Of a stretch of DNA of 64,000 nucleotides, positions 1 through 64,000 are shown piece by piece. The number at the start of each line of letters is the position of its first letter. Position 1 is the stretch's first letter. The notes below the pieces were generated by a model, which was given only the letters and a program-made list of their open reading frames with translations, did not search any database and had not been told where the DNA came from. Location of the stretch: positions 40,453 through 104,452 of the IMG/VR virus record IMGVR_UViG_3300010883_000007. One strand, written 5' to 3'. The translations under genes were made by a program, and so were the position numbers. Source of the stretch: a virus.

Positions 1-334
1 GACGAGGAGAGTGTACAGTTCCCGATACCATCTCGACGTTGTCTCTACTATTGATCTCTTTTACCTTAAGGGCCTCGCCGGTGATATCCTTAAAAGCCGC
101 TTTAACCTCTTTTAACTTGTCACCTAAAAGTTGCACAGACTCCTGTGTAACCCTATCTACCTGTAGTCTCAAACTTTGCTCCTCTGCGAAGTGGACAACA
201 GCTACAAACTTAAGGACGAGCATATCGCCGTTCATGCTGTGGGTTATCGAAGTTGCACCTGATGGGCTTCCTTCGCGACCGAATGTGTTTGTCAGAACAC
301 TTCCAATTGCTTCAACGTGTTTCGCGCTTAACAT
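1..334 (-). CDS. hypothetical protein, 3' end runs off window (MLSAKHVEAIGSVLTNTFGREG...)
   Basis: Not in the ORF track. ATG at 334 with GGAGG 5 nt upstream; frame stays open to the window edge; same strand as all neighbours. Confidence 0.75.
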   Translation of the reverse strand, partial: MLSAKHVEAIGSVLTNTFGREGSPSGATSITHSMNGDMLVLKFVAVVHFAEEQSLRLQVDRVTQESVQLLGDKLKEVKAAFKDITGEALKVKEINSRDNVEMVSGTVHSPR

Positions 335-352
335 AGTTGCCTCCGTTGCTAG

Positions 353-649
353 TCACTTTACTAAATATGACGGATGATCACTGAGATCTCGTCGTCGGTT
401 GATAATTTCTTTCTCAGAGGGTCGCCAGCCAGTATTCCATCGACCCATATTGGGCTGGACGAAGTGCAACTCACAGTCCCGGCAGCACTCAACCCTATAA
501 TATGCCCTTACGTCATCTGTATCTCTCAATGCTAACTCACACACAGGACAATCAAGGGGTACCCAATCGGTGTCTGCGTCGGCCTCGGCGATAAGAAACC
601 CCTGATCGTGAACTCTGGTCCTTGACTCACTCACAGATAACCACAGCAT
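353..649 (-). CDS. small zinc-finger-like protein
   Basis: CPVC...CCRDC motif. Start placed at ATG 649 (MLWLSV), overlapping the end of the Mre11-Rad50 gene; the ORF track extends it to 673. Confidence 0.65.
   Translation of the reverse strand: MLWLSVSESRTRVHDQGFLIAEADADTDWVPLDCPVCELALRDTDDVRAYYRVECCRDCELHFVQPNMGRWNTGWRPSEKEIINRRRDLSDHPSYLVK
362..368 (-). promoter_or_regulatory. candidate late-promoter heptamer ATATTTA
   Basis: ATANTTA motif 27 nt upstream of ATG 334, inside the last codons of the upstream gene. Confidence 0.25.
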
Positions 650-3600
650 TCTTCTCCCGCTGGGAGATCTCAATTATATTGTCTACAGCATCCTTCACAG
701 CATCAACATGTGATATTACCAGAATGTGCTTAAACCAGCGTCGGAGAGAATCGAGCAGTCGAGTACACGCCTCAATATTCATCTCATCTAGAGCACCAAA
801 TCCCTCGTCGATGATGAGGAGATCTGTCTTGGGGAGGGAGCTAACATTAATAAGGGCTACACGGATTGCGAGGGATGCCATCATCTTCTCCATACCACTG
901 GCACACTCAATAACTCTGCGTGAGTCGCCGTAATCAATGTAGATATCCATGTCGTTCGTTCCGGCTTCAGCCTCAAGTTCCACAGTGAAGCCCACAACGC
1001 CTTGGAGAATCTTTGAGATCTCCTTATTAATCGAGGGGAGCTGAGATGCCATTATCTGAAGGGGAATGCCCTTCTTGGAAACAGCCCCCAGGAGGAGCTC
1101 GTACATCTTCCACTGTTCAACCAACTCACTGTATTTCTCCTTGTCCTTCTTATGGAGGGCCATCTCCGCGTCGAGATGGCCGATGGATTCAGTGAGCTTA
1201 ATGCGTTGCGCGTCGAAGCCGTTAATCTTGTCGTTGATCGTATCCATTTCCTGCCGGGCTGCGCTGACCTTTTGGGCCTCAGTGGATGTAGAAACCCGGA
1301 GTCGCATGCCTTGGAGTTCTCTATCTGCAGCATCGATCAGATCCTGGAGAACTTTCTTTCGATTGTTCACCCTCGTCAAGTCAAGTCGCTGGTTGGAGAG
1401 TTTCAACACAAGATTGTTCTCACGGGTCAGAATCTTATCGTACCTCTCGATCTTCTCTGTAAGATTCTCCCTCGTTAAGACCTTCAGCGACTTTCTCGAT
1501 GCTTTGACCTTGTCCAGCGACTCTGTAACTAAACGATCCTGATTATCTAGCCGCTTCTTGTTCTCGTGGGATGACTTGATGAACTTACAGGTGGGAAATG
1601 TGTCACCACACGGAACTTCTTTAAGCAACTTAATAGATTTCTTCTGGGTCTTGAGAAGCGTCTTTTCTCTCTCGTGAGTGTGACTCAGTTCTACCAAAAC
1701 ACGCTCGAGATCCTGCTGTGCGTCGCGTCGCTGTCGAAGATCGTCAATTGGAAACTGATCCTTCACTGTACCAATCGATTTCAGAGTTGACTCAATTTCC
1801 CTAATCTTTCCTAGTGAGGTCTGGGATTTGTCTTCCATCCCGTCCAACTGTGTTCTAGAGACTACAAGTCCTGATTCCTTCTGACTCACGTCGTCCTCAG
1901 TCACTAAATCTTTGTTAGAATGTGTGGCAAGAGCAACTGTGATCTCCTGAAGCTGCTTTCGATGACGACTGATATTTTCCTCAATCTCACGACGTTCCTT
2001 CGCATTCTTTCGCTTGAGTGTGTGCTTCTCAGCTATAAGTGTATCCCAGTCTCTATCTGGGACGTTTCCCAGGATACTCTTTAGCTCAGAGGAGTCCTCC
2101 TTGGCAAGATTTAGAACATCATCAAATATATTGAGATCGAGAAATTTGGTGAGAATGGCCTTTCGCTGGGTTGCCTTGTGCCTGATGAAGTTATTCATCT
2201 CTCCCTGACTTGCTAGCGATGTCATTAGAAAGTCGTCGGCAGTTCCCACAATTTGTCTAAGGGTCTTTTCTGTCTCCCGCCTCTGAGCACCGTTCATGTC
2301 GACTATCTGGTTGTCTGCCTCATCGATCTCACTCAAGTTGAGGTGAGTCACTGCATTCTCGTCTCCTCGGCGGGAGGTCTTTCGAACAGACTGCCTCTCA
2401 ACGAGGTATCGCTTTCCGTTCGCGGTGAGAAAGACTCTTCCAAGACAGTATCCCTTTCGCATATTAATAATGTGAAGGTTCTTGACGGGCCCGCGGTCTG
2501 TAGTATTGAAGAGGGAATACATCATAGTGCCAGGTATAGATGACTTCCCAGCACGATTCTTGCCAAAGAGACCGAGAATCCCGCCCAGGGCATCAAAGTT
2601 AATGATATTTCCCTTGCCGTACGAGAAAGTATTATCAAACTCCATCCTCTGTACTGACCACTTGATGTTTCGAACAACATCTGTCTTGGATGCGGGCATC
2701 ACGTATTTAGCTATCAGCCCTTCCAGTCTTTCCCACTGCTCGTCTGAGATATCTATTTCTGAGTAATATTCCCTCATCAGGCGAACATGGGTGTTAACAT
2801 CTCGGAGATCCTCTGTGAAAAAGTCGCCGGCAGCGGTCTTGATTGTGGACACGTCAATAGTATGATCATGCTTAAAGACTATCTCTGTGGCATGCTTCTG
2901 ATTCTTGAGTGCACTGTGGAGGTGCTTTATCTCTGCCTGGGAGATCTGACTGTCTGTGCGAACCCTAAACCTTGATAGATTGGGATGTGCCATGGCGCGC
3001 GAGACTGTGTCTTTTACATTTCCCGCCCAATCGATCGTGACAAATGGGCACGAGTGAGGAATCTCGTAGAAGGTGCTGGTGAATGTATCCTTATCCTCAA
3101 TCTCCCAGAAGAGAAATCCCTTGCCTGGGTCCTCACCATAATTCTGCTGAATTGTCGATCCGGGATAGGCCACTCGCTTCTCATCGTCCAGATACTGCAG
3201 CTTGTGAATGTCGCCCAGGAAGGCAAAATCAAAGTCATCAAAGAATTCCAGGTCGACGTCACCCTCAATATCCCAATTAATATCGGTTGTTGATCCCTGA
3301 ACACCTCCGTGGAAGGTGGCTATATTAATCTCACCTGGGACTGGCTTCACGTCTGGCCATGTTTCCTCATCAAAACACGAGAAAACACACCAGTTATAGC
3401 CTGGAACACCAGTGGGATAAGCCCCGGAGGTCTTATAGAGGTGGAGATTGGGATTATCCAGAGCATTAATAATGGGTGATATCGCATCCTGTCGGTGCTT
3501 ATTCATTATCAGACCATCGTGGTTTCCCAAGATTATGTGGGTCGGAGCAATGTCCGCCATCTCTGAGAACCACCACGAGAGACAGTCTATTACCTCCGGC

Positions 3601-3770
3601 GAGATACCCTGTGTCTTGGAGTGAACAATGTCCCCTCCCACAAAGATGGCGTCCAGCTTCAGTTCCCTGAAGGTCTCGAACATCTGGCTGAAAGCCTCAC
3701 GATACTCATCATGTCTCGTGAGGCCTCTCCAGTGTATATCACTTAAATGGGCACACCTAAATGTCACCAT
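627..3770 (-). CDS. fused Mre11/SbcD nuclease - Rad50/SbcC ATPase (T4 gp47-gp46-like)
   Basis: N-terminal metallophosphoesterase motifs SDIH, GGD, GNHD, FHG, LGDIH, YPGS. Then Walker A GKNRAGKSS, long coiled coil, signature ASGMEK, Walker B IIDEGFGALD and H-loop ISH. Confidence 0.93.
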   Translation of the reverse strand: MVTFRCAHLSDIHWRGLTRHDEYREAFSQMFETFRELKLDAIFVGGDIVHSKTQGISPEVIDCLSWWFSEMADIAPTHIILGNHDGLIMNKHRQDAISPIINALDNPNLHLYKTSGAYPTGVPGYNWCVFSCFDEETWPDVKPVPGEINIATFHGGVQGSTTDINWDIEGDVDLEFFDDFDFAFLGDIHKLQYLDDEKRVAYPGSTIQQNYGEDPGKGFLFWEIEDKDTFTSTFYEIPHSCPFVTIDWAGNVKDTVSRAMAHPNLSRFRVRTDSQISQAEIKHLHSALKNQKHATEIVFKHDHTIDVSTIKTAAGDFFTEDLRDVNTHVRLMREYYSEIDISDEQWERLEGLIAKYVMPASKTDVVRNIKWSVQRMEFDNTFSYGKGNIINFDALGGILGLFGKNRAGKSSIPGTMMYSLFNTTDRGPVKNLHIINMRKGYCLGRVFLTANGKRYLVERQSVRKTSRRGDENAVTHLNLSEIDEADNQIVDMNGAQRRETEKTLRQIVGTADDFLMTSLASQGEMNNFIRHKATQRKAILTKFLDLNIFDDVLNLAKEDSSELKSILGNVPDRDWDTLIAEKHTLKRKNAKERREIEENISRHRKQLQEITVALATHSNKDLVTEDDVSQKESGLVVSRTQLDGMEDKSQTSLGKIREIESTLKSIGTVKDQFPIDDLRQRRDAQQDLERVLVELSHTHEREKTLLKTQKKSIKLLKEVPCGDTFPTCKFIKSSHENKKRLDNQDRLVTESLDKVKASRKSLKVLTRENLTEKIERYDKILTRENNLVLKLSNQRLDLTRVNNRKKVLQDLIDAADRELQGMRLRVSTSTEAQKVSAARQEMDTINDKINGFDAQRIKLTESIGHLDAEMALHKKDKEKYSELVEQWKMYELLLGAVSKKGIPLQIMASQLPSINKEISKILQGVVGFTVELEAEAGTNDMDIYIDYGDSRRVIECASGMEKMMASLAIRVALINVSSLPKTDLLIIDEGFGALDEMNIEACTRLLDSLRRWFKHILVISHVDAVKDAVDNIIEISQREKNAVVICE

Positions 3771-3775
3771 AACTC

Positions 3776-4744
3776 CTAAATAATTGAACCAGTTTTGATC
3801 CCATCAATAATCTCACACAGTCGGTGTGACGACTGCCACAACACTGCTTCCTGTCTTATCTTACTAAACTGAGCGCGGGAGAGATCCCCCACATCCAGCG
3901 CAGGGGGAAGGGCAGCTAGACGAACCCTAATCCCATATGACGATAGGACCCGGGCTAAATTGTGGGCCTTAAGTCTCGCATCAGTGTCGAGGGCTAACAC
4001 AATAGGTGTCTGATTTCTAATAATCTTTCGAAAGAGATTAGAGTCCTCCGCGAGATACGATCCCAGGAGACACGTCGCGTTGTCGTCACACTTCACCAGG
4101 TCGAGTGGTCCCTCGACAACTGTGAGCTCTTTATCCCACCTAATATTGAGCTCATTGAAGATCACCTGCTTCTTTGGGACCTTCGCATTGAGATACTTCA
4201 TGTGGGTGGTATCGTCAATTGATCGCGCTGCGTAGTAATTTAGATTCCCTTCAGCATCGAAAGATGGTATAATAGCTCTGCGCCTGAATCTTCCTTTCGT
4301 TGTTGTGCCCACCTTGTAGTACCACAAATCCCGAATGCTCATGCCGCGGCCGCGGATGTATCGGACTGTTTCCTTCACATCCGGATCTCGGCTGCTCAAG
4401 GAGTTGGCTAGAAGCACAAACCCCTGTGGGATCTCAATATCAGGCTCCTCATCCTCGATGGGGCCCACGGTTGATCGACCTCTGTCGCTCCAACCAAAAT
4501 CCTTGAGCTCCTCAACATGACTGGGTGCATACTTTCGAAAGAGGCTCGCAACCTTTCGTCCTTTAAGACCACAGACCCAACAGTGGTAACGACCATCGTC
4601 CAGCCTCACCACGAGTTTTCGCTTACTGGAACGTGCATCAGCACAATTGGGACACTTGACGGCCACATTGACCTGATCCCTGCTGATCTCCACACTACCA
4701 AAGGCACGCCGTAAGAGCGCAGCCTTACTCGAAAACAAATTCAT
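3776..4744 (-). CDS. DNA primase (Zn-finger + TOPRIM)
   Basis: CPNC...HCWVC zinc ribbon, RAIIP, KYLN, TOPRIM VVEGPLD and DTD. Confidence 0.88.
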   Translation of the reverse strand: MNLFSSKAALLRRAFGSVEISRDQVNVAVKCPNCADARSSKRKLVVRLDDGRYHCWVCGLKGRKVASLFRKYAPSHVEELKDFGWSDRGRSTVGPIEDEEPDIEIPQGFVLLANSLSSRDPDVKETVRYIRGRGMSIRDLWYYKVGTTTKGRFRRRAIIPSFDAEGNLNYYAARSIDDTTHMKYLNAKVPKKQVIFNELNIRWDKELTVVEGPLDLVKCDDNATCLLGSYLAEDSNLFRKIIRNQTPIVLALDTDARLKAHNLARVLSSYGIRVRLAALPPALDVGDLSRAQFSKIRQEAVLWQSSHRLCEIIDGIKTGSII

Positions 4745-4751
4745 CAGTAGA

Positions 4752-4781
4752 AGTATACTATGTCTATGTATTGTTGTTCAA
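4752..4781 (-). promoter_or_regulatory. sigma70-type promoter candidate for primase (probably leaderless)
   Basis: TTGAAC-18 nt-TATACT, then only 7 nt to the ATG at 4744. Confidence 0.5.
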
Positions 4782-5336
4782 CACGCCTGCAAAAGCCACA
4801 ACATACGCGTCTGCCATATCATAACACCCGGGCTCCAGAATCTCCTGGCCTCGTCTAGGGCCGCTCTTAAGCACTTTGAGCGGCCACTGATAATCATCAT
4901 CGAGACGATTGGAGACCCAGTCCAGGACCTGCTGCTTGGTTGTTTTCCCACAGACTGCTTCCTTCTGCAGACGGAGACCCACACTCTTTCTTGCAGAGTT
5001 CACATTAAGAAACTCAGGTCTTATCTTAAACGTCGATTCGCTCAAGTATGAGACCACACCGTTAAATCTGGCCAAGGAAGCTAAGGTCTTGGCAGATGAA
5101 AAACCCCTTCGAAAACGCTGTAGATTCTCCTCAACGAACACCCGTTCTACAGGATGTTGGCATTGCAACTCCTGGAGTACGTCTAGAACCCGCTGGGCCT
5201 TGCTGAAGGTATCTTTCCAACCACTTAGGTGTATACACCCCATTTCAACCTTAGATACGCTCTGGTGTTCATCTGTGTATAGAACACACCAGCCAGTCTT
5301 AGAGGTAGAAATATCCAGTCCCAAACAGCATAACAT
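4764..5336 (-). CDS. ruvC: RuvC-like Holliday junction resolvase
   Basis: LGLDISTSKTGW, VFVEE, K..V, DMADAYVVA. ATG overlaps the upstream TGA (TGATG). Confidence 0.8.
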   Translation of the reverse strand: MLCCLGLDISTSKTGWCVLYTDEHQSVSKVEMGCIHLSGWKDTFSKAQRVLDVLQELQCQHPVERVFVEENLQRFRRGFSSAKTLASLARFNGVVSYLSESTFKIRPEFLNVNSARKSVGLRLQKEAVCGKTTKQQVLDWVSNRLDDDYQWPLKVLKSGPRRGQEILEPGCYDMADAYVVAFAGVLNNNT

Positions 5337-8300
5337 CAATAATCGATCCTCAACCTAAAGAGATAACCATCTGAGTCCCTCTTCACAATGGGTTGGGCCA
5401 AGTTGGCCCTCCCTATTATATTAAAACTCTCATCGTGAAGATTTACACTTGTAATGTAATTAAATTGGGACGCTGTCTCATTGGCATAGTCTGTGGGCTT
5501 AAGCGCTTTAAACGTCGGATTGGAGGAGGAATTGACAGATCCCTTGGGACAGGGCACGTTTATCTCCAGAACGTGCACGTTGTGCTCGCCTTCGAAACTG
5601 GTCGTCCACTCATCAGCTCCGAAGATGGGGATGTTCGGTGTCTTCACAACAACAATACCCTCCTCGTAGATGATATTGCCCACAGCGTTCCACGTGGCGT
5701 GCTTCGATAGGGAATCTGCCCGATAGAGGCCTCCGTGTCCGTCATCCCTGAGGGTCACTGCTAAAACACCCCCAGATCCGGTTACACTAGTGTCAGTTAC
5801 CTGAAACGATCCGCGCCTAATCTGATTCCCATAAAAGAGGTTCGACACATCAAAGAATGCCACCTGATTTGAGGAGGGATCCTTCGTCCTATTCAGGATC
5901 GTCAGGATACCAGAGTTGGCTACCCCCGGATCCTCGGGTGGAGCACCCTCCAGCGAATTGGAAATGGAAACGTCGGTGTTATCCTTTCCTCCCGTGAATG
6001 CGGTCACTGTCCTATACAGGTTTGTGAGGTTGTGAGCTATAGCAGTATTCCCTATAGTCCCCACTGCCCGCTGATTGAGGGTTACCACTCCGGCGTAATC
6101 ATCGGTGTCGGTGGCATCTCTGCTGGCCAGGATTAGTCCTGCGTGTCCGGTGGATCCGTTGACAGCAGATACAAAATTGTCGTAAACAGTATCAGCATCA
6201 GAGCTGTTGGCATTGACTAACACCTTACCCCCCTGGACATCACCGGTGACAGACTCGACCTCGTACACGAACCGATAGACCTTCGTCACTCTGTCATATG
6301 TGTTTGTCACCGCGTTCTTTCGTAATCCCGTTAGACGTATAGTTGCCTGATCAGCTGTCTTGGTTGGTGTGTAGATAATCTCTGCAGAGGCAGCCTGAGT
6401 TCCTATTCCCTGCCTTCCGCGGTTCTCGCTGGTGATATCGATTAACCCCTCCGGCAGGGATGCAGTGCTTACCATGTTCGAGAGGTTGATGAGACCGTAG
6501 TCAACATTTCCAGCGTCATTGACAAATCGATCGATCAGTGAACCGGATACCGGAACTTCGGCCCGGGTGCCGGACTTGAGAAGACCGAATGATGGACTGA
6601 ACCTTCCGTTGTCACACGGAAGGACTGTGAGATTTCTCTTTCTCAGGGAAGCATTTCGGTAGAGCCACAGGTTACACAGCTCAGCCGTGTTGGTGGTCAC
6701 ATCAATTGTCGATCCTGTTAGATTGAAGAGACGGGGATAAAGACCGTTAACAAACTCTCGGGTGAAGTTTGGAAGGTTCAACATGTGACCGCCGACGCCG
6801 AATGACAGGGCAACGTTGAAGGGGTCATCTGTGGTTGATCGAACTGTCTGGAACGGCGTCTGCATCACCTCCCGCTCCTTGGTCTCCTTCACAAAGAAAG
6901 GGGGCACGTAGAAGATCAGGTCAGTCGGAAGGGGATCAGGGCCCGACTGGGCAGACAGGGCAATCTGTTGCAGAGAGTGGTAGGTATTGAATATCTTGAG
7001 ATCGTGGATCTCAGCCCTCAACGGGTGCGAGAACCTCACCTTGTGTTCTGCTATATCATTGTGTGTGGCATCCACATTGGACATGTCGTACGAGTCATTC
7101 GTGAACATGCTGGTAACGCCCTCACGGTGGGCAGCATTAGCGTTGAAGAACTGTGCCACAACTCCCGAGCCATCCAGGGTACCATTGTTGGGACCGTCGT
7201 AGAAATTACCCACAAAGACAGCGTCCGGATCACCAATCGGAGGTTCGAAAGCCTGGGGCATCACTGAAGCTGATGGTATTAAAAATGTCGCATCCTCCTT
7301 GCCGTCAATCACGAACGATCCCGTGCCGCTATTGACTGAGGCTCCCCACCGAATGGCGACATGATGCCAGTGATTCCTCATGAGCGCGTTGTCCTTCGAG
7401 AAGAACACAAGGTCGCTGGGAACTTCCTGGGTGCTACTGCCGAGAGTTGGAAAGGGCTGGCTCACATTATTAGACGTGACCGCAGTGTTCCTGGGGGATG
7501 TCTCAGCGCTGTTGCTTAGCTGCAACATTATCCTGAATCCATCAGTCTTGCCGTTAATATCCTTCGACGAGCCCGAAATCAGGCTCACTGCGTACGAGGA
7601 AGACATGTGAATGATCGTGCCCGGATGATACACTGTTCTTCCAGGCTCAGTGCCACCGGTAAATGTAGACGGAACGTTAACACTAGTACTTGCGTTCCAT
7701 GCCGCGGCGTTGTCTAGGGTAATTGCAGTATTACCCGCACTTGTTTTGACAGCACCTTGTGTGAGTAAGACTACTCCCGCAGAGGGATTTGTAGCTACTA
7801 TATCCAGGGATGATTGTGCATTAATCTTTGCAGCAAGATCTGCAGCAGTTCCCGTACCGCCGCCGCCGGCGGCAGCAATTCCACTTACAGCAATATCTCC
7901 GAGTCCCCCAGTGAAAGTTGAGGGGACATTTACACTGCACACGCTGTTCCAGTGAGCAGCGTCATTTACAGTGATTGTAGTATTACCACTTCTACCAGTA
8001 GTTGAACCTTGGGTAATGGTTATTGCAGCAGTAGATGCTGATGCTGTCATATCTAGCGCAGACTGAGCATTAATCTTTGCAGCAAGATCTGCAGCGGTTC
8101 CTGTGGCGCCGCCACCTGCAGCATAGATTCCGTTGAGTGCAATATTGCCTGCAGAGACACCGTTGTTCTCGTTATCAACTTCAAACGTAACTGAGGTTCC
8201 ATCACCATCAATCAAATTGATTGTACTGCCTTCGTTAGGTTTGTCAGTTAGCGTAAAGGTGGCTGCTGGTGGTTTAAGACCATTATTCTCGTTGTCTATT

Positions 8301-9019
8301 TCAAAAGCAACCGAAGTTCCATCGCTGTCTAGCAAGGTGACAGTGGACTCTTCAGTAGGCTTATCTGAGAACGTGAATGTTGCGGTAGAAGAGAATTTCG
8401 AGTCGTTCGGTTCAGACGAATACTTCGGATTGATATAGAAATCGAACGTGAACTCCTTGTGGGGTGAGTACATGAAGTTGTCGACCTCATTGGTCTCCCC
8501 GGAAGAAGTGGCTGCCGGGTATATCATCACAGATCCCGTGGGAGTTGTGTCGGACGTGAAGAAGTGCAGGGTGTGGTAGTTGGGATACGCCCACTGCAAG
8601 CTTGGGTACGTGCTCCGGTACGTGGGAAAGAGGACCTTCCTCACAACATTCTTACGAAGAGTGTTGCTGGTCAACTTGAAGGAGGGCTCGAATCGAATGA
8701 CTTCCACCTTCTTCTGGCGTGCGGGTGAGGCGGAGGAGGAGTTGACTGTCTCTAGATACTGACTTAGATTACCAGAAATATCAGATGAGCCTCGGGAATC
8801 CCTTACTGTCTGGACCCTCAGTTCCTCAATATCAGCTGTTCCCCAGCTATCACCACCGTAGTCCTCGAGGGGTTGTGCCTCCTTCTCAATAGTCGAGGCA
8901 CGAGAGAAGACTTTAACTGACCCTGTCAGTCCTGAGGAAGATGATGTGAATGTCCGGCGGGGGTTGGTTGTGAGAGTAAATCGTTCAAGATTCTCTATTG
9001 GTATTGGTATAATTGCCAT
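5336..9019 (-). CDS. 1227-aa virion baseplate/fibre protein with LamG-like domain, three insertion modules and collar-like C-terminal domain
   Basis: FTFDFYINP...WHHVAIRW...FVIDG...EIHDLKIF (LamG-like). C-terminus YITSVNLHD..NIIGRANLAQPIVKR..FRLRIDY is paralogous to 9058-10338. Confidence 0.7.
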   Translation of the reverse strand: MAIIPIPIENLERFTLTTNPRRTFTSSSSGLTGSVKVFSRASTIEKEAQPLEDYGGDSWGTADIEELRVQTVRDSRGSSDISGNLSQYLETVNSSSASPARQKKVEVIRFEPSFKLTSNTLRKNVVRKVLFPTYRSTYPSLQWAYPNYHTLHFFTSDTTPTGSVMIYPAATSSGETNEVDNFMYSPHKEFTFDFYINPKYSSEPNDSKFSSTATFTFSDKPTEESTVTLLDSDGTSVAFEIDNENNGLKPPAATFTLTDKPNEGSTINLIDGDGTSVTFEVDNENNGVSAGNIALNGIYAAGGGATGTAADLAAKINAQSALDMTASASTAAITITQGSTTGRSGNTTITVNDAAHWNSVCSVNVPSTFTGGLGDIAVSGIAAAGGGGTGTAADLAAKINAQSSLDIVATNPSAGVVLLTQGAVKTSAGNTAITLDNAAAWNASTSVNVPSTFTGGTEPGRTVYHPGTIIHMSSSYAVSLISGSSKDINGKTDGFRIMLQLSNSAETSPRNTAVTSNNVSQPFPTLGSSTQEVPSDLVFFSKDNALMRNHWHHVAIRWGASVNSGTGSFVIDGKEDATFLIPSASVMPQAFEPPIGDPDAVFVGNFYDGPNNGTLDGSGVVAQFFNANAAHREGVTSMFTNDSYDMSNVDATHNDIAEHKVRFSHPLRAEIHDLKIFNTYHSLQQIALSAQSGPDPLPTDLIFYVPPFFVKETKEREVMQTPFQTVRSTTDDPFNVALSFGVGGHMLNLPNFTREFVNGLYPRLFNLTGSTIDVTTNTAELCNLWLYRNASLRKRNLTVLPCDNGRFSPSFGLLKSGTRAEVPVSGSLIDRFVNDAGNVDYGLINLSNMVSTASLPEGLIDITSENRGRQGIGTQAASAEIIYTPTKTADQATIRLTGLRKNAVTNTYDRVTKVYRFVYEVESVTGDVQGGKVLVNANSSDADTVYDNFVSAVNGSTGHAGLILASRDATDTDDYAGVVTLNQRAVGTIGNTAIAHNLTNLYRTVTAFTGGKDNTDVSISNSLEGAPPEDPGVANSGILTILNRTKDPSSNQVAFFDVSNLFYGNQIRRGSFQVTDTSVTGSGGVLAVTLRDDGHGGLYRADSLSKHATWNAVGNIIYEEGIVVVKTPNIPIFGADEWTTSFEGEHNVHVLEINVPCPKGSVNSSSNPTFKALKPTDYANETASQFNYITSVNLHDESFNIIGRANLAQPIVKRDSDGYLFRLRIDY
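5987..6394 (-). repeat. insertion-module copy (single)
   Basis: AASAEIIY...KVYRF...AVNGSTGHAGLI...VTLNQRAVGTIGNTAI...AFTGG. Confidence 0.7.
7652..8390 (-). repeat. insertion module with a second complete copy nested inside (inner 7904-8266)
   Basis: Outer N-half ATFTFSDKP...FEIDNENNG; inner complete copy AATFTLTDKP...STFTGG; outer C-half ...AADLAAKINAQ...STFTGG. 29-nt identity at 7818-7846 and 8067-8095. Confidence 0.85.
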
Positions 9020-9057
9020 TTAACGCCGTCATCTTGAAACTTCGGTTAACCGATTCA

Positions 9058-10338
9058 CTAAAAGTCCAAACGAACCCGGAAGGTGAGATCCCGCTCATCG
9101 TTCTTCTCAATAGGTCTAGAGAGTTTTGCAACTGCCAGTAAATTGCCGAACTCATCATGGAGGCCAATCGTTGTTGGGAAGGAGAACGATCTCTGTGTGT
9201 CCTGTCCCTGGTCGATCACTCGAACGCGACCGGATGAATTTGTGTACGTTGGGTTCGTAGAGAAGTTGAACTCATCTGCGGTCGCCCTGCAGAAGACCAG
9301 CGTTGAATTAATCATTGTGATATTCTGGAAGGTCATCGCTGTCAGGGTTCCCGAGGAGAATCGGGTGGTTGAGAGGTGGTTGATAATATCATCGATTGAC
9401 GCTGACACAACAAAATCTGGGATGTACTTCGCATTAGGATTACCCGAGAAGATTGACTTTGTAGCGTCAGCAACATTCTCAAAGCCGTGGCCTATTACCA
9501 TCGTTCCGGTGGCTAGAAGTCCGTCAGGTGAATACTGATTCATTGCCTTAATGACTCCGGAGACGTGCTGGGTACCCGATATCACCTTTGCGAGGTCGAG
9601 AAGCACTGTTCCATGATCGTAAAAGATCAGGCCGACTCGTCGGGCTGTGTTGGATGCGGCGACAATGTTCGCGACGTCGCCGCCGAATACTCGTCGAGTG
9701 TTGGTTGCAGCTCCAATGTCTGTAAAGATCACTGACCCCGACTCGCTGGTGATGTTCAGTGTAGGCCGAGGTGGGTGGTTGCCCGTCTCAGTGGCAGTCA
9801 TCGTTCCTGTCTGATAGAAACGCATCGCAAAGGTCTCTTTCTTGATCTTGTCCCTTGCAAATAGGCGTTTGAAGGAGACAAACATGGCCTCGTCGATCCG
9901 ATCACCCACGTCTGTGGACCCAACTGGCGAATAGAAGGCTGAATCTCCATTACCCAAGAGTGCCTGAGCGTACTGCTTGTATATATCCACCTTCTCTCTC
10001 ATCATTACTGAGCTCGATGCGAACAGAAGTTTTCCTGCGGAGTCTTGCCCTGTGGAAGCATTAGTTACTGTTGTTCCGGATGCATGGAGCCCCACAGTCA
10101 GGTCGAAGATTGGGTTGGCAGTTTGTAGCGAGAAGTCCTGATCATTTACTGTCTGGAACAGCGAAGAGGTTACTCCTGGGCCCACGCCTCCTGTAACAAA
10201 GACTTGGTACGCGCGGCGCGTCTGTGATCCAGATATGTCCTCTTGAATAATATCGACAAGCTGATTCAGCGTTGAGCGTCGGACCTTGATGTCCTCAGGT
10301 TGTATTCTCTTAAAGCTTCCACCTGTTAATTGTGGCAT
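9058..10338 (-). CDS. virion baseplate/collar-like structural protein
   Basis: C-terminus FCRATADEFNFSTNPT...TTIGLHDEFGNLLAVAKLSRPIEK...FRVRLDF resembles the C-half of tail-collar (DUF3751-like) domains; structural-module context. Confidence 0.6.
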   Translation of the reverse strand: MPQLTGGSFKRIQPEDIKVRRSTLNQLVDIIQEDISGSQTRRAYQVFVTGGVGPGVTSSLFQTVNDQDFSLQTANPIFDLTVGLHASGTTVTNASTGQDSAGKLLFASSSVMMREKVDIYKQYAQALLGNGDSAFYSPVGSTDVGDRIDEAMFVSFKRLFARDKIKKETFAMRFYQTGTMTATETGNHPPRPTLNITSESGSVIFTDIGAATNTRRVFGGDVANIVAASNTARRVGLIFYDHGTVLLDLAKVISGTQHVSGVIKAMNQYSPDGLLATGTMVIGHGFENVADATKSIFSGNPNAKYIPDFVVSASIDDIINHLSTTRFSSGTLTAMTFQNITMINSTLVFCRATADEFNFSTNPTYTNSSGRVRVIDQGQDTQRSFSFPTTIGLHDEFGNLLAVAKLSRPIEKNDERDLTFRVRLDF

Positions 10339-10356
10339 TGTTTATCTTACCTCTAC

Positions 10357-11073
10357 TTACGCTGTGGGTCTTGTAATGGTCACAGTGAAGTCCTTTCGGT
10401 ACCCCGACTGATTACCCACCACTGCAACAACGCTTGTGATTGTATTCTTGTCCCCGAGATTTCCGTAAATTGTAAAAATTGTGTCATCGAGGCCTGGTTG
10501 AAGAACTAGGTTAAATCTCACCTGGGCTCCGTTCTTATTGTTGACCCCGGTCTGCTCAACAAGATAGGATGATATCCTCGTTGTGGACTCAATATTAAAG
10601 GGTGACCGCCCCTCCACAGCCAGAAATCTATCAGGTGTCATAACAATAAAGGAGGTGTCTGAAACACCCTCAGGAATTCTGGTCTCGCCTTCAATTGTCT
10701 GCTCAAACACCACTTCACGGGAGGAATTATTGCTTGTATTAAATGCTACTGTGTTTCCGGTGAGGCCCGCTGTCCCCTGCAGTGACACAGTTGGAAGGTT
10801 ACGAACCGTTGGGTCAGGAAGGCTCAACATGCGAAACTTCTGCGCAATACCCGACTGTGTCTGGGCTTCGAAGATCGGCGTGTTCTTAATGATCTTCTCC
10901 TTACCCACAGTCCTTCCAAACTTTTCGATAATGGTGTAGTCGATCTCATCGTCTGACAGAGAGAAGAAAGATATCATAAAGTCGCCCTTGTTAGCCGCCA
11001 AAAATTCTCTTCCGATATCTGTCAGGACAGCATCAACAATAATGTTATTGGTTGAATGATCAAGGAATCCCAT
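10357..11073 (-). CDS. virion structural protein (collar-like N-terminal domain)
   Basis: MGFLD..IIVDAVLTDIGREFLA..F.ISFFSLSDDEIDY. Start placed at ATG 11073 with GGGGAG SD; the ORF track starts at 11103. Confidence 0.6.
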   Translation of the reverse strand: MGFLDHSTNNIIVDAVLTDIGREFLAANKGDFMISFFSLSDDEIDYTIIEKFGRTVGKEKIIKNTPIFEAQTQSGIAQKFRMLSLPDPTVRNLPTVSLQGTAGLTGNTVAFNTSNNSSREVVFEQTIEGETRIPEGVSDTSFIVMTPDRFLAVEGRSPFNIESTTRISSYLVEQTGVNNKNGAQVRFNLVLQPGLDDTIFTIYGNLGDKNTITSVVAVVGNQSGYRKDFTVTITRPTA

Positions 11074-11173
11074 CTTATTTCTCCCCTTGAGACTTTCCTG
11101 CACTCCACAGGAGTGAATGTTTAAGTACTCTATAACCTCTTGATATCACGCTATTCTCCTAAACGCTTGCAGA

Positions 11174-11180
11174 TAAGTAT
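11174..11180 (-). promoter_or_regulatory. candidate late-promoter heptamer ATACTTA
   Basis: AT-rich intergenic gap. A second near copy GTACTTA at 11122-11128; the same ATANTTA motif lies upstream of other genes. Confidence 0.35.
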
Positions 11181-11231
11181 AATGAATATTAGCTAGACCG
11201 TAAACAGTATCTGCTGATATGAATCTTATCC

Positions 11232-13046
11232 TCATCGTCGCACACGACGCTGTGTCTGTCGATCTCTGAGGTTTATTGTCACTGTTCGAGCCTTCTGCCG
11301 GTCCACATTGATTATCTGGAATTTGTAAAGACCCTTGTCTCTGTCCGTTGCCAGAAGCTTTAAGTCCTCACCATGTTCGCCTCGAACTGTTAAGTATTCA
11401 GGATCTAGATAAATTCGCATGCTTTGATGACCGCTGTCCTTCATAACGTCCTCGGTTATCCTATTTGTCGTGATATTTTTCGAAAGAGTTGGACTCACAA
11501 ACATGTTGGGATACTGCTTAGGAGCGCCCGGTCTGGATATATTTTCTAACTTGAGAGAGTTGGTCATCCTGTCAAAGTACACTCTTGTTTGTGCACCGTA
11601 ATTGGATGTAAGGCTGTGAGCATCAATTGAGCACACTGTGTAGATAAAGTCGCTGTCCCTATCAAAATCAGCGTCAATAAAGTAGGTTCTGCTTCCAGGG
11701 AGCATATGATTTATACTCTCATCGACTGATTCGTTGGTATGTGACTTAATCTCAGAGTCATCAAAGTCAAGCTGCGCAATTATTGTAAAAGGCTCTTCTA
11801 TGTTTTTTCTACGAAAAACCTGGAACTTCTTAACATCTCGCTGGGATGATACTGGGAACTGCCAATTGATGTTTAAACCTGAGGACTCGGGCATGTAGTA
11901 GTAGAAAATGCCATCAGGCTCTGGGGGCGGCACATGTTCAACACACTGGACCACCACTTGTGGGCTTGGGCGGGACTTGACTAAAGCCCGTGCGAGATAA
12001 GTTCCTGCAGCCCTTCGACGAGTGGCATTCTGCCAATATGTTGCTTCAACAATAAACACAGCGCTGACAGTGTATGCGTACGACATACCGTATTTTAACT
12101 TGGAATCAATTGCGCTGGACACATGGGAGCCATTCATGTACATCCTCGTCTGTCTTCCTCGTGTGCCGTCAGAAAGTATCTCGTACTTGTCAATTACATA
12201 GCCTACAGCGCCTACTTCTGGTAGGCGAGAGTGTGTCACAAGAAGCTCTTGAAAGGTCCTTAAGTTTGGATCATAATCTACATCAATGTTTATCTCAGAA
12301 TTTGTATTCTGTCTGGCACTGCCCTGTCTTCTTACTAAGTAATCTGATCTCAATCCCTGTGATATCCCTGAGGCAGCTAAGGGATTGGCATACATCTGTC
12401 GGCTTATGTCGCCCAAAAATCTCTCGTCTGATTTCACTGTGAAACGAAAGTTAGACTGACTGGCTAGTGTGTCAGTCACTATCTTCTCTCCCACCTCGTT
12501 AACAAACGCAATTCCCTGCTCCTCCCGATCCAAAAGCAGCTCAAGAATTTGCTCCCCGGGGACCTCGTCAGGTGTTAGCGCGTTGATTGCCTCAGCGATC
12601 TCTGTCTGAGATGCACTTCCCTCTAGAGACGCATCTTTAACCCGATCCCTCATAAACTCATCCAATAGATCCTGCAGGCGGCGCTTAATGCCTGTGTCCT
12701 GAATTGTCATTCGCTTTTGAAAGGGAATCGAGATCTGATCCTCTGCTTGAATTCTGTATCTGTACTTCTGAACAAGGCCACTTCGTGCCTCAGCGTCATA
12801 CCGCCCATGATTAACTCGAATGGTTGGCCAATCAAGTCGAATGTATCTGGGCACTGTCTTTTCCGTTGTTTTATTGTCTATCAGCGCTTGTCGGCTCTCT
12901 GTTACCTCTCCGTAGGCAGCAGTAGCGCCAGAATCACTTACCTTCTCGTCTTTTACGAAAAAGTTATAGACAAAATTTGCTGTTATGCGAACTGGATCCG
13001 GAAAATTTGCGACACAGATCTCTTTAGATGGATAGCTCTCAGACAT
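11232..13046 (-). CDS. hypothetical virion protein with fibronectin-III-like segments
   Basis: 604-aa ORF with YVIDKY...YAYTVSAV and INWQF...FQVFRR...FIYTVCSID patterns. Confidence 0.5.
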   Translation of the reverse strand: MSESYPSKEICVANFPDPVRITANFVYNFFVKDEKVSDSGATAAYGEVTESRQALIDNKTTEKTVPRYIRLDWPTIRVNHGRYDAEARSGLVQKYRYRIQAEDQISIPFQKRMTIQDTGIKRRLQDLLDEFMRDRVKDASLEGSASQTEIAEAINALTPDEVPGEQILELLLDREEQGIAFVNEVGEKIVTDTLASQSNFRFTVKSDERFLGDISRQMYANPLAASGISQGLRSDYLVRRQGSARQNTNSEINIDVDYDPNLRTFQELLVTHSRLPEVGAVGYVIDKYEILSDGTRGRQTRMYMNGSHVSSAIDSKLKYGMSYAYTVSAVFIVEATYWQNATRRRAAGTYLARALVKSRPSPQVVVQCVEHVPPPEPDGIFYYYMPESSGLNINWQFPVSSQRDVKKFQVFRRKNIEEPFTIIAQLDFDDSEIKSHTNESVDESINHMLPGSRTYFIDADFDRDSDFIYTVCSIDAHSLTSNYGAQTRVYFDRMTNSLKLENISRPGAPKQYPNMFVSPTLSKNITTNRITEDVMKDSGHQSMRIYLDPEYLTVRGEHGEDLKLLATDRDKGLYKFQIINVDRQKARTVTINLRDRQTQRRVRR

Positions 13047-13057
13047 ATGTCACTTTC

Positions 13058-16000
13058 CTAACCCACCAGGTCAACTTCACAGTAGTATCCATTGATGTCT
13101 CCTTTCATCCAGTTTTTATAATAGTGTTGACGAACTTGCCACTGGGTGTGGCGCTGTGCGAATCCAGCGTAATCCCGAGACTCGATCATGATATTAAAGA
13201 TTCTATCAAACTGAGAGGGGCTTAGGACACGTTCACGGCGGAGACGAGGTGTTAAGAGGCTTGATTTAGAAAGCATTAACCCTGCTCGAAGAGAATCTTT
13301 CTTTATCTCTGGAGGCTTTCGGGTTGTTATCGTCGTTCCAAACTCATTGCGGGTGCGCTCCCATCGTGATCTCAACATATGAGACAAAGTCGAACCGGTC
13401 TGGCACTTCAAATAGTCTACACCATTAACACGCTCTTGCACAAATATTCTATTGAATGTTGTTCCTGTAATATCCAACAATTCAGCTATCTCATCCTTGC
13501 CAAGTAACTTACTCAATCTATCTCGTGTCTCTTTGTCTAACATGGGATTCAAGAGATTGCCCTGGAAGAGGAAATTCTTCTCATTTAACGGAAGACCTGA
13601 GACTTCGTAGATCATCAGCTCATACAGATGACTCTTCATGTGATTGTTGAGAATAGGCGCCACTGAGGGATCTTCTTTTCTTAGATCAGCCCCCAGATTA
13701 GCTGAGATTATTCTTCCTGATCGAATCCTATACCAGACAGATGTGTCGACAATGATCTGAAGAGATAGGGCTCCCTGATTTACCCCTTGTATCTCCTCAG
13801 ACACACGAATAGAATCTGGAAGAAGAAAGAGCTCAGTGTCAAACTGGAACTCTAGAGGAGTCCACGAAGAAAGGCCGGTGTGAAGCTCACTCACCCGGTG
13901 GACACGTATGCTAACACCTGATGCATCCGGATCAGCAAAGTCAACCGAGGCACCCCCGTCGCCGTCTAATACAGGACGTCGGAGTGCTCTCATCATTCCC
14001 ACAGGAAGGCCTACTGAAAGGACTATACCATCACCCGGGTATGTAATATCAGCAACGTGTGGCCCAGCAGCAAAGTTGTTCACAGCCAATCTCTGGGCTG
14101 GTGTTAATATCAAGTCGGACTCTAGTTGAGCTGCAGTTAAACTATTGGGGTCAGACCTCATCTTATCAACTAACTTGAGGCTCGTCTGATCTGGCGTTAA
14201 ATATTTGAGTGACTGACGTCCGGAAGGGCTCTTGGCTAGGCGGACCAGTGCTTCATGGACATCTGAGGTTAACTCAGAGTCCTCCTTCTGGGTAACTTCT
14301 GGATCAGATAGAGCACTGTAAACCTGACTTGATAAATCAGAGGCTCGGAGAATCTCATTGCCAGTAGCTTTCAAGAGAGACACAATCATCTTTATGAACT
14401 TTCGGTGATTTATTGCTGATGTCATCATGCTCGTCAGCTCATCGGCTACAACCTTTTGTGCACCCTTACCCAAGAATGATGTTGTTCTAGTTACAGACGG
14501 GACTGATGCTGATTCTCCACTATCTAGCCACATTGTATCTAGAGCTACACCTGACTGAGTTGTTAGAATCAGGGACTCCAGAAAGTCTCTTAATTTTCGA
14601 AAACTGGGTGGGTGCCATGCAATTGTACATCGGGGTGAGTGAGCCGCGGTCAGGGTCCGTCTGTACCCATATGGGTGATTAGTCTGATAATATATCTTGA
14701 AAAAGTGGCTTGAGAGAGACATTAGAATCTCTTGAACCACAGCTACGATCATATTATCATCCCACTTATTAAATCTCGTATAACCGCTCGCATCTAGATA
14801 AGAGGCAGAGGACTTCTCCCGCTGAGCCAGATTCATTGCCTCCCGCTGGAGCTCTCTAGCTATCTGGACCGGTGATTCCATAAGGCTCATATCATCCGGG
14901 TTGTCAGCAGATCTCATGTTTCCGACAGGAGCAAACTTTCCTGTTTTTGTCCAGCCCTTAGCTGCAGTAACGTTTGTGGTGATGGTTTGTGCAGAAACAG
15001 AGCTACCTATATTTGCTAACTGCCACTCTAAGGCATTGCCCCTGGCCATGTCAAATATAGCTTCAATATCATTTTGTGAAGCACCTAAATCTCCTGCCTG
15101 TGTTCTATTAGGCACATAACTCTTATCAGTTAACTGTTGATCAAACTCTTCCCTAAATCTCAGTGTTACACCCAACAGGCTCTCTCGGGCGGACACCTGG
15201 CCAACAGCTGTCCTTGCTCGATATGTGGCTGAGGTGTTGGAGGAACAATTAGCATAGAGGGCTGCTGAAGTATACGTTACGCGAGGAATATTGCCTGACT
15301 CAAATGTCTCAGACATGAATGAAGCCACTTTATGGAGCTCTGATAAACACCTTACTAGCACTCCCTGGGGAGTTAGCGGCATTTCTTTCTCACCCAATGC
15401 AAGAAGCTCTTCCAAGTAGTTGCTAACATCCTGTGTGGTATCAGATAATTTCGATGCGTAACTCATGTACGAATCAACGTGATTCCCACCGGGAAATCTT
15501 AGGGGGCCCTCGACAAAGAAGTCTGCACCCGATGTTAGGGTTTTCCCTGAGGCTCTCACGGGAGCTGCTTCAAAAGGTAGTACAGTCCTCTGGGCATTAT
15601 TCTGTGTCTCGTTCAGAACAATAAAGTCTGCCAAGCTTCCGGGTTTTGTTGTCATTGATGTGATGTCAATATTACTCACAGACGTCGAGATCCCAAGTGC
15701 ACCCAGCACTGGGTTTTCCTGAGTTACACCAAACCTATTTCCAATGGGCATTCCAGACAGACGACCTATGCCAGCTGAGACTGTTAGCTCATTAGAGAGC
15801 AGCGTTGCTAACACAAGGGCTCTATCTAAACCAGTAAGTGGGCCAGAAGAAATATTCCCCCCTGCGGTATTACCTGTTCCAGCACCCATGGGGGACTTTA
15901 TACCAGATCGATTCCCGATGTGTGCGCAATCTAACTGATGCCTTTGACCTGGAGGAGCAATGTGCCTGCTGGATAATCTTGTAGCACCGGGATCTGTACG

Positions 16001-16720
16001 GTGTTGCCCATGATCTATCATTGTTGGATAGACACCGGTTATTGCAGACGAAAGCTCCCGAAGAAGTGTTGCGTAGGTCTTCGAATTAGAAAAAGCCCTG
16101 ACAGTCTGCCCCTGGAATCCACACCAAGACTCTAGAAGCTCGTCTACAGTGCTTGGGAAGGTCGTTGATGCTGCCTCATCCGGGTCCAATCCCTCACTGA
16201 GAATATCTTTTGCTGACGCCATCAGTGTCTCTGAGTTTCCGCGGAGGTTCAAAACCTTGACTACTTCATCAATTGCGTATCTCACTGTTCTCAGCGACTC
16301 AATCTCACTAGTGAGTTTATCAGCCTCCTGGATCTGCTCTTCTGTTAGCTCAGTGTAGATTCCGTCGGGATCTTGATCCTGAATTGCCTTGAACCCAGAT
16401 TCAATCTGAGCGTATCTCAAACCGGCCTCGAATCTTCTACTGTCTAGGAGACTCAGCACAAGAGGCGCATCTGAAAATTCCGACATCTCTACAGAGGCTA
16501 TTATCTCAGGTCTTACAGCAGACATTGACATGTCTAGCAGATCTTTCACTGATGCGTTGGTCTCCAGATTTATTCTCTTGGGTGCAGTTACTGCCTGAAT
16601 CTGGGCTTCCGCGGGGAACGGCTCTATTTCAGAGTTGAGTCCTTCCACTTCGACATGTGGTTCTGGGGCATTATCCCTCTCATTCGAAACTGCACTTGAG
16701 TTTGGAAAACCTCGAGGCAT
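13058..16720 (-). CDS. large hypothetical protein (1220 aa), probably virion-associated
   Basis: Long ORF, translationally coupled (TAATG) within the structural module; no family recognised. Confidence 0.5.
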   Translation of the reverse strand: MPRGFPNSSAVSNERDNAPEPHVEVEGLNSEIEPFPAEAQIQAVTAPKRINLETNASVKDLLDMSMSAVRPEIIASVEMSEFSDAPLVLSLLDSRRFEAGLRYAQIESGFKAIQDQDPDGIYTELTEEQIQEADKLTSEIESLRTVRYAIDEVVKVLNLRGNSETLMASAKDILSEGLDPDEAASTTFPSTVDELLESWCGFQGQTVRAFSNSKTYATLLRELSSAITGVYPTMIDHGQHRTDPGATRLSSRHIAPPGQRHQLDCAHIGNRSGIKSPMGAGTGNTAGGNISSGPLTGLDRALVLATLLSNELTVSAGIGRLSGMPIGNRFGVTQENPVLGALGISTSVSNIDITSMTTKPGSLADFIVLNETQNNAQRTVLPFEAAPVRASGKTLTSGADFFVEGPLRFPGGNHVDSYMSYASKLSDTTQDVSNYLEELLALGEKEMPLTPQGVLVRCLSELHKVASFMSETFESGNIPRVTYTSAALYANCSSNTSATYRARTAVGQVSARESLLGVTLRFREEFDQQLTDKSYVPNRTQAGDLGASQNDIEAIFDMARGNALEWQLANIGSSVSAQTITTNVTAAKGWTKTGKFAPVGNMRSADNPDDMSLMESPVQIARELQREAMNLAQREKSSASYLDASGYTRFNKWDDNMIVAVVQEILMSLSSHFFKIYYQTNHPYGYRRTLTAAHSPRCTIAWHPPSFRKLRDFLESLILTTQSGVALDTMWLDSGESASVPSVTRTTSFLGKGAQKVVADELTSMMTSAINHRKFIKMIVSLLKATGNEILRASDLSSQVYSALSDPEVTQKEDSELTSDVHEALVRLAKSPSGRQSLKYLTPDQTSLKLVDKMRSDPNSLTAAQLESDLILTPAQRLAVNNFAAGPHVADITYPGDGIVLSVGLPVGMMRALRRPVLDGDGGASVDFADPDASGVSIRVHRVSELHTGLSSWTPLEFQFDTELFLLPDSIRVSEEIQGVNQGALSLQIIVDTSVWYRIRSGRIISANLGADLRKEDPSVAPILNNHMKSHLYELMIYEVSGLPLNEKNFLFQGNLLNPMLDKETRDRLSKLLGKDEIAELLDITGTTFNRIFVQERVNGVDYLKCQTGSTLSHMLRSRWERTRNEFGTTITTRKPPEIKKDSLRAGLMLSKSSLLTPRLRRERVLSPSQFDRIFNIMIESRDYAGFAQRHTQWQVRQHYYKNWMKGDINGYYCEVDLVG

Positions 16721-19710
16721 TATTCAGAATCCTTCACTAGCTTGGGAATTTTCTCAAATCTTCTAGGCTTCTTGATCTTTGGCATCGAGCGGGGACGACG
16801 TTTAAGATTCTCTAGAAGTTCTGGGGGCATTGATCTCGTGCGTGTGATAGTCACAGGTTTAGACTGCTTTATTCTAGAGCAGTCTTCAAGCATTGCACCC
16901 ACCACGTACTCTACCTTGCCTACACGCCCAGAGAGCCGTCTATCAGTATACTTGAACTTATGACTACCCCCGTCATCACTATTCATAATCCTGGCTAACA
17001 CACCAAACGATCCTTTATATCTAGCAAAAATAAAGAAGCACTCGATTCGTTCGACAGCACCCTGGACCTCCCATGTAATAAGATTCTGGCCCCGGGAGGT
17101 TCTGGATCCCTTGATGTTCCCAATAGTTGGAGGTGGATTGGGCACTGTAACGTCTGTGTAAATCTCAATTCCTGTCATTCCCTGCTGCATGAGGGCTGAA
17201 ATACTCTGAGATGATCCTTTCTTCAGTTCTGTATCACTGGGTAACACACCGGGTGTTGTACCAAAAGCGTATAGGAATTTTTGCGCTAACACCTTTGTTT
17301 TGTCTGGCTGCGATCCTCCTGTTCCCTGGGCATGTTGTACCGGTATTGTAGTCATAGCTTCTCTAAAGAGTGCCTCAGGAGGTCGTAGACAGAGTTTTGC
17401 AATGTATCTATACGAGTGACCTGGCCTCAGAGGAGAGTTTTTATTATCGATCTGTGTCGATGTATTGTCAACAAACTTACCTGATGAGCTTAATCCTAAC
17501 ATCTCTCGGCGGCCGGTCTTAAGATCAAGTCGCTCTATAACATAGGCAGCAATTTCACTAACTCTATCACGATCTTTCTTCACCTCATCAATAAATGCCT
17601 GTGATACTCCCGAAGACTCGAGAATCTTGGCAAGTGCTTCTAACCCTTCGTGTGTGGGTTTTGTAGTAATAACAAAGGAAACCTCGTGGCCACCTAACTT
17701 AGAATTTTGATTTTTGTGATCGAGTAGGCTAGTCTCTCGTATGCCAGTTTTAACCGGCACGACTATCTGTGGTCTCCTGTGAACTATTACTTCGTCTCCG
17801 GTAGCCTCGACTGAAGGTCCAAATCTCATTCGAAGCTCAGCGCAGTATCGATACTTCTTGAGTGGTATCACATCAAGATCATCAAATCTCACACTCTTTT
17901 CGCCCTTGGGTATCATGATAACTGTTTTGTCTGTTCCATACTCCTTGATAGGGCGGAGTGGCCTGCTACTATTGGACACGAAAGAATCAGCAGACAGGTC
18001 TTCTCTCAATAGCGTTACAGCTATAGCCGCTGATGGGAGACGAGTGATATCTACTACAATTCTATCATAGTCATTTCTCGCGTGGATTGATACATGGGTC
18101 TCCTCGCTAACTGACGCAGAACCGGTGCCGGCTATGGGCTGAAGGCTCTTGACTACGACTGAATTGTACTCCTCTGATATTCGTCCTGTAGGGCCTATAC
18201 TACATGCTCTATAAACATTTACTGTCGTTCCCACATTGTCTACACCGGTGTCTGTTATAAGCTCTGGGCCCATGCCTACTGTGAGGTCTGCTAAAACAAC
18301 TGTCTTATATTTGCCTTCATTATCAGAACCTAAATTACTCGTTTGAGGATTGGATACTTTTCTCTGGACCAGTACTTTTGTCCCAACGGGATCCTGCTGT
18401 GTTACTGTTAGGATATTTCTGCCGCGCATGCGCGCGCTAGACACTATATCTGGGGGTGTCACAGGTGTCAGAAGCTCCTCTGTCTGTGCCCTGTGGCGTA
18501 CGCGATACACTCTGCTCATAAACGGCTCGAGTCTCTTCCGGCCGGCTATCTGTTTAATCCTCATAAGAGTGATCTCCCAGTAGAGAACGGGAGTTATGCC
18601 AGTTGTCTTAATAGGGACTGAAACAGTTCGTTCAACCTCAATCAGCCTCGACTCAAATTTGACAATGGCGGGCGGTGGAGGAGGGGTCCATGCTGTTGAC
18701 TTCGCAGTCTCGACATCCGGATTTTTTCCCCTGATTGGCTCAGGCGCAGATTCTAGCTTAGTTGCCTGCTGAACGATGGCTGCAATTGCTGGCGACCATA
18801 TGGAGTTTCTTCCAGTAGAGAACTTTGGAGGTGATAAGACTGGAGATTGACGCATTAGTGAGATTCTTGGGCCAGGGCGGCCGTGCCCCTGCCTCTTTTT
18901 CCTCCTTTGCTTCGTATTCTTTCGATTCTTTCTCTCGTTTCGACGCGTGGGAGTGCTGACAGTTATGCCTCCCAGCTTACTGCCTGAAATTCCTGCGGCA
19001 GGGTGTTGTGTCAGAGCAAAACTAGAAGGATCCTTCTTCTCCTGATGAAGGGCACTAAGAGCGAGTCGGTGAAATGATCCACCATCAGTTGTGCCGGCTT
19101 TGGAGCCTCGAATCATATTCTCATCAACTTTAAGATTAGAAGCAGCTCGTCCAACTCCTGAGACTTCTTTCTCTTTTAAGTCCTCCTCAGGCTCGTCTGT
19201 AACATATGTGTACACCTCAGGCTCAGGCTCTTTTCCCTCCTCCTGAAACCTTTTGAACTTCTCGAGGTCTTCCAGGCTTAGCTCGGCTCGAAGATTCACA
19301 ACTGTCCCACCCAGGGACCGCTTTTTCCGGCGCTTCTGGGAAACTACATGTGCCACAGGATTTTCAGCCTGATTTGTAGGGCCTGGTTCCTGCTCCTTCA
19401 TCGAGCCTATCATCTTGTGAACAGCTGCTCTTGATGTGTCAGTACTCCCAGACGATGTCTCACGGTTGGGATCCTCACTGTATACTTGAATTGATATATA
19501 CTTGACATTATTAGAGAGCGCCAAAAGGGAGTTTATGTAGAATTCTGTCTCATATATGAATTCCCCCTTTGCAGAGAGGATTCCCTCCCCGGGCTCTCGA
19601 GTATTGGGCTCTTCCTCGAGATCTTCAAGCATTGCCAAGCCACGTTCATGATCAACAACAAAAATATCATCAAAACTAGCAGACTGTGCTTCATCATGTG
19701 TAAGCCTCAT
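16720..19710 (-). CDS. hypothetical 996-aa protein with disordered basic N-terminal region and FN3-like C-terminal segments
   Basis: GGAG SD. RRNERKNRKNTKQRRKKR and PPPPP tracts, then YRAC, YRYC, YRYI and NLITW...YTDR...EYVV segments. Confidence 0.5.
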   Translation of the reverse strand: MRLTHDEAQSASFDDIFVVDHERGLAMLEDLEEEPNTREPGEGILSAKGEFIYETEFYINSLLALSNNVKYISIQVYSEDPNRETSSGSTDTSRAAVHKMIGSMKEQEPGPTNQAENPVAHVVSQKRRKKRSLGGTVVNLRAELSLEDLEKFKRFQEEGKEPEPEVYTYVTDEPEEDLKEKEVSGVGRAASNLKVDENMIRGSKAGTTDGGSFHRLALSALHQEKKDPSSFALTQHPAAGISGSKLGGITVSTPTRRNERKNRKNTKQRRKKRQGHGRPGPRISLMRQSPVLSPPKFSTGRNSIWSPAIAAIVQQATKLESAPEPIRGKNPDVETAKSTAWTPPPPPAIVKFESRLIEVERTVSVPIKTTGITPVLYWEITLMRIKQIAGRKRLEPFMSRVYRVRHRAQTEELLTPVTPPDIVSSARMRGRNILTVTQQDPVGTKVLVQRKVSNPQTSNLGSDNEGKYKTVVLADLTVGMGPELITDTGVDNVGTTVNVYRACSIGPTGRISEEYNSVVVKSLQPIAGTGSASVSEETHVSIHARNDYDRIVVDITRLPSAAIAVTLLREDLSADSFVSNSSRPLRPIKEYGTDKTVIMIPKGEKSVRFDDLDVIPLKKYRYCAELRMRFGPSVEATGDEVIVHRRPQIVVPVKTGIRETSLLDHKNQNSKLGGHEVSFVITTKPTHEGLEALAKILESSGVSQAFIDEVKKDRDRVSEIAAYVIERLDLKTGRREMLGLSSSGKFVDNTSTQIDNKNSPLRPGHSYRYIAKLCLRPPEALFREAMTTIPVQHAQGTGGSQPDKTKVLAQKFLYAFGTTPGVLPSDTELKKGSSQSISALMQQGMTGIEIYTDVTVPNPPPTIGNIKGSRTSRGQNLITWEVQGAVERIECFFIFARYKGSFGVLARIMNSDDGGSHKFKYTDRRLSGRVGKVEYVVGAMLEDCSRIKQSKPVTITRTRSMPPELLENLKRRPRSMPKIKKPRRFEKIPKLVKDSE

Positions 19711-19718
19711 ATAAACTC

Positions 19719-20660
19719 CTAGTCCAGAATAACTGTGAACATGTTAACAAATGTTGACGAGCCAAAGTGATCTTCCATAACCTTGCCCAGAAAGAAAACT
19801 CTTTTTCCCGGGGAAGCAGGATCCTCATCAGGAAACTCTCCAAAATCAATAATTGAAAGCTTCTGAATCCCCTCGTGACGAAACTCGAAAGGTTGTATTA
19901 CGATATTATTGTCCCGAGATGTATCAGTGAAATTAATGTCCACCCAGGGCTTCCCCTTGAGATCTTCCTGTAAAGCCTGCAGCGTCATGTGATTGGCCTG
20001 ACTTAGGTTGACATACCTTCCCAACAATCTTCCGGTGCCTTCGCCCAACATGGGAGGATTTCTGGGCGGTAGGTATTTATAGTTCGGAAGGTGGGAGAGA
20101 CGTTTGTCCTGAAAGAGGCTCTCGATGGACGAGATTGATGCCTCCTTTATCTTTCCCTGCTCAATGGGTGATGAATCAGTTATCTCGAATGTAACGTTCT
20201 CCTGATTAATCAGGAAATCAGTTGAGTCCGCAAAGGGATCTGTCTGCCCAATAATCATCTGATCAGTGAAATTCTTGGTCACATTGTCCACTATCTTTTC
20301 AGACAGGGACGAGTATTGGCTTCCCGTTAGGAGGGTCGATGATGCAGAGTCAGCGTAACTGAACGAGCCTGTCACTACATTTGTTCCGTCCAAATCAAAA
20401 TCTGCTGTCCGAAAGGGCTTCATAGTACCCTGGGGCGTTGTCTCTACAACTATTAGATCCTGGGCCCGGCCGGAGGCCTCGAAGAAAATACGACCATCAG
20501 CAGCTGCTGCAACACCGTCGAGATCCTTACTGTAAAAAGTGTCTCTGTCTGAGAAGGTCGCGTACTTTATCTGCAGTTCACCGTTAGCCGCTTGCTCACG
20601 GCCCTGCTCAGTGATTATGAAATCGATCACACGGGTCTTGCTGTTAAGAATTCCGGCCAT
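19719..20660 (-). CDS. virion structural protein, paralogue of 10357-11073
   Basis: MAGILNSKTRVIDFIITEQGREQAANGELQIKYATFSD...FEA matches the N-terminus of 10357-11073. Confidence 0.55.
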   Translation of the reverse strand: MAGILNSKTRVIDFIITEQGREQAANGELQIKYATFSDRDTFYSKDLDGVAAAADGRIFFEASGRAQDLIVVETTPQGTMKPFRTADFDLDGTNVVTGSFSYADSASSTLLTGSQYSSLSEKIVDNVTKNFTDQMIIGQTDPFADSTDFLINQENVTFEITDSSPIEQGKIKEASISSIESLFQDKRLSHLPNYKYLPPRNPPMLGEGTGRLLGRYVNLSQANHMTLQALQEDLKGKPWVDINFTDTSRDNNIVIQPFEFRHEGIQKLSIIDFGEFPDEDPASPGKRVFFLGKVMEDHFGSSTFVNMFTVILD

Positions 20661-20666
20661 GTCTAG

Positions 20667-20673
20667 TAACTAT
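20667..20673 (-). promoter_or_regulatory. candidate late-promoter heptamer ATAGTTA
   Basis: ATANTTA motif 6 nt upstream of the ATG at 20660; no obvious SD. Confidence 0.3.
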
Positions 20674-20724
20674 CCCAACTATAAAATGTCAGACCCATCG
20701 ATTGTGAGATTCCAAAAGTCATCC

Positions 20725-21537
20725 CTAGAAGCCCGCGTAGAATAATATACCGTTCAAGCTAATATAGTCCTCGTTATCAGGCCAGCTAGCTCCTGTTCCA
20801 ATAGCTTGGGCCAAAACTCGACCGTCTGCCATTACCCAGAGTTTTGCAATGACATATGTTGTTCCAGTAGTGAAGGTGTCGCTGCCGGAATCGGTTATTG
20901 TACTCCCCGAGGAATCTTTCGCAAGGCCCGCAAAAAGAGCATTGTCTCCATCAACAGGCCTATAGCCGGTGGGTAGTGTAAAGATTGTAGTGCCTGCGGA
21001 ATTATGAGACGTCTTCGCTTGGCCACGGACATGGACAAATCCCTGGCTGTCCTTCATGAAAGAAACCTGTGTCTCATCAGCACTGTAATTGGTCCAGTAC
21101 TGAGCGAAGTCGTAGGTATTGCCTCCGCTGTACGCTGAGACAGCTGTCCACGAGGGTTGGGTCAGCTGCAGAACACCCGCAGTCGATACTTTGATTGCTG
21201 TGTTGTTGCTTATTGATGTTGTCCCCAGTTTGAGAGTGTCACTATCACTGTTATCGATGCCTAAACAGAAGGTCTTAGTCTCACCCAGGGCCCAGACGAT
21301 TTGTGGGTCACCAGTAGACGTATTATCGACCATTATTATGGTTGTGTCTGTTGCTGACGAGACAACCTCAAAATCATTCTCGGGACTAATCCTTCCTCCC
21401 ACAGCCACCTTACCCCCTACAGTGAGGACTATCTTAACTTCAGGATCTGTTCCCACGCCTGAAGTATTTCCGCCGGTTAGAATCTTGAGAGTTGTGTCCG
21501 GGAGCGGAAGGACATTATTTACCTTTATCTTACTCAT
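20725..21537 (-). CDS. tail fibre / receptor-binding protein
   Basis: C-terminal head-type domain WT..F..WTNY...FMKDSQGFVHVRG...IFTLPTGYRP...YISLNGILF, typical of phage RBP heads. GGAG SD. Confidence 0.65.
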   Translation of the reverse strand: MSKIKVNNVLPLPDTTLKILTGGNTSGVGTDPEVKIVLTVGGKVAVGGRISPENDFEVVSSATDTTIIMVDNTSTGDPQIVWALGETKTFCLGIDNSDSDTLKLGTTSISNNTAIKVSTAGVLQLTQPSWTAVSAYSGGNTYDFAQYWTNYSADETQVSFMKDSQGFVHVRGQAKTSHNSAGTTIFTLPTGYRPVDGDNALFAGLAKDSSGSTITDSGSDTFTTGTTYVIAKLWVMADGRVLAQAIGTGASWPDNEDYISLNGILFYAGF

Positions 21538-21555
21538 TCTTATGTCTCCTAGACA

Positions 21556-22038
21556 TTAAAACTCCCCAAAGGGAGGTATACAGAGGACTGATCCAGAGGA
21601 AATGGTCACAACTTTGCCCTCCTGTATTACAATTGGACTATAGTGGAGACCCTGGAAACCCTTTTCTATTGTGAACTCTTCACTCCCCAGAGACTTAAAA
21701 GTTCCGACCCCCACCATTCCGCTAGCTGCTGCCGGGGAGCCCTCATACATCAGTGTGGTACCGCTCACATACAGCAGGCTTCCAGTTGTTGGCCAGTTTG
21801 TGGGTTTATACTTTGCAGTCTCGCCGTCAACGACTCCGGGTGGGTACTCTTTGTCAGGAAAGGGTTGAAATTTCACACCCCATATAGCTCCAATTGGACT
21901 CGAAAACTCTGGTGACGGTAGGCCGACCTGCAGACCATTCGGAAAAATCACATTTGTTACCCTTCCCGCAATATCTTTAACCACATATTTCACCCTGCGT
22001 CGAACGAAATCTGGATGATCCTTAATAATCTTAGGCAT
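21556..22038 (-). CDS. small virion structural protein
   Basis: 160-aa ORF. The C-terminal SPIVIQEGKVVTISSGSVL motif resembles ends of small phage tail proteins. Confidence 0.45.
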   Translation of the reverse strand: MPKIIKDHPDFVRRRVKYVVKDIAGRVTNVIFPNGLQVGLPSPEFSSPIGAIWGVKFQPFPDKEYPPGVVDGETAKYKPTNWPTTGSLLYVSGTTLMYEGSPAAASGMVGVGTFKSLGSEEFTIEKGFQGLHYSPIVIQEGKVVTISSGSVLCIPPFGEF

Positions 22039-22048
22039 AAATCACATC

Positions 22049-25000
22049 CTACTCAAATGTCAGCATAACACTGGTTCCTGAGGCGTCGTCAGGGTTAGTC
22101 GATCGATCCCGGGTTAGTCCATCAAAATACGGAAGTGAGGAGGTGCAGAAAACATCTAAGTTCTGACTGTGTGTGGATTCCGGATCTACGTTAACAGCTC
22201 GAGCGCCCTCATCGTCGGGTCGAGAAGTGAATGTTACACTAACAGGACCTGACTCTACACCGTCTTCAGTAAAGAAGCGAGTAAATCTACGGGCCTCGAG
22301 GAGATCTCTCACTTGACCGAACTTATTGTGGCGATACACAGCAGAAGAGTACATGGGTCGAATATTGGCCACTCCATACTTGAAACCTCTCAATATAACT
22401 TCAGATCCAACACCTATGTGCATACCCCCAGTCACATGGGTCGAAATATCGCGGTTAACCGCTGTCTGGACTGTTGTATAGCCCACGGGTTCTTTAGTTT
22501 TCTCCCTCTCGCTATACCAATAACGATAGTTGTTGTTAGCGGTGTTCCACGTGTAAGAACCCACTGGAGGAGCAATATAAGACTTACCATTGTGGGTGCC
22601 ACCGTCGCGCTGCGCTAGGTACTGGTCGATGTAGTAGACAAATTTGGAGTCCGACGAGTGCGGATACCCCCACGTGATCTGGACAGTAGTTACTGTTGAT
22701 ACACCGGATCTCACAAAGGATCCTGAGACAGGAATGGTCGCATTGCGATCCACAAGAATCCTCTGCCACTCAGTTCCGTCTCCCAGTAACCCTCCGCCAG
22801 TGAAGGATGTTGCTGTAATATTAGTCACAGTCGATGTGATTGTCGTGTTACTCTGACTACCCCCAACCTTCTGAGTTAGGGACATAGAGCCTTCTCCGTT
22901 GGCTGAGGGAGCTGTCCCCACAGCAATTACAGAGTCTGCGGTGTTGGCATTGTGCCCGTTGGTGTGATTGATTGCAGTCTTTAGCAGGGTTAAATAATCT
23001 CCCTGGTCCATGGCGCCAAGATCTGTTCTTATTGCAATACCTCCCACAGCAGCATCACCCTCAGATAGGGTGAATCCGTCGCCGAAGTCACCCACTGCAA
23101 GAACATCTCCTGTTACTATTGAGTTACCCTTTCCACTTGGTCCGATGCCAATAAGCACATACTTCTTTGTTACTCCAGCAGACGAGGTGATAGTGACTGT
23201 CTGTAGCTCGTTTGCAGACGTAAATGAGTTGAGATCGCCGTCTGCACAACCCAGGGATCCGGCTGCCCTGGAGCTATTGGGATGATCAGATGAGATCGTC
23301 ATTTGAGTGTCTGAGGAGATTGCAGTGACTATTGCAAATGTGCTTGATCCCAGCTCGCCGTACTGACTATGCGTAAAGTTAGATGCAGTAATATTCTGTG
23401 CATTAGCATCGACGGTAATAGCTGTGTTCATGGATCCTGAGGCGCCGGCGACCTGCTGATACAGCGCAAGTGTGTCTGTACCGGCGATGGCGTAAATATT
23501 AGAGACTCCATGCCCGTTGGCAGAATCTATACACGTCTTGAGCGAGGCAACTGCTGTCGCAAGACCAGATGCATTATTGAACACAAGAGGAGCGCTATTA
23601 TCAGACCAGATTGTCGCAGTTAAGTTAGTCACATCGTCGGGGGGTATAAAACCAGAACCTCCAGTGCCGACGGTCGCTTGGGCTAGTGTCATCGTGTTGC
23701 CTGATATCGAACAGGTAATCTTGGGGTTGTGGCCATTCTCGTGGTCAATGGCAGTCTTTAGCTGGGTTAAATAATCCCCCTGTGTAGACAGACCACCGCC
23801 CGTCAGGTTAATTGCAACAGCAACTCCACCTATGGCCAGATCATCATTTCCATAGCCTGATACTAACTTGTTACTTCCATAATCAGACCCTGCTGCCAAC
23901 ACATCACCGGTGGCCACCGAGGTTGCCGCGTCATCCACTAATACATACCGCTTGGACGTGCCATCAGTTGAGACAAGTGTAATTGCCTGAAGTTCAGACA
24001 TACCTGATGCTGCAGCTGCATTCGTAACTGTCACATCACATGAAGCCACTGTTGTTGAGCCAGTGCCGGCGGGAGAGAGGTTCTCGGCAGTACCTGCCCT
24101 ATAGTACTTTACTGTTGCCGCTGTATCGATGATGGCTATCGTGTCACCGGTAATAGGGCCAACTCCTCCAAACTGAATTGCGGCAGAAGATCTGGGTCCG
24201 TGTGTGCCAGTGCCCCCTTCTGGAGGGTTCGATCCACTCAACGCGATACGATCTCCTACCTTTATCTCTTTGGTAAACTTTGTGTTGATCCCAATAATCG
24301 TATCTGATTGATTGGTACTTGTGTGACCCTTAACGTGTATGGGTTCTGCATTCTTGTGTTGAAAGGTCTTAAATGCGGGCATACCAAAAAAGCCATCGCC
24401 AAAACCATAGTATAAGGAGTTGAGCATGGTTATCCCATCTATCTCATTAAATGTGAGATCACCGCCTCGTGGCCCTATTAGAGCGAGACCTGCGTGAGAG
24501 ACTGACTCTGTCACAGAGGATGAGAGTTCAGAGTATATGGGTCGACTTCGGCCGTCGCCTAAGCTGGCCACTGGAGCACCGCGCTGCCCGTCCACATCAG
24601 TCATGTCAATATCTTTAGTTCTCAAGAGATAGGACTGTAACCCTAACGAGCTCAGGAAAGTCTTAGAGCCTGAGATTGCTATGTGACTTATGGCGCCGGC
24701 GCGTATCACTTTACCCGTAGAGCCTGTGACCACATTAAAGGTTTTGTTACCCTTCCGCTCTGCCGCTAGACGTTTCACCTTCGAGTACTTTGGCTCAAAG
24801 GGAAATGAGAATGGAAGATCCCTGTCAAATATTTTATTCGGGCCGTCAATTGACGATCGAGGCTCAGATATTACTAAAACGTTAGCTTTGGGATCTAGCA
24901 TTCCCGCGTTGGGTGTTAAGCTAAGGCCAAAAGATATCTCTGTGCCTGCGTCATCAAAGAACTTTGAGTCGACAATGGCCTCGACTTTGAGACTCCTACC

Positions 25001-28000
25001 ATCAAATAGGGAGTCATTGTTGATGTCTAATATACCAGCAATTGATGGAAGCAGGGTATCATAGTATCGCTCCCGGTGGTCGACCAACTTGAGGCCACGA
25101 AGGAAAGAACCGGTAACGCCTGCTGTTCCCTCAGACACCCTTCCAATCACCTTTCGGTGCACACCCTTATTCTCAAGGAGATAAGACTCACTTCCGGATG
25201 TGGGAAGGGAACCTGTCATCATGTGACCAGCAATCACATTTTCCAGATAAGAACCCGAGTAGGCAAAGGATGGCTCTGTGTCATACTGATCATACACGTC
25301 TGTGCCCAGAAGAAGCGTCTCGTGTATTGCCTCAGAAGTCAGGGGCTGATTACTTGACGGTGTAATCTCCTGATCGCCTCGAAGCACAGATCCATACAAC
25401 ACTAACTTTCCAGCCCCAGGGTGCAACTCGAATGCTGGAGCGGCCAAATCTCCGGCGTAATTCAGCGGAGACTGGAATCCAAAGACTAACTTATCTCCCG
25501 GCATTAACATGTAGGGGGAGGTCACTCTGTCTGTTTTTGGCGCCTCTAGTCTGAACGTGTCTTGGTAGGCATCTACACTATACGCACGCTCGAATCCGCT
25601 AAACTCTCCGCCTCGAATGGCGCGTCCCGTGGGTATACCCAGACCGTTACGAGAGCCATTGATGAACCTGATAAGCAACGAGTCGTTGTCAGTGTCAGGT
25701 GTGGTGTCATTGAGTCCGGGGATTTCTATGTAATTCCCGCCCAGATCCCATGCTGAAGATCCTGGAGCTAATGCGGGAGCCCGAACTGGGGCAGCAAGTG
25801 TTAGTCGCTGGTGGGCCCAGGGAGAGGCAGTGTCAACAACAAGATCACAAAATGATCGAAGGTCTTCAACATACTTCTCAAACACTGTGGGATCATTCAC
25901 ATTTTTATCGGTGGTGAAGGTTCCTATCGTGGAAAATGTGACCAGGTCCCTTACAGTTCCCACCTCATCGTACTTGACAGGAATAATCTTTCGAATGGTC
26001 TGGGCTGTGTTGTCACCTATTCCTCCTGCGTCGCGGCCATCGGCAAAAGTGTTGAAGAGTCTGTTACTATAGAAGTCTGTTCCGTGTACAGAGGCAGCTG
26101 TTAGCCCGTTAGTCACTTGTCTGTTTCCCGAGGATCCATCTGCCAGCTGTGTCAACCTGAGAATGCCGCCGGCTCGACTTACAAGAAGCTTCCCATAGTG
26201 ACCGCTGTCGTTCTCAATACACTTCTGAAGTTGTAGAGCGATCTGGGCCGAGGTTCCTGTGCATGCAAACTCCATCTTAGAATGTGCAAAATTCGTATTA
26301 TTAGCTGCATAATACACTTTGGTTGTGTTGTCTGTCGACGTCAGTGTGACTGTCTCGCCGACAACAGGAACTTGGGCGTTGGTGTGTGACAGCTGTGAAA
26401 TATAACTCGAGGTAATAGACACTGCTGTTGTGTGTGCTTCCCCCGGTGTTAGGATTATTAGCTGGGCCCCGTTCGCCTGGGCCGGCACATCGCTCACCAG
26501 AAGCTTTCCGTTGTGACCGTTGGCATGCTCGATGGCAGCCTTGAGCTGGACCAGGAAGGCATTCTGTGTTGCTGGGGTTCCCGTTAAATCAATAGTCACA
26601 GCGGTACCGGATTGACTGGCGGTGGAGCCTCCCCCCACATCTGTTACACCACTGGTCACCACATCGCCGGTTGCGACTGCCGATGTGGCATCGTCCACGA
26701 TAATATAACTTTTGTTAATGCCGGCGGCTGAGATGTAGACACGCTCGTTTTTGGTCATTCCGCTAACTGCATCACCATCTACTACTGTTAGTGTGCTAGT
26801 CCCAAAAGTTATTACAGTTTTAGCCTGAGTCGCTTTGTCAGCGACGATAATCTCTGCATCGTTATTGATTCTTGTTACCCGAGCAGGCCTAGAGAGAAGG
26901 TTCCCCATTAGCTGTATGCTGTCACCCACCCTAAGCTCACTGGTGAACTTTGTTCCCGTTCCGGCAACCACCATTGATCCGGACACAGTCTTCGCAGCAG
27001 TTCCGGTTATGGTGTCATAGTCATACCCCTCACCAGAGCCATAGGCAGAGGAGTGTGGTGAAAGCTGCCACACAGTGGGTATTGTTCCGGAATATGGCAT
27101 CTCAATAGTTTCTTTTCCGGCGCCGGCTTCAGGGTGTTGGTCCCCCAATTTTGTTAAAACTGCTCGATTCTCAATTCCTGGATCTATATTTGCCGGTCTT
27201 TGGTTTAGAATGAAAAATGATATCCCCTCGCCGTACTTGGCCGAGGGTGTAGAGGTTTGTTTGTCCTTGAGTGATGCTGAGAACTCGTACACTATCTTCT
27301 CGACCAAAAACGGCCGGTCGATCAAACTAGATACATCAAAGACCTGTGATCCAGTGGCCGCGAACTTCGGGTGAAAGGGAAAGCCGAATGTATTAGTTGG
27401 CTGAGCGAACCCTGTCTCAATGGGTACCTTCTTGCCCTCAGACTTGAACCCCGGGGCGGAGGCATTGGCGGTGGACGAGGCCTCGGCAAGCTGCCAATGA
27501 CTTTGACCAAACCCAACCATCACAGTGTCTAACAGATTTCTTAATCGTGCACGATCCTCAGAGAGACCACCTCGTTGAGATTCGGGTATATGAGTATCCG
27601 GCTCCGGCCATGGCTTGTGTGAACCTACCCTCTCCCACTTCTTCTCATCAAAGTTGAAGTACACCATTGGGCCGGAGTCGGTCTGCCCCCCAGACTGTGC
27701 GTTCTTTGCAGTGTATTTTAATGATGTGGATAGAATTTTTGTCGAGGGCGTCAGGTCGATCTCTAGCCTGTGCTTGTCCCACAGTGGGGCAGATAGACCC
27801 GGGCCCACTATCGTTGGGTCAGATCCCGTCGAGTAGAAGGATCCACGAAGGGAGGGGTCTACAGTAAAGTTCGAATCCCATGTTAGGTCCGGATCATCAC
27901 CCTTCTTCGACCCAGAAACACGGTCAGAAGACATCACCGGTGTGTGACCAAACTGTGCAAAGAGATTAACCTCCCGATACGGCTCTAAATTCTGGGGATT

Positions 28001-31000
28001 TTCGCTTTTTCTGCGAGGATCATACGAGCTCCTGTGGGATCGTCCCGGTCCAAAGAGAGTAGTTGTGGTGTTGGGTGTTGAGAACGGTATACCGGTGTGA
28101 CCCCGGGGAAGGTTAAATGGAAAGTGGAGACCGTCTGTTGATCCCGTTAGAATTCCGAAGCTTCCACCACTGAAACCCAACGACTCCTTCCCAGGATCCC
28201 TTATAAGGTCCCCTCGGCCTCCCTCGATTCCCACCACACCTGGATCCAACTGTCTCCACTTGTGAGACCTTTGACCCACCTCGATCGTTCCGGTGACATT
28301 AGTCATAACGATTCGAGTGTTGCCCGAGGTTCCAGGTCGCATCTGAGTCAGATTGACTGTCTTATTCTGTGTCTCTGCATATATTCCCAGCGTGCCTGTC
28401 AGTTCGTTCACCTTCCTGGCAAACTCGGCCGCGGTCTGCTGGGGGGAGGAATACAGCAGGACGGGCACCTGGCTTGGCTTTCCACCTCTAAATTTGTGCG
28501 AGTAGATGGTACCGTAGACGTCTCTGTTTGATCCCAGCGAACCATCTGGGTGAGTAAAGTTAATCACGGTGTTACCGTAGTCACCAAACACATCCAGTGT
28601 TACCTGAGTTAGGCTGACGTTAGCGCGGGCTGCTGAGGCTGCTATCTTGCCAGCATGACCGGCGGCGGCGTTGATACATGCTATCAAGCTAGTGGCCAGG
28701 GCAGTTCTGGTTGCGCCGGCGAAAGTGGACCCTGTAGTTAACAATTGGGAGGAGGACTTTGTGTACGTCCGGCCAGTCCCATCAGTTGAGAAAATTGTAA
28801 TCGTCGTGTTATTATCGGGCACACTGCGAAAGAAGATTCGACCAAACGCGAGGCTCGCACTACGTACTGAGAGCTCGTACTTTGAATTCGCGACGAGGAC
28901 GAACTCTTTCACCCCTGCCGGAGAGGCATCAAGGCCCTGTGAGCCTGTTAGGGCCAATCTTCCCCATGCCATTCCTCGTTTGCTCTGGAGGAATTTTATA
29001 TTGGCTGTCGCGTAGCCAGAGAGAAACTCTGGAGTGTCACTGTCATCAAATGATGTGGTATACCTTCCTGTGAATCCTCGGGAGGTTACCAAGCGTGATG
29101 TTGTGGGATAAGCTCCGAGCTGATTGTCCCTATCTCTAATCTCCACACGCGGGGGGAGGCCGATAAAGCCTGACTGCTTCTTATACTGGCGGACACCCTT
29201 GAGTCCGGCGTAGTAGAGGGCACGTACGTCCTCAGTACTGAGCTGCTTGGACCACACAGCAGGCTCGAACATCTCACCGTTGAGAGAATCAGAATTAGAC
29301 GAGCCATCTCCTCGAAGATGGCCCAGGATGAAGTCTAACCCCTGGTTGGTGCCTCCCACAAAATTAGCTGCAGTGGCGTTCGTCGCGTTATCGGTTATTG
29401 TTTTGTTCCCGGTCGGGCCTGGTACCGCCTGGGTTAGGGTCAGTTTTCCGGCACCATCGTTGTGGACGTGTATCTTTACACTGCCTCCAGTAAAATTAGC
29501 CACAGTTACATTGGTGGCATCGCCTGTAACTACGGTGTTTCCACTGCTGCCAGCCACTGACTGGGTTAGTGTGATCGCCTGATTGCCGTCGGCCTGGGAC
29601 GGAACAGATCCCACCGCAATCTTGCCGTTGTGGCCGGCTGCGTGCTCAATTGCGGCCTTGAGCTGGACCAGATACGCATTCTGTGTGTGCGCTGGCAGAT
29701 TGATTGCAACAGCAATTCCGCCGATGGCTGTGTGACCTGCTGCAAGAGTGCTAGCGCCGTAGTCAGATCCCGCCGCTAGCACAACACCTGTTGCCACCGA
29801 TGTTGCGTCCGCGTCCACCAGAACGTACTTCCTGAGTGTCCCATCAGCTGAGGTTATTGTGATCGTCTGCAGCGCCGACATGCCTGATGCTGCGTCCCCG
29901 TCTGTGACTGTTACAGTGGTCGAAGCTTTGATCCCGTGACCGTTGGCTGTTTCGATGCACGCCTTGAGAGAGGTTGCGGCGGCCGCGAGGGTGGCTCCGT
30001 AAAACTTGGGTGGATCCGTCGTGAGATCTTGGGCTGTGGCAGTGGTGTTTGCGTAATATACTTTTGTTGTTCCGTCTGTCGAGATAATTGTGATTGTTCC
30101 GGCGTTGGCAGGCACACCCGTAAAAGTTATAGTGCCCTGGGCACCGTGTGCCGCAGACATTAGAGTGGGAGAGGGCGTTGTGTAGTCAGGTGTTACACCC
30201 GTGCCGCCGGCAATTAGGGAATTATACCTGCCCTCCTGGCCTGCAGTCTTGGTGTATCGATCACCGTTGATGTATATCTTGACTCCGGAGCCTGCGTATG
30301 ATGTTCCGGTGGCGCTGTAGTTATTGACACCGTTCTTCCAGCAGTCAGCAAGAAGGTCAGTTCCTGAAGATCCATCGTAGGTGACTGCAACATGCACCCA
30401 ATCACCTGTTGGGATCTGGGCAGAAACATCATCTGTATAAAATAGAAGTGCCTGTGTAGATAGCGGTCCACTTCGAAGCTCAAACTTAAGGCCAAGCGAG
30501 GAATAATAGAACTTATGACCTGCGGTCTCGCCGGCGGCGATCCCGGCGACACCGGCTACCACGGGAGGCGACAGCCCGAATATACCAAAAGTTGTATCTG
30601 TTGTCTTCAGCCACACCGCAAAGGAGAAGGGTCCGTCAACCACCTTGTGAGGATCCTTACCCGTATCGACAAAGTGAAAGTCCTTGTGGGCCGCGGCACT
30701 GATGTACGAGTCTGAAGATGTGAACCGGCCGGCAAGGACGGGCGGATCAGACTCAACGTGGGATCCGGAGTGGGGTGACACCCGAACATCGTGGCCTGGA
30801 CGTGTGCCCGAGGCAAAGGTTAAGCCGGGGACAGATGTGCTGGTGGGATCGCTGTTGCCTCCCGTGAAGGACGTTGCTGTTACACCGGTGAGACCCACAG
30901 TGACAGTGGTATTACCACTGTGTCCCAGTGTTACCTGAGTCAGGGTTAGTACCCCACTTCCGTTGTCGACCACAGTAATCTTACCATTGTGGCCGCCGGA

Positions 31001-31462
31001 GGCATCTTCTATACATGCCTTAAGCGAGGTGGCAGCGAGTGCTGCAGTGGCCCCATGAAATGTACAGGGATCAGCGCCCAGGTCCTGGGCGGCCGCCTTA
31101 GGATAAATCTTGGTGGTACCGTCAGTGGAGATGATCGTGATTGTCTGCGTGTTGGTTGGCACTCCGGCGAAGGTCACAGTAGCAGTGGCCGCAGCTTGGG
31201 CCCAGGTGTCGAATCCGTGGTGGGGATCGAGTCCACTGTAGGACGCGTGGTGTCCATTTCCGGAGAGATCCCTAATACTTCCACTGCTCATGGGAAGGAA
31301 GGGATCAGAGTGCTTTGTGAATCTCCAGTGTGCAACCAACGAGTCGGCTGCTGTGTAGTGCAGCCGGCCCACGTGAGTGCCACCCGTCATCCCCGCAGAG
31401 ACCTGAAAGTTGGTGTCAAAGCGGGCCCCTGTGATCTTCTTACTTAACTTAACTTTAGCCAT
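22049..31462 (-). CDS. giant 3137-aa mosaic virion (baseplate/fibre) protein: interrupted LamG, two TKFT..VGD beta-barrel modules, about 10 insertion modules
   Basis: LamG motifs LVAHWRF, DLSGNGHH, FSFAVWLK, WVHVAVTYDG, KIYING, LNGEMFEPAVWSKQLS. Thr/Gly/Ala-rich repeated modules. Confidence 0.75.
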   Translation of the reverse strand: MAKVKLSKKITGARFDTNFQVSAGMTGGTHVGRLHYTAADSLVAHWRFTKHSDPFLPMSSGSIRDLSGNGHHASYSGLDPHHGFDTWAQAAATATVTFAGVPTNTQTITIISTDGTTKIYPKAAAQDLGADPCTFHGATAALAATSLKACIEDASGGHNGKITVVDNGSGVLTLTQVTLGHSGNTTVTVGLTGVTATSFTGGNSDPTSTSVPGLTFASGTRPGHDVRVSPHSGSHVESDPPVLAGRFTSSDSYISAAAHKDFHFVDTGKDPHKVVDGPFSFAVWLKTTDTTFGIFGLSPPVVAGVAGIAAGETAGHKFYYSSLGLKFELRSGPLSTQALLFYTDDVSAQIPTGDWVHVAVTYDGSSGTDLLADCWKNGVNNYSATGTSYAGSGVKIYINGDRYTKTAGQEGRYNSLIAGGTGVTPDYTTPSPTLMSAAHGAQGTITFTGVPANAGTITIISTDGTTKVYYANTTATAQDLTTDPPKFYGATLAAAATSLKACIETANGHGIKASTTVTVTDGDAASGMSALQTITITSADGTLRKYVLVDADATSVATGVVLAAGSDYGASTLAAGHTAIGGIAVAINLPAHTQNAYLVQLKAAIEHAAGHNGKIAVGSVPSQADGNQAITLTQSVAGSSGNTVVTGDATNVTVANFTGGSVKIHVHNDGAGKLTLTQAVPGPTGNKTITDNATNATAANFVGGTNQGLDFILGHLRGDGSSNSDSLNGEMFEPAVWSKQLSTEDVRALYYAGLKGVRQYKKQSGFIGLPPRVEIRDRDNQLGAYPTTSRLVTSRGFTGRYTTSFDDSDTPEFLSGYATANIKFLQSKRGMAWGRLALTGSQGLDASPAGVKEFVLVANSKYELSVRSASLAFGRIFFRSVPDNNTTITIFSTDGTGRTYTKSSSQLLTTGSTFAGATRTALATSLIACINAAAGHAGKIAASAARANVSLTQVTLDVFGDYGNTVINFTHPDGSLGSNRDVYGTIYSHKFRGGKPSQVPVLLYSSPQQTAAEFARKVNELTGTLGIYAETQNKTVNLTQMRPGTSGNTRIVMTNVTGTIEVGQRSHKWRQLDPGVVGIEGGRGDLIRDPGKESLGFSGGSFGILTGSTDGLHFPFNLPRGHTGIPFSTPNTTTTLFGPGRSHRSSYDPRRKSENPQNLEPYREVNLFAQFGHTPVMSSDRVSGSKKGDDPDLTWDSNFTVDPSLRGSFYSTGSDPTIVGPGLSAPLWDKHRLEIDLTPSTKILSTSLKYTAKNAQSGGQTDSGPMVYFNFDEKKWERVGSHKPWPEPDTHIPESQRGGLSEDRARLRNLLDTVMVGFGQSHWQLAEASSTANASAPGFKSEGKKVPIETGFAQPTNTFGFPFHPKFAATGSQVFDVSSLIDRPFLVEKIVYEFSASLKDKQTSTPSAKYGEGISFFILNQRPANIDPGIENRAVLTKLGDQHPEAGAGKETIEMPYSGTIPTVWQLSPHSSAYGSGEGYDYDTITGTAAKTVSGSMVVAGTGTKFTSELRVGDSIQLMGNLLSRPARVTRINNDAEIIVADKATQAKTVITFGTSTLTVVDGDAVSGMTKNERVYISAAGINKSYIIVDDATSAVATGDVVTSGVTDVGGGSTASQSGTAVTIDLTGTPATQNAFLVQLKAAIEHANGHNGKLLVSDVPAQANGAQLIILTPGEAHTTAVSITSSYISQLSHTNAQVPVVGETVTLTSTDNTTKVYYAANNTNFAHSKMEFACTGTSAQIALQLQKCIENDSGHYGKLLVSRAGGILRLTQLADGSSGNRQVTNGLTAASVHGTDFYSNRLFNTFADGRDAGGIGDNTAQTIRKIIPVKYDEVGTVRDLVTFSTIGTFTTDKNVNDPTVFEKYVEDLRSFCDLVVDTASPWAHQRLTLAAPVRAPALAPGSSAWDLGGNYIEIPGLNDTTPDTDNDSLLIRFINGSRNGLGIPTGRAIRGGEFSGFERAYSVDAYQDTFRLEAPKTDRVTSPYMLMPGDKLVFGFQSPLNYAGDLAAPAFELHPGAGKLVLYGSVLRGDQEITPSSNQPLTSEAIHETLLLGTDVYDQYDTEPSFAYSGSYLENVIAGHMMTGSLPTSGSESYLLENKGVHRKVIGRVSEGTAGVTGSFLRGLKLVDHRERYYDTLLPSIAGILDINNDSLFDGRSLKVEAIVDSKFFDDAGTEISFGLSLTPNAGMLDPKANVLVISEPRSSIDGPNKIFDRDLPFSFPFEPKYSKVKRLAAERKGNKTFNVVTGSTGKVIRAGAISHIAISGSKTFLSSLGLQSYLLRTKDIDMTDVDGQRGAPVASLGDGRSRPIYSELSSSVTESVSHAGLALIGPRGGDLTFNEIDGITMLNSLYYGFGDGFFGMPAFKTFQHKNAEPIHVKGHTSTNQSDTIIGINTKFTKEIKVGDRIALSGSNPPEGGTGTHGPRSSAAIQFGGVGPITGDTIAIIDTAATVKYYRAGTAENLSPAGTGSTTVASCDVTVTNAAAASGMSELQAITLVSTDGTSKRYVLVDDAATSVATGDVLAAGSDYGSNKLVSGYGNDDLAIGGVAVAINLTGGGLSTQGDYLTQLKTAIDHENGHNPKITCSISGNTMTLAQATVGTGGSGFIPPDDVTNLTATIWSDNSAPLVFNNASGLATAVASLKTCIDSANGHGVSNIYAIAGTDTLALYQQVAGASGSMNTAITVDANAQNITASNFTHSQYGELGSSTFAIVTAISSDTQMTISSDHPNSSRAAGSLGCADGDLNSFTSANELQTVTITSSAGVTKKYVLIGIGPSGKGNSIVTGDVLAVGDFGDGFTLSEGDAAVGGIAIRTDLGAMDQGDYLTLLKTAINHTNGHNANTADSVIAVGTAPSANGEGSMSLTQKVGGSQSNTTITSTVTNITATSFTGGGLLGDGTEWQRILVDRNATIPVSGSFVRSGVSTVTTVQITWGYPHSSDSKFVYYIDQYLAQRDGGTHNGKSYIAPPVGSYTWNTANNNYRYWYSEREKTKEPVGYTTVQTAVNRDISTHVTGGMHIGVGSEVILRGFKYGVANIRPMYSSAVYRHNKFGQVRDLLEARRFTRFFTEDGVESGPVSVTFTSRPDDEGARAVNVDPESTHSQNLDVFCTSSLPYFDGLTRDRSTNPDDASGTSVMLTFE
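22793..23269 (-). repeat. insertion-module copy (long, type B)
   Basis: RAAGSLGCADGD...TITSSAGVTKKYVL...QGDYLTLLKTAINHTNGHN...SLTQ...SNTTI...SFTGG. Confidence 0.75.
23366..24193 (-). repeat. type A module with nested type B module (inner 23597-24052)
   Basis: Outer RSSAAIQF...KYYRAGTAENLS | inner VASCDVTV...GHNPKI...IWSDN | outer PLVF...SLKTCIDSANGH...NFT. Confidence 0.75.
26036..26833 (-). repeat. type A module with nested type B module (inner 26381-26794)
   Basis: Outer ATQAKTVITFG | inner TLTVVDGDAVSGM...QNAFLVQLKAAIEHANGHNGKL | outer VPVVGETVTLTSTDNTTKVYY...CIENDSGHYGKL...LRLTQ...GN...FADG. Confidence 0.75.
28163..29014 (-). repeat. divergent module with nested type A module (inner 28481-28858)
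   Basis: Outer YATANIKF...KEFVL | inner AFGRIFF..VP..TITIFSTDGT...SLIACINAAAGHAGKI...FRGG | outer ...AAEFARKVN...VNLTQMRPGTSGNT...FSGG. Confidence 0.7.
29351..30142 (-). repeat. type A module with nested type B module (inner 29483-29932)
   Basis: Outer AQGTITF...SLKACIETANGHG | inner IKASTTVTVTDGD...NFTGG | outer SVKIHV..KLTLTQ..GN..NFVGG. Confidence 0.85.
30857..31193 (-). repeat. insertion-module copy (type A, uninterrupted reference copy)
   Basis: AATATVTFAGVP..TITIISTDGTTKIY...SLKACIED..GHNGKITV..VLTLTQ..GNTTV..SFTGG. Confidence 0.85.
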
Positions 31463-31465
31463 ATT

Positions 31466-34400
31466 CTACTTCTTGAGACCCCCGAATGCTATGGAGTCTG
31501 TGCCCTTATCCATACCAATATACACAAAACCTGCTCCGGCGGAAACATGGTTTCTCTTGAGACGGTCTTGAGCTGAGCCCGTCATGGCTGCCAGAGCAGT
31601 CGTCATTATGCCGTCTGCCAGACCTCCGGACTCACCTCCTGTGAAGGATGTTGCGACAGCATTTGTTAGGTTATCAGTCACAGTGGTGTTTCCTTCAGGA
31701 CCGCCGTCTGCCTGTGTTAGGGTTAACAGAGAGGTTCCGGATGGGTTAACCACAGTTATCTTTCCGTTGTGCCCAAGGGCTGTTTCGATGCACGCCTTGA
31801 GGGATACAGCAGCGGCGATCGGAGTGGCTCCGTAAAACTTGGGTGGATCCGTCGTGAGGTCCTCTGTCGCAGCACTGGTATTTGCGTAATACGCTTTTGA
31901 TGTTCCACTCCTTGAGATGATTGTGACAGTTCCACCATTGGCCGGAATCCGCATATCAACACTAAAATTGGCCACGGTTGAGGTTATAACAGTAGTCCAG
32001 CTGTCTCCGCTGGCCTGGGTTAACGAAAGGACCTGAGCTCCATTCGCCTGGGTTGGGACTGCTCCAACTGTTAGCCTACTACCGTGTCCCTTGGGATGTT
32101 CAATGGCCGCCTTGAGCTGAACCAGGAACTCATTCTGTGTGTCCAGGGAAGATCCGGTCGCCTTAATTGCGACAGCGATATCCCCATCATCCGCTGTTGT
32201 TGCAGAGCCCGTGTCTGACCCATCCTCCAACACAGCTCCCGTAGTAACGGTTGAGAGCTCCTCATCGACGATCCTGTAGACTCTCGTCCTGGGGGTCGTC
32301 GTACCCTTTATCGAGACAATTGTCACCTTCTGCCCCTCAGCCATGCCCGAGGCCGCATCGCCGTCGGCGACCGACACGTTCGCTAGTGCGTCATCACCCA
32401 AGACGGCAGACGGAAACTGGACTGTCGCTGTGGCCTTGATGTCTGTCCGCGTCTGCTCGTCCGTGATGCCCGCTATTCTTATGTACGCGTCCGATCCCTC
32501 TTTAAAGGGCTCGAGCTGATTAGTCCTGGGCGCAAACAGGCCCTGCATTGTGACTGGACCTGTTGATGTTGCGCCGGGGGGGAGTCTTGCTTCGAAGGTC
32601 TCGTCATCCTCCTGGGAATTAAAGGCCTGAAAGGTCGGCTCTAGAAGATCAAGCCCAAAGGTCTCAACTCCGTCGAAGTACATATCCATACCCGTCTCAT
32701 TGGGATCGTACTGCTGATCCATAAGGGTCGACTGCCTGAATATATCCTCTGTACACATATCAGCACGGATGCCGCGCGCGGTGTAGGGCAGCTCAATTGA
32801 GGATCGATCTGCGAGGCCTCTGATTGGAAATACCTCCATCACACCATCCATTAGGCTACGAGCTGATGCATCAACCATCATCTCCGGAACGACCAAGCTG
32901 AGTGGTGGTGTTCGAACAATATCAGCAGCGTTGGTAGTCATTAGGTCGTTGTACTCACTGCCGTCTTGGTAAACGTACAGCGCCTGCCCGAGGTCACGCT
33001 GGTCCCTGGCGTGATTGATTGCCACACCCAGGCCGGAACTTCTGGTGGATGTGTCAAGCTGTGGGAGGGATTTCACACCCCATGCAGGCTCGCGAATGGG
33101 AGAGTTGACCTCTAGAGATATATCAGTTAATGCCCATAGATCGTTCGACCCAGAAGCATGGTTAACTTGTACCCACTTTACACTCCATGGGCCGGGGCCA
33201 TACGGACTTAGTGACTCTGTAACTGATAAAACTGTTCCTGCTGCTAGCCCGTAGTCGCCTCCGCCGATAAAAGATACTACTGAACCACTCGCTAGGGTCT
33301 CAATTATTGTGGTGTTACCTGCGGGCCCGGTTGATGCCTGTGTAAGTGTTAACACACCTGAACTGTTATCAGCCATAGTCACCTTTCCATTGTGCCCAGT
33401 GGCTGCTGCAATACAGGCTGCGAGAGAAGTGGCGGATGCGGCGGCGGTACCGATGGTGGGGACTGGGGGGATTGCTAACAAGTCCTGTGCTGCACCAAAC
33501 GTATACACTCTAGAAGTTTCATCTGTTGAAACAATTGTTACCGCTTCGCCCGTTATAGTTGATCCGGTAAATGTCACAATTGCTGTCGCAGATGTATCTG
33601 CAGTCGCATGAGTCCTTACTGTATTCCAGGATCCGCCCTGACCAGAGAGGTCACCCCTTATCTGAAAGTGTAAATCCTGATCAGCACCGGGAACTCCGCC
33701 AGCAGAGGTCATTCCGGAAATAGCGCCCTCGGGCCCTGAAGACGTGTCGCCTCGAATCACACGATACTTTACAGTTACTTTATCCTGTAAGCTATTTGCC
33801 CTCACACCCCCCAAGCTTCCCGTGACACTCAAAAATCTATCGCCTGTGTCTGATCCCCCTACAAACCCTGAAGATGTCACATTAGTGAGTGAATTCACAA
33901 TTGTCGTATTTCCAGAAGTTCCAACAGCAGCTTGGGTTAGCTCAATCTCAACAGACTCATAATTTACTGTAATGCTGCCATTGTGACCGTTAGCGTGAGC
34001 TATACAATCTGATAAAGATTCTGCTGCACCTTCTTCATCGGTGTTTAAGAACTTTGGTGGATCTGATGTAAGATCTTCGGAGGCGGCGGCGACATATGCT
34101 TTTACCAGGCCTGCGTGGTCAGTTATCTCTATTGTCTCTCCAACTACGGTTGCGCCATCGAAAACAATAATTGCTGTGGCTGCCTTGAGAGGCTGTCCTC
34201 TCATAACCCACCACTTGTTGCCTGTTGTAGTAGCTGTGAGTACTGCCGGTGCGGTACCGGGATGCGTGCTTCCATTCGCCTCAAAAATATCAACGTTTAG
34301 GGTACCAATTGCAGCATCAAACGATCCCGCGGATGTACCGGATGCCGATCGGCTTGAGGACACAGCCATATTGCTCGGCGCGTCTAGATCATTATAGAAT

Positions 34401-34621
34401 CTATACGTCTCCATTCGCTGGCCATCGACAATCTTAACAGGGTCATTGATAGGCTGGGGCTTAAGCCCTATAAATCCGTACAGGTGATCCATTGTTCGGC
34501 AGTTGATTCCCTGCCGATACTGGTCTATTGCTGTGGTTCCGGACAGGGAGGGCGGGTATACCAGGATTGCTTGGCTTCCCTTGGAGTGGGAACCTGACAG
34601 GACTCTCTGTGTTGACGCCAT
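31466..34621 (-). CDS. 1051-aa mosaic virion protein: interrupted reelin-like jelly-roll domain plus four insertion modules
   Basis: GGAGG SD. DLHFQ..GGSWNTV...VKWVQ..SNDLWALTDISL (reelin-subrepeat-like); modules shared with 22049-31462. Confidence 0.7.
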   Translation of the reverse strand: MASTQRVLSGSHSKGSQAILVYPPSLSGTTAIDQYRQGINCRTMDHLYGFIGLKPQPINDPVKIVDGQRMETYRFYNDLDAPSNMAVSSSRSASGTSAGSFDAAIGTLNVDIFEANGSTHPGTAPAVLTATTTGNKWWVMRGQPLKAATAIIVFDGATVVGETIEITDHAGLVKAYVAAASEDLTSDPPKFLNTDEEGAAESLSDCIAHANGHNGSITVNYESVEIELTQAAVGTSGNTTIVNSLTNVTSSGFVGGSDTGDRFLSVTGSLGGVRANSLQDKVTVKYRVIRGDTSSGPEGAISGMTSAGGVPGADQDLHFQIRGDLSGQGGSWNTVRTHATADTSATAIVTFTGSTITGEAVTIVSTDETSRVYTFGAAQDLLAIPPVPTIGTAAASATSLAACIAAATGHNGKVTMADNSSGVLTLTQASTGPAGNTTIIETLASGSVVSFIGGGDYGLAAGTVLSVTESLSPYGPGPWSVKWVQVNHASGSNDLWALTDISLEVNSPIREPAWGVKSLPQLDTSTRSSGLGVAINHARDQRDLGQALYVYQDGSEYNDLMTTNAADIVRTPPLSLVVPEMMVDASARSLMDGVMEVFPIRGLADRSSIELPYTARGIRADMCTEDIFRQSTLMDQQYDPNETGMDMYFDGVETFGLDLLEPTFQAFNSQEDDETFEARLPPGATSTGPVTMQGLFAPRTNQLEPFKEGSDAYIRIAGITDEQTRTDIKATATVQFPSAVLGDDALANVSVADGDAASGMAEGQKVTIVSIKGTTTPRTRVYRIVDEELSTVTTGAVLEDGSDTGSATTADDGDIAVAIKATGSSLDTQNEFLVQLKAAIEHPKGHGSRLTVGAVPTQANGAQVLSLTQASGDSWTTVITSTVANFSVDMRIPANGGTVTIISRSGTSKAYYANTSAATEDLTTDPPKFYGATPIAAAVSLKACIETALGHNGKITVVNPSGTSLLTLTQADGGPEGNTTVTDNLTNAVATSFTGGESGGLADGIMTTALAAMTGSAQDRLKRNHVSAGAGFVYIGMDKGTDSIAFGGLKK
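31634..32437 (-). repeat. type A module with nested type B module (inner 31955-32389)
   Basis: Outer KATATVQFP | inner ALANVSVADGDAASGM...QNEFLVQLKAAIEHPKGH...NFSVD | outer IPANGGTVTIIS...SLKACIETALGHNGKI...SFTGG. Confidence 0.85.
33260..33592 (-). repeat. insertion-module copy (type A)
   Basis: SATAIVTF...SLAACIAAATGHNGKV...LTLTQ..GNTTI..SFIGG. Confidence 0.85.
33854..34186 (-). repeat. insertion-module copy (type A)
   Basis: KAATAIIVF...DLTSDPPKF...SLSDCIAHANGHNGSI...LTQ..GNTTI..GFVGG. Confidence 0.85.
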
Positions 34622-37600
34622 CTAGAACCTCCGGAGGTGGGCTATAAACTGCTGCATCAGTATTTGCCCCTTGAGGCCGTGCCTGTCATTGGGACCGAGA
34701 TACATGTCGTGGTAGGCATGGTGATACTTGGCACGCTCGAACATGTGTGACTCAACGACAAAGTTGACACCCAGGAACTTCGTCTTTCGTGGCACCAACC
34801 TCTCAATCATCATTCCCATCGAGCTATCGAACCACTTGAAAAACTCAAAGAATTTCTTGTAATTGACTTTGTCAGTCAGGCGGTTAAAATATATATCCCT
34901 GAGATCAACTAAGTCCGGGTAGTCGGGCGAAAAAACCAATTCTGGGGCTCCCAAGATATTATCCAGAAGATCCAGCGTCGAGAATAGGGAAACCATATCC
35001 TCATTCAATGCCTGAATACCTGACACTTCAATTGAAAATCTCGTGTCATCCACCGGGTTCTCGTTGGGTGGGATAGCATAAATTGGTGCGAACGAGGTCC
35101 CGAACTTCTTCACGTTACTCTTATGCTTATGACTCCTGACTCGAACTTTGTTTCCGGTGCGGGCCTGATCAAAGTTAGGAGACAGCATCGAGTATCTAAA
35201 CTTCTCCGGGTGTATCATCTGCTTCAATGGCTCAAAGCCGGATCCCGTCAGGTGAAAATTTCCCTGTGAGAAATCAAATATTGAGAGCTCCCCGTCGGCA
35301 TTGGACTTTGTGACAGACTGGTCAGTGGAAGCATCAATTCTGAGCCTTCCGAAGGATCCTGATCTGCTCGTCTTAAAATTGAAGTTGATGTGTGGATCGT
35401 CGCTTCCCAGGGACTTGAAATTGTAGATGTGCTCCTGTGTCTCGCGATCAGTCATCTCCTTTGACCAGAACCTAATATGTCCAACTCTCCCTGCGAAGAA
35501 GGTATGTCTGAACATGCTGTCGTAGGTCGTCCTGTTGAGGAGATTAGAATTAACAGACATGGATATACTCTGGGAGCCTATTACGAAAAATGATCCGGAG
35601 ATATTGTGAGTTGTCGACACGTTCTCCAGGAGATTATAGGTCGTGCTTTCACCATGATCGTTGAAATACTTGGCATTGCTCTCATACGCAGTAAGTCGTC
35701 CCTCATTGATCTTTCCGGCGTGGAGATAGTACGATGAAGACGTGATAGACCCAGTGAGATCATTTCGAGCTCGACCCATGGTGATGTGCCATTTATCTCC
35801 ATCAAAGATATCAACACCGGTTAGGGGAAGCACCATGGGAATTACTCCCGATATTGTCGGCTTGGCAATGAGAGATAGGGATCCTGTCTGCTGGTCTTCC
35901 AAAGACCCAGAGAAAGCCAAGAGATTCATTATGAGTCCACCGGTACCGGAGGCGTCGCCGGCAGTTGTGGTGCCGGTCACGCAGAATCTGGCCAGACTCT
36001 GGGTTAACGGATAACCTGATCGACCCATACTGCCCCTTCGGCCTGGAAACTGGTAGATTGCCTCGTAGGTCCACGATCCTGATGTCAGCAGTCCATCGTT
36101 GGGGCTGTTAGAGATGCCGTGAGGGCTGTAATCATAATTCCGCTCGACGGACTTGTCAAGTGTCTGGTAGTTAGTCAGGTGCTGCACCATGGTTCCCACG
36201 ACATTCGGAATACCAGGCTCAATTCTGGACGCTGAGAGGTGTGGTGATGTTATGAAGGGCTTGTTGAGATCATTTCCTTGTGCTGTTAGGTTCTGACTCA
36301 CATTTGCAAAGGTTCCGGAGAAGTCCAGCATTGTACTCACCTCCGACGTAATATCCCTCACGTCCGAGATCCTTCTCGTCTTTGCACCACCAAACTCTCT
36401 AAACCTGAAAGACTTGTCCGGATTGATACCCATATCCCTCATCAGGGTCTTGATGCTGTGTATTGTCCCCTTGGATCGGACAATCTCTCCCATGTCGGCC
36501 AGAATTCTCCTCCAGATCTGATTCTGGACGTACTGCAGTGGACGATTGCTTATGATACTGTCAACTGTCATATCTACACCGTCGGAGAATTGGGACAGAG
36601 AGGCATCAGACGCCATGTCAGGCAGAACGAATCCATGAGCACTTCCCAAAGATAACAAGAATTGATCAGCAATCGAGCCCTCAGGAACCTGATCAACAAA
36701 AGTAAGCTTGCCAAACTGGTCCAAGTGCATTTTTATCTCATCAAAGAACTTGGCCCAGACAAAGAGGAAAGCACTAATAATCTGGGGGGATCCTAGCTTT
36801 CCCCCACCGGGCATATCCTTGCTCGATCCATAATCTTCACCCCATTCGCCTGTCTCCTTCTCGAAACCCTCAAAGTGAGAGGCCTCCAGCAGATAGTGCT
36901 TGGGAATAAGCTTCGTGATCATATTGGGATTGTTGGAATCGTACACAGAGGCAGACGAGAGGAGGCGCTGATTGAGCGTTATGAGATCTGGATACGTTGG
37001 AAACAGAACAGGGCAGTCCTCATCTGACTCCCTGGCAACCGGTATGCTTAAGCCCCGAAGTATCCTTAGATCTGTGATATAGTTCACAACTGTTGAGTGA
37101 AGTGCGTTTCCTGAGCTATCTAACACCAAATCATTAGAGGAGTATGAACCGGTTGGCTCATTGAATTTGAAGTACAGACGAAGATCCTTGCGTGGATAGA
37201 TCGTCTTGTTGCCTTCCTTCTTCTGCATTCCCACGCTTCTGGGTTCGTGGAATACTCGAAACTCATCAAGAGAACCAGATAGAGTCTGCTGGAACTCTAG
37301 AGCCACATCGCCCTCGGATTCCCATAACCCGGCATCGTGCTTGGTTCCGCTCCCAATCAGGAGGGGAGAGGTAGTTATACCAAAGTCTCCCATCTCGACC
37401 CTCGAGGATGTGGTAATAAGAGCAAAATCCCGATAGAGCTGCATCCTGTGTATATTGGGTGTTCGATTCAGTGTGGCACACACGTGATGAAACTTACCCT
37501 TCTCTAGCTGCATGGAAGCACTCATATATCTGGATCCAGACGAGGCCAGGAACACAACAGACGATGATGGAACTGTTGATGTCGATGAGGAGAGGAATAG

Positions 37601-38239
37601 TGTGAATCCGTCACTACCCGTGAGCTTCTGGGCAATTACTTGATTTCCCGTGTCTACCCCCAAGTCCGGAACTCGAAAGTGAAAGTCAAACGAGACTGTT
37701 TTAGTGCCCGGGTCAACAACAGGCTCACCAGATCGATTCCTGGCCAGGGAGGGATAATATGATCCAGCAGAGTCGCTGACCCTTATATGAGTCCCTAGCT
37801 CTGCAGCGAATCCCCCTTCTGGATTTTCATCTGTCTGTGTCCCAGAGAAGTGTAGAAAACCCCTGTGTTTTGGAAAAGAATCGTAGACATACTTCTCAAA
37901 TCCTGTGAGGTTGTCATAGAATACGAGTACATCCGGGCGCTGGCCATCGAATGGGAAGGAGTTGATTATCTGATCGAACGCCGTGTTGACCTTGGCTTCG
38001 GCCGAGTTGAAGAAGGTGTGGTTCTCAAACTTGGACCAGTCGACCGGGAGTTGCTGTGTTGACTTGACACCCGCATCGGGAGGGTCGTATCTAAAGGATC
38101 CTGTTTTGCTCTGGATCGATCCACTGTGGAGGGCTGCTGTCTGATTGGCAACAGTGGATCTATTCGATGTTAGCTCCCTCAAGACAGACGGTGAAAAGAG
38201 GGCTTTCCCTCCTCCAAAGTACGAACTATCTCGAGCCAT
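34622..38239 (-). CDS. baseplate wedge protein (P2 gpI / T4 gp7-like core) with two LamG-like domains
   Basis: Core ..FLLSLGSAHGF..IWRRIL..RSKGTIHSIKTLM..G (gpI-type KGT motif). LamG segments FHHVCATL...LSGSLDEFRVF and KWHITM...GRVGHIRFW. Confidence 0.65.
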   Translation of the reverse strand: MARDSSYFGGGKALFSPSVLRELTSNRSTVANQTAALHSGSIQSKTGSFRYDPPDAGVKSTQQLPVDWSKFENHTFFNSAEAKVNTAFDQIINSFPFDGQRPDVLVFYDNLTGFEKYVYDSFPKHRGFLHFSGTQTDENPEGGFAAELGTHIRVSDSAGSYYPSLARNRSGEPVVDPGTKTVSFDFHFRVPDLGVDTGNQVIAQKLTGSDGFTLFLSSSTSTVPSSSVVFLASSGSRYMSASMQLEKGKFHHVCATLNRTPNIHRMQLYRDFALITTSSRVEMGDFGITTSPLLIGSGTKHDAGLWESEGDVALEFQQTLSGSLDEFRVFHEPRSVGMQKKEGNKTIYPRKDLRLYFKFNEPTGSYSSNDLVLDSSGNALHSTVVNYITDLRILRGLSIPVARESDEDCPVLFPTYPDLITLNQRLLSSASVYDSNNPNMITKLIPKHYLLEASHFEGFEKETGEWGEDYGSSKDMPGGGKLGSPQIISAFLFVWAKFFDEIKMHLDQFGKLTFVDQVPEGSIADQFLLSLGSAHGFVLPDMASDASLSQFSDGVDMTVDSIISNRPLQYVQNQIWRRILADMGEIVRSKGTIHSIKTLMRDMGINPDKSFRFREFGGAKTRRISDVRDITSEVSTMLDFSGTFANVSQNLTAQGNDLNKPFITSPHLSASRIEPGIPNVVGTMVQHLTNYQTLDKSVERNYDYSPHGISNSPNDGLLTSGSWTYEAIYQFPGRRGSMGRSGYPLTQSLARFCVTGTTTAGDASGTGGLIMNLLAFSGSLEDQQTGSLSLIAKPTISGVIPMVLPLTGVDIFDGDKWHITMGRARNDLTGSITSSSYYLHAGKINEGRLTAYESNAKYFNDHGESTTYNLLENVSTTHNISGSFFVIGSQSISMSVNSNLLNRTTYDSMFRHTFFAGRVGHIRFWSKEMTDRETQEHIYNFKSLGSDDPHINFNFKTSRSGSFGRLRIDASTDQSVTKSNADGELSIFDFSQGNFHLTGSGFEPLKQMIHPEKFRYSMLSPNFDQARTGNKVRVRSHKHKSNVKKFGTSFAPIYAIPPNENPVDDTRFSIEVSGIQALNEDMVSLFSTLDLLDNILGAPELVFSPDYPDLVDLRDIYFNRLTDKVNYKKFFEFFKWFDSSMGMMIERLVPRKTKFLGVNFVVESHMFERAKYHHAYHDMYLGPNDRHGLKGQILMQQFIAHLRRF

Positions 38240-39789
38240 TATGGATCCACTCTAAACCGCAGTGCCAGGTCATCGATGACATACTCTTGACCCCTGTCAA
38301 CAATAAGAAACTCAAAACTATAAACCCTTCCAATAAACAAATTGGACATATGAAACTCAAAATACATTCCGGCACTGTCGGATGATAACCTCGTTCCACT
38401 GCCTGTTTTCTGGAAAGGAATAGCTATATCGCCTGATAGTGTATCTCGAACCCGGTAGTACACCTCTTCCAGAATCACACTCTTAAGCTCGTAGCTTCGC
38501 TTCTTTGGCGCAGCGCGCTCGGCCTCGTGGTCCTGAGCAAAGACTCTGAACTTTACTTTATCCCCACGAGTGTAATCTCCCTTAGCATTTGTTATAATGA
38601 TAGAGGGTTTTCGAGAGGTAAAGTTGGAAGCTGTTCGAGTTGGAGCTTCCAGCGTCAGGCTTCCCGTGTGGAAGGCAACAGTCCCATCGAGAGAATGCCA
38701 GATCTCGTCAAAGGTGAGTGATCCACTCTTAATAGCGAAGTCTGTCACCCGATCAGTCGATATTACAGTGGATGTCTCACTCATAGGAATCGCAAAAGAT
38801 GCAGAGTACACACCTGGAAGACCTACAGCGGGTGTTGTGGAAGCAACATGTTGGGATGCTGTCACCACCTTCGAGAAGGAACCTGACATTATCGTGACAG
38901 CCAAACAGTTGTTGCCTGACAAGTCTGTTAATGCAGAGCCTGATACTATATTCGCGGGCCGGCCGCGATGGAAGTTATTCAGAAAGACAGATCCCGAAAC
39001 ATCAAAGAAAAATCCGCGGTGGTGATCGTGAATCGTGTCATCAAATGACACATGAATCATGGGTTGCTTGTAGATCTGGCGACTATGTCGGGAGAAGAAT
39101 CGCTTGACAAAGCGTGTCTTTGTATCTGTCTCCTCAGTTCCAGAGTATGACAGGCGGAACCCGTGATTGGGTATCATTCCAGCGAGGATACCTGATACTA
39201 CAGTTGTCACATCAACACTCAGGTCTTCGTTACCGTCTTTAAAGACCTGAACTGCGAAGAGATCCTGCAGACCGTCTCCATCATTAAGGTTACCCGAGGC
39301 TATTATATCAATACTACTCTCACCCAACTGCCCCAGCGCATCGGCGCCGGCGGTGTTCCATGCTACAACTGCTCCATCTGCATATGAGGCAGTTATGAAA
39401 TTGCATGCATCCAGATCGCCGTAGCTTCCCACGTCGCGACCGATACCCTCGTCAAAACTCTGCGAGAGGGGAAAGACTGCCAGACGAAAGTTCTGGGGTG
39501 TTGCTTGGCCTGCCCTTAAGGCCTTCATCTTGAGAGAGCATTTGAACGAGCTGTGATTGACATCCAGAATGGATCCGGTAAGCTCTATCAGCTTGTCAAA
39601 ATCAAATTTGATAAGTGATCTCGAGAGCTCAATAGGGTTTGTCTCGCCGGCGAGGGTTGATTCACTGTACAGCTTGAAGAGGTCCAGGGTACCCGCACGC
39701 CCGGTATTGGCGTCGGTTGCCCTGAACTTATTGCTCAAGATCTTGTTTGTGATGTATGCATCCCTGCTAGACGTGATTATCAGGTACAT
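38239..39789 (-). CDS. virion protein with N-terminal DNRLRE/CBM96-like domain
   Basis: DAYI..D.NTG...SRSLIKFD...FPLSQSFDEG...DVT..V...NHGF...FSR..P.I.V pattern. Confidence 0.6.
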   Translation of the reverse strand: MYLIITSSRDAYITNKILSNKFRATDANTGRAGTLDLFKLYSESTLAGETNPIELSRSLIKFDFDKLIELTGSILDVNHSSFKCSLKMKALRAGQATPQNFRLAVFPLSQSFDEGIGRDVGSYGDLDACNFITASYADGAVVAWNTAGADALGQLGESSIDIIASGNLNDGDGLQDLFAVQVFKDGNEDLSVDVTTVVSGILAGMIPNHGFRLSYSGTEETDTKTRFVKRFFSRHSRQIYKQPMIHVSFDDTIHDHHRGFFFDVSGSVFLNNFHRGRPANIVSGSALTDLSGNNCLAVTIMSGSFSKVVTASQHVASTTPAVGLPGVYSASFAIPMSETSTVISTDRVTDFAIKSGSLTFDEIWHSLDGTVAFHTGSLTLEAPTRTASNFTSRKPSIIITNAKGDYTRGDKVKFRVFAQDHEAERAAPKKRSYELKSVILEEVYYRVRDTLSGDIAIPFQKTGSGTRLSSDSAGMYFEFHMSNLFIGRVYSFEFLIVDRGQEYVIDDLALRFRVDP

Positions 39790-39798
39790 CTATATCTC

Positions 39799-41646
39799 CT
39801 ACGATGATGTTCCAACGATGTCATGATCTGCAAACTTCAGTTCAAATATTGATCCTGGTGGGCCCACAATCATTCGATTCTTGGTCGCGTTCTTAAAGTT
39901 GAAGGTTGCAGAGCTGTACTTCCTGCCTGAAATAGTCCCATTGATGGGTGAAACCTCTAGATTTATGAGTGATACAACACCCGGTGTGTTGATAATAACA
40001 TTGACGAGATCATCCAGGAGGACAGGTTGGTCTATTTGAAAGTTCTTAATATGCAGTACATCGCTTAAACGGGTAATAACCGTTTGTATCAGAGACGACT
40101 TGTTACTCCCCGGTGTTGACAGGATTCCAAACTTTACCCCAAAGTTAATAATCTGGGCGTCAAGGATGTCCATTGCATCAGAGATAAGACGGAACTCATT
40201 TAAGTACAGACTTAAGTTCTGCTTGAGGGAATCCGGACATATGTCTAGATCACCATCCTCATTTCTGCTGGCAACAAATAACTGAGTGGAGAGGGGATTT
40301 GTGGGATTCTGCCTTATTCCTGCCCGATAGACACGACCGAATCGATTGGGAAGCGTGTAGATCCTCGATATGAGATCCTGCTTACTCACAATCCTAGATT
40401 GCATCTGCTTGGCAGACGGGACTTGTGCTCTTAACTCATCTAGCGTTGGGGCTCGATCTCCTCCTCGAGCAGGTCCGGCGTTTTTTACGTCGATCGACTC
40501 TCTAACGAATGCTGCGTCAGTAATAGAAGGCGCGCGCCGAAATTCCAGCTTGAGATCACTTACGAATCGAATTGACTCTGCAGCTGCGTTGTGAGAGAGA
40601 CCGCCACCATACCGGTAGACCACTGTTACTGTTGTATTCTTTGGAGCCAATCCCAGGGTGTGTGTCTCCAGTAGCGCATTGGGATCTATAGAGAATCTCG
40701 AGAACGTCGTCTTACCATATAACTCAAGGGACAACTCGCTGGGATCAGGTATAATGTCATCATCCAACGAGTCAGTATTTCCCGATCCGAATCTGATCTT
40801 TGTCAGTCTGGTGATGGGACTCAACTTTGCGGTAAATCGATAGGGCGCTGCAGATATCTCTAGATTCATGGGTACCAAAACACCATCCGGGCTCATATTG
40901 AGGACACCCTTGAAGATTGTATCCTGTGAGAGCGATTCCACCTGATAGTACTCATTGCCTTCTGTATCTCTAACAGATATAATGTCTGAGACACTGTCAT
41001 TCATCAGCACCAGTTCCCGAAATGGCTTGTGTGTGTTGGGAATTGAGAAAGCCTCAGATGTCTCCACACCTGATACACACAGGCCTGAGCGAATCATAAT
41101 ATAGGTCGCGGGGGACCCGTCGGTATCTGTCGTCTTTGTCAACACTTTAGCACGAAGATTTCCATCGGAGTCCAGCGCACCGAAGTCGAGATCTTCTGTC
41201 AAATTAAACTGGAGGTCGGCATCTGACCTTAGTACTGTTCCCTGGCGTATTATGGGTAGTGCTGAAGTCTTTGGTACATACTTTCCGCTGGAGATTCTCG
41301 TTGAGGGCACTACAATGTAAAAGTTGACCCTCACTGAGGCAGGGCTTGCGCCCACGATCTTAACACCGGCGTTTCTCAGGTGATTGACAATATTAGATGA
41401 CTCGACCGCGGTCAGAGGATTCAGCTCCCCAAACTGGTGATCCAAATAGAATGACATCGTGTCGCCGACCATCGATGCCATGTCCAGAAACAGGCCACCT
41501 AAGCTGGCTTCAGAGAAATCCTGAATCTTATCGGGAAAATACGTACGAGCATAATTCAGGAGCTCAGCGCGAAAGGCATTAAAGTCCTTTGCGAGAAAGC
41601 TCCTGTTCCTCTCTTTTTTTAGCTTCTTCTTAATGTCAATTGCCAT
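39799..41646 (-). CDS. baseplate wedge protein (T4 gp6 / baseplate J-like)
   Basis: KDF...DFSEASLGGLFLDMASMVGD..SFYLD, IRFG.G, V.YRYGGG...N, A.GG, Q.RIVS.QD motifs. Confidence 0.85.
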   Translation of the reverse strand: MAIDIKKKLKKERNRSFLAKDFNAFRAELLNYARTYFPDKIQDFSEASLGGLFLDMASMVGDTMSFYLDHQFGELNPLTAVESSNIVNHLRNAGVKIVGASPASVRVNFYIVVPSTRISSGKYVPKTSALPIIRQGTVLRSDADLQFNLTEDLDFGALDSDGNLRAKVLTKTTDTDGSPATYIMIRSGLCVSGVETSEAFSIPNTHKPFRELVLMNDSVSDIISVRDTEGNEYYQVESLSQDTIFKGVLNMSPDGVLVPMNLEISAAPYRFTAKLSPITRLTKIRFGSGNTDSLDDDIIPDPSELSLELYGKTTFSRFSIDPNALLETHTLGLAPKNTTVTVVYRYGGGLSHNAAAESIRFVSDLKLEFRRAPSITDAAFVRESIDVKNAGPARGGDRAPTLDELRAQVPSAKQMQSRIVSKQDLISRIYTLPNRFGRVYRAGIRQNPTNPLSTQLFVASRNEDGDLDICPDSLKQNLSLYLNEFRLISDAMDILDAQIINFGVKFGILSTPGSNKSSLIQTVITRLSDVLHIKNFQIDQPVLLDDLVNVIINTPGVVSLINLEVSPINGTISGRKYSSATFNFKNATKNRMIVGPPGSIFELKFADHDIVGTSS

Positions 41647-41658
41647 GTTAACACCTTA

Positions 41659-42141
41659 TCAGACTGAGTACAGCACAACCTCTATGGCGCGCTTCTTTGA
41701 TTCAAGTTTTGGAATCTTGTAGGTCACCCTGATTCCTATCTTAGCTATATCCTTATCATTCTTCAAGACGAGAGGTTCAAAATTCTCCAGAGAAATGAAT
41801 GACATGTACTTCTTTGTTGTTCTAGTAATCCTTCTCATCGCCTCAGTGTCACCGTCTTCAGTCCCCATCTCAAATGTGAGCTCTGTGAGATTTGCCCCGA
41901 AGTCGTACATCCCAAACCTATCCCCATGATTTGTCATAATCAGATTTCGAAAATTATCGGCGAGCTGATCCTGTAGATTCTTGTGCATCTTAAAGAGGCC
42001 CTCGTGATCGGATCCCATCTGTAGAGGTGTCGCGATTCCCACAGGCTGAGCTCGGTCTGCGAGCTCAGCTGTACGACGTCTCTGAAAGTCAGTATCCAGT
42101 TCTCCAACGCTACTAAAATCGTATTTTTTTAGGTATGACAT
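41659..42141 (-). CDS. baseplate wedge / sheath-initiator protein (gp25-like)
   Basis: DQLADNFRNLIMTNHGDRFGMYDFGANL..L.FE; upstream of the gp6-like gene; GAGGTG SD. Confidence 0.8.
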   Translation of the reverse strand: MSYLKKYDFSSVGELDTDFQRRRTAELADRAQPVGIATPLQMGSDHEGLFKMHKNLQDQLADNFRNLIMTNHGDRFGMYDFGANLTELTFEMGTEDGDTEAMRRITRTTKKYMSFISLENFEPLVLKNDKDIAKIGIRVTYKIPKLESKKRAIEVVLYSV

Positions 42142-42166
42142 AGACAATACACCTCTCGCTTAAGGC

Positions 42167-42173
42167 TAAGTAT
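42167..42173 (-). promoter_or_regulatory. candidate late-promoter heptamer ATACTTA
   Basis: Intergenic, 25 nt upstream of the gp25-like ATG; matches the motif at 11174. Confidence 0.35.
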
Positions 42174-42207
42174 AGCCAGACTGAACTTGTCAGTGCACCT
42201 GTTTGTC

Positions 42208-43314
42208 CTAGAAAGGCAGCACTAAGGGTATCATTCCTCCAATTCTCAGATCAACAGGAGGCACGTGAGCAGCGCCCCAAGCGAAAATAGCCTTTGCCAT
42301 GGGATCCTTAAGCATTGATACCGACGTCAGGCTGCTAGGTGACACGATAACCAGGGGAGATCCTGGAACGGGTGGTACAGACATTAGAGTAGCTGATCCC
42401 TGCATCTGCTTCGTCTGGATCTCTGTTAAAACATCCAAACTTAAACCGAGGAGAATTAGGGTGTAGGCCAAGATAATATTAGCAATTGACATGGCAGCTG
42501 CAGCAATTGCAGCCGGAACAGCATGGGGTGGTAATTCCTCCACAGACGCAATGAGCTCATCGATCTTCGAGTGATTGATGGGACCCCAGCCCAAGCAATC
42601 CAGGATAAGTGGCAAGCCCAGGCCCAAGACAATTGCAGGTGCTGGAATGGGAGGGATGGGCATCACCAGGTATGACAGACGAAGGAGTGGTCCTATTATC
42701 TTCTCAAGACACTCAAGAGGCGCCACATCGTCAACAGAACCCTCCGGGTCAACAAGCATCATTACCTTGACAAAGGGCATGAGAGGAATCACAGGCAAGT
42801 TCATGGGATCATCCGGAATAGGAACCCCTCCTGACAGGACTACAGCCTCATTTACCTTGGCCTGGATCGCATTGAAAAAATCCTCTCCACCGTCCTCAAG
42901 AACCTCTCCGGCGCACTCCAGAACAGCAGGTAATAGTATCTTAGGATCTCTAGGGTCGTCCTCAGGACCTATGGCATTCAACTTCTGAAAGACACACTTG
43001 AGAATATCCGTCGCGTCGTCTTGAGACATACCCGGCATGGTTGCTAGCCTGTTAGAAACATACACCAGAGCCCCGTTACCCATGACTGCCACAGACGAGG
43101 GTGTTCCACTGCCGTCTGATGCATTACTAACTGCTCCTGCAGATAGGGCTGCTGCAGCATCTTGCTCCTGCTGGCTTAGATCCCTATTATCTGGTGGACC
43201 GGTGTTCTGGAAAGCAGCAGTGTCAGCCTGGATTATCTCCTGGGCTGTTTTAGCACCACTTGTGTCTGAAGACTTTAAGTGTTTTAGATGCTCAGGTATC
43301 TGATTAACTGGCAT
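42208..43314 (-). CDS. hypothetical Pro-rich hydrophobic protein in baseplate cluster
   Basis: 368-aa ORF between the gp5-like and gp25-like genes; AGGTG SD. Confidence 0.5.
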   Translation of the reverse strand: MPVNQIPEHLKHLKSSDTSGAKTAQEIIQADTAAFQNTGPPDNRDLSQQEQDAAAALSAGAVSNASDGSGTPSSVAVMGNGALVYVSNRLATMPGMSQDDATDILKCVFQKLNAIGPEDDPRDPKILLPAVLECAGEVLEDGGEDFFNAIQAKVNEAVVLSGGVPIPDDPMNLPVIPLMPFVKVMMLVDPEGSVDDVAPLECLEKIIGPLLRLSYLVMPIPPIPAPAIVLGLGLPLILDCLGWGPINHSKIDELIASVEELPPHAVPAAIAAAAMSIANIILAYTLILLGLSLDVLTEIQTKQMQGSATLMSVPPVPGSPLVIVSPSSLTSVSMLKDPMAKAIFAWGAAHVPPVDLRIGGMIPLVLPF

Positions 43315-44937
43315 CTACTTCACCTTTGCGACGGAGCTCTTGAAGTTATCCAACGATGCAGCCAGGGTCTCACACGCTACCTTGAGGTTAACCAGAGGGA
43401 ATCCCTGGTTTCCCATCTCGTTCTTAGCTGTGTCACAGAATGTCTTGAGCATATCTGCCAACGTGTCACCCAGTACAACCGGCTCCTCGGCTGCTTCACC
43501 GAGAAATATCTGTCCGTCTCTGCCATCTCCAATTACAATTGTCTTCGCATCAATGAGAAGCTTGCCACCCGGAAGAAGAACTATCGCGCAGATGTCCTCT
43601 GCCTTCTCATCCTGTCGAATGATGCGTATTGATCCTTCTTCCTTTGGAATCTCACCCCAGTCTCCCGACTCCTCCTTAGAGTTTCTGGCAACGATTCTCA
43701 CCTGATTCGACTTGGCAATAATGTAGGGTTGTCCATCGACTGCCTTTACATTATGTTCGTCCTTCATAAAACCCGGGGTCATCCCGTCCAGGTCGAAGTT
43801 CTTGTCCCCGTCTGTGTTCATAGAGATATACACCCGGGCAGCGTCGTGCATAAAGTCCGGGTCGCCCTCAGCTGGATGAGAGAGGCGATTTTCCTCGTGG
43901 TCTCCCCTCTTACTTCCTCCGCCGAGGGCGCTGTCATCACCGTTTGCAGTCGGATTCTTGTCTGTCTCGAATGTGTCTCTTGCGTTCTTGATCGCCCTAG
44001 GGCGTGTCTCCCGAAGAGGTTTCTTCTCATCCGGGTCACCAAAATATCTTCCGCGGCCGGCTACGAGGTCGATTGTTCCGGAGAAAGCCCGTGGTGGTGT
44101 GTCCTCGGGATCTGTAGCATTCGACTTTGTGCCGTCCGGGCGATCGGTAACCCCCCAACCGCGGTCTTGGCCGAGGCAGATCAGGGCGTTGTTCGACCCC
44201 TGAAGAACTAGATCCCCGGGGCGGCTGGTGAATCGAGGCACAGGCTCCGGCAGAAAGGACTTGCCTGCCAGTGAGCCCGTAAAGATCATCTCGTATGCTT
44301 CAACTTCAGACAGGGTAGTCGTATCTTTCGTCTCGGCCGGACCATTGGGAAAGCCGGGGATAAAGGGTGACTCTAGTCCCTCATCAGCCCCCTCGTCTGC
44401 ATCATCCTCGGTCTCGCCGGCGTCTTCCAACGCCTTAGCTGCATCACTAGTGTCTTGGTCCTGCTTACCCACGTTAAGCTCGAACTTCCGGTCGCCGTGA
44501 GTGTAGTTAACGTCATCGACAAAGTTGGCCTCTGTAATTCGACACATCCAGTAACCTACACTCTGGGGTACATCCAGGGATTCCAGGAGTACCCAGATTT
44601 GTTCCCCCTGCTTAACAGGTAGTGTTAAGTGGGGTGGAAAGAAGGGGTAGCACAGAAGATCACCAGCTGAACTCTTGTCTGCAGCATTCGTGTAGATTCT
44701 GGCAATTATTGAATTCCTGGGTGCTGACTGTAGCTTGGTGGGGTTAGTGAGGGACTTGGCCAGCTCATCCAACTCCTCCGGTGTTCGAAGGGAAGTATCA
44801 CTCAAGATCTCGACAACGACAGCGCGCTGGAGAATATTGATGGGAGCAGCAGTCTGCAGAGCTGTCAGCTCTTCGGATATATCCCGGACGCCGGCAGCCA
44901 TCTGGCGGACAGCATCTACGCCCTGGCCGCTTCCCAT
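43315..44937 (-). CDS. baseplate central spike/hub protein (gp5/gpV-like)
   Basis: OB-fold-like N-terminus YPFFPPHLTLPVKQGEQIWVL...YW, beta-repeat GDLVLQGSNNALICLG, C-terminal IFLG...EPVVLGD.L. Confidence 0.7.
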   Translation of the reverse strand: MGSGQGVDAVRQMAAGVRDISEELTALQTAAPINILQRAVVVEILSDTSLRTPEELDELAKSLTNPTKLQSAPRNSIIARIYTNAADKSSAGDLLCYPFFPPHLTLPVKQGEQIWVLLESLDVPQSVGYWMCRITEANFVDDVNYTHGDRKFELNVGKQDQDTSDAAKALEDAGETEDDADEGADEGLESPFIPGFPNGPAETKDTTTLSEVEAYEMIFTGSLAGKSFLPEPVPRFTSRPGDLVLQGSNNALICLGQDRGWGVTDRPDGTKSNATDPEDTPPRAFSGTIDLVAGRGRYFGDPDEKKPLRETRPRAIKNARDTFETDKNPTANGDDSALGGGSKRGDHEENRLSHPAEGDPDFMHDAARVYISMNTDGDKNFDLDGMTPGFMKDEHNVKAVDGQPYIIAKSNQVRIVARNSKEESGDWGEIPKEEGSIRIIRQDEKAEDICAIVLLPGGKLLIDAKTIVIGDGRDGQIFLGEAAEEPVVLGDTLADMLKTFCDTAKNEMGNQGFPLVNLKVACETLAASLDNFKSSVAKVK

Positions 44938-44943
44938 AGTCTG

Positions 44944-45315
44944 TTACTCCCCTGAGCCTATCTTTTCGAATAATTCATTAGGATCGATCTTTGCATCATA
45001 ATCCTGAGCCTTCGCGATGAGCTCGGCTAGCCTGAGAATCTGCTCGTTCGACTTACACATTCGCTCCAGGTACTTCGACATCACAGACCCTAGAGTTACA
45101 TGCTCTGAAGCGCCTCCCGTCATCTGCTTCCACGCGTCGGTAAAGAGCAACGACGCGTTCTCCCGATCTAGCAGGGCGTTCTCGTATATCTCCTTCCACA
45201 GGAGCTTCTTCTTCTCCTCTGTTGAGGAGAGATGTTCCAGGATGTCAGCGAAGCGCTCGATCTTCTTGTCAGCCTTACTCATCTTATCCATCATATCGCT
45301 TAGTGCTTTGGACAT
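44944..45315 (-). CDS. hypothetical helical protein
   Basis: Start placed at ATG 45315 (MSKALSDMM) after AGGA; the longer track ORF overlaps the sigma gene. Confidence 0.6.
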   Translation of the reverse strand: MSKALSDMMDKMSKADKKIERFADILEHLSSTEEKKKLLWKEIYENALLDRENASLLFTDAWKQMTGGASEHVTLGSVMSKYLERMCKSNEQILRLAELIAKAQDYDAKIDPNELFEKIGSGE

Positions 45316-45325
45316 ATTTGCTATC

Positions 45326-46060
45326 CTAAAAGAGGGTGTACTTGGCGTCGGGACCGACGAGTCTTCGATAGTGCTTTCGTATTGAAGACATCGCGACTGA
45401 AAGCTGCTTGGGTGACAGGCCTGATATATCACGAACATAGATTAGGACTGCCCGCTTGTTTAAAAAGTCCAGGTCGTCAATATTCTTGAAGACAGTAATT
45501 ACTGCGCTAATACAGGTCTTCTCTGTCTCACTAGTCACTAAACCGGAGATTTCCTTCAGTACTGCCTGAATCTCGTCCTTCAGGCCGGCGCGAATGAGTA
45601 TTTCATCAGGAGCGGGAATTACATCGTGTGACTCAAAGATAGCCTTTTGACGCATTGTCATTCCGTGGGGATTGTCGATACTCACATGGCGCTTAACCCG
45701 CTTTCTCTGCTGCCTGGACCTGATTATCAGCCAGTTCTTGGCCACTACGTTGAAGTATGAGAAAGCCTTTGTGCCTCGTTCGGGTTTCCACTTGTGTATG
45801 GACTCGTAGAGAAAGGAGACACAATCTGTCTTAAGGTCACTAAACGTATCATACGGTGTTTTAAATCCGTATACGAAAATGAGGTTCTCTACCAGTTTCT
45901 CAAAGGCAGGCTGAATCTCAGCAAGATACCTCTTTGTCTTATCATCCATCACCTCTAGTGTCTGATAATCAATTATTGCTGCCTGGGTATCCATGGTGAA
46001 GTACATATTACGTGTCTTCCCAGGATTTCGCCGTATCTTTCTTTTAACTCGCCTAGCCAC
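45326..46060 (-). CDS. phage RNA polymerase sigma factor (sigma70 region 2; gp55-like late sigma)
   Basis: YF...LVENLI...DLK.DCV.FLYE.IHKW.PERGTKAFSYF..VAKN. Confidence 0.75.
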   Translation of the reverse strand: MARRVKRKIRRNPGKTRNMYFTMDTQAAIIDYQTLEVMDDKTKRYLAEIQPAFEKLVENLIFVYGFKTPYDTFSDLKTDCVSFLYESIHKWKPERGTKAFSYFNVVAKNWLIIRSRQQRKRVKRHVSIDNPHGMTMRQKAIFESHDVIPAPDEILIRAGLKDEIQAVLKEISGLVTSETEKTCISAVITVFKNIDDLDFLNKRAVLIYVRDISGLSPKQLSVAMSSIRKHYRRLVGPDAKYTLF

Positions 46061-46382
46061 TTATGATCTCCTCGAAATCTGATCCGGTTTCTTCGACGGC
46101 CTCTTCGTCCACGGCTGCTAGAGTTCTTGCTATCAAGAGAATCTCATCTCGGCACACCCGGACATCCTGTAGGACTGTCCTAATCTCATTACTATCGTAA
46201 TACAAGGGAATCTGGAGTATCTTACCAATTGATTTATAACGATCATCAAGCACATCCAGTGACCCCTCTATGGCATCTTGCACTGCTAGAATGATAAGAC
46301 CAAACCTAATTGCATAGAAACACGTCACCCCTAGAAGCACTAGTAGTCCAATAATTATGTATGTACTAATATCAAGCATCAT
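46053..46382 (-). CDS. small N-terminally membrane-anchored protein
   Basis: Hydrophobic YIIIGLLVLLGVTCFYAI, then a helical region; overlaps both neighbours. Confidence 0.6.
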   Translation of the reverse strand: MMLDISTYIIIGLLVLLGVTCFYAIRFGLIILAVQDAIEGSLDVLDDRYKSIGKILQIPLYYDSNEIRTVLQDVRVCRDEILLIARTLAAVDEEAVEETGSDFEEIISG

Positions 46383-47560
46383 TCTTCTTCTATCAATTTA
46401 GCCAGATTTTTTTCGTACACTAAGCGGATGCTCTCGTAGCTGTGACTCTCACGAAGTGAGTCCCTTAGCTTCAGGGCCCATTGCCTGGGAATCTCGGACT
46501 TTTTATAGAATGTCCTCAGCTTCTTCTTGGCATCTGCCTCCACTGGATTAGCCCACTTAGAATTCTCAACAAAAATATGATTGTCAACACGTGATGGGTG
46601 TATCTTGTTTAGGGAGTAGTTCACACCAATGAATTTGCCCTGGCGCATAAAATCCATGTGTCCAGACCAGGCTGTGGCTATAACCGGTAGGCCGGATGCT
46701 GCAGCCTCTAGAATCGGTAGACCGAAGCCCTCACCACGGGTAAGTGTCACCATAGCTTTTATCTTCTGATGACGATAGAGCGCAGCTACCTGATCATCGT
46801 CCATATGACCGTGAAGTAGGTATACCTTGGGATACTCCCCACGGCGGACTTCCCTAACCACTTGGGAGAATATCTTCTCTGTGATAATTCTATCTATCTT
46901 GGTCATCCTTCCGGAGTTAGACTTCACAACAATGCCCACATCGGAATCAGTGCTAAATTCTTCGCAGATCCACTTAAGCGTGTAGAAGAGGTTCTTTCGA
47001 TCATTATCTGGGTTATTGCCGGTAAGCTGACCAAAGAGTAGAAAATTGAATTCAGACTTCAAGTTTAAGTCTAGCTTTGGAAGCTCATTATCATCGAAAC
47101 TACAGGCGTCGTGAAAGGCTTCTGGTATCACAATAATTGGAACACTAAGATTCCCTGGCGACTTGAGAACCTTCTTAGTATGCTCTGACGGAACTACTAC
47201 AGCTGTCATCCTATTACATGCTTCTACCCACTCGGGATGACACCTGTCTGTCTCCACAGCTGCTGTGATCCCTATATTAACTCTGGCCAGTTCGGGATCC
47301 CACTCGTTAGGAAGCTGGATCTGGAGAGACACGTCATAGGGCGCGCCCTCTTTTGGCTCATGAAGCGATAATTTCATAATCTCACCCACTAGGCCCCCGA
47401 GATTCGAAGGATTTGTGTGCCACGGTGTGATCCCCCATGGAAGTAGCTGTGTTCGGACTTGGAAGTCTTTTCTAGAAAGTGCCCACCGCACTACCTGTCT
47501 GGAGTGTACACCATACCCAGACATTGTTAGAAGCGGACCTCGGACAACAACACTTTTCAT
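46379..47560 (-). CDS. glycosyltransferase, GT4/GT-B
   Basis: SGYG, DRKN, RGEGFGLPILEAAASGLPVIAT. Start placed at ATG 47560 with GGAG SD. Confidence 0.9.
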   Translation of the reverse strand: MKSVVVRGPLLTMSGYGVHSRQVVRWALSRKDFQVRTQLLPWGITPWHTNPSNLGGLVGEIMKLSLHEPKEGAPYDVSLQIQLPNEWDPELARVNIGITAAVETDRCHPEWVEACNRMTAVVVPSEHTKKVLKSPGNLSVPIIVIPEAFHDACSFDDNELPKLDLNLKSEFNFLLFGQLTGNNPDNDRKNLFYTLKWICEEFSTDSDVGIVVKSNSGRMTKIDRIITEKIFSQVVREVRRGEYPKVYLLHGHMDDDQVAALYRHQKIKAMVTLTRGEGFGLPILEAAASGLPVIATAWSGHMDFMRQGKFIGVNYSLNKIHPSRVDNHIFVENSKWANPVEADAKKKLRTFYKKSEIPRQWALKLRDSLRESHSYESIRLVYEKNLAKLIEEE

Positions 47561-47561
47561 C

Positions 47562-48815
47562 CTATATCTCCCTGATTGACCACGCTTCTCGGCGTTGTCG
47601 CTCTGGCCACTCCTCAATTAGCTTCACTAATGAATTGTGCCACATATCAATTGTGTCATTAATTGCGAACTCGGACAGGGCATAGTCACGTGCCTTTTGT
47701 CCGAGCTCTGACCTGCCATCTGGGCCCATATTGTATAGCTTGAGGAAGCCGGCGGCTACTGTCTCAACAGATGTGTACTCCTCATAAATGTACGGGACCT
47801 GTTGTGAACCTACCATTGTCTTAAACTCAATTGGAAGGGCCACACCGTTCTCGGATCCGTCGCGGTGGTCTACAACTTGGCGAGTCAGTCCGCCTGTACA
47901 AGTGGCAATAATGGGCTTTCCGCACTGCATGGACTCTAGGGTTGATAGCCCGAATCCCTCAGCATAGCTCATCTGAATACAGCAGTCAGTGATATTGTGG
48001 AGAACATTCATCCTCTCAAACTCGACCCTGTCCGGGGAGAAGACCACGCTGTCAACAATTCCCAACATCTCCGCTGTCACCAGTAAATTGGGACCCTCGT
48101 TATCCTGGGGCTGTGTGTGAAGGAGGAGTGTTGCCTTTCGGTGACCATGCTCTTTCTCAAGCTTGTCCAAAAATATCTTCCATGCCCAGAGAAGATCGTT
48201 GGGTCGTTTGCGCTTAGCGTTTCTATTAACCCAAAAGGCGACAAAGTGATCCTGCCTCTCTGGACCCAGAATCTCAGTCTTGTACCTTGCAATATCCTGT
48301 GGGTTCAGAGGAAAGAATAGATCCTGGGGAAGAGCATGGGGAATGAAGTTGGTCTTCTCAGGAAACCACTTGCTTACAAAATCATATGTCAGATGTGAGT
48401 GGCAATTAATTAGATCTGTGGACTCATACAACACCTTATTATACTCTGGCGCCGGATAATTGTCCCAGACATGCCAATATGCTATAGGGCATACCTGATG
48501 TACCTCATCCTCCATCTCCCATAGCCAGACAAAGAATCTTGGATCTGTGAATATCAGGAGAACATCGGGCTGCTCCTGAGCCAATGTTGTCATAAGCATC
48601 TCTCGGCTGCCAAAGCCATCGATGGGCTTTATGATAAAGTCATCATTGATCACCACAACACGGTAATCATCATGCTTTATTGCAGCGCCGAACTGCCTGA
48701 CTGACCAAGTCCCTTTCTCTATCAGACCGTTGATCAAAAATCTGCTCTGGCAACCCACTCCGGAGCTGCTAAGGGCATGGTCCGAAAGCATCAATATTTT
48801 CTTCTTCTGCGTCAT
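47562..48815 (-). CDS. glycosyltransferase, GT4/GT-B
   Basis: KILMLSD..SG, NRNAKRK, EGFGLSTLESMQCGKPII. Confidence 0.9.
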   Translation of the reverse strand: MTQKKKILMLSDHALSSSGVGCQSRFLINGLIEKGTWSVRQFGAAIKHDDYRVVVINDDFIIKPIDGFGSREMLMTTLAQEQPDVLLIFTDPRFFVWLWEMEDEVHQVCPIAYWHVWDNYPAPEYNKVLYESTDLINCHSHLTYDFVSKWFPEKTNFIPHALPQDLFFPLNPQDIARYKTEILGPERQDHFVAFWVNRNAKRKRPNDLLWAWKIFLDKLEKEHGHRKATLLLHTQPQDNEGPNLLVTAEMLGIVDSVVFSPDRVEFERMNVLHNITDCCIQMSYAEGFGLSTLESMQCGKPIIATCTGGLTRQVVDHRDGSENGVALPIEFKTMVGSQQVPYIYEEYTSVETVAAGFLKLYNMGPDGRSELGQKARDYALSEFAINDTIDMWHNSLVKLIEEWPERQRREAWSIREI

Positions 48816-48848
48816 ACTTGGTACTTCACTCCATCAATGGACCTACCA

Positions 48849-48876
48849 ATCATAACAAACGGAAGATATCAGTAAA
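48849..48876 (-). promoter_or_regulatory. sigma70-type promoter candidate
   Basis: TTTACT-16 nt-TATGAT with extended -10 TG, upstream of the GT4 pair. Confidence 0.45.
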
Positions 48877-48887
48877 AGCTAGTCTGC

Positions 48888-49739
48888 TCAGGGACAGGCA
48901 GGTGTGTTCTTAAACTCACAAAATCTGCACGACTGGCGATTCTTGAGAGTGATACCTTTTTGTAGACCCCAGATCATATTATTTACCATCTTATTGGCCT
49001 TGTCCAAAGTCTTAGGTCCTGTGGACACTTCAAATAAACTGCAGACATTCGGCCCACTGGATCCTCTCTTGAGGAGAATGAATCCTGTCTTGACATCTTT
49101 GAGGGGAATGTTATTCTTCTCAGCCCAGTAACTCTTGTAGAGCGCAATCTGAGCAAGTGTCAGAAAGTCCTGTTTCTTCTGCCGATGCCAGCCTCGAGGG
49201 CTCGCGGTCTTCCAGTCGAGGATCCAGTACTTCATCTGGCCTCGCTTATTCTTAGCTTTGAGGACTACATCAATATAACCCTTAAAGGTCACAGCCTCAT
49301 TGTCTTTGATAGACTCGTAGAGTGGCTCCTCCGCGCTGACACACTCCCATCCAGGGAACTCTGTGTCTAGAAAGCCGGACACTTCACTGAGTGTATCTTT
49401 AGCCCACTGGATCCAATTCTCAACAGGATCATGCTTATATGTCCAACCCTGGTTTCGCGCTTCACGCTGGCGCCTCTTAACGAACTCTTCCTCATCAAAC
49501 CCATGTGTTTCCCACGCAGCCTCGATAGCGTCAATCGCCGGCTGGGGATCCATAACTCCAGTCTTGAGAAACGACTCACAGCACTCATGAATAGCAGTAC
49601 CATAATCTAGATAGGGAGAGGCAATATCCTGTCCGAGCTTGTCGATGTATAGCAGCTTGTGCTTCCATGGACACTCCTTCCAGTTCTTCACCTCAGAGTA
49701 GGATACATGAGCTTTACCGGTAGGTAGTAATGAGTTCAT
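48888..49739 (-). CDS. PD-(D/E)XK exonuclease (AddB/Cas4-like, four-Cys Fe-S staple)
   Basis: SYS...CPW, GTAIH, E..L, GYID, ILDWKT, Q..LY, C-terminal CRFC......CP. Start placed at ATG 49739. Confidence 0.85.
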   Translation of the reverse strand: MNSLLPTGKAHVSYSEVKNWKECPWKHKLLYIDKLGQDIASPYLDYGTAIHECCESFLKTGVMDPQPAIDAIEAAWETHGFDEEEFVKRRQREARNQGWTYKHDPVENWIQWAKDTLSEVSGFLDTEFPGWECVSAEEPLYESIKDNEAVTFKGYIDVVLKAKNKRGQMKYWILDWKTASPRGWHRQKKQDFLTLAQIALYKSYWAEKNNIPLKDVKTGFILLKRGSSGPNVCSLFEVSTGPKTLDKANKMVNNMIWGLQKGITLKNRQSCRFCEFKNTPACP

Positions 49740-49745
49740 AAACCT

Positions 49746-49751
49746 ATTATA
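49746..49751 (-). promoter_or_regulatory. -10 element TATAAT (probably leaderless promoter)
   Basis: Perfect TATAAT 6 nt upstream of ATG 49739; weak -35. Confidence 0.4.
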
Positions 49752-49787
49752 CCTCGAGGTACAGCGCTTTATCACGTAGCATAAAAA

Positions 49788-50654
49788 TTAAGCTTCGACA
49801 AATTTACGTACGTACATTTCAAGATTGATCTGAGGGTCCCAGCCGGTAGCTTCTCTCATTTCGGTGTAGTCAGCCAATGTAATCCATGCCTCGCCCGGGC
49901 GCTTCTGAACGTACTCCACCTCGCCGCCAAACATTGTGGCTAACTCATTGATTGAGTAGTTCTCACCTGTTCCCAGCTGAAATATCTCTGAGTTCCACTT
50001 GCCATCACCCAGGGTCTTGAATCCCGACACAATATCACTCACGTGTGTGAAATCGCGGCGCTGTTCGCCTGTTCCTGTGATGGTTAATGGGTTACCATCT
50101 GAGTGCTGCTGCTGGAAGACACCCACCACAGTGGCATACGGTCCTGATGTTGGCTGTCGATCGCCGTAGACATTGAAAAATCTGGCAATAACTGTGCTAA
50201 GTCCGTAGACCTGACTGTATAATTCACATGTACGTTCCCCAGTGTGTTTGGCGAAAGCGTAGGGATTAAGCATCTCTCCACCGTATGCTGATGAGGATCC
50301 CGCATACACAACTTTGGCGTCGGCAGTTCGGGCGAACTCCAAAACATTCGCGGTGCCCCACGCGTCTATTGAGATATATTTGAGAGGATCCTTGAAGCTC
50401 GGCTGGATTCTGGCTAGCGCTGCCAAGTGGTAAATTACATCAAAACCCTGTGCGGCATCCTGCTGGTATCGGTATGTATTGATGTTCCTTACATCGTCGA
50501 TCCAGTACGTCACTCCCTCACACTGATAGCTTCGGTTGCTGGACTCAGAACAAAGGTTGTCCATGACAGTTAGATCGTGGCCCTCCTGTATCAAAGCTTC
50601 CACAAGGTGTGAGCCAATAAATCCCAACCCTCCGGTCACTAAAACTCTAGACAT
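49788..50654 (-). CDS. NAD-dependent nucleotide-sugar epimerase/dehydratase (extended SDR)
   Basis: TGGLGFIGSHL, HLAA, YAFAK (YxxxK), RFFNVYG, QRRDFTHV. Confidence 0.92.
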   Translation of the reverse strand: MSRVLVTGGLGFIGSHLVEALIQEGHDLTVMDNLCSESSNRSYQCEGVTYWIDDVRNINTYRYQQDAAQGFDVIYHLAALARIQPSFKDPLKYISIDAWGTANVLEFARTADAKVVYAGSSSAYGGEMLNPYAFAKHTGERTCELYSQVYGLSTVIARFFNVYGDRQPTSGPYATVVGVFQQQHSDGNPLTITGTGEQRRDFTHVSDIVSGFKTLGDGKWNSEIFQLGTGENYSINELATMFGGEVEYVQKRPGEAWITLADYTEMREATGWDPQINLEMYVRKFVEA

Positions 50655-50662
50655 GTCTTCTC

Positions 50663-51520
50663 CTAATCATCACTCACTGCTCGGCCGGGCATCTTTTCCC
50701 AATCACGATCATCTCGAACTTCATCATTTTTCTCCTTAACTGCCTGGAGAACTGTCGATTTTAGGCCGCGCTCCGCGAATACTGTTATCATTGCATTCAA
50801 GTCCTTGGGAAAGCAGTGTCCGCCGAACCCAAACGATCCGTCTGGACCTGGGACAGAAAAGTGTGTAGGCCCAAGGCGTTTATCATAAAGCGCATACTCA
50901 ACCACCTTATCGTAGTCTAAACCGAGGCGGGTGCACAGCTGGTACATCTCGTTCGAGAACGAGACTTTGGCAGATAGGAAGCAGTTTATAAAGTACTTCA
51001 CCATCTCCGCATGATCAGAGCTTGTCTTAATGATAGGCACAGCTGGGAATGCTTTGCGAAACAGGGTTTTTACTATCGACGATGCGGGTCGAGGCCCACC
51101 AACAATTATTCTAGTCTGATTCTTGAAGTCATTGACTGCATTAGCCTCTGTCAGAAACTCCGGACAGAACACCACTGTTATATCATCGAACTCCTCGTTT
51201 AGAGAGCTTGTGGTGCCAGGAGGCACAGTTGATTTGAGGATCACAATTCGATCCTTGAATTTAAGCTCTCGACACAAGTCGTTTACTTCTTCAACAACGT
51301 CTTCAACAATTCTAATGTCACACGATCCATCAGGACGCATAGGTGTTGGAAGACACACAAAAATAATTCTGCATGTCTCGACTACTTCTCTAAGGGACAT
51401 GCAATTGCACAGGGCCCGATTAATATCAAATGTTCGTAAATTGTAGAAGCCTGAAAGGCCTTCGCGAATTGCTCCGCCCACAAATCCCTGACCAACAATT
51501 CCTACTGAATTAAGGCTCAT
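50663..51520 (-). CDS. UDP-glucose/GDP-mannose 6-dehydrogenase family protein (short form lacking C-terminal domain)
   Basis: GQGFVG, CLPTP, KSTVPPG, PEFL, EMVKY, GFGGHCFPKD; AGGAGGT SD. Confidence 0.9.
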   Translation of the reverse strand: MSLNSVGIVGQGFVGGAIREGLSGFYNLRTFDINRALCNCMSLREVVETCRIIFVCLPTPMRPDGSCDIRIVEDVVEEVNDLCRELKFKDRIVILKSTVPPGTTSSLNEEFDDITVVFCPEFLTEANAVNDFKNQTRIIVGGPRPASSIVKTLFRKAFPAVPIIKTSSDHAEMVKYFINCFLSAKVSFSNEMYQLCTRLGLDYDKVVEYALYDKRLGPTHFSVPGPDGSFGFGGHCFPKDLNAMITVFAERGLKSTVLQAVKEKNDEVRDDRDWEKMPGRAVSDD

Positions 51521-51600
51521 CTATTCTACCTCCTAGCATTGCGGCCTGCAGTGCTGGGTGTAACTGTACCGCGTATTTCTCGAACTTTTAGGTCGTTTCA

Positions 51601-52284
51601 CTAACCAATACACGACCACGTAGCTCCATTAGGTGTCCAGAAGTGGTGACACCTCAAATTTGGGTCAAAGACAAAGTGCATACCCAACTCCACTAGAGCA
51701 GCTGCCCAGTATCTGTCTTCCTTTCCCGAAAGGTTCTCATCGAAGGGAAGCTCCTGCCACACGTCTGTCCTGATAAAAGAGAATGCATTGTGGAAGAAAA
51801 ACCTCCCCTCTGGGTTGTTTATTTCAAGGGGATTTTTGACCCTCTCTTCAGACAAAAAATTAGTCCACACATACCTGGGTGTCACTTTCTTGCCCCTGTA
51901 TATGGGAATCTGGCAGCCGAGAACGGCGAAACACCCATTCTCGTCTAGCGTCTTCGATATCGACTTGGGATCAGTCTGAGTTATCTTACAGTGTGATGAT
52001 AAGATACCGGTAAACTTCACATCGCGTTGTGTCATGTACATCACTCCCGCATTGAGGGCTCGTCCCGGTGTGTACACAGTGTCAGGAATGTTTATCACAT
52101 TAATATCGTAGAACTTTCTCGGAAATAACTGGACTACCTTGAGTGTCTCATCTGTGGAGTCGTTGTCGACTATTACAATGGGTGTCTTCTTTCCGAAGGT
52201 GTCCAAGATAGACTGGATCGCGTAACCTATGTGCCGCTCCTCATTTCTTGATCGGACAACAAAACCAAACTCAGGTTGTGTCAT
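51601..52284 (-). CDS. glycosyltransferase, GT2/GT-A
   Basis: VVRSRNEE, IVDNDSTD, ALN.G, PFDE...ED. Confidence 0.85.
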   Translation of the reverse strand: MTQPEFGFVVRSRNEERHIGYAIQSILDTFGKKTPIVIVDNDSTDETLKVVQLFPRKFYDINVINIPDTVYTPGRALNAGVMYMTQRDVKFTGILSSHCKITQTDPKSISKTLDENGCFAVLGCQIPIYRGKKVTPRYVWTNFLSEERVKNPLEINNPEGRFFFHNAFSFIRTDVWQELPFDENLSGKEDRYWAAALVELGMHFVFDPNLRCHHFWTPNGATWSCIG

Positions 52285-53101
52285 TTACCCACCTTCCTCG
52301 ATAGTTTTCCCGGGAGTCTGACTCACACTTCAAGTAGTTCCTTCCGCTGTAGTACAGCATCTGCTCTCGGGCCTTGATATACTTGCTTATTTGAGATAGC
52401 TCTCCTGGGAGGATTGCAAACTTGTTGTCCCGGCCCGGGAGGTTGTGGTTGACAGTAAAGTGCTTCTCAATAACCTCAACACCCATCTCCAAACTGGCCA
52501 GGGCGTCGAATATTCCCGGGAAGTGACCACTATAGCCCACCCTCTCGTGGAGATCGCTCAGATCCTTTATCCTCATGAGATTACACCTCTCTGGCAAGCA
52601 GGGGTAAGAGGAGACACAGTGAAGGAGTGTAAAGTTCATGTCTGCTTCAGCTAATGTGTCGCGCGCTTGAATTACCTCGTCCCAGACACAGGAACCTGTA
52701 GAGAGGTACACGTGATGTCTGGGATTAGTTCCGAAGACTCTCACAATCTCATCAATTAATGCTGTATTCGACAACTCAGTACTTGGTACTTTCACTTCAT
52801 CACAGAGACTTTCCACCATCTCCACACTATCAGTGGAAAAACAGGATGTCAAGAACTTAACACCATTCTGATTACAGTGATCTCTCAGGAGAATGTGATT
52901 TTCCATCGTGAGCTCAGCCTGCTGATAGATTTGTCGGCGGCCGTCTTCGTCCCAGGGCCCAGGCTTGAGACTCTTTTCTGACCATGTTTGGAATTTCACA
53001 GTATCAGCGCCGGCTGCAGCTGCCTCCTGAATCATCGTTTTAGCCAGACCCATGTCTCCCATGTGGTTCCAGCCAACCTCAGCAATTAGTTTTACAGTCA
53101 T
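52271..53101 (-). CDS. neuB: nonulosonate (N-acetylneuraminate-type) synthase, lacking C-terminal SAF domain
   Basis: IAEVGWNHMGD, ADTVKFQ, KVPS, LSTG, LHCVSSYP, GYSGH, IEKHFT. Confidence 0.9.
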   Translation of the reverse strand: MTVKLIAEVGWNHMGDMGLAKTMIQEAAAAGADTVKFQTWSEKSLKPGPWDEDGRRQIYQQAELTMENHILLRDHCNQNGVKFLTSCFSTDSVEMVESLCDEVKVPSTELSNTALIDEIVRVFGTNPRHHVYLSTGSCVWDEVIQARDTLAEADMNFTLLHCVSSYPCLPERCNLMRIKDLSDLHERVGYSGHFPGIFDALASLEMGVEVIEKHFTVNHNLPGRDNKFAILPGELSQISKYIKAREQMLYYSGRNYLKCESDSRENYRGRWVNDTT

Positions 53102-53134
53102 CCTCTACCTCTCGTTCATCTATATCTTGTTATT

Positions 53135-53163
53135 AGTATACGAAGGATGCTTCTCAATGTGAA
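53135..53163 (-). promoter_or_regulatory. sigma70-type promoter candidate for neuB
   Basis: TTCACA-17 nt-TATACT. Confidence 0.5.
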
Positions 53164-53210
53164 TCAACTTACACCTCCTGAGTATCCCATGGTGTGATTA
53201 TCGCCTGAAT

Positions 53211-54161
53211 TCATGAAGTTTTATCCGGTGGCCACGATGCGAGCCTTCGAACGGCGTGATTGTATGCGATGGCCTGGGCGTCTGATGTCGAGCCACCCAC
53301 ATGTGGTGTGATAGTTACCCTATCGTTTCCCAAACTGAGCAGAGGAGATTCAAGGGGTCTGGCAAACTCATTCTCCAGGACATCAGTCGCATAGTGGCCG
53401 AGATTGCCTGTTTTCAGCCACGCAGTGACAGCATGCTCGTCGACGATTGCGCCTCTTGATGTATTGATCAGTATGAGATTCTTCCTGCAATTGGAGAGTG
53501 TCTCCTTATTAATCATATGGTGTGTCTCGCTGGTCACATGGACATGCAGGGAGACAATATCACTGGACGCGACTAGATCCTCTAAACTCAGAGACATCTC
53601 ATAGGGACAATCTGACACGTAGGGATCAGCGATAAGAACCTGGGCCCCGAATGCACTGCAGTACTTTGCCATCATCTTTCCGAGGCGGCCGTATCCCACA
53701 ATTCCCACTGTGAGGCAGTTCAGTTGCCTCGCTAGAAAGGGTTCCCAGGTCCAGGAGCCATCCCTCACAGACTGATTGCCGCAGTTTATCTTTCTCAGAG
53801 ATGACATCATAAGCGCAAAAGCATGCTCAGCAGTTGACGTAATTCGTTCCAACACATGCATGTCTCTTGTTATAGAGATAATGTGGATCTTATTTTTCTC
53901 ACAGAACTCACTGTCTATATGATTAGTTCCCGTAGAAGCTGTACAGATAACCCTCACACCTGTCCCACTAAGGATCTCACTCCCAAGAATAAACCCCTGC
54001 ATGTTAGGGTTGGTAAAGATTACATCACAACCATCACTGAGTAGCGCTTCTCGGGTTGTTATAGCTGTCGGGTGTGGCAGATAAAATACATCACCTAGCT
54101 TATCGAGCCCTGAACGCACGCCCACTATATGATCGATTGGTGTAATACAGGCAATTCTCAC
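53211..54161 (-). CDS. D-isomer-specific 2-hydroxyacid dehydrogenase (SerA/LdhA family)
   Basis: STGTNHID, TAEH, GIVGYGRLG, INTSRG, DVLENE, TPHVGG. Confidence 0.9.
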   Translation of the reverse strand: MRIACITPIDHIVGVRSGLDKLGDVFYLPHPTAITTREALLSDGCDVIFTNPNMQGFILGSEILSGTGVRVICTASTGTNHIDSEFCEKNKIHIISITRDMHVLERITSTAEHAFALMMSSLRKINCGNQSVRDGSWTWEPFLARQLNCLTVGIVGYGRLGKMMAKYCSAFGAQVLIADPYVSDCPYEMSLSLEDLVASSDIVSLHVHVTSETHHMINKETLSNCRKNLILINTSRGAIVDEHAVTAWLKTGNLGHYATDVLENEFARPLESPLLSLGNDRVTITPHVGGSTSDAQAIAYNHAVRRLASWPPDKTS

Positions 54162-54850
54162 AGGGATCCCTTTCCCTCGATAACTGCTTGTGCTATGTAC
54201 AGATCAATTGGCTCGTCTATGTTGATCGATCGTTCTGCGGGCATAACGTAAGGGCGTGTCACAGGGCCCAGGCGGCGCCCAGTCGATAATAGGGACTCCC
54301 GAGTAGATGCGTAGATTGAACCATTCCTGATGTATGCTGGCGGGGACAAATCCTGGCGGCGGCTCTCCGGTATCTCTGGATAGAAATCCATCAGCCTATC
54401 ATTCTCAATATACTTCACACGACTGGGGTGCGCGTCCCATACCCTGGACACAGACACAACTGAGTCTGATCCTGTGGTCACTAACTTCTTGATCACACTA
54501 TCGATATCATGGGCTGTCTTGAGGGGATTTGTTGCCATGAGCTCCACAATAATTTCGTATTCCTCGAAACATTCTACAACATCGATGAGTGCGGCCGCTG
54601 ACGTTGTCGTGTCCAGCGCTAACTCATTGGGGCGCTTGTGATAATCGATATTGTGATTCCTACAGACGCTAGCAATATTGGTGTCTTCTGTAGACACAAT
54701 GTACTTGTCAATATACATGCTCTTTTGGACCTCGAGGAAGGTGTAGCAGATAAGGGGCAGGCCGGCGATAGGAGCGATATTCTTGCTCGGTATTCGCTTA
54801 GAGCCACCTCGGGCTAGGGTAACTGCTAGAACTCTCTTTCCGGAAAACAC
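54158..54850 (-). CDS. neuA: acylneuraminate (CMP-nonulosonate) cytidylyltransferase
   Basis: LARGGSKRIPSKNI, RP.ELA.D, TNPL, RRQDL, RNGSIY, INID. Confidence 0.9.
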   Translation of the reverse strand: MFSGKRVLAVTLARGGSKRIPSKNIAPIAGLPLICYTFLEVQKSMYIDKYIVSTEDTNIASVCRNHNIDYHKRPNELALDTTTSAAALIDVVECFEEYEIIVELMATNPLKTAHDIDSVIKKLVTTGSDSVVSVSRVWDAHPSRVKYIENDRLMDFYPEIPESRRQDLSPPAYIRNGSIYASTRESLLSTGRRLGPVTRPYVMPAERSINIDEPIDLYIAQAVIEGKGSL

Positions 54851-54879
54851 TGGTCCATCCTCGACCTTCCTACAAACAA

Positions 54880-54908
54880 ATCATATGAAACTATCGTCAG
54901 TTTTACAA
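54880..54908 (-). promoter_or_regulatory. sigma70-type promoter candidate for neuA
   Basis: TTGTAA-17 nt-TATGAT. Confidence 0.5.
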
Positions 54909-54915
54909 TTAGTTC

Positions 54916-55833
54916 TCAGATCTGATCGAACTGGTCCTTCAGAATAACTCTAATCTCTTCTAAGCTGTCAGTACCGAACTTTTGACGATTAGCGCTGAAT
55001 TTGTGGGTCTCTATAAAAGGCTCTGGGTGGAGGGATTGGATCGTAGCTGTCTGGTCTGCAAATTTATTCTCTGTATCAAATCGAGACTGTAAGAATATTG
55101 CATTATTGGATCTTCCGACGGTGATATTCTCTTGCATCACGTGAACCAAACGATACCCAAATCTTCCTGTAAGATCTGTTAGGGCTTTGAGGCTCACACC
55201 GTAGTTGGATGATCCTGCTGTAAAGATGCCATCCTTGCTGTCATCGGCTGTGTAACACTTGGTGTACGACTCGTCAAAACTAAATGCTGGATTGAACTCT
55301 GCAATTAGTAAGTTCGACAAGTAGTCGGCTTCCAACATTTCTTTCAGGACCCAGTAGTCCATATTGTCGATGTCCAGGGAGATGAAGTCCATCCTCTTTG
55401 GGCAGCCCAGTGTGGATAAGCAATCGCACACATTTTCCCTAGTAATCCATTCTTTAACTACGTGGGCATCGTTGTGCTTATTTTCTCCATCAATTAGAAG
55501 CGCTTTTATTTTAATGTTACTCTGCCCTTGTTGGAAAAGGCTGTCAGCCCTCGACCCAACAATAGGTACCACATTTGATGCCATCGTCGAGTAGGCACCG
55601 ATATCAAGAACAAAGTCAAACTCTAAACCAATATTATCAAAGATGTGTCGTGTAACACCGACGTTACCGTCTTCTGTTCCGTACAAATCCCACGGGAAGT
55701 ACTCTTCTATCGGGATGCGTTTTTCTAGATGGAAGAGAGGCGCATACTTCGCTGCTAGACTGAGATTACTATAGTGGCCACCTATCTCACCCCGATAGCC
55801 CTCAAGTTCATCTAGAAAATACTTTTCGCTCAT
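54916..55833 (-). CDS. FkbM-like SAM-dependent methyltransferase
   Basis: EDG, VLDIGA, LLIDG, WITREN, DFISLDID.MDYWV, AEFN, YG.SL.A, GYRLV, NAIF. Confidence 0.75.
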   Translation of the reverse strand: MSEKYFLDELEGYRGEIGGHYSNLSLAAKYAPLFHLEKRIPIEEYFPWDLYGTEDGNVGVTRHIFDNIGLEFDFVLDIGAYSTMASNVVPIVGSRADSLFQQGQSNIKIKALLIDGENKHNDAHVVKEWITRENVCDCLSTLGCPKRMDFISLDIDNMDYWVLKEMLEADYLSNLLIAEFNPAFSFDESYTKCYTADDSKDGIFTAGSSNYGVSLKALTDLTGRFGYRLVHVMQENITVGRSNNAIFLQSRFDTENKFADQTATIQSLHPEPFIETHKFSANRQKFGTDSLEEIRVILKDQFDQI

Positions 55834-55846
55834 ATCCCTTTATCCC

Positions 55847-56821
55847 CTACAGCTCGAATGTCTTGATTGGTCCTTTTCGATAGTCATGTGTCATAAAATC
55901 ATGTAGCAAGGTTCCCTCGTAAGCATCGATCTCCTCAGGACTCAATCGGCCAAGGGCCTTTTGCCAATCCCTATTGAACCCCCACTTCTCCTCCCACCTG
56001 GGATAGTGTCTATCATGAGATGAGAAGTGAACCCTGTCACCGGACTTTGCTGCAAAAAAGGAGTTGGCAGGAATCTGGTACTTCGATTTCAGATCCTGGT
56101 CGTGATACACATAGAAATCTCCCAGGGTCACATTGTAGACACCCGCTTTGAGGAACTGTAGGCATACATCGTCTCCCCAGCAGAAGTGGTGGAACCACTC
56201 ATCGGTCTCAATATGCTCTGTGTAGGTGTCAACATTGATCATCAGGTTCATATCAACAACACTCTCAACAGCAATATTCTTTCCCCACACATTCCAGAGC
56301 ATGGAGAAATCGCTGGGTCTGTACCAACCTGCGCCGGGGACTCTGGTGAGCACTGCTCGTCCCATCACACCACAGTAGACACCCTCCATGGAGCGGGTCT
56401 GGAACTGCTTCTCTGACATCGTGTACTTCTTCCATATTGTGTTGAAGCCCACAGCACCAAACTGGTCGAGGGAGCCTGTGGCTATCTTGTCGGAAAGCTT
56501 TCTAAGCATCCCCTCTGTCATTGGATAACAGTCATGAGTCAACCAGTACACGTACTTACAATTGGGAAAGCTTTCTTTAGCTATCCTGATTGCTGTTGCC
56601 GCGGCGCAGTGCAGGCCTCGTCCTGAATTCTCTGTGAAAATGATGTCATTCTCCTCACAGATCTTTCTTCCCAGCACCTGCTGCTCTGGTGATGAACCAT
56701 CATCCACGTTGATCAACGAAAATCCGGAGAGATCGACATTCTTGAGAACTTCCCCGGAGAGCATCTCATAGTTGTTTCTCGAGGAGATGTAGATCACCAT
56801 GTTGGCGTCGCTACTCATCAA
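55847..56821 (-). CDS. glycosyltransferase, GT2/GT-A
   Basis: YISSRNN, NVDDGS, THD, GDD.CL, YH, KW. Confidence 0.75.
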   Translation of the reverse strand: MMSSDANMVIYISSRNNYEMLSGEVLKNVDLSGFSLINVDDGSSPEQQVLGRKICEENDIIFTENSGRGLHCAAATAIRIAKESFPNCKYVYWLTHDCYPMTEGMLRKLSDKIATGSLDQFGAVGFNTIWKKYTMSEKQFQTRSMEGVYCGVMGRAVLTRVPGAGWYRPSDFSMLWNVWGKNIAVESVVDMNLMINVDTYTEHIETDEWFHHFCWGDDVCLQFLKAGVYNVTLGDFYVYHDQDLKSKYQIPANSFFAAKSGDRVHFSSHDRHYPRWEEKWGFNRDWQKALGRLSPEEIDAYEGTLLHDFMTHDYRKGPIKTFEL

Positions 56822-57626
56822 CTGTCTCCACAGTCAGTGTCTCTAGACCTACGTTGTAGAGACACTGAAATATCTCACAACCACAGTCCATAGCATGCTT
56901 GTCTGGGTGCTCGTACTGGGCTATCCTTCCCATTAACTGATCGTTTGTGGGAAGGTCACCGCAGATTCTCATTCCTGTCTCGTAGAACTCAATCATGTGC
57001 TCGGCCTCACCAATAACACAACCGACATTCATATGTCGATATCTCGTGCCGTGATGCTCTGCCATCTTGAGATCTCGCGCGGTCAGTTTGTGCACATAGT
57101 CGTCGAGTACGGGATGGTGAACGTACTTGGGCAGATCGAATCGAGGCCAGTTGTTGTCTTCCGTGCACCACGAGGACTTGTGACTTGAGAACTTTTCGAT
57201 GTGTTCCTCCAGAATATCATTTGGGTGCTTCAAGAAAACAACGTCACCTGCATCCATGGCCATGATGTACTTTGTGTTTATCTCACCTGACTTGAGAGCC
57301 TTGAGAGTCTCGTATGCTTTAGCCTTGGATGCTTCCCAGAAGGCAGTGATATGACTTGGCCATGGAAGCAACTTTATGGGTACACCAAACTTCTCACAGG
57401 ACTCCTCGAGGACAGTCACTGTGTTTGCGTACTTTCCACCCTTCCATGTTACAATTGTCAGGTCATCCCTTAACGGCTTCTGCTCTGGGCTGGAAGCTCT
57501 GAACTGCCTCATGATTTCTGGCCAGGAATCAGCGAAGGGCTTTCCAGCCTTCTTCGCCATTCCGTTTGCGTGTATGACAGTAGGTGTTGTTCCTGTCTCT
57601 CGATTTGTTACTCTAACGTAGCTCAC
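56811..57626 (-). CDS. PLOD/procollagen glycosyltransferase-like GT-A protein, apparently circularly permuted
   Basis: MDAGD, E.NNWP, HMNVG.IG, NDQL, D..CEIFQCL. The HxNG motif is at the N-terminus instead of the C-terminus. Confidence 0.7.
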   Translation of the reverse strand: MSYVRVTNRETGTTPTVIHANGMAKKAGKPFADSWPEIMRQFRASSPEQKPLRDDLTIVTWKGGKYANTVTVLEESCEKFGVPIKLLPWPSHITAFWEASKAKAYETLKALKSGEINTKYIMAMDAGDVVFLKHPNDILEEHIEKFSSHKSSWCTEDNNWPRFDLPKYVHHPVLDDYVHKLTARDLKMAEHHGTRYRHMNVGCVIGEAEHMIEFYETGMRICGDLPTNDQLMGRIAQYEHPDKHAMDCGCEIFQCLYNVGLETLTVETVDE

Positions 57627-58746
57627 TTATAGTCTCCTCAATTCCTCTAATGAATGCCTGTGTTGATGTAAATGTGCTTCCACCTTCAATAGCAGGCTCT
57701 AAAAATTCTCTTCGGGCAGCCGGGTCTAGCGGATTTAGCCACTCGCTGTAATCGTCACCCAGGGATACGACCCCCGGATAGTCTCGAAAGTTTCCCACAT
57801 AACCCAATTCCTCAAATATCACTGTAGGAACTGACATTTGTATCGGTTTGAATGCGACAGTCGACCCATAGGTTAGGACACATGATGCTGAACCAAGCAT
57901 CTGGTTCTCATCTGGGTGGTCTGGAATGATGGTGTACATCAACCCCTTGGGTAGCGCTGCCTCAAGGGCTCTAATCTCCGCGACCAAGTCAGTGTCTATT
58001 CTGTGCTTTACCTTAAAAACCACGGGCTTGTTGAGCTTTTTCTGTAGCTCTAACAGGCGCATTGCCTCAAGGGCCTCTTTATCATATACACTGTTCCTAC
58101 CACACTCGAACTTATCCTGTGGGAGCTGATGCTTGAGTAGAAAGTTCGTGATCACCAGGATGTAGTCTGACTTTCTTCGGACGTCACTAAGCGCATCATT
58201 GCTAGGAATGCCGCCTAACAGAAAAAAATCCTCACAGCCCTCAGTAATGAGATCATCCCGATCATCGCTTCCAAACACGAACATCCTGTCAAAGAATCCC
58301 TTCTGACCGTGCCCATACCACTTCTTTCTTGATTTGAAGTTCATATTACCGTGGGCGTTGGCGATAACAGGCACTCCCAGATCATTACACCGCTGATACA
58401 CAGCTGCCTCAGCATTCTTATTCCTCGAGTCATCCATTACAACACACGCCACAGATTCCCAGTCGATAGTATCGTAGAGCTTATTCAAACCCTTTCGATA
58501 ACCCGGTGTTCCTATGTCCCGCTTAGATCTCAGTTTTGGTGAATCAAGGATTTTCATGAATCTCTTCTGATTCTCCTCAATATAGATCTGGTATCTATCC
58601 TTTGCTGCGTAGTCTGTGTGTTTGCTGGCCTGACCCAGATTCACCAGAGTGATATCATACTTGTCAGACATGTCGACAGCAGCTGTGATCATTCGTTCTG
58701 CCATTCTGTGGATTGTCGAGATAAACACCAGCTGCTCCTTACCCAC
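57613..58746 (-). CDS. GT-B transferase of capsule/sialyltransferase-like type
   Basis: AHG, D.MFVFG, G.P.ND, FKVKH, VLT.GSTVAF; located near neuA/neuB. Confidence 0.55.
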   Translation of the reverse strand: MGKEQLVFISTIHRMAERMITAAVDMSDKYDITLVNLGQASKHTDYAAKDRYQIYIEENQKRFMKILDSPKLRSKRDIGTPGYRKGLNKLYDTIDWESVACVVMDDSRNKNAEAAVYQRCNDLGVPVIANAHGNMNFKSRKKWYGHGQKGFFDRMFVFGSDDRDDLITEGCEDFFLLGGIPSNDALSDVRRKSDYILVITNFLLKHQLPQDKFECGRNSVYDKEALEAMRLLELQKKLNKPVVFKVKHRIDTDLVAEIRALEAALPKGLMYTIIPDHPDENQMLGSASCVLTYGSTVAFKPIQMSVPTVIFEELGYVGNFRDYPGVVSLGDDYSEWLNPLDPAARREFLEPAIEGGSTFTSTQAFIRGIEETISELR

Positions 58747-60387
58747 TTAGGCCTTCCTAGACACCAGTATTTCGTGCTCAGGAAAAAACAGGTAGTCAAT
58801 CTCTGTGCCGAGGAAACACTTCAGAGCATGTCTGGCATTCTCACAGATGGGTTCTCGATCATTAAAACTTGTGTTCAAGATTATTGGTACACCCGATTTC
58901 TTCCACCACACGTGGAGGAAATTATGGTACCACTCATTGTCTGCCTTCTTAACTGTCTGGAGTCTAGCTGTTCCATCACAGTGAACAACAGCCGGAACTA
59001 GTTTCATTCGTTCTTCCCTGAACTTTAGCACAAATTGCATGTAAGGACTCTCCTGATAGTCGACAAACCAGTCACTCACAGCCTCATCCAGAATAGATGG
59101 TGCAAACGGACGGAACCACTGCCTATGTTTCACCTTCTTATTAATGATGTCCTTCATATCCGAACTTCGTGGGTCAGCCAAGATACTCCTATTACCTAAG
59201 GCTCGTCGTCCTGACTCAGACCCCCCGTTAAAAACTGATACAATTTTTTGATCATCAAGAAGATCAACAACTCTGTCAATATTACAGCTCTCAACAGTGA
59301 TAGTTTCCTTGTGCTCCTCTAAAACTTCATCAATGTGATCCCTGTTCCAGGCCTCGCCGAGATAGGGTGTAATATTAGCATCCCACTTGATTCTCGGATT
59401 CTTGAGGGTCTGGTGCCACAAAATCTGTGCGGCCCCAATTGAGAGACCACCGTCGTAGGGAACAGGTGGGATGTATATGTCATCGATCCTGCCAGGGAAC
59501 CACTCCTTTATCTTTCCCATCGCGACAGAGTTCAGTGTCACGCCCCCCGAGAGACACAGATTTCTGATGTTGGGATATGCCTCGAGGACGCTTTTTAGGA
59601 GCTCCTTTATAAGCTCCTCAGTCGCCGACTGAAGGCCGGCTGCGAGGTCAAATATGTCCTGCTCTGACTGCTGACCTATTTGGGCCCAAGGATCCAAGTA
59701 CGGATGAACGGGATCCTTGCCTGGGACATAGGCACCCAGGGGTTGGCCTGGTGGCTTGAATCCCGCAGCAATCTTATCAACTGTGAGCATCTTCCAAAAG
59801 TCATCATGGTATTTCTTAGCATCACCAAAAGCAGCCATGGCCATGACTGAACCTTCCTGGCCTCCCAAGGGCCAGCCGTTCTGCAGCTTGAAGATGTATC
59901 GGGTCACTCGGGTCCAGACACCACCTATGTTTATCTCGGCCGGTGAGAAAACCCGAACCGGTGTGAGTTTCGTATCGTCGCCGAACCACACTGTGCACGC
60001 AGACTCTGCCCCTCCAGTATTCTCCACACCACCGCCATCCATCGTTATGACAACAGCCTGATTAAAGTTGCTAGAGTAGAACGCATTGGCTGCGTGAGCC
60101 TTGTGATGGGGAAAGACCCAAACCTTTCCTCCATTTTCGGCAACTATCTCTTCTAGCTTCTGGTAGCTCTCCTTGTACTGACTGACTTTAACCCGTGGGT
60201 GACATGTTGCCGCGTGGACAATCTGGCTGGCTTCCTCAGGCAGCCTCTCGAACAGAAGCTCTGCGGCATCTCCTTGGGGTGATTTTTCCCTGTTGTAACG
60301 CTCGAGTTCCGCGTGCACTGTGGGAACTCCATTCTCCAACACACAGAACGAGCAATCGTGTCCCGACCAGATACCTACAACCTTCAC
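58747..60387 (-). CDS. O-carbamoyltransferase (NodU/CmcH family)
   Basis: GHD, ERYNREK, HH.AHAA.AFY.S, DGGG, EG.VMAMA, SGGV.LN, D.G.SIGAA, GRRALGNRSILADP, RPFAP, HCDGTARLQTV, LNTSFN. Confidence 0.95.
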   Translation of the reverse strand: MKVVGIWSGHDCSFCVLENGVPTVHAELERYNREKSPQGDAAELLFERLPEEASQIVHAATCHPRVKVSQYKESYQKLEEIVAENGGKVWVFPHHKAHAANAFYSSNFNQAVVITMDGGGVENTGGAESACTVWFGDDTKLTPVRVFSPAEINIGGVWTRVTRYIFKLQNGWPLGGQEGSVMAMAAFGDAKKYHDDFWKMLTVDKIAAGFKPPGQPLGAYVPGKDPVHPYLDPWAQIGQQSEQDIFDLAAGLQSATEELIKELLKSVLEAYPNIRNLCLSGGVTLNSVAMGKIKEWFPGRIDDIYIPPVPYDGGLSIGAAQILWHQTLKNPRIKWDANITPYLGEAWNRDHIDEVLEEHKETITVESCNIDRVVDLLDDQKIVSVFNGGSESGRRALGNRSILADPRSSDMKDIINKKVKHRQWFRPFAPSILDEAVSDWFVDYQESPYMQFVLKFREERMKLVPAVVHCDGTARLQTVKKADNEWYHNFLHVWWKKSGVPIILNTSFNDREPICENARHALKCFLGTEIDYLFFPEHEILVSRKA

Positions 60388-61391
60388 TCTTCACCTCCAT
60401 CGGACTCGAGCCAGTCACCCAAGTAGTCATCTGTCTCTGAAATTATCTCCTGACTATGGGTAGTAGCTCCCGTCTCTATAACAACAGTAGGTCCTTGCTC
60501 CTTGACCAGATGCTGACCATACTTTAATTGATCACCATCTGGTTGCTTAGCGTACTCCCATCCGAGCGGCACAGCTACATCAATAAATCCTAGAACATCA
60601 TCTTGATCGAGGAGAAGTTCAACCTTCTCGTCTGTCATCATCTCGTAGTAGAGACCAGAGGGATCAGGCGGGGGTAGGTAGTGCCCGTAACGAATATTCT
60701 CCCTTATAAACGCATACCCACCTCTCGGGTCATTCCATACAGAAGGAAATACCGGAACCTGGCCTAAAACATTTTTGAGTGTATTAGGTGGGTATTTCTG
60801 GGTAATCAGTTTATCATAGTGATCCTCAGATCGGCCCCAGTTCTCCTGAACTTTCTCCCAATCTGTTGGATAAGAACCGAGGTTCCTAAAGACTTGTGCT
60901 TTGAACAGGCCTGTTGTTGGAAAGTGATTGTGTCTGTTCATCCAGTACTTTCTCTTTCCATCCGGGGATATAACAGGCTCAATACCCACAGTCCAATCAT
61001 TCAGAGTAGACTTTCGAACTGCACTAATACTCAGCGATAGAGCATTCATCTCTAAGAAGTCGCTGATGTAAGTCTGGATTAGCTGAGGTGTGCCGATAAA
61101 CTGGCTGTCATCCTGCATGAAGAGGATTACCTCTTTGGATGCCATCTCAATTAGCTTATTCCTGGCTATGTACTCATCGTTAATCCAGTCTCGGTCTCCT
61201 GTCCTAAGCTCTAGCTTGTCGAGCAGACAACCTTCTGCCTCAGTCAGATACTCAGAAAGTCCTGGCTCTGACGAGCAGTTGTCCACCAATACAATCTCTG
61301 CGCCGGCTGATCGCAGATCTTGCAGGCTATTAATCAGCGCCCTCGTGTAGAGGAGCCTATTACATGATGTAATTGCTATTGTTAATTCCAT
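60384..61391 (-). CDS. glycosyltransferase, GT2/GT-A
   Basis: IAITSCNR, LVDNCS, ARN, FMQDD, SED. Confidence 0.8.
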   Translation of the reverse strand: MELTIAITSCNRLLYTRALINSLQDLRSAGAEIVLVDNCSSEPGLSEYLTEAEGCLLDKLELRTGDRDWINDEYIARNKLIEMASKEVILFMQDDSQFIGTPQLIQTYISDFLEMNALSLSISAVRKSTLNDWTVGIEPVISPDGKRKYWMNRHNHFPTTGLFKAQVFRNLGSYPTDWEKVQENWGRSEDHYDKLITQKYPPNTLKNVLGQVPVFPSVWNDPRGGYAFIRENIRYGHYLPPPDPSGLYYEMMTDEKVELLLDQDDVLGFIDVAVPLGWEYAKQPDGDQLKYGQHLVKEQGPTVVIETGATTHSQEIISETDDYLGDWLESDGGEE

Positions 61392-61393
61392 TA

Positions 61394-61765
61394 CTAATCG
61401 CCCTTTTTTATTCTATGACTATCTTCATCAAAGTGTTGTGTTGAGAACTCAAAGAGCTCTGTATCTTCCAGCGCAATCATCTGATGTCGAAGTCCCCTAT
61501 AAACATGAAAGTTGTCCCCGGGTGTGAGTATAACTTCTCTTGCAGCATTTAGATCATCTCTGTTCGAGTACAGTACACGTATCCGCCCAGATTGGACATA
61601 AAAGACCTCATCCTTTAGCTCGTGGTAATGCCAGGAACACCGCTTTCCCTTAACAAAGTAGAGAAGCTTCCCACAGTATTCCTCACAGTTGACAATCCAC
61701 TTCTCAAATCCCCAACCCTTTGAGACAAACTTGATGGGTACTTCTACACTCTGGGACTTAGTCAC
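61394..61765 (-). CDS. cupin-domain protein (sugar isomerase-like)
   Basis: KGWG.E, SWHYH..KDEVFYV, H.M, E.ST...D..R. Confidence 0.85.
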   Translation of the reverse strand: MTKSQSVEVPIKFVSKGWGFEKWIVNCEEYCGKLLYFVKGKRCSWHYHELKDEVFYVQSGRIRVLYSNRDDLNAAREVILTPGDNFHVYRGLRHQMIALEDTELFEFSTQHFDEDSHRIKKGD

Positions 61766-62112
61766 TCGAAACTGCTCACTTCGAAAAAGCTCGTAGCATT
61801 AGTTCCCTTATCGTCGATGTATACATCTCCAGCAGGCTTACCGAGGATCAACTCATGGTGCTTAGCTCCCCACTCTGCTAGCTGGGATTTTGTCAACTCA
61901 TAAAAGAGCTCGTATGCCTCAGCGGTTTTCCCCTCAGTCCTTCCCATGCCGCGCGCAGTGAAATACACGATCGTGTGACCGGCATCATGCAGTAGGTTCA
62001 CATGTCGAATTCTATCTGGTATTGGAACTGCAGCTGCATAGTCATCAACACCGATCGGCTGCTCGCAAATTGTCCCGTCAATATCAATCACGAACTTAGA
62101 CACAAACTTCAC
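61762..62112 (-). CDS. HAD-superfamily phosphatase (capsule-biosynthesis phosphatase type)
   Basis: DIDGTI, FTARG, GKP.GDVYIDDK. Start uncertain (GTG at 62112 or 62103). Confidence 0.8.
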   Translation of the reverse strand: MKFVSKFVIDIDGTICEQPIGVDDYAAAVPIPDRIRHVNLLHDAGHTIVYFTARGMGRTEGKTAEAYELFYELTKSQLAEWGAKHHELILGKPAGDVYIDDKGTNATSFFEVSSFE

Positions 62113-62881
62113 GCTCAACCTCTTCCAATGAGACATTATACACACCCATGTGCCTCACGGAAATCCCTGCAGCAATATTGGCGTACACAATTGAGCTGCT
62201 CATGTCTCCCTGCGTCTGCAGATAACGAACAGCAAGCGCTGCCAGAAAAGTGTCGCCGGCTCCGCAGACATCAAATACCGGTGTCTCTCCAGCAGGAAAG
62301 TACTTGTCACCAAAGACAGCTCCCTTTCCACCCATTGTCACAATTAGTTGGTGATCAGATGGTAGTGCTGAAATTTCTCTGCTCTCTTTCTCGTTTATCT
62401 TAATAATACACTTCTCATAGGGTGTCAGGTCTGTCTTCTTGCTATCAACAAAGATGGGCCCAGGAAGTTTGGGCAGTATCTCACGTATCATTGCTGCAGA
62501 TAAGAATCCCTTATTGTAGTCAGATATCACAGTGGCATCGTATGTCTCTTCCTCTAGCGCAAGATCCACGAACTCCATGGTAAGTGACTCACATTGATCG
62601 TGAATGTCTACTCTAAGAATTTGTTGTCCGTATCTTGCGTCAACAATCCGCTCCTTGATTATCACCTCACTATTAGTGACCAGAATTGCCTCTGCCCCCA
62701 GTGCTTTGATGTTGAGGCTCACATTGGCTGCCATACCGGGCCGGCTTTCGCTATCAGTCTCTAGAAAAATCGGAACAGGCGCTTCAGCGCTTATTCGATC
62801 ACACCTTCCAAATCGATAGCGATCATCACAGGACTCACCTATGACTAGAATCTTGAATTGTCTTGGTTGTTGAGTATCCAT
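62096..62881 (-). CDS. rfaE1: heptose-7-phosphate kinase (RfaE/HldE domain I, PfkB family)
   Basis: RISAEAPVP, GMAANV, K.R, SDYNKG, VDSK, DVCGAGDTF. Confidence 0.85.
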   Translation of the reverse strand: MDTQQPRQFKILVIGESCDDRYRFGRCDRISAEAPVPIFLETDSESRPGMAANVSLNIKALGAEAILVTNSEVIIKERIVDARYGQQILRVDIHDQCESLTMEFVDLALEEETYDATVISDYNKGFLSAAMIREILPKLPGPIFVDSKKTDLTPYEKCIIKINEKESREISALPSDHQLIVTMGGKGAVFGDKYFPAGETPVFDVCGAGDTFLAALAVRYLQTQGDMSSSIVYANIAAGISVRHMGVYNVSLEEVEREVCV

Positions 62882-63242
62882 GGATGATGTCAAAAATTAC
62901 TACCTCAGCGAGGTGACAGCCCACAACCTGATCCTCTGCATAATCGCTACCCTTAACAATAGTATCAGGTAATAGATTTTGTATCAGTCTGAGTGGAGTT
63001 TTCTCGTAAAACACAATCACCTCATCAACAGATCTCAGCTCCTCGAGCATTGCTTTTCTATCTTCCTGAGTATTGAGAGGTCTCGTTGGACCCTTAATTA
63101 CACGAGTACTTGAGTCACTGTTAAGACCCACAATAACACGATCGCCCAGTGTTCTACAGAATTTGAGCAACTCGATATGACCTCGGTGGAGAACATCGAA
63201 GCACCCATTGGTGAAAACCACTGTCTCTTTCTGATCAGACAC
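62835..63242 (-). CDS. rfaE2: heptose-1-phosphate adenylyltransferase (RfaE/HldE domain II)
   Basis: VFTNGCFDVLHRGH, GLNSD.S, KG..RP, VKGSDY, YSTT. Confidence 0.9.
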   Translation of the reverse strand: MSDQKETVVFTNGCFDVLHRGHIELLKFCRTLGDRVIVGLNSDSSTRVIKGPTRPLNTQEDRKAMLEELRSVDEVIVFYEKTPLRLIQNLLPDTIVKGSDYAEDQVVGCHLAEVVIFDIIHGYSTTKTIQDSSHR

Positions 63243-64000
63243 TTTTCCTCAACTTCGCTCGAATTGCTTCTAGAATCTCCCTGGGATCGTGTGTATCAGC
63301 TTCAAGCTTACACTTGCTGCATAGCACTTTCATTCCACACGGGCCGTGGTCGGATCCGATCCAGATATTCGTATTGTTGGGATATCCTGACAAACCGGGG
63401 CTGTTGAATCCTGTAAAGACGATAACACTATCAGTTTCGACTGCAGTGGCACCGTGCATCAAACCGCCCTCACCGGATGTCAGCAGATCTGCTGCCTCGA
63501 TGACCAGACATGCTTCTCTAAAGGTCGTTTTTCCCAGGAGATCAATCACTCCTGTTAAGCGGTGTTCACTAGACGATAGGCCCACCTGAACCACAGTTAT
63601 CTCATCCTGAAGCTGATCGACTATCCATTGCCACTTCTCTGTCGGGTATTTCTTGTTGACTGTGTACTCATCGAAGGCCTGGGGCTCTACGACGATGAAT
63701 GGTCGGGGAACTCCCCTCAGGAGCTTTCTCACAGTTGATCGTTCCTCAGATGTGAAGTATATCTCACACCTCAGGTCTGGTTGAGGGACTCCATAAACCT
63801 CACAAATCTGTCCTATCATGTGTTTGTCACACCGAAGGACAGCACGCTGGGGAGTATCCTCCTTGCAGTAATTTGTGTGGGGATTGTTGAGCTGTAAAGG
63901 GAACACCAGTGTTGTCTCCTCGATGTTCTGTAGGATGTGTGGATTGCCCAGAAAAATGTCATCCTTAATAACCTTCATTAAGCCACCGGTGTACACCTCA
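63235..64000 (-). CDS. GT9 (heptosyltransferase-like) glycosyltransferase, probably 5'-truncated by window edge
   Basis: IF.GNPH, K.YP...W, VQVG, DLLGKTTFRE, EGGLMH.A.A; frame stays open to the edge. Confidence 0.8.
   Translation of the reverse strand, partial: EVYTGGLMKVIKDDIFLGNPHILQNIEETTLVFPLQLNNPHTNYCKEDTPQRAVLRCDKHMIGQICEVYGVPQPDLRCEIYFTSEERSTVRKLLRGVPRPFIVVEPQAFDEYTVNKKYPTEKWQWIVDQLQDEITVVQVGLSSSEHRLTGVIDLLGKTTFREACLVIEAADLLTSGEGGLMHGATAVETDSVIVFTGFNSPGLSGYPNNTNIWIGSDHGPCGMKVLCSKCKLEADTHDPREILEAIRAKLRKSV

Follow-up and report, generated by a model that had tools for sequence, protein, structure and literature searches.

In GtfA/GtfB, the O-GlcNAc transferase pair of serine-rich repeat adhesins, GtfB is the non-catalytic partner. 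General O-glycosylation in Bacteroidota is periplasmic and depends on a lipid carrier. The type II′ two-residue β-hairpin carries Gly at position L1 and Ser, Thr or Asn at position L2. The autotransporter TibA is heptosylated in the cytoplasm on Ser only (not Thr), and many of the modified Ser residues are next to Gly or Ala (S-G-G, S-A-A) (PMC4358343). Virion glycosylation by phage-encoded enzymes is described for mycobacteriophages, as far as the account in PMC12619734 goes (Freeman et al. 2023, Cell Host Microbe, cited there), and the same paper predicts Bacteroidota hosts for the related 'moraphages' (PMC12619734).

The stretch of DNA analysed here (64,000 nucleotides, hereafter the window) belongs to an uncultured aquatic jumbo phage. 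In this phage and hundreds of its relatives, the outer tail, baseplate, sheath and capsid proteins carry the ordered tripeptide [ST]GS at about 3–8 times the rate expected by chance. We propose, at a probability of roughly 0.4, that [ST]GS is a candidate O-glycosylation acceptor motif on outward-facing virion proteins, modified by soluble glycosyltransferases of the phage.

An ordered tripeptide in excess in structural proteins

The structural genes concerned are these.

5336..9019, minus strand: 1227-aa structural protein; 7 [ST]GS (expectation 2.07)
9058..10338, minus strand: 426-aa structural protein; 2 [ST]GS, 7 [ST]G[ST] (expectation 1.3)
16720..22038, minus strand: four smaller structural proteins of 996, 313, 270 and 160 aa; mild [ST]GS excess
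22049..31462, minus strand: 3137-aa giant fibre or baseplate protein; 19 [ST]GS (expectation 6.84), 32 [ST]G[ST]
31466..34621, minus strand: 1051-aa fibre or baseplate protein; 8 [ST]GS (expectation 2.15)
34622..38239, minus strand: 1205-aa baseplate-periphery protein with a LamG_3 domain; 13 [ST]GS (shuffle expectation 1.93), 18 [ST]G[ST]
38239..39789, minus strand: 516-aa baseplate protein with a CBM/DNRLRE-like jelly roll and Ig-like sandwiches; 7 [ST]GS (expectation 0.82)
39799..42147, minus strand: gp6-like (615 aa) and gp25-like (162 aa) inner baseplate wedge proteins; PHROG matches; 0 [ST]GS

Judged by their sequences, the gp6-like and gp25-like proteins anchor the module as a contractile-tail baseplate. 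The four smaller proteins hold 3, 2, 2 and 2 [ST]GS against 0.98, 0.29, 0.65 and 0.23 expected, and the 270-aa protein matches minor-tail-protein PHROGs. A preliminary description of this DNA had named LamG and DNRLRE folds. LamG is confirmed in the 1205-aa protein, but the DNRLRE match of the 516-aa protein (21 bits) lies below the cut-off; the N-terminal domain of this protein resembles polysaccharide-binding CBMs. The same description had counted 13, 7, 19, 8 and 7 [ST]GS in the 1205-, 516-, 3137-, 1051- and 1227-aa proteins and none in the 1047-aa Mre11-Rad50 protein or the 546-aa carbamoyltransferase; our recount returns exactly these numbers (0 and 0 for the last two).

Pooled over 14 structural proteins, 66 [ST]GS are observed against 19.2 expected (z 10.8). 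The other 25 proteins together hold 5 against 4.1, indicating that non-virion proteins do not avoid the motif. No excess is seen in the gp6-like and gp25-like proteins, the portal, the 25 non-structural proteins or the cores of sheath and capsid; where sheath and capsid proteins carry sites, these are confined to the non-core, outer parts.

The enrichment persists under both global and local shuffling. When the five proteins of 1205, 516, 3137, 1051 and 1227 aa are shuffled within blocks of 10, 20 or 40 residues, about 15 [ST]GS are expected and 54 are observed (z ∼ 10). TGS and SGS rank second and third in enrichment among all tripeptides, and permutations of the same composition are 2–5 times rarer: SGS occurs 26 times against 11 for GSS and 12 for SSG, and TGS 28 times against 5 each for TSG and STG. 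Under a first-order Markov model a 1.6- to 2.0-fold excess of [ST]GS remains, with NGS, DGS, AGS and GGS at or below the expectation of this model and thus not enriched. The SAS and TAS sites to which attention had also been drawn are not above chance, [ST]A[ST] occurring 42 times against 34.7 expected.

Diverse codons encode the sites, and GATC is no more frequent there than at other Gly-Ser pairs, indicating that the excess is a protein-level signal. The motif usually has a hydrophobic residue on either side. The flanking contexts are unrelated to one another (64 of 65 are unique), and [ST]GS is therefore not a repeat unit, in line with the initial view.

Conservation of the sites and their placement in models

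The 114 homologues of the 1205-aa protein carry 5–19 sites each (mean 11.6, against an expectation of 1.9), and 12 of the 18 sites are retained in at least 60% of them. In the 120 homologues of the 516-aa protein, 4–9 sites are found in each against 0.9 expected, and the Gly of sites 265, 283, 302, 355 and 375 is retained in 95–120 of the 120. All of the excess sits in alignment columns where the motif is conserved or of intermediate frequency; rare sites match the rate expected by chance. Sites found in one homologue only occur at that rate or below it, and thus give no hint that new sites are still being gained. The Gly of the motif is as conserved as other glycines. Hydroxyls at motif positions 1 and 3 are retained at 0.74–0.82, compared with 0.52–0.60 for other Ser/Thr residues; as read from the alignments, the flanking hydroxyls are what selection keeps at the motif.

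AF2 models were inspected for the 516-aa protein (pLDDT 85) and the 1205-aa protein. Three of the 27 modelled [ST]G[ST] sites are exact Gly-Ser hairpins of two residues (site 302 in the 516-aa protein, sites 207 and 234 in the 1205-aa protein). Most others start a strand (265 and 355 in the former; 321, 720, 785 and 881 in the latter) or end one, and some fall into coil or low-confidence regions. The host domains are predicted to be jelly-roll and Ig-like, with the sites at β-strand edges and two-residue hairpins. The exposed turns foreseen in the preliminary description are matched to this extent: by secondary structure in the two models, the sites are predicted at either end of strands and at the tips of hairpins, outside the cores. 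Since the Gly is conserved like other glycines and several sites are textbook S-G-S-hydrophobic hairpins, a structural role accounts for a good part of this conservation.

Occurrence of the excess in other phages

All 36 IMG/VR relatives show the excess, with observed/expected ratios (O/E) of 2.8–8.0. It is also present in three cultured phages, namely Flavobacterium phage immuto (53 [ST]GS against 12.3 expected), Microcystis phage Mel-JY01 (47 against 7.5) and RM378. Position 3 of the motif is preferentially Ser, with 47 Ser and 4 Thr in Mel-JY01 and 66 Ser and 36 Thr in the window ([ST]G[ST]). The gp6-like proteins of Mel-JY01 and immuto have 0 [ST]GS. In the immuto fibres the motif forms periodic strings of the type hydrophobic-x-hydrophobic-[ST]GS-hydrophobic.

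No excess is found in T4 (8 [ST]GS against 12.1 expected), PA5oct (3 against 5.7), Atu_ph07 (4 against 4.9) or LR756511 (3 against 2.0). LR756508 shows the weakest excess, 6 against 2.8, and its O/E of 2.1 is close to the 2.8 of the lowest relatives. At the clearest aligned sites, the LR756508 orthologues retain the Gly and have lost the flanking Ser/Thr, indicating that the fold can do without the hydroxyls at those sites. The excess is clade-specific and no general trait of β-rich tail proteins.

A GT4 pair and a glycan gene cluster

The glycan genes of the window are these.

46379..47617, minus strand: GT4-B, second soluble GT-B glycosyltransferase; EX7E in 28/28 clade members
47562..48815, minus strand: GT4-A, soluble GT-B glycosyltransferase; EX7E in 24/24 clade members
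48888..64000, minus strand: rest of the glycan gene cluster (Pfam)
63235-63996, minus strand: GT9 fragment (44 bits); N-terminus beyond the contig end

By Pfam, the phage-encoded glycosyltransferases are the two GT4 enzymes, three or four GT2, the GT9 fragment cut by the contig end and a PLOD-like enzyme just under the cut-off. The cluster also holds genes for a PD-(D/E)XK nuclease, an epimerase, a UDP-sugar dehydrogenase, NeuB, a 2-hydroxyacid dehydrogenase, a CMP-sugar cytidylyltransferase, the carbamoyltransferase, a cupin, a HAD protein, a PfkB kinase and an adenylyltransferase-like protein. The approximately 18 glycan-cluster proteins have no transmembrane segments, and no flippase or ligase is seen in the cluster, as would suit a soluble acceptor that is glycosylated directly in the cytoplasm.

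The position of the GT4 pair upstream of the baseplate genes is kept in 27 of 27 clade loci; in Mel-JY01 and immuto, the motif is present and the pair lies tens of kilobases away from the baseplate genes. GT4-A has orthologues in immuto, Mel-JY01, LR756508 and RM378. GT4-B has orthologues in immuto and Mel-JY01 and only a weak one in RM378, and a profile search finds none in LR756508; it is the gene whose presence best follows the excess. The motif had been expected to co-vary with glycosyltransferase content, and the excess does accompany this specific gene pair across related phages, in a comparison of few complete genomes that share ancestry and represent effectively one loss event. It is the GT4 pair (46379-48815) that tracks the motif, not, as first suggested, the roughly eight neighbouring glycosyltransferases as a whole.

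Both GT4 enzymes retain the EX7E motif and thus are probably active. GT4-B gives a very weak PDB match to Gtf1 (E 0.007). The two enzymes also match the Pfam family 'GT4 in conflict systems' and could act on DNA or another target; DNA glycosylation has been raised as a possibility for such phages (PMC12619734). Within the structural module of Arthrobacter phage KellEzio lies a distant GT4-B-like gene, yet this phage shows no [ST]GS excess.

Proposed role of the motif and alternatives

A single ordered tripeptide recurs in numerous proteins that differ in fold (jelly roll, Ig-like domains, the outer parts of sheath and capsid) and in which its flanks are unrelated, which argues for a trans-acting reader rather than one fold. 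We suggest that the adjacent GT4-A and GT4-B are the lineage-wide candidate enzymes and would attach a sugar, in the cytoplasm and before or during assembly, to putative acceptor Ser/Thr residues of [ST]GS at β-turns and strand edges of outward-facing virion proteins. In the window's phage, the 17-kb cluster may then extend and decorate the glycan through nonulosonate and ADP-heptose branches, GT2, GT9 and PLOD-like transferases and carbamoyl tailoring. More broadly, and as a tentative view that we put somewhat below even odds, the GT4 pair would read a clade-wide 'glycan code': in thousands of aquatic jumbo and far-T4-like phages, β-turn [ST]GS on every outward-facing virion protein would seed a sugar coat, which individual phages elaborate, as with the nonulosonate and heptose branches here. 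The original proposal of surface O-glycosylation by phage enzymes agrees with the shuffle, placement and co-variation results, although a structural β-turn idiom should show this placement and conservation too.

Such a purely structural idiom is a serious contender, only slightly less probable than glycosylation. The Gly would be the turn residue (a type II′-style Gly-Ser hairpin or a strand cap) and the Ser/Thr would stabilise strand ends, all inherited by the accessory β-sandwich and fibre domains of the super-group and left unmodified. The exact hairpins and strand-flanking sites of the models agree with this, as does a near-invariant Gly at conserved positions, but a plain turn should take Asn, Asp, Ala or Gly before the Gly, and only Ser/Thr are enriched there. 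Confinement of the excess to established alignment columns and the immuto fibre strings, typical of repeated β structure, also suit an inherited idiom; the equally β-rich baseplate, fibre and giant wedge proteins of T4, PA5oct, Atu_ph07 and LR756511, however, lack the excess. Further points against it are the loss of hydroxyls with retention of Gly in LR756508 and the spread of the motif over several folds with unrelated flanks.

It is improbable that the hydroxyls serve another purpose, such as phosphorylation, acylation, ADP-ribosylation or direct hydrogen bonding to host surface polysaccharide. Hydroxyl-specific conservation and outer-virion restriction would fit any hydroxyl-dependent function, but the modifying enzyme found to track the motif is the glycosyltransferase pair, not a kinase, acyltransferase or ADP-ribosyltransferase. 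The CBM-like domain of the 516-aa protein would suit polysaccharide binding, yet the sites are scattered over many domains and not gathered in one binding face.

Chance, composition or repeats (low-complexity linkers, recently copied modules) have next to no probability: although Ser, Thr and Gly abound in these proteins and many repeated modules are common to the 3137- and 1051-aa proteins, this reading is refuted by the shuffle, permutation, Markov and flank controls, the two most enriched proteins have no internal repeats, and the sites are conserved across hundreds of homologues.

Should [ST]GS prove to be a glycan acceptor site, tailed phages would have their first defined sequon for virion glycosylation, one that spans the surfaces of tail, baseplate, sheath and capsid in an abundant and very large group of aquatic phages (one protein alone has more than 500 relatives in IMG/VR, and protein-database homologues number more than 1300). 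Sugars coating the organelles that bind receptors would matter for recognising hosts, for the stability of particles, for grazing and for evading immunity or defence. Even with a structural role alone, the motif would be a lineage-specific sequence idiom of remarkable strength and would caution against inferring sequons from enrichment alone. Since immuto, Mel-JY01 and RM378 are cultured and show the excess, the question is directly testable.

Comparison with known systems

The Bacteroidota O-glycosylation sequon D-[ST]-[AILVMT], like the candidate [ST]GS, spans three residues, and it first came to notice as a pattern across the proteome. Its count over the 14 structural proteins shows no enrichment (45 against 54.9 expected), and in contrast to the Bacteroidota system, virions assemble in the cytoplasm. 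The type II′ hairpin is resembled by the three modelled sites that read exactly S(strand)-G-S-hydrophobic(strand) in the predictions. This hairpin is indifferent to the residue before Gly, whereas here only Ser/Thr are enriched before Gly-Ser. It leaves unexplained the hydroxyl at that position, the outer-virion restriction in one super-group and the absence of the motif from β-rich tail proteins of other phages.

With GtfA/GtfB, the phage shares two adjacent GT4-like genes and an acceptor of the Ser-small-Ser type. EX7E is present in all 24 + 28 clade sequences rather than in one partner of a pair, and instead of long Ser-rich dipeptide repeats we find isolated sites with unique flanks and no [ST]A[ST] enrichment. 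The bacterial autotransporter heptosyltransferases (BAHT: TibC/TibA, Aah/AIDA-I) are GT9-like, dodecameric enzymes with an N-terminal iron-finger that draw on an ADP-heptose supply. The window encodes ADP-heptose-type enzymes and a GT9-family fragment; the candidate parts of BAHT type would be this fragment, which has no specific match to TibC, the PfkB kinase and the cytidylyl/adenylyltransferase-like protein. The genes that track the motif are, however, the GT4 pair and not GT9, and the motif is [ST]-G-S and not S-G-G.

The mycobacteriophage glycans, as reported in PMC12619734, are at the C-termini of capsid and tail-tube subunits, whereas the candidate sites here are an internal tripeptide at β-turns of folded domains, in baseplate, fibre, sheath-outer and capsid-outer domains of aquatic jumbo myophages. 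Common to both, within the scope of that account, would be soluble glycosyltransferases encoded by the phage, modification of virion proteins in the cytoplasm, and a coat of glycans proposed to cover the particle.

Gene layout

The window forms the final 64 kb of a contig with a total length of 104,452 bp, and the CheckV completeness of 28% for this contig suggests a jumbo phage with a genome of roughly 370 kb as its source. Every gene of the window lies on the minus strand, with the following features in window coordinates:

39799–41646, minus strand: gp6-like baseplate wedge protein (PHROG match)
41659–42147, minus strand: gp25-like protein (PHROG match)
46379–64000, minus strand: glycan gene cluster, upstream of the baseplate genes

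The genes for proteins of 516, 1205, 1051 and 3137 aa are situated directly downstream of the gp6-like gene, a position that is occupied by peripheral baseplate and fibre genes in contractile-tail phages. Searches of Pfam, PHROG and NCBIfam with the motif-rich proteins came back almost empty, the exceptions being LamG_3 and a sub-threshold DNRLRE match. The baseplate module also contains a 368-aa Ala-rich protein (42208–43314) with stretches of high hydrophobicity (27 windows above KD 1.6), for which family searches gave no match.

The glycosyltransferases of the glycan cluster comprise two GT4 enzymes (GT4-A, 47562–48815; GT4-B, 46379–47617), three or four GT2 enzymes, a GT9 fragment whose gene is truncated at the contig end and a PLOD-like enzyme just below the cut-off. 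The cluster further encodes NeuB, a CMP-sugar cytidylyltransferase, an epimerase, a UDP-sugar dehydrogenase, a carbamoyltransferase, a PfkB kinase and an adenylyltransferase-like protein. A PD-(D/E)XK nuclease gene (48888–49775) separates the GT4 pair from the remaining cluster and has the same position in many loci of the clade formed by the window's own phage relatives.

Enrichment of the [ST]GS motif

The preliminary description proposed the tripeptide [ST]GS (Ser/Thr-Gly-Ser) as a candidate O-glycosylation sequon from hand counts in five structural proteins (516, 1051, 1205, 1227 and 3137 aa). These counts are exact on recount; the several SAS/TAS noted alongside them do not exceed chance. 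Pooled over 14 structural proteins, there are 66 [ST]GS sites versus 19.2 expected (z = 10.8); the 25 other proteins of the window have 5 versus 4.1. The excess in the five proteins survives shuffling inside blocks of 10, 20 or 40 residues (54 observed versus ∼ 15 expected, z ∼ 10), which rules out local low complexity or Ser/Gly-rich stretches as its cause.

Among all tripeptides, TGS ranks second and SGS third in enrichment, and permutations of the same composition are two to five times rarer. Against a first-order Markov expectation, [ST]GS is still 1.6- to 2.0-fold over-represented and NGS, DGS, AGS and GGS are not enriched; the hydroxyl residue before Gly and the Ser after it are thus selected jointly. 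A hydrophobic residue immediately precedes the motif in 52% and immediately follows it in 48% of cases (background 30%). Additionally, the 14 structural proteins (window 5336–41646) show a mild excess of N-x-[ST] (135 versus 110 expected, z = 2.7), with no over-representation found in the window's other proteins.

Since the motif is encoded by diverse codons and has an unremarkable GATC content (27 of 66 Gly-Ser pairs within the motif and 28 of 80 elsewhere contain GATC, which is comparable), a DNA-level cause is ruled out and the signal resides at the protein level. Across the window (1–64000), GATC occurs 428 times versus ∼ 248 expected from base composition (1.7-fold). Recent module copying is likewise ruled out by flank clustering, with unrelated flanks at 64 of 65 sites. 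Neither the 516- nor the 1205-aa protein has internal repeats; those of 3137 and 1051 aa (22049–34621) contain many copies of common repeated modules, with BLAST segments 30–62% identical.

Distribution among phages

The excess is present in each of the 36 environmental relatives whose sequence extends far enough downstream, at observed/expected ratios of 2.8–8.0. It is also found in two distant cultured relatives whose gp6-like protein is ∼ 30% identical, Microcystis phage Mel-JY01 (47 sites versus 7.5 expected) and Flavobacterium phage vB_FspM_immuto (immuto; 53 versus 12.3), where it is limited to the baseplate-fibre block. In Rhodothermus phage RM378, a cluster of unannotated proteins carries 21 sites versus 3.8 expected; a PHROG search gave one weak match to "virion structural protein", and its identity as a tail cluster is putative.

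The excess is not general to phage tail proteins, since it is absent from 20 structural proteins of T4 (8 versus 12.1 expected) and from the baseplate regions of PA5oct (3 versus 5.7), Atu_ph07 (4 versus 4.9) and LR756511 (3 versus 2.0), the latter three including giant beta-rich wedge proteins. Arthrobacter phage KellEzio, tried as an independent replicate, also has no [ST]GS excess.

The GT4 pair

The clade gene order GT4-A, GT4-B, two genes (three in some loci), gp25, gp6, 516 and 1205 is retained in all 27 loci that extend far enough upstream, and EX7E is present in both GT4 enzymes of every clade member. Mel-JY01 and immuto have clear orthologues of both enzymes, adjacent to each other and tens of kilobases from the baseplate genes; the Mel-JY01 GT4-A orthologue (record 83.4–84.9 kb) is spread over two ORFs, representing a frameshift or a genuine split. 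RM378 has GT4-A and a weak GT4-B-like neighbour.

LR756508, whose gp6-like protein shares 44% identity with the Mel-JY01 protein, has GT4-A, and neither sequence nor profile searches found GT4-B. Its excess is the lowest (6 sites versus 2.8 expected, ratio 2.1), and at the clearest aligned sites of its orthologues the Gly is retained and the flanking Ser/Thr lost, in noisy alignments at 24–38% identity. Co-variation thus defined is based on a small set of complete genomes, related to one another, and on effectively one loss; four IMG/VR relatives are 28–55% complete fragments that do not include the GT region and are uninformative here.

No membrane segment was found in the ∼ 18 glycan-cluster proteins, and the cluster shows no flippase, polymerase or ligase, a picture consistent with a soluble acceptor being glycosylated directly in the cytoplasm. 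Sequence comparison of GT4-A, GT4-B and the GT9 fragment with the PDB yielded generic or insignificant matches and no clue to the acceptor. Outside the clade, GT4-B is next most closely related to glycosyltransferases of actinophages; the gene for one of these, KellEzio gp28 (L103:15503–16603), is located within the virion structural module, with the tail terminator on one side and the tail genes on the other.

Conservation and structural placement

Among the best 120 of more than 1500 homologues of the 516-aa protein (49–91% identical), each has 4–9 sites versus 0.9 expected. The Gly of sites 265, 283, 302, 355 and 375 is retained in 95–120 of the 120, and exchange in the flanks of these sites is nearly confined to Ser for Thr and vice versa. 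Of the more than 1300 homologues of the 1205-aa protein, the 114 analysed contain 5–19 sites (mean 11.6 versus 1.9 expected); 12 of the protein's 18 sites are present in at least 60% of these 114. Hydroxyl retention is 0.74–0.82 at motif positions versus 0.52–0.60 at other Ser/Thr. The entire excess is confined to conserved or mid-frequency alignment columns, and sites private to few sequences occur at or below chance frequency.

AF2 models the 516-aa protein (pLDDT 85) as Ig-like sandwiches preceded by a CBM-like jelly roll; the 1205-aa model has lower confidence (pLDDT 69), with well-modelled jelly-roll regions. Exact two-residue hairpins are predicted for 3 of the 27 modelled sites of the wider form [ST]G[ST], one in the 516-aa protein (302) and two in the 1205-aa protein (207 and 234). 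Six others are placed by the models at strand starts, several at strand ends and two inside strands, and the remainder in coil or low-confidence regions. A search of the PDB by sequence with the LamG segment, aimed at flanks in other LamG proteins, gave one insignificant match.

Left of the window, the major capsid protein and two tail-sheath paralogues carry sites only outside conserved core regions, and in both paralogues every [ST]GS lies outside the conserved C-terminal sheath core. The paralogues (1146 and 1055 aa, contig 17025–23681) have very large N-terminal extra regions. Portal and terminase, also left of the window, show no excess. Three giant Gly-rich ORFs on that side of the window (1035, 1120 and 1901 aa, contig 1420–14250) contain no [ST]GS at all, and a PHROG search with the first two gave no match.

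Interpretation

We tentatively favour, with a probability of about 0.4, the reading of [ST]GS as a glycosylation motif of outward-facing virion proteins. A trans-acting enzyme, for which the soluble GT4 pair is the candidate, would read the tripeptide as a sequon and glycosylate soluble virion proteins directly in the cytoplasm. The pattern is the one expected of such a sequon: a single ordered tripeptide whose hydroxyls are under selection in many unrelated contexts, an occurrence limited to outward-facing virion proteins within one phage super-group, and an excess accompanied by one soluble glycosyltransferase pair.

A purely structural Gly-Ser turn is a serious competitor, if somewhat less probable: much the same placement and conservation would be expected of it. 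The GT4 enzymes, for their part, could act on DNA or another target. The preferential retention of the hydroxyls would also fit some other function that depends on them, a reading that we regard as improbable. Chance or composition, set against an excess that persists after block shuffling, is very nearly negligible.

The literature searched contains no report of an SGS/TGS sequon. For the glycosylation reading, precedents exist in the glycosylation of mycobacteriophage virions, as cited in PMC12619734, and in TibC, which heptosylates TibA at Ser only, the modified Ser adjoining Gly or Ala (PMC4358343).
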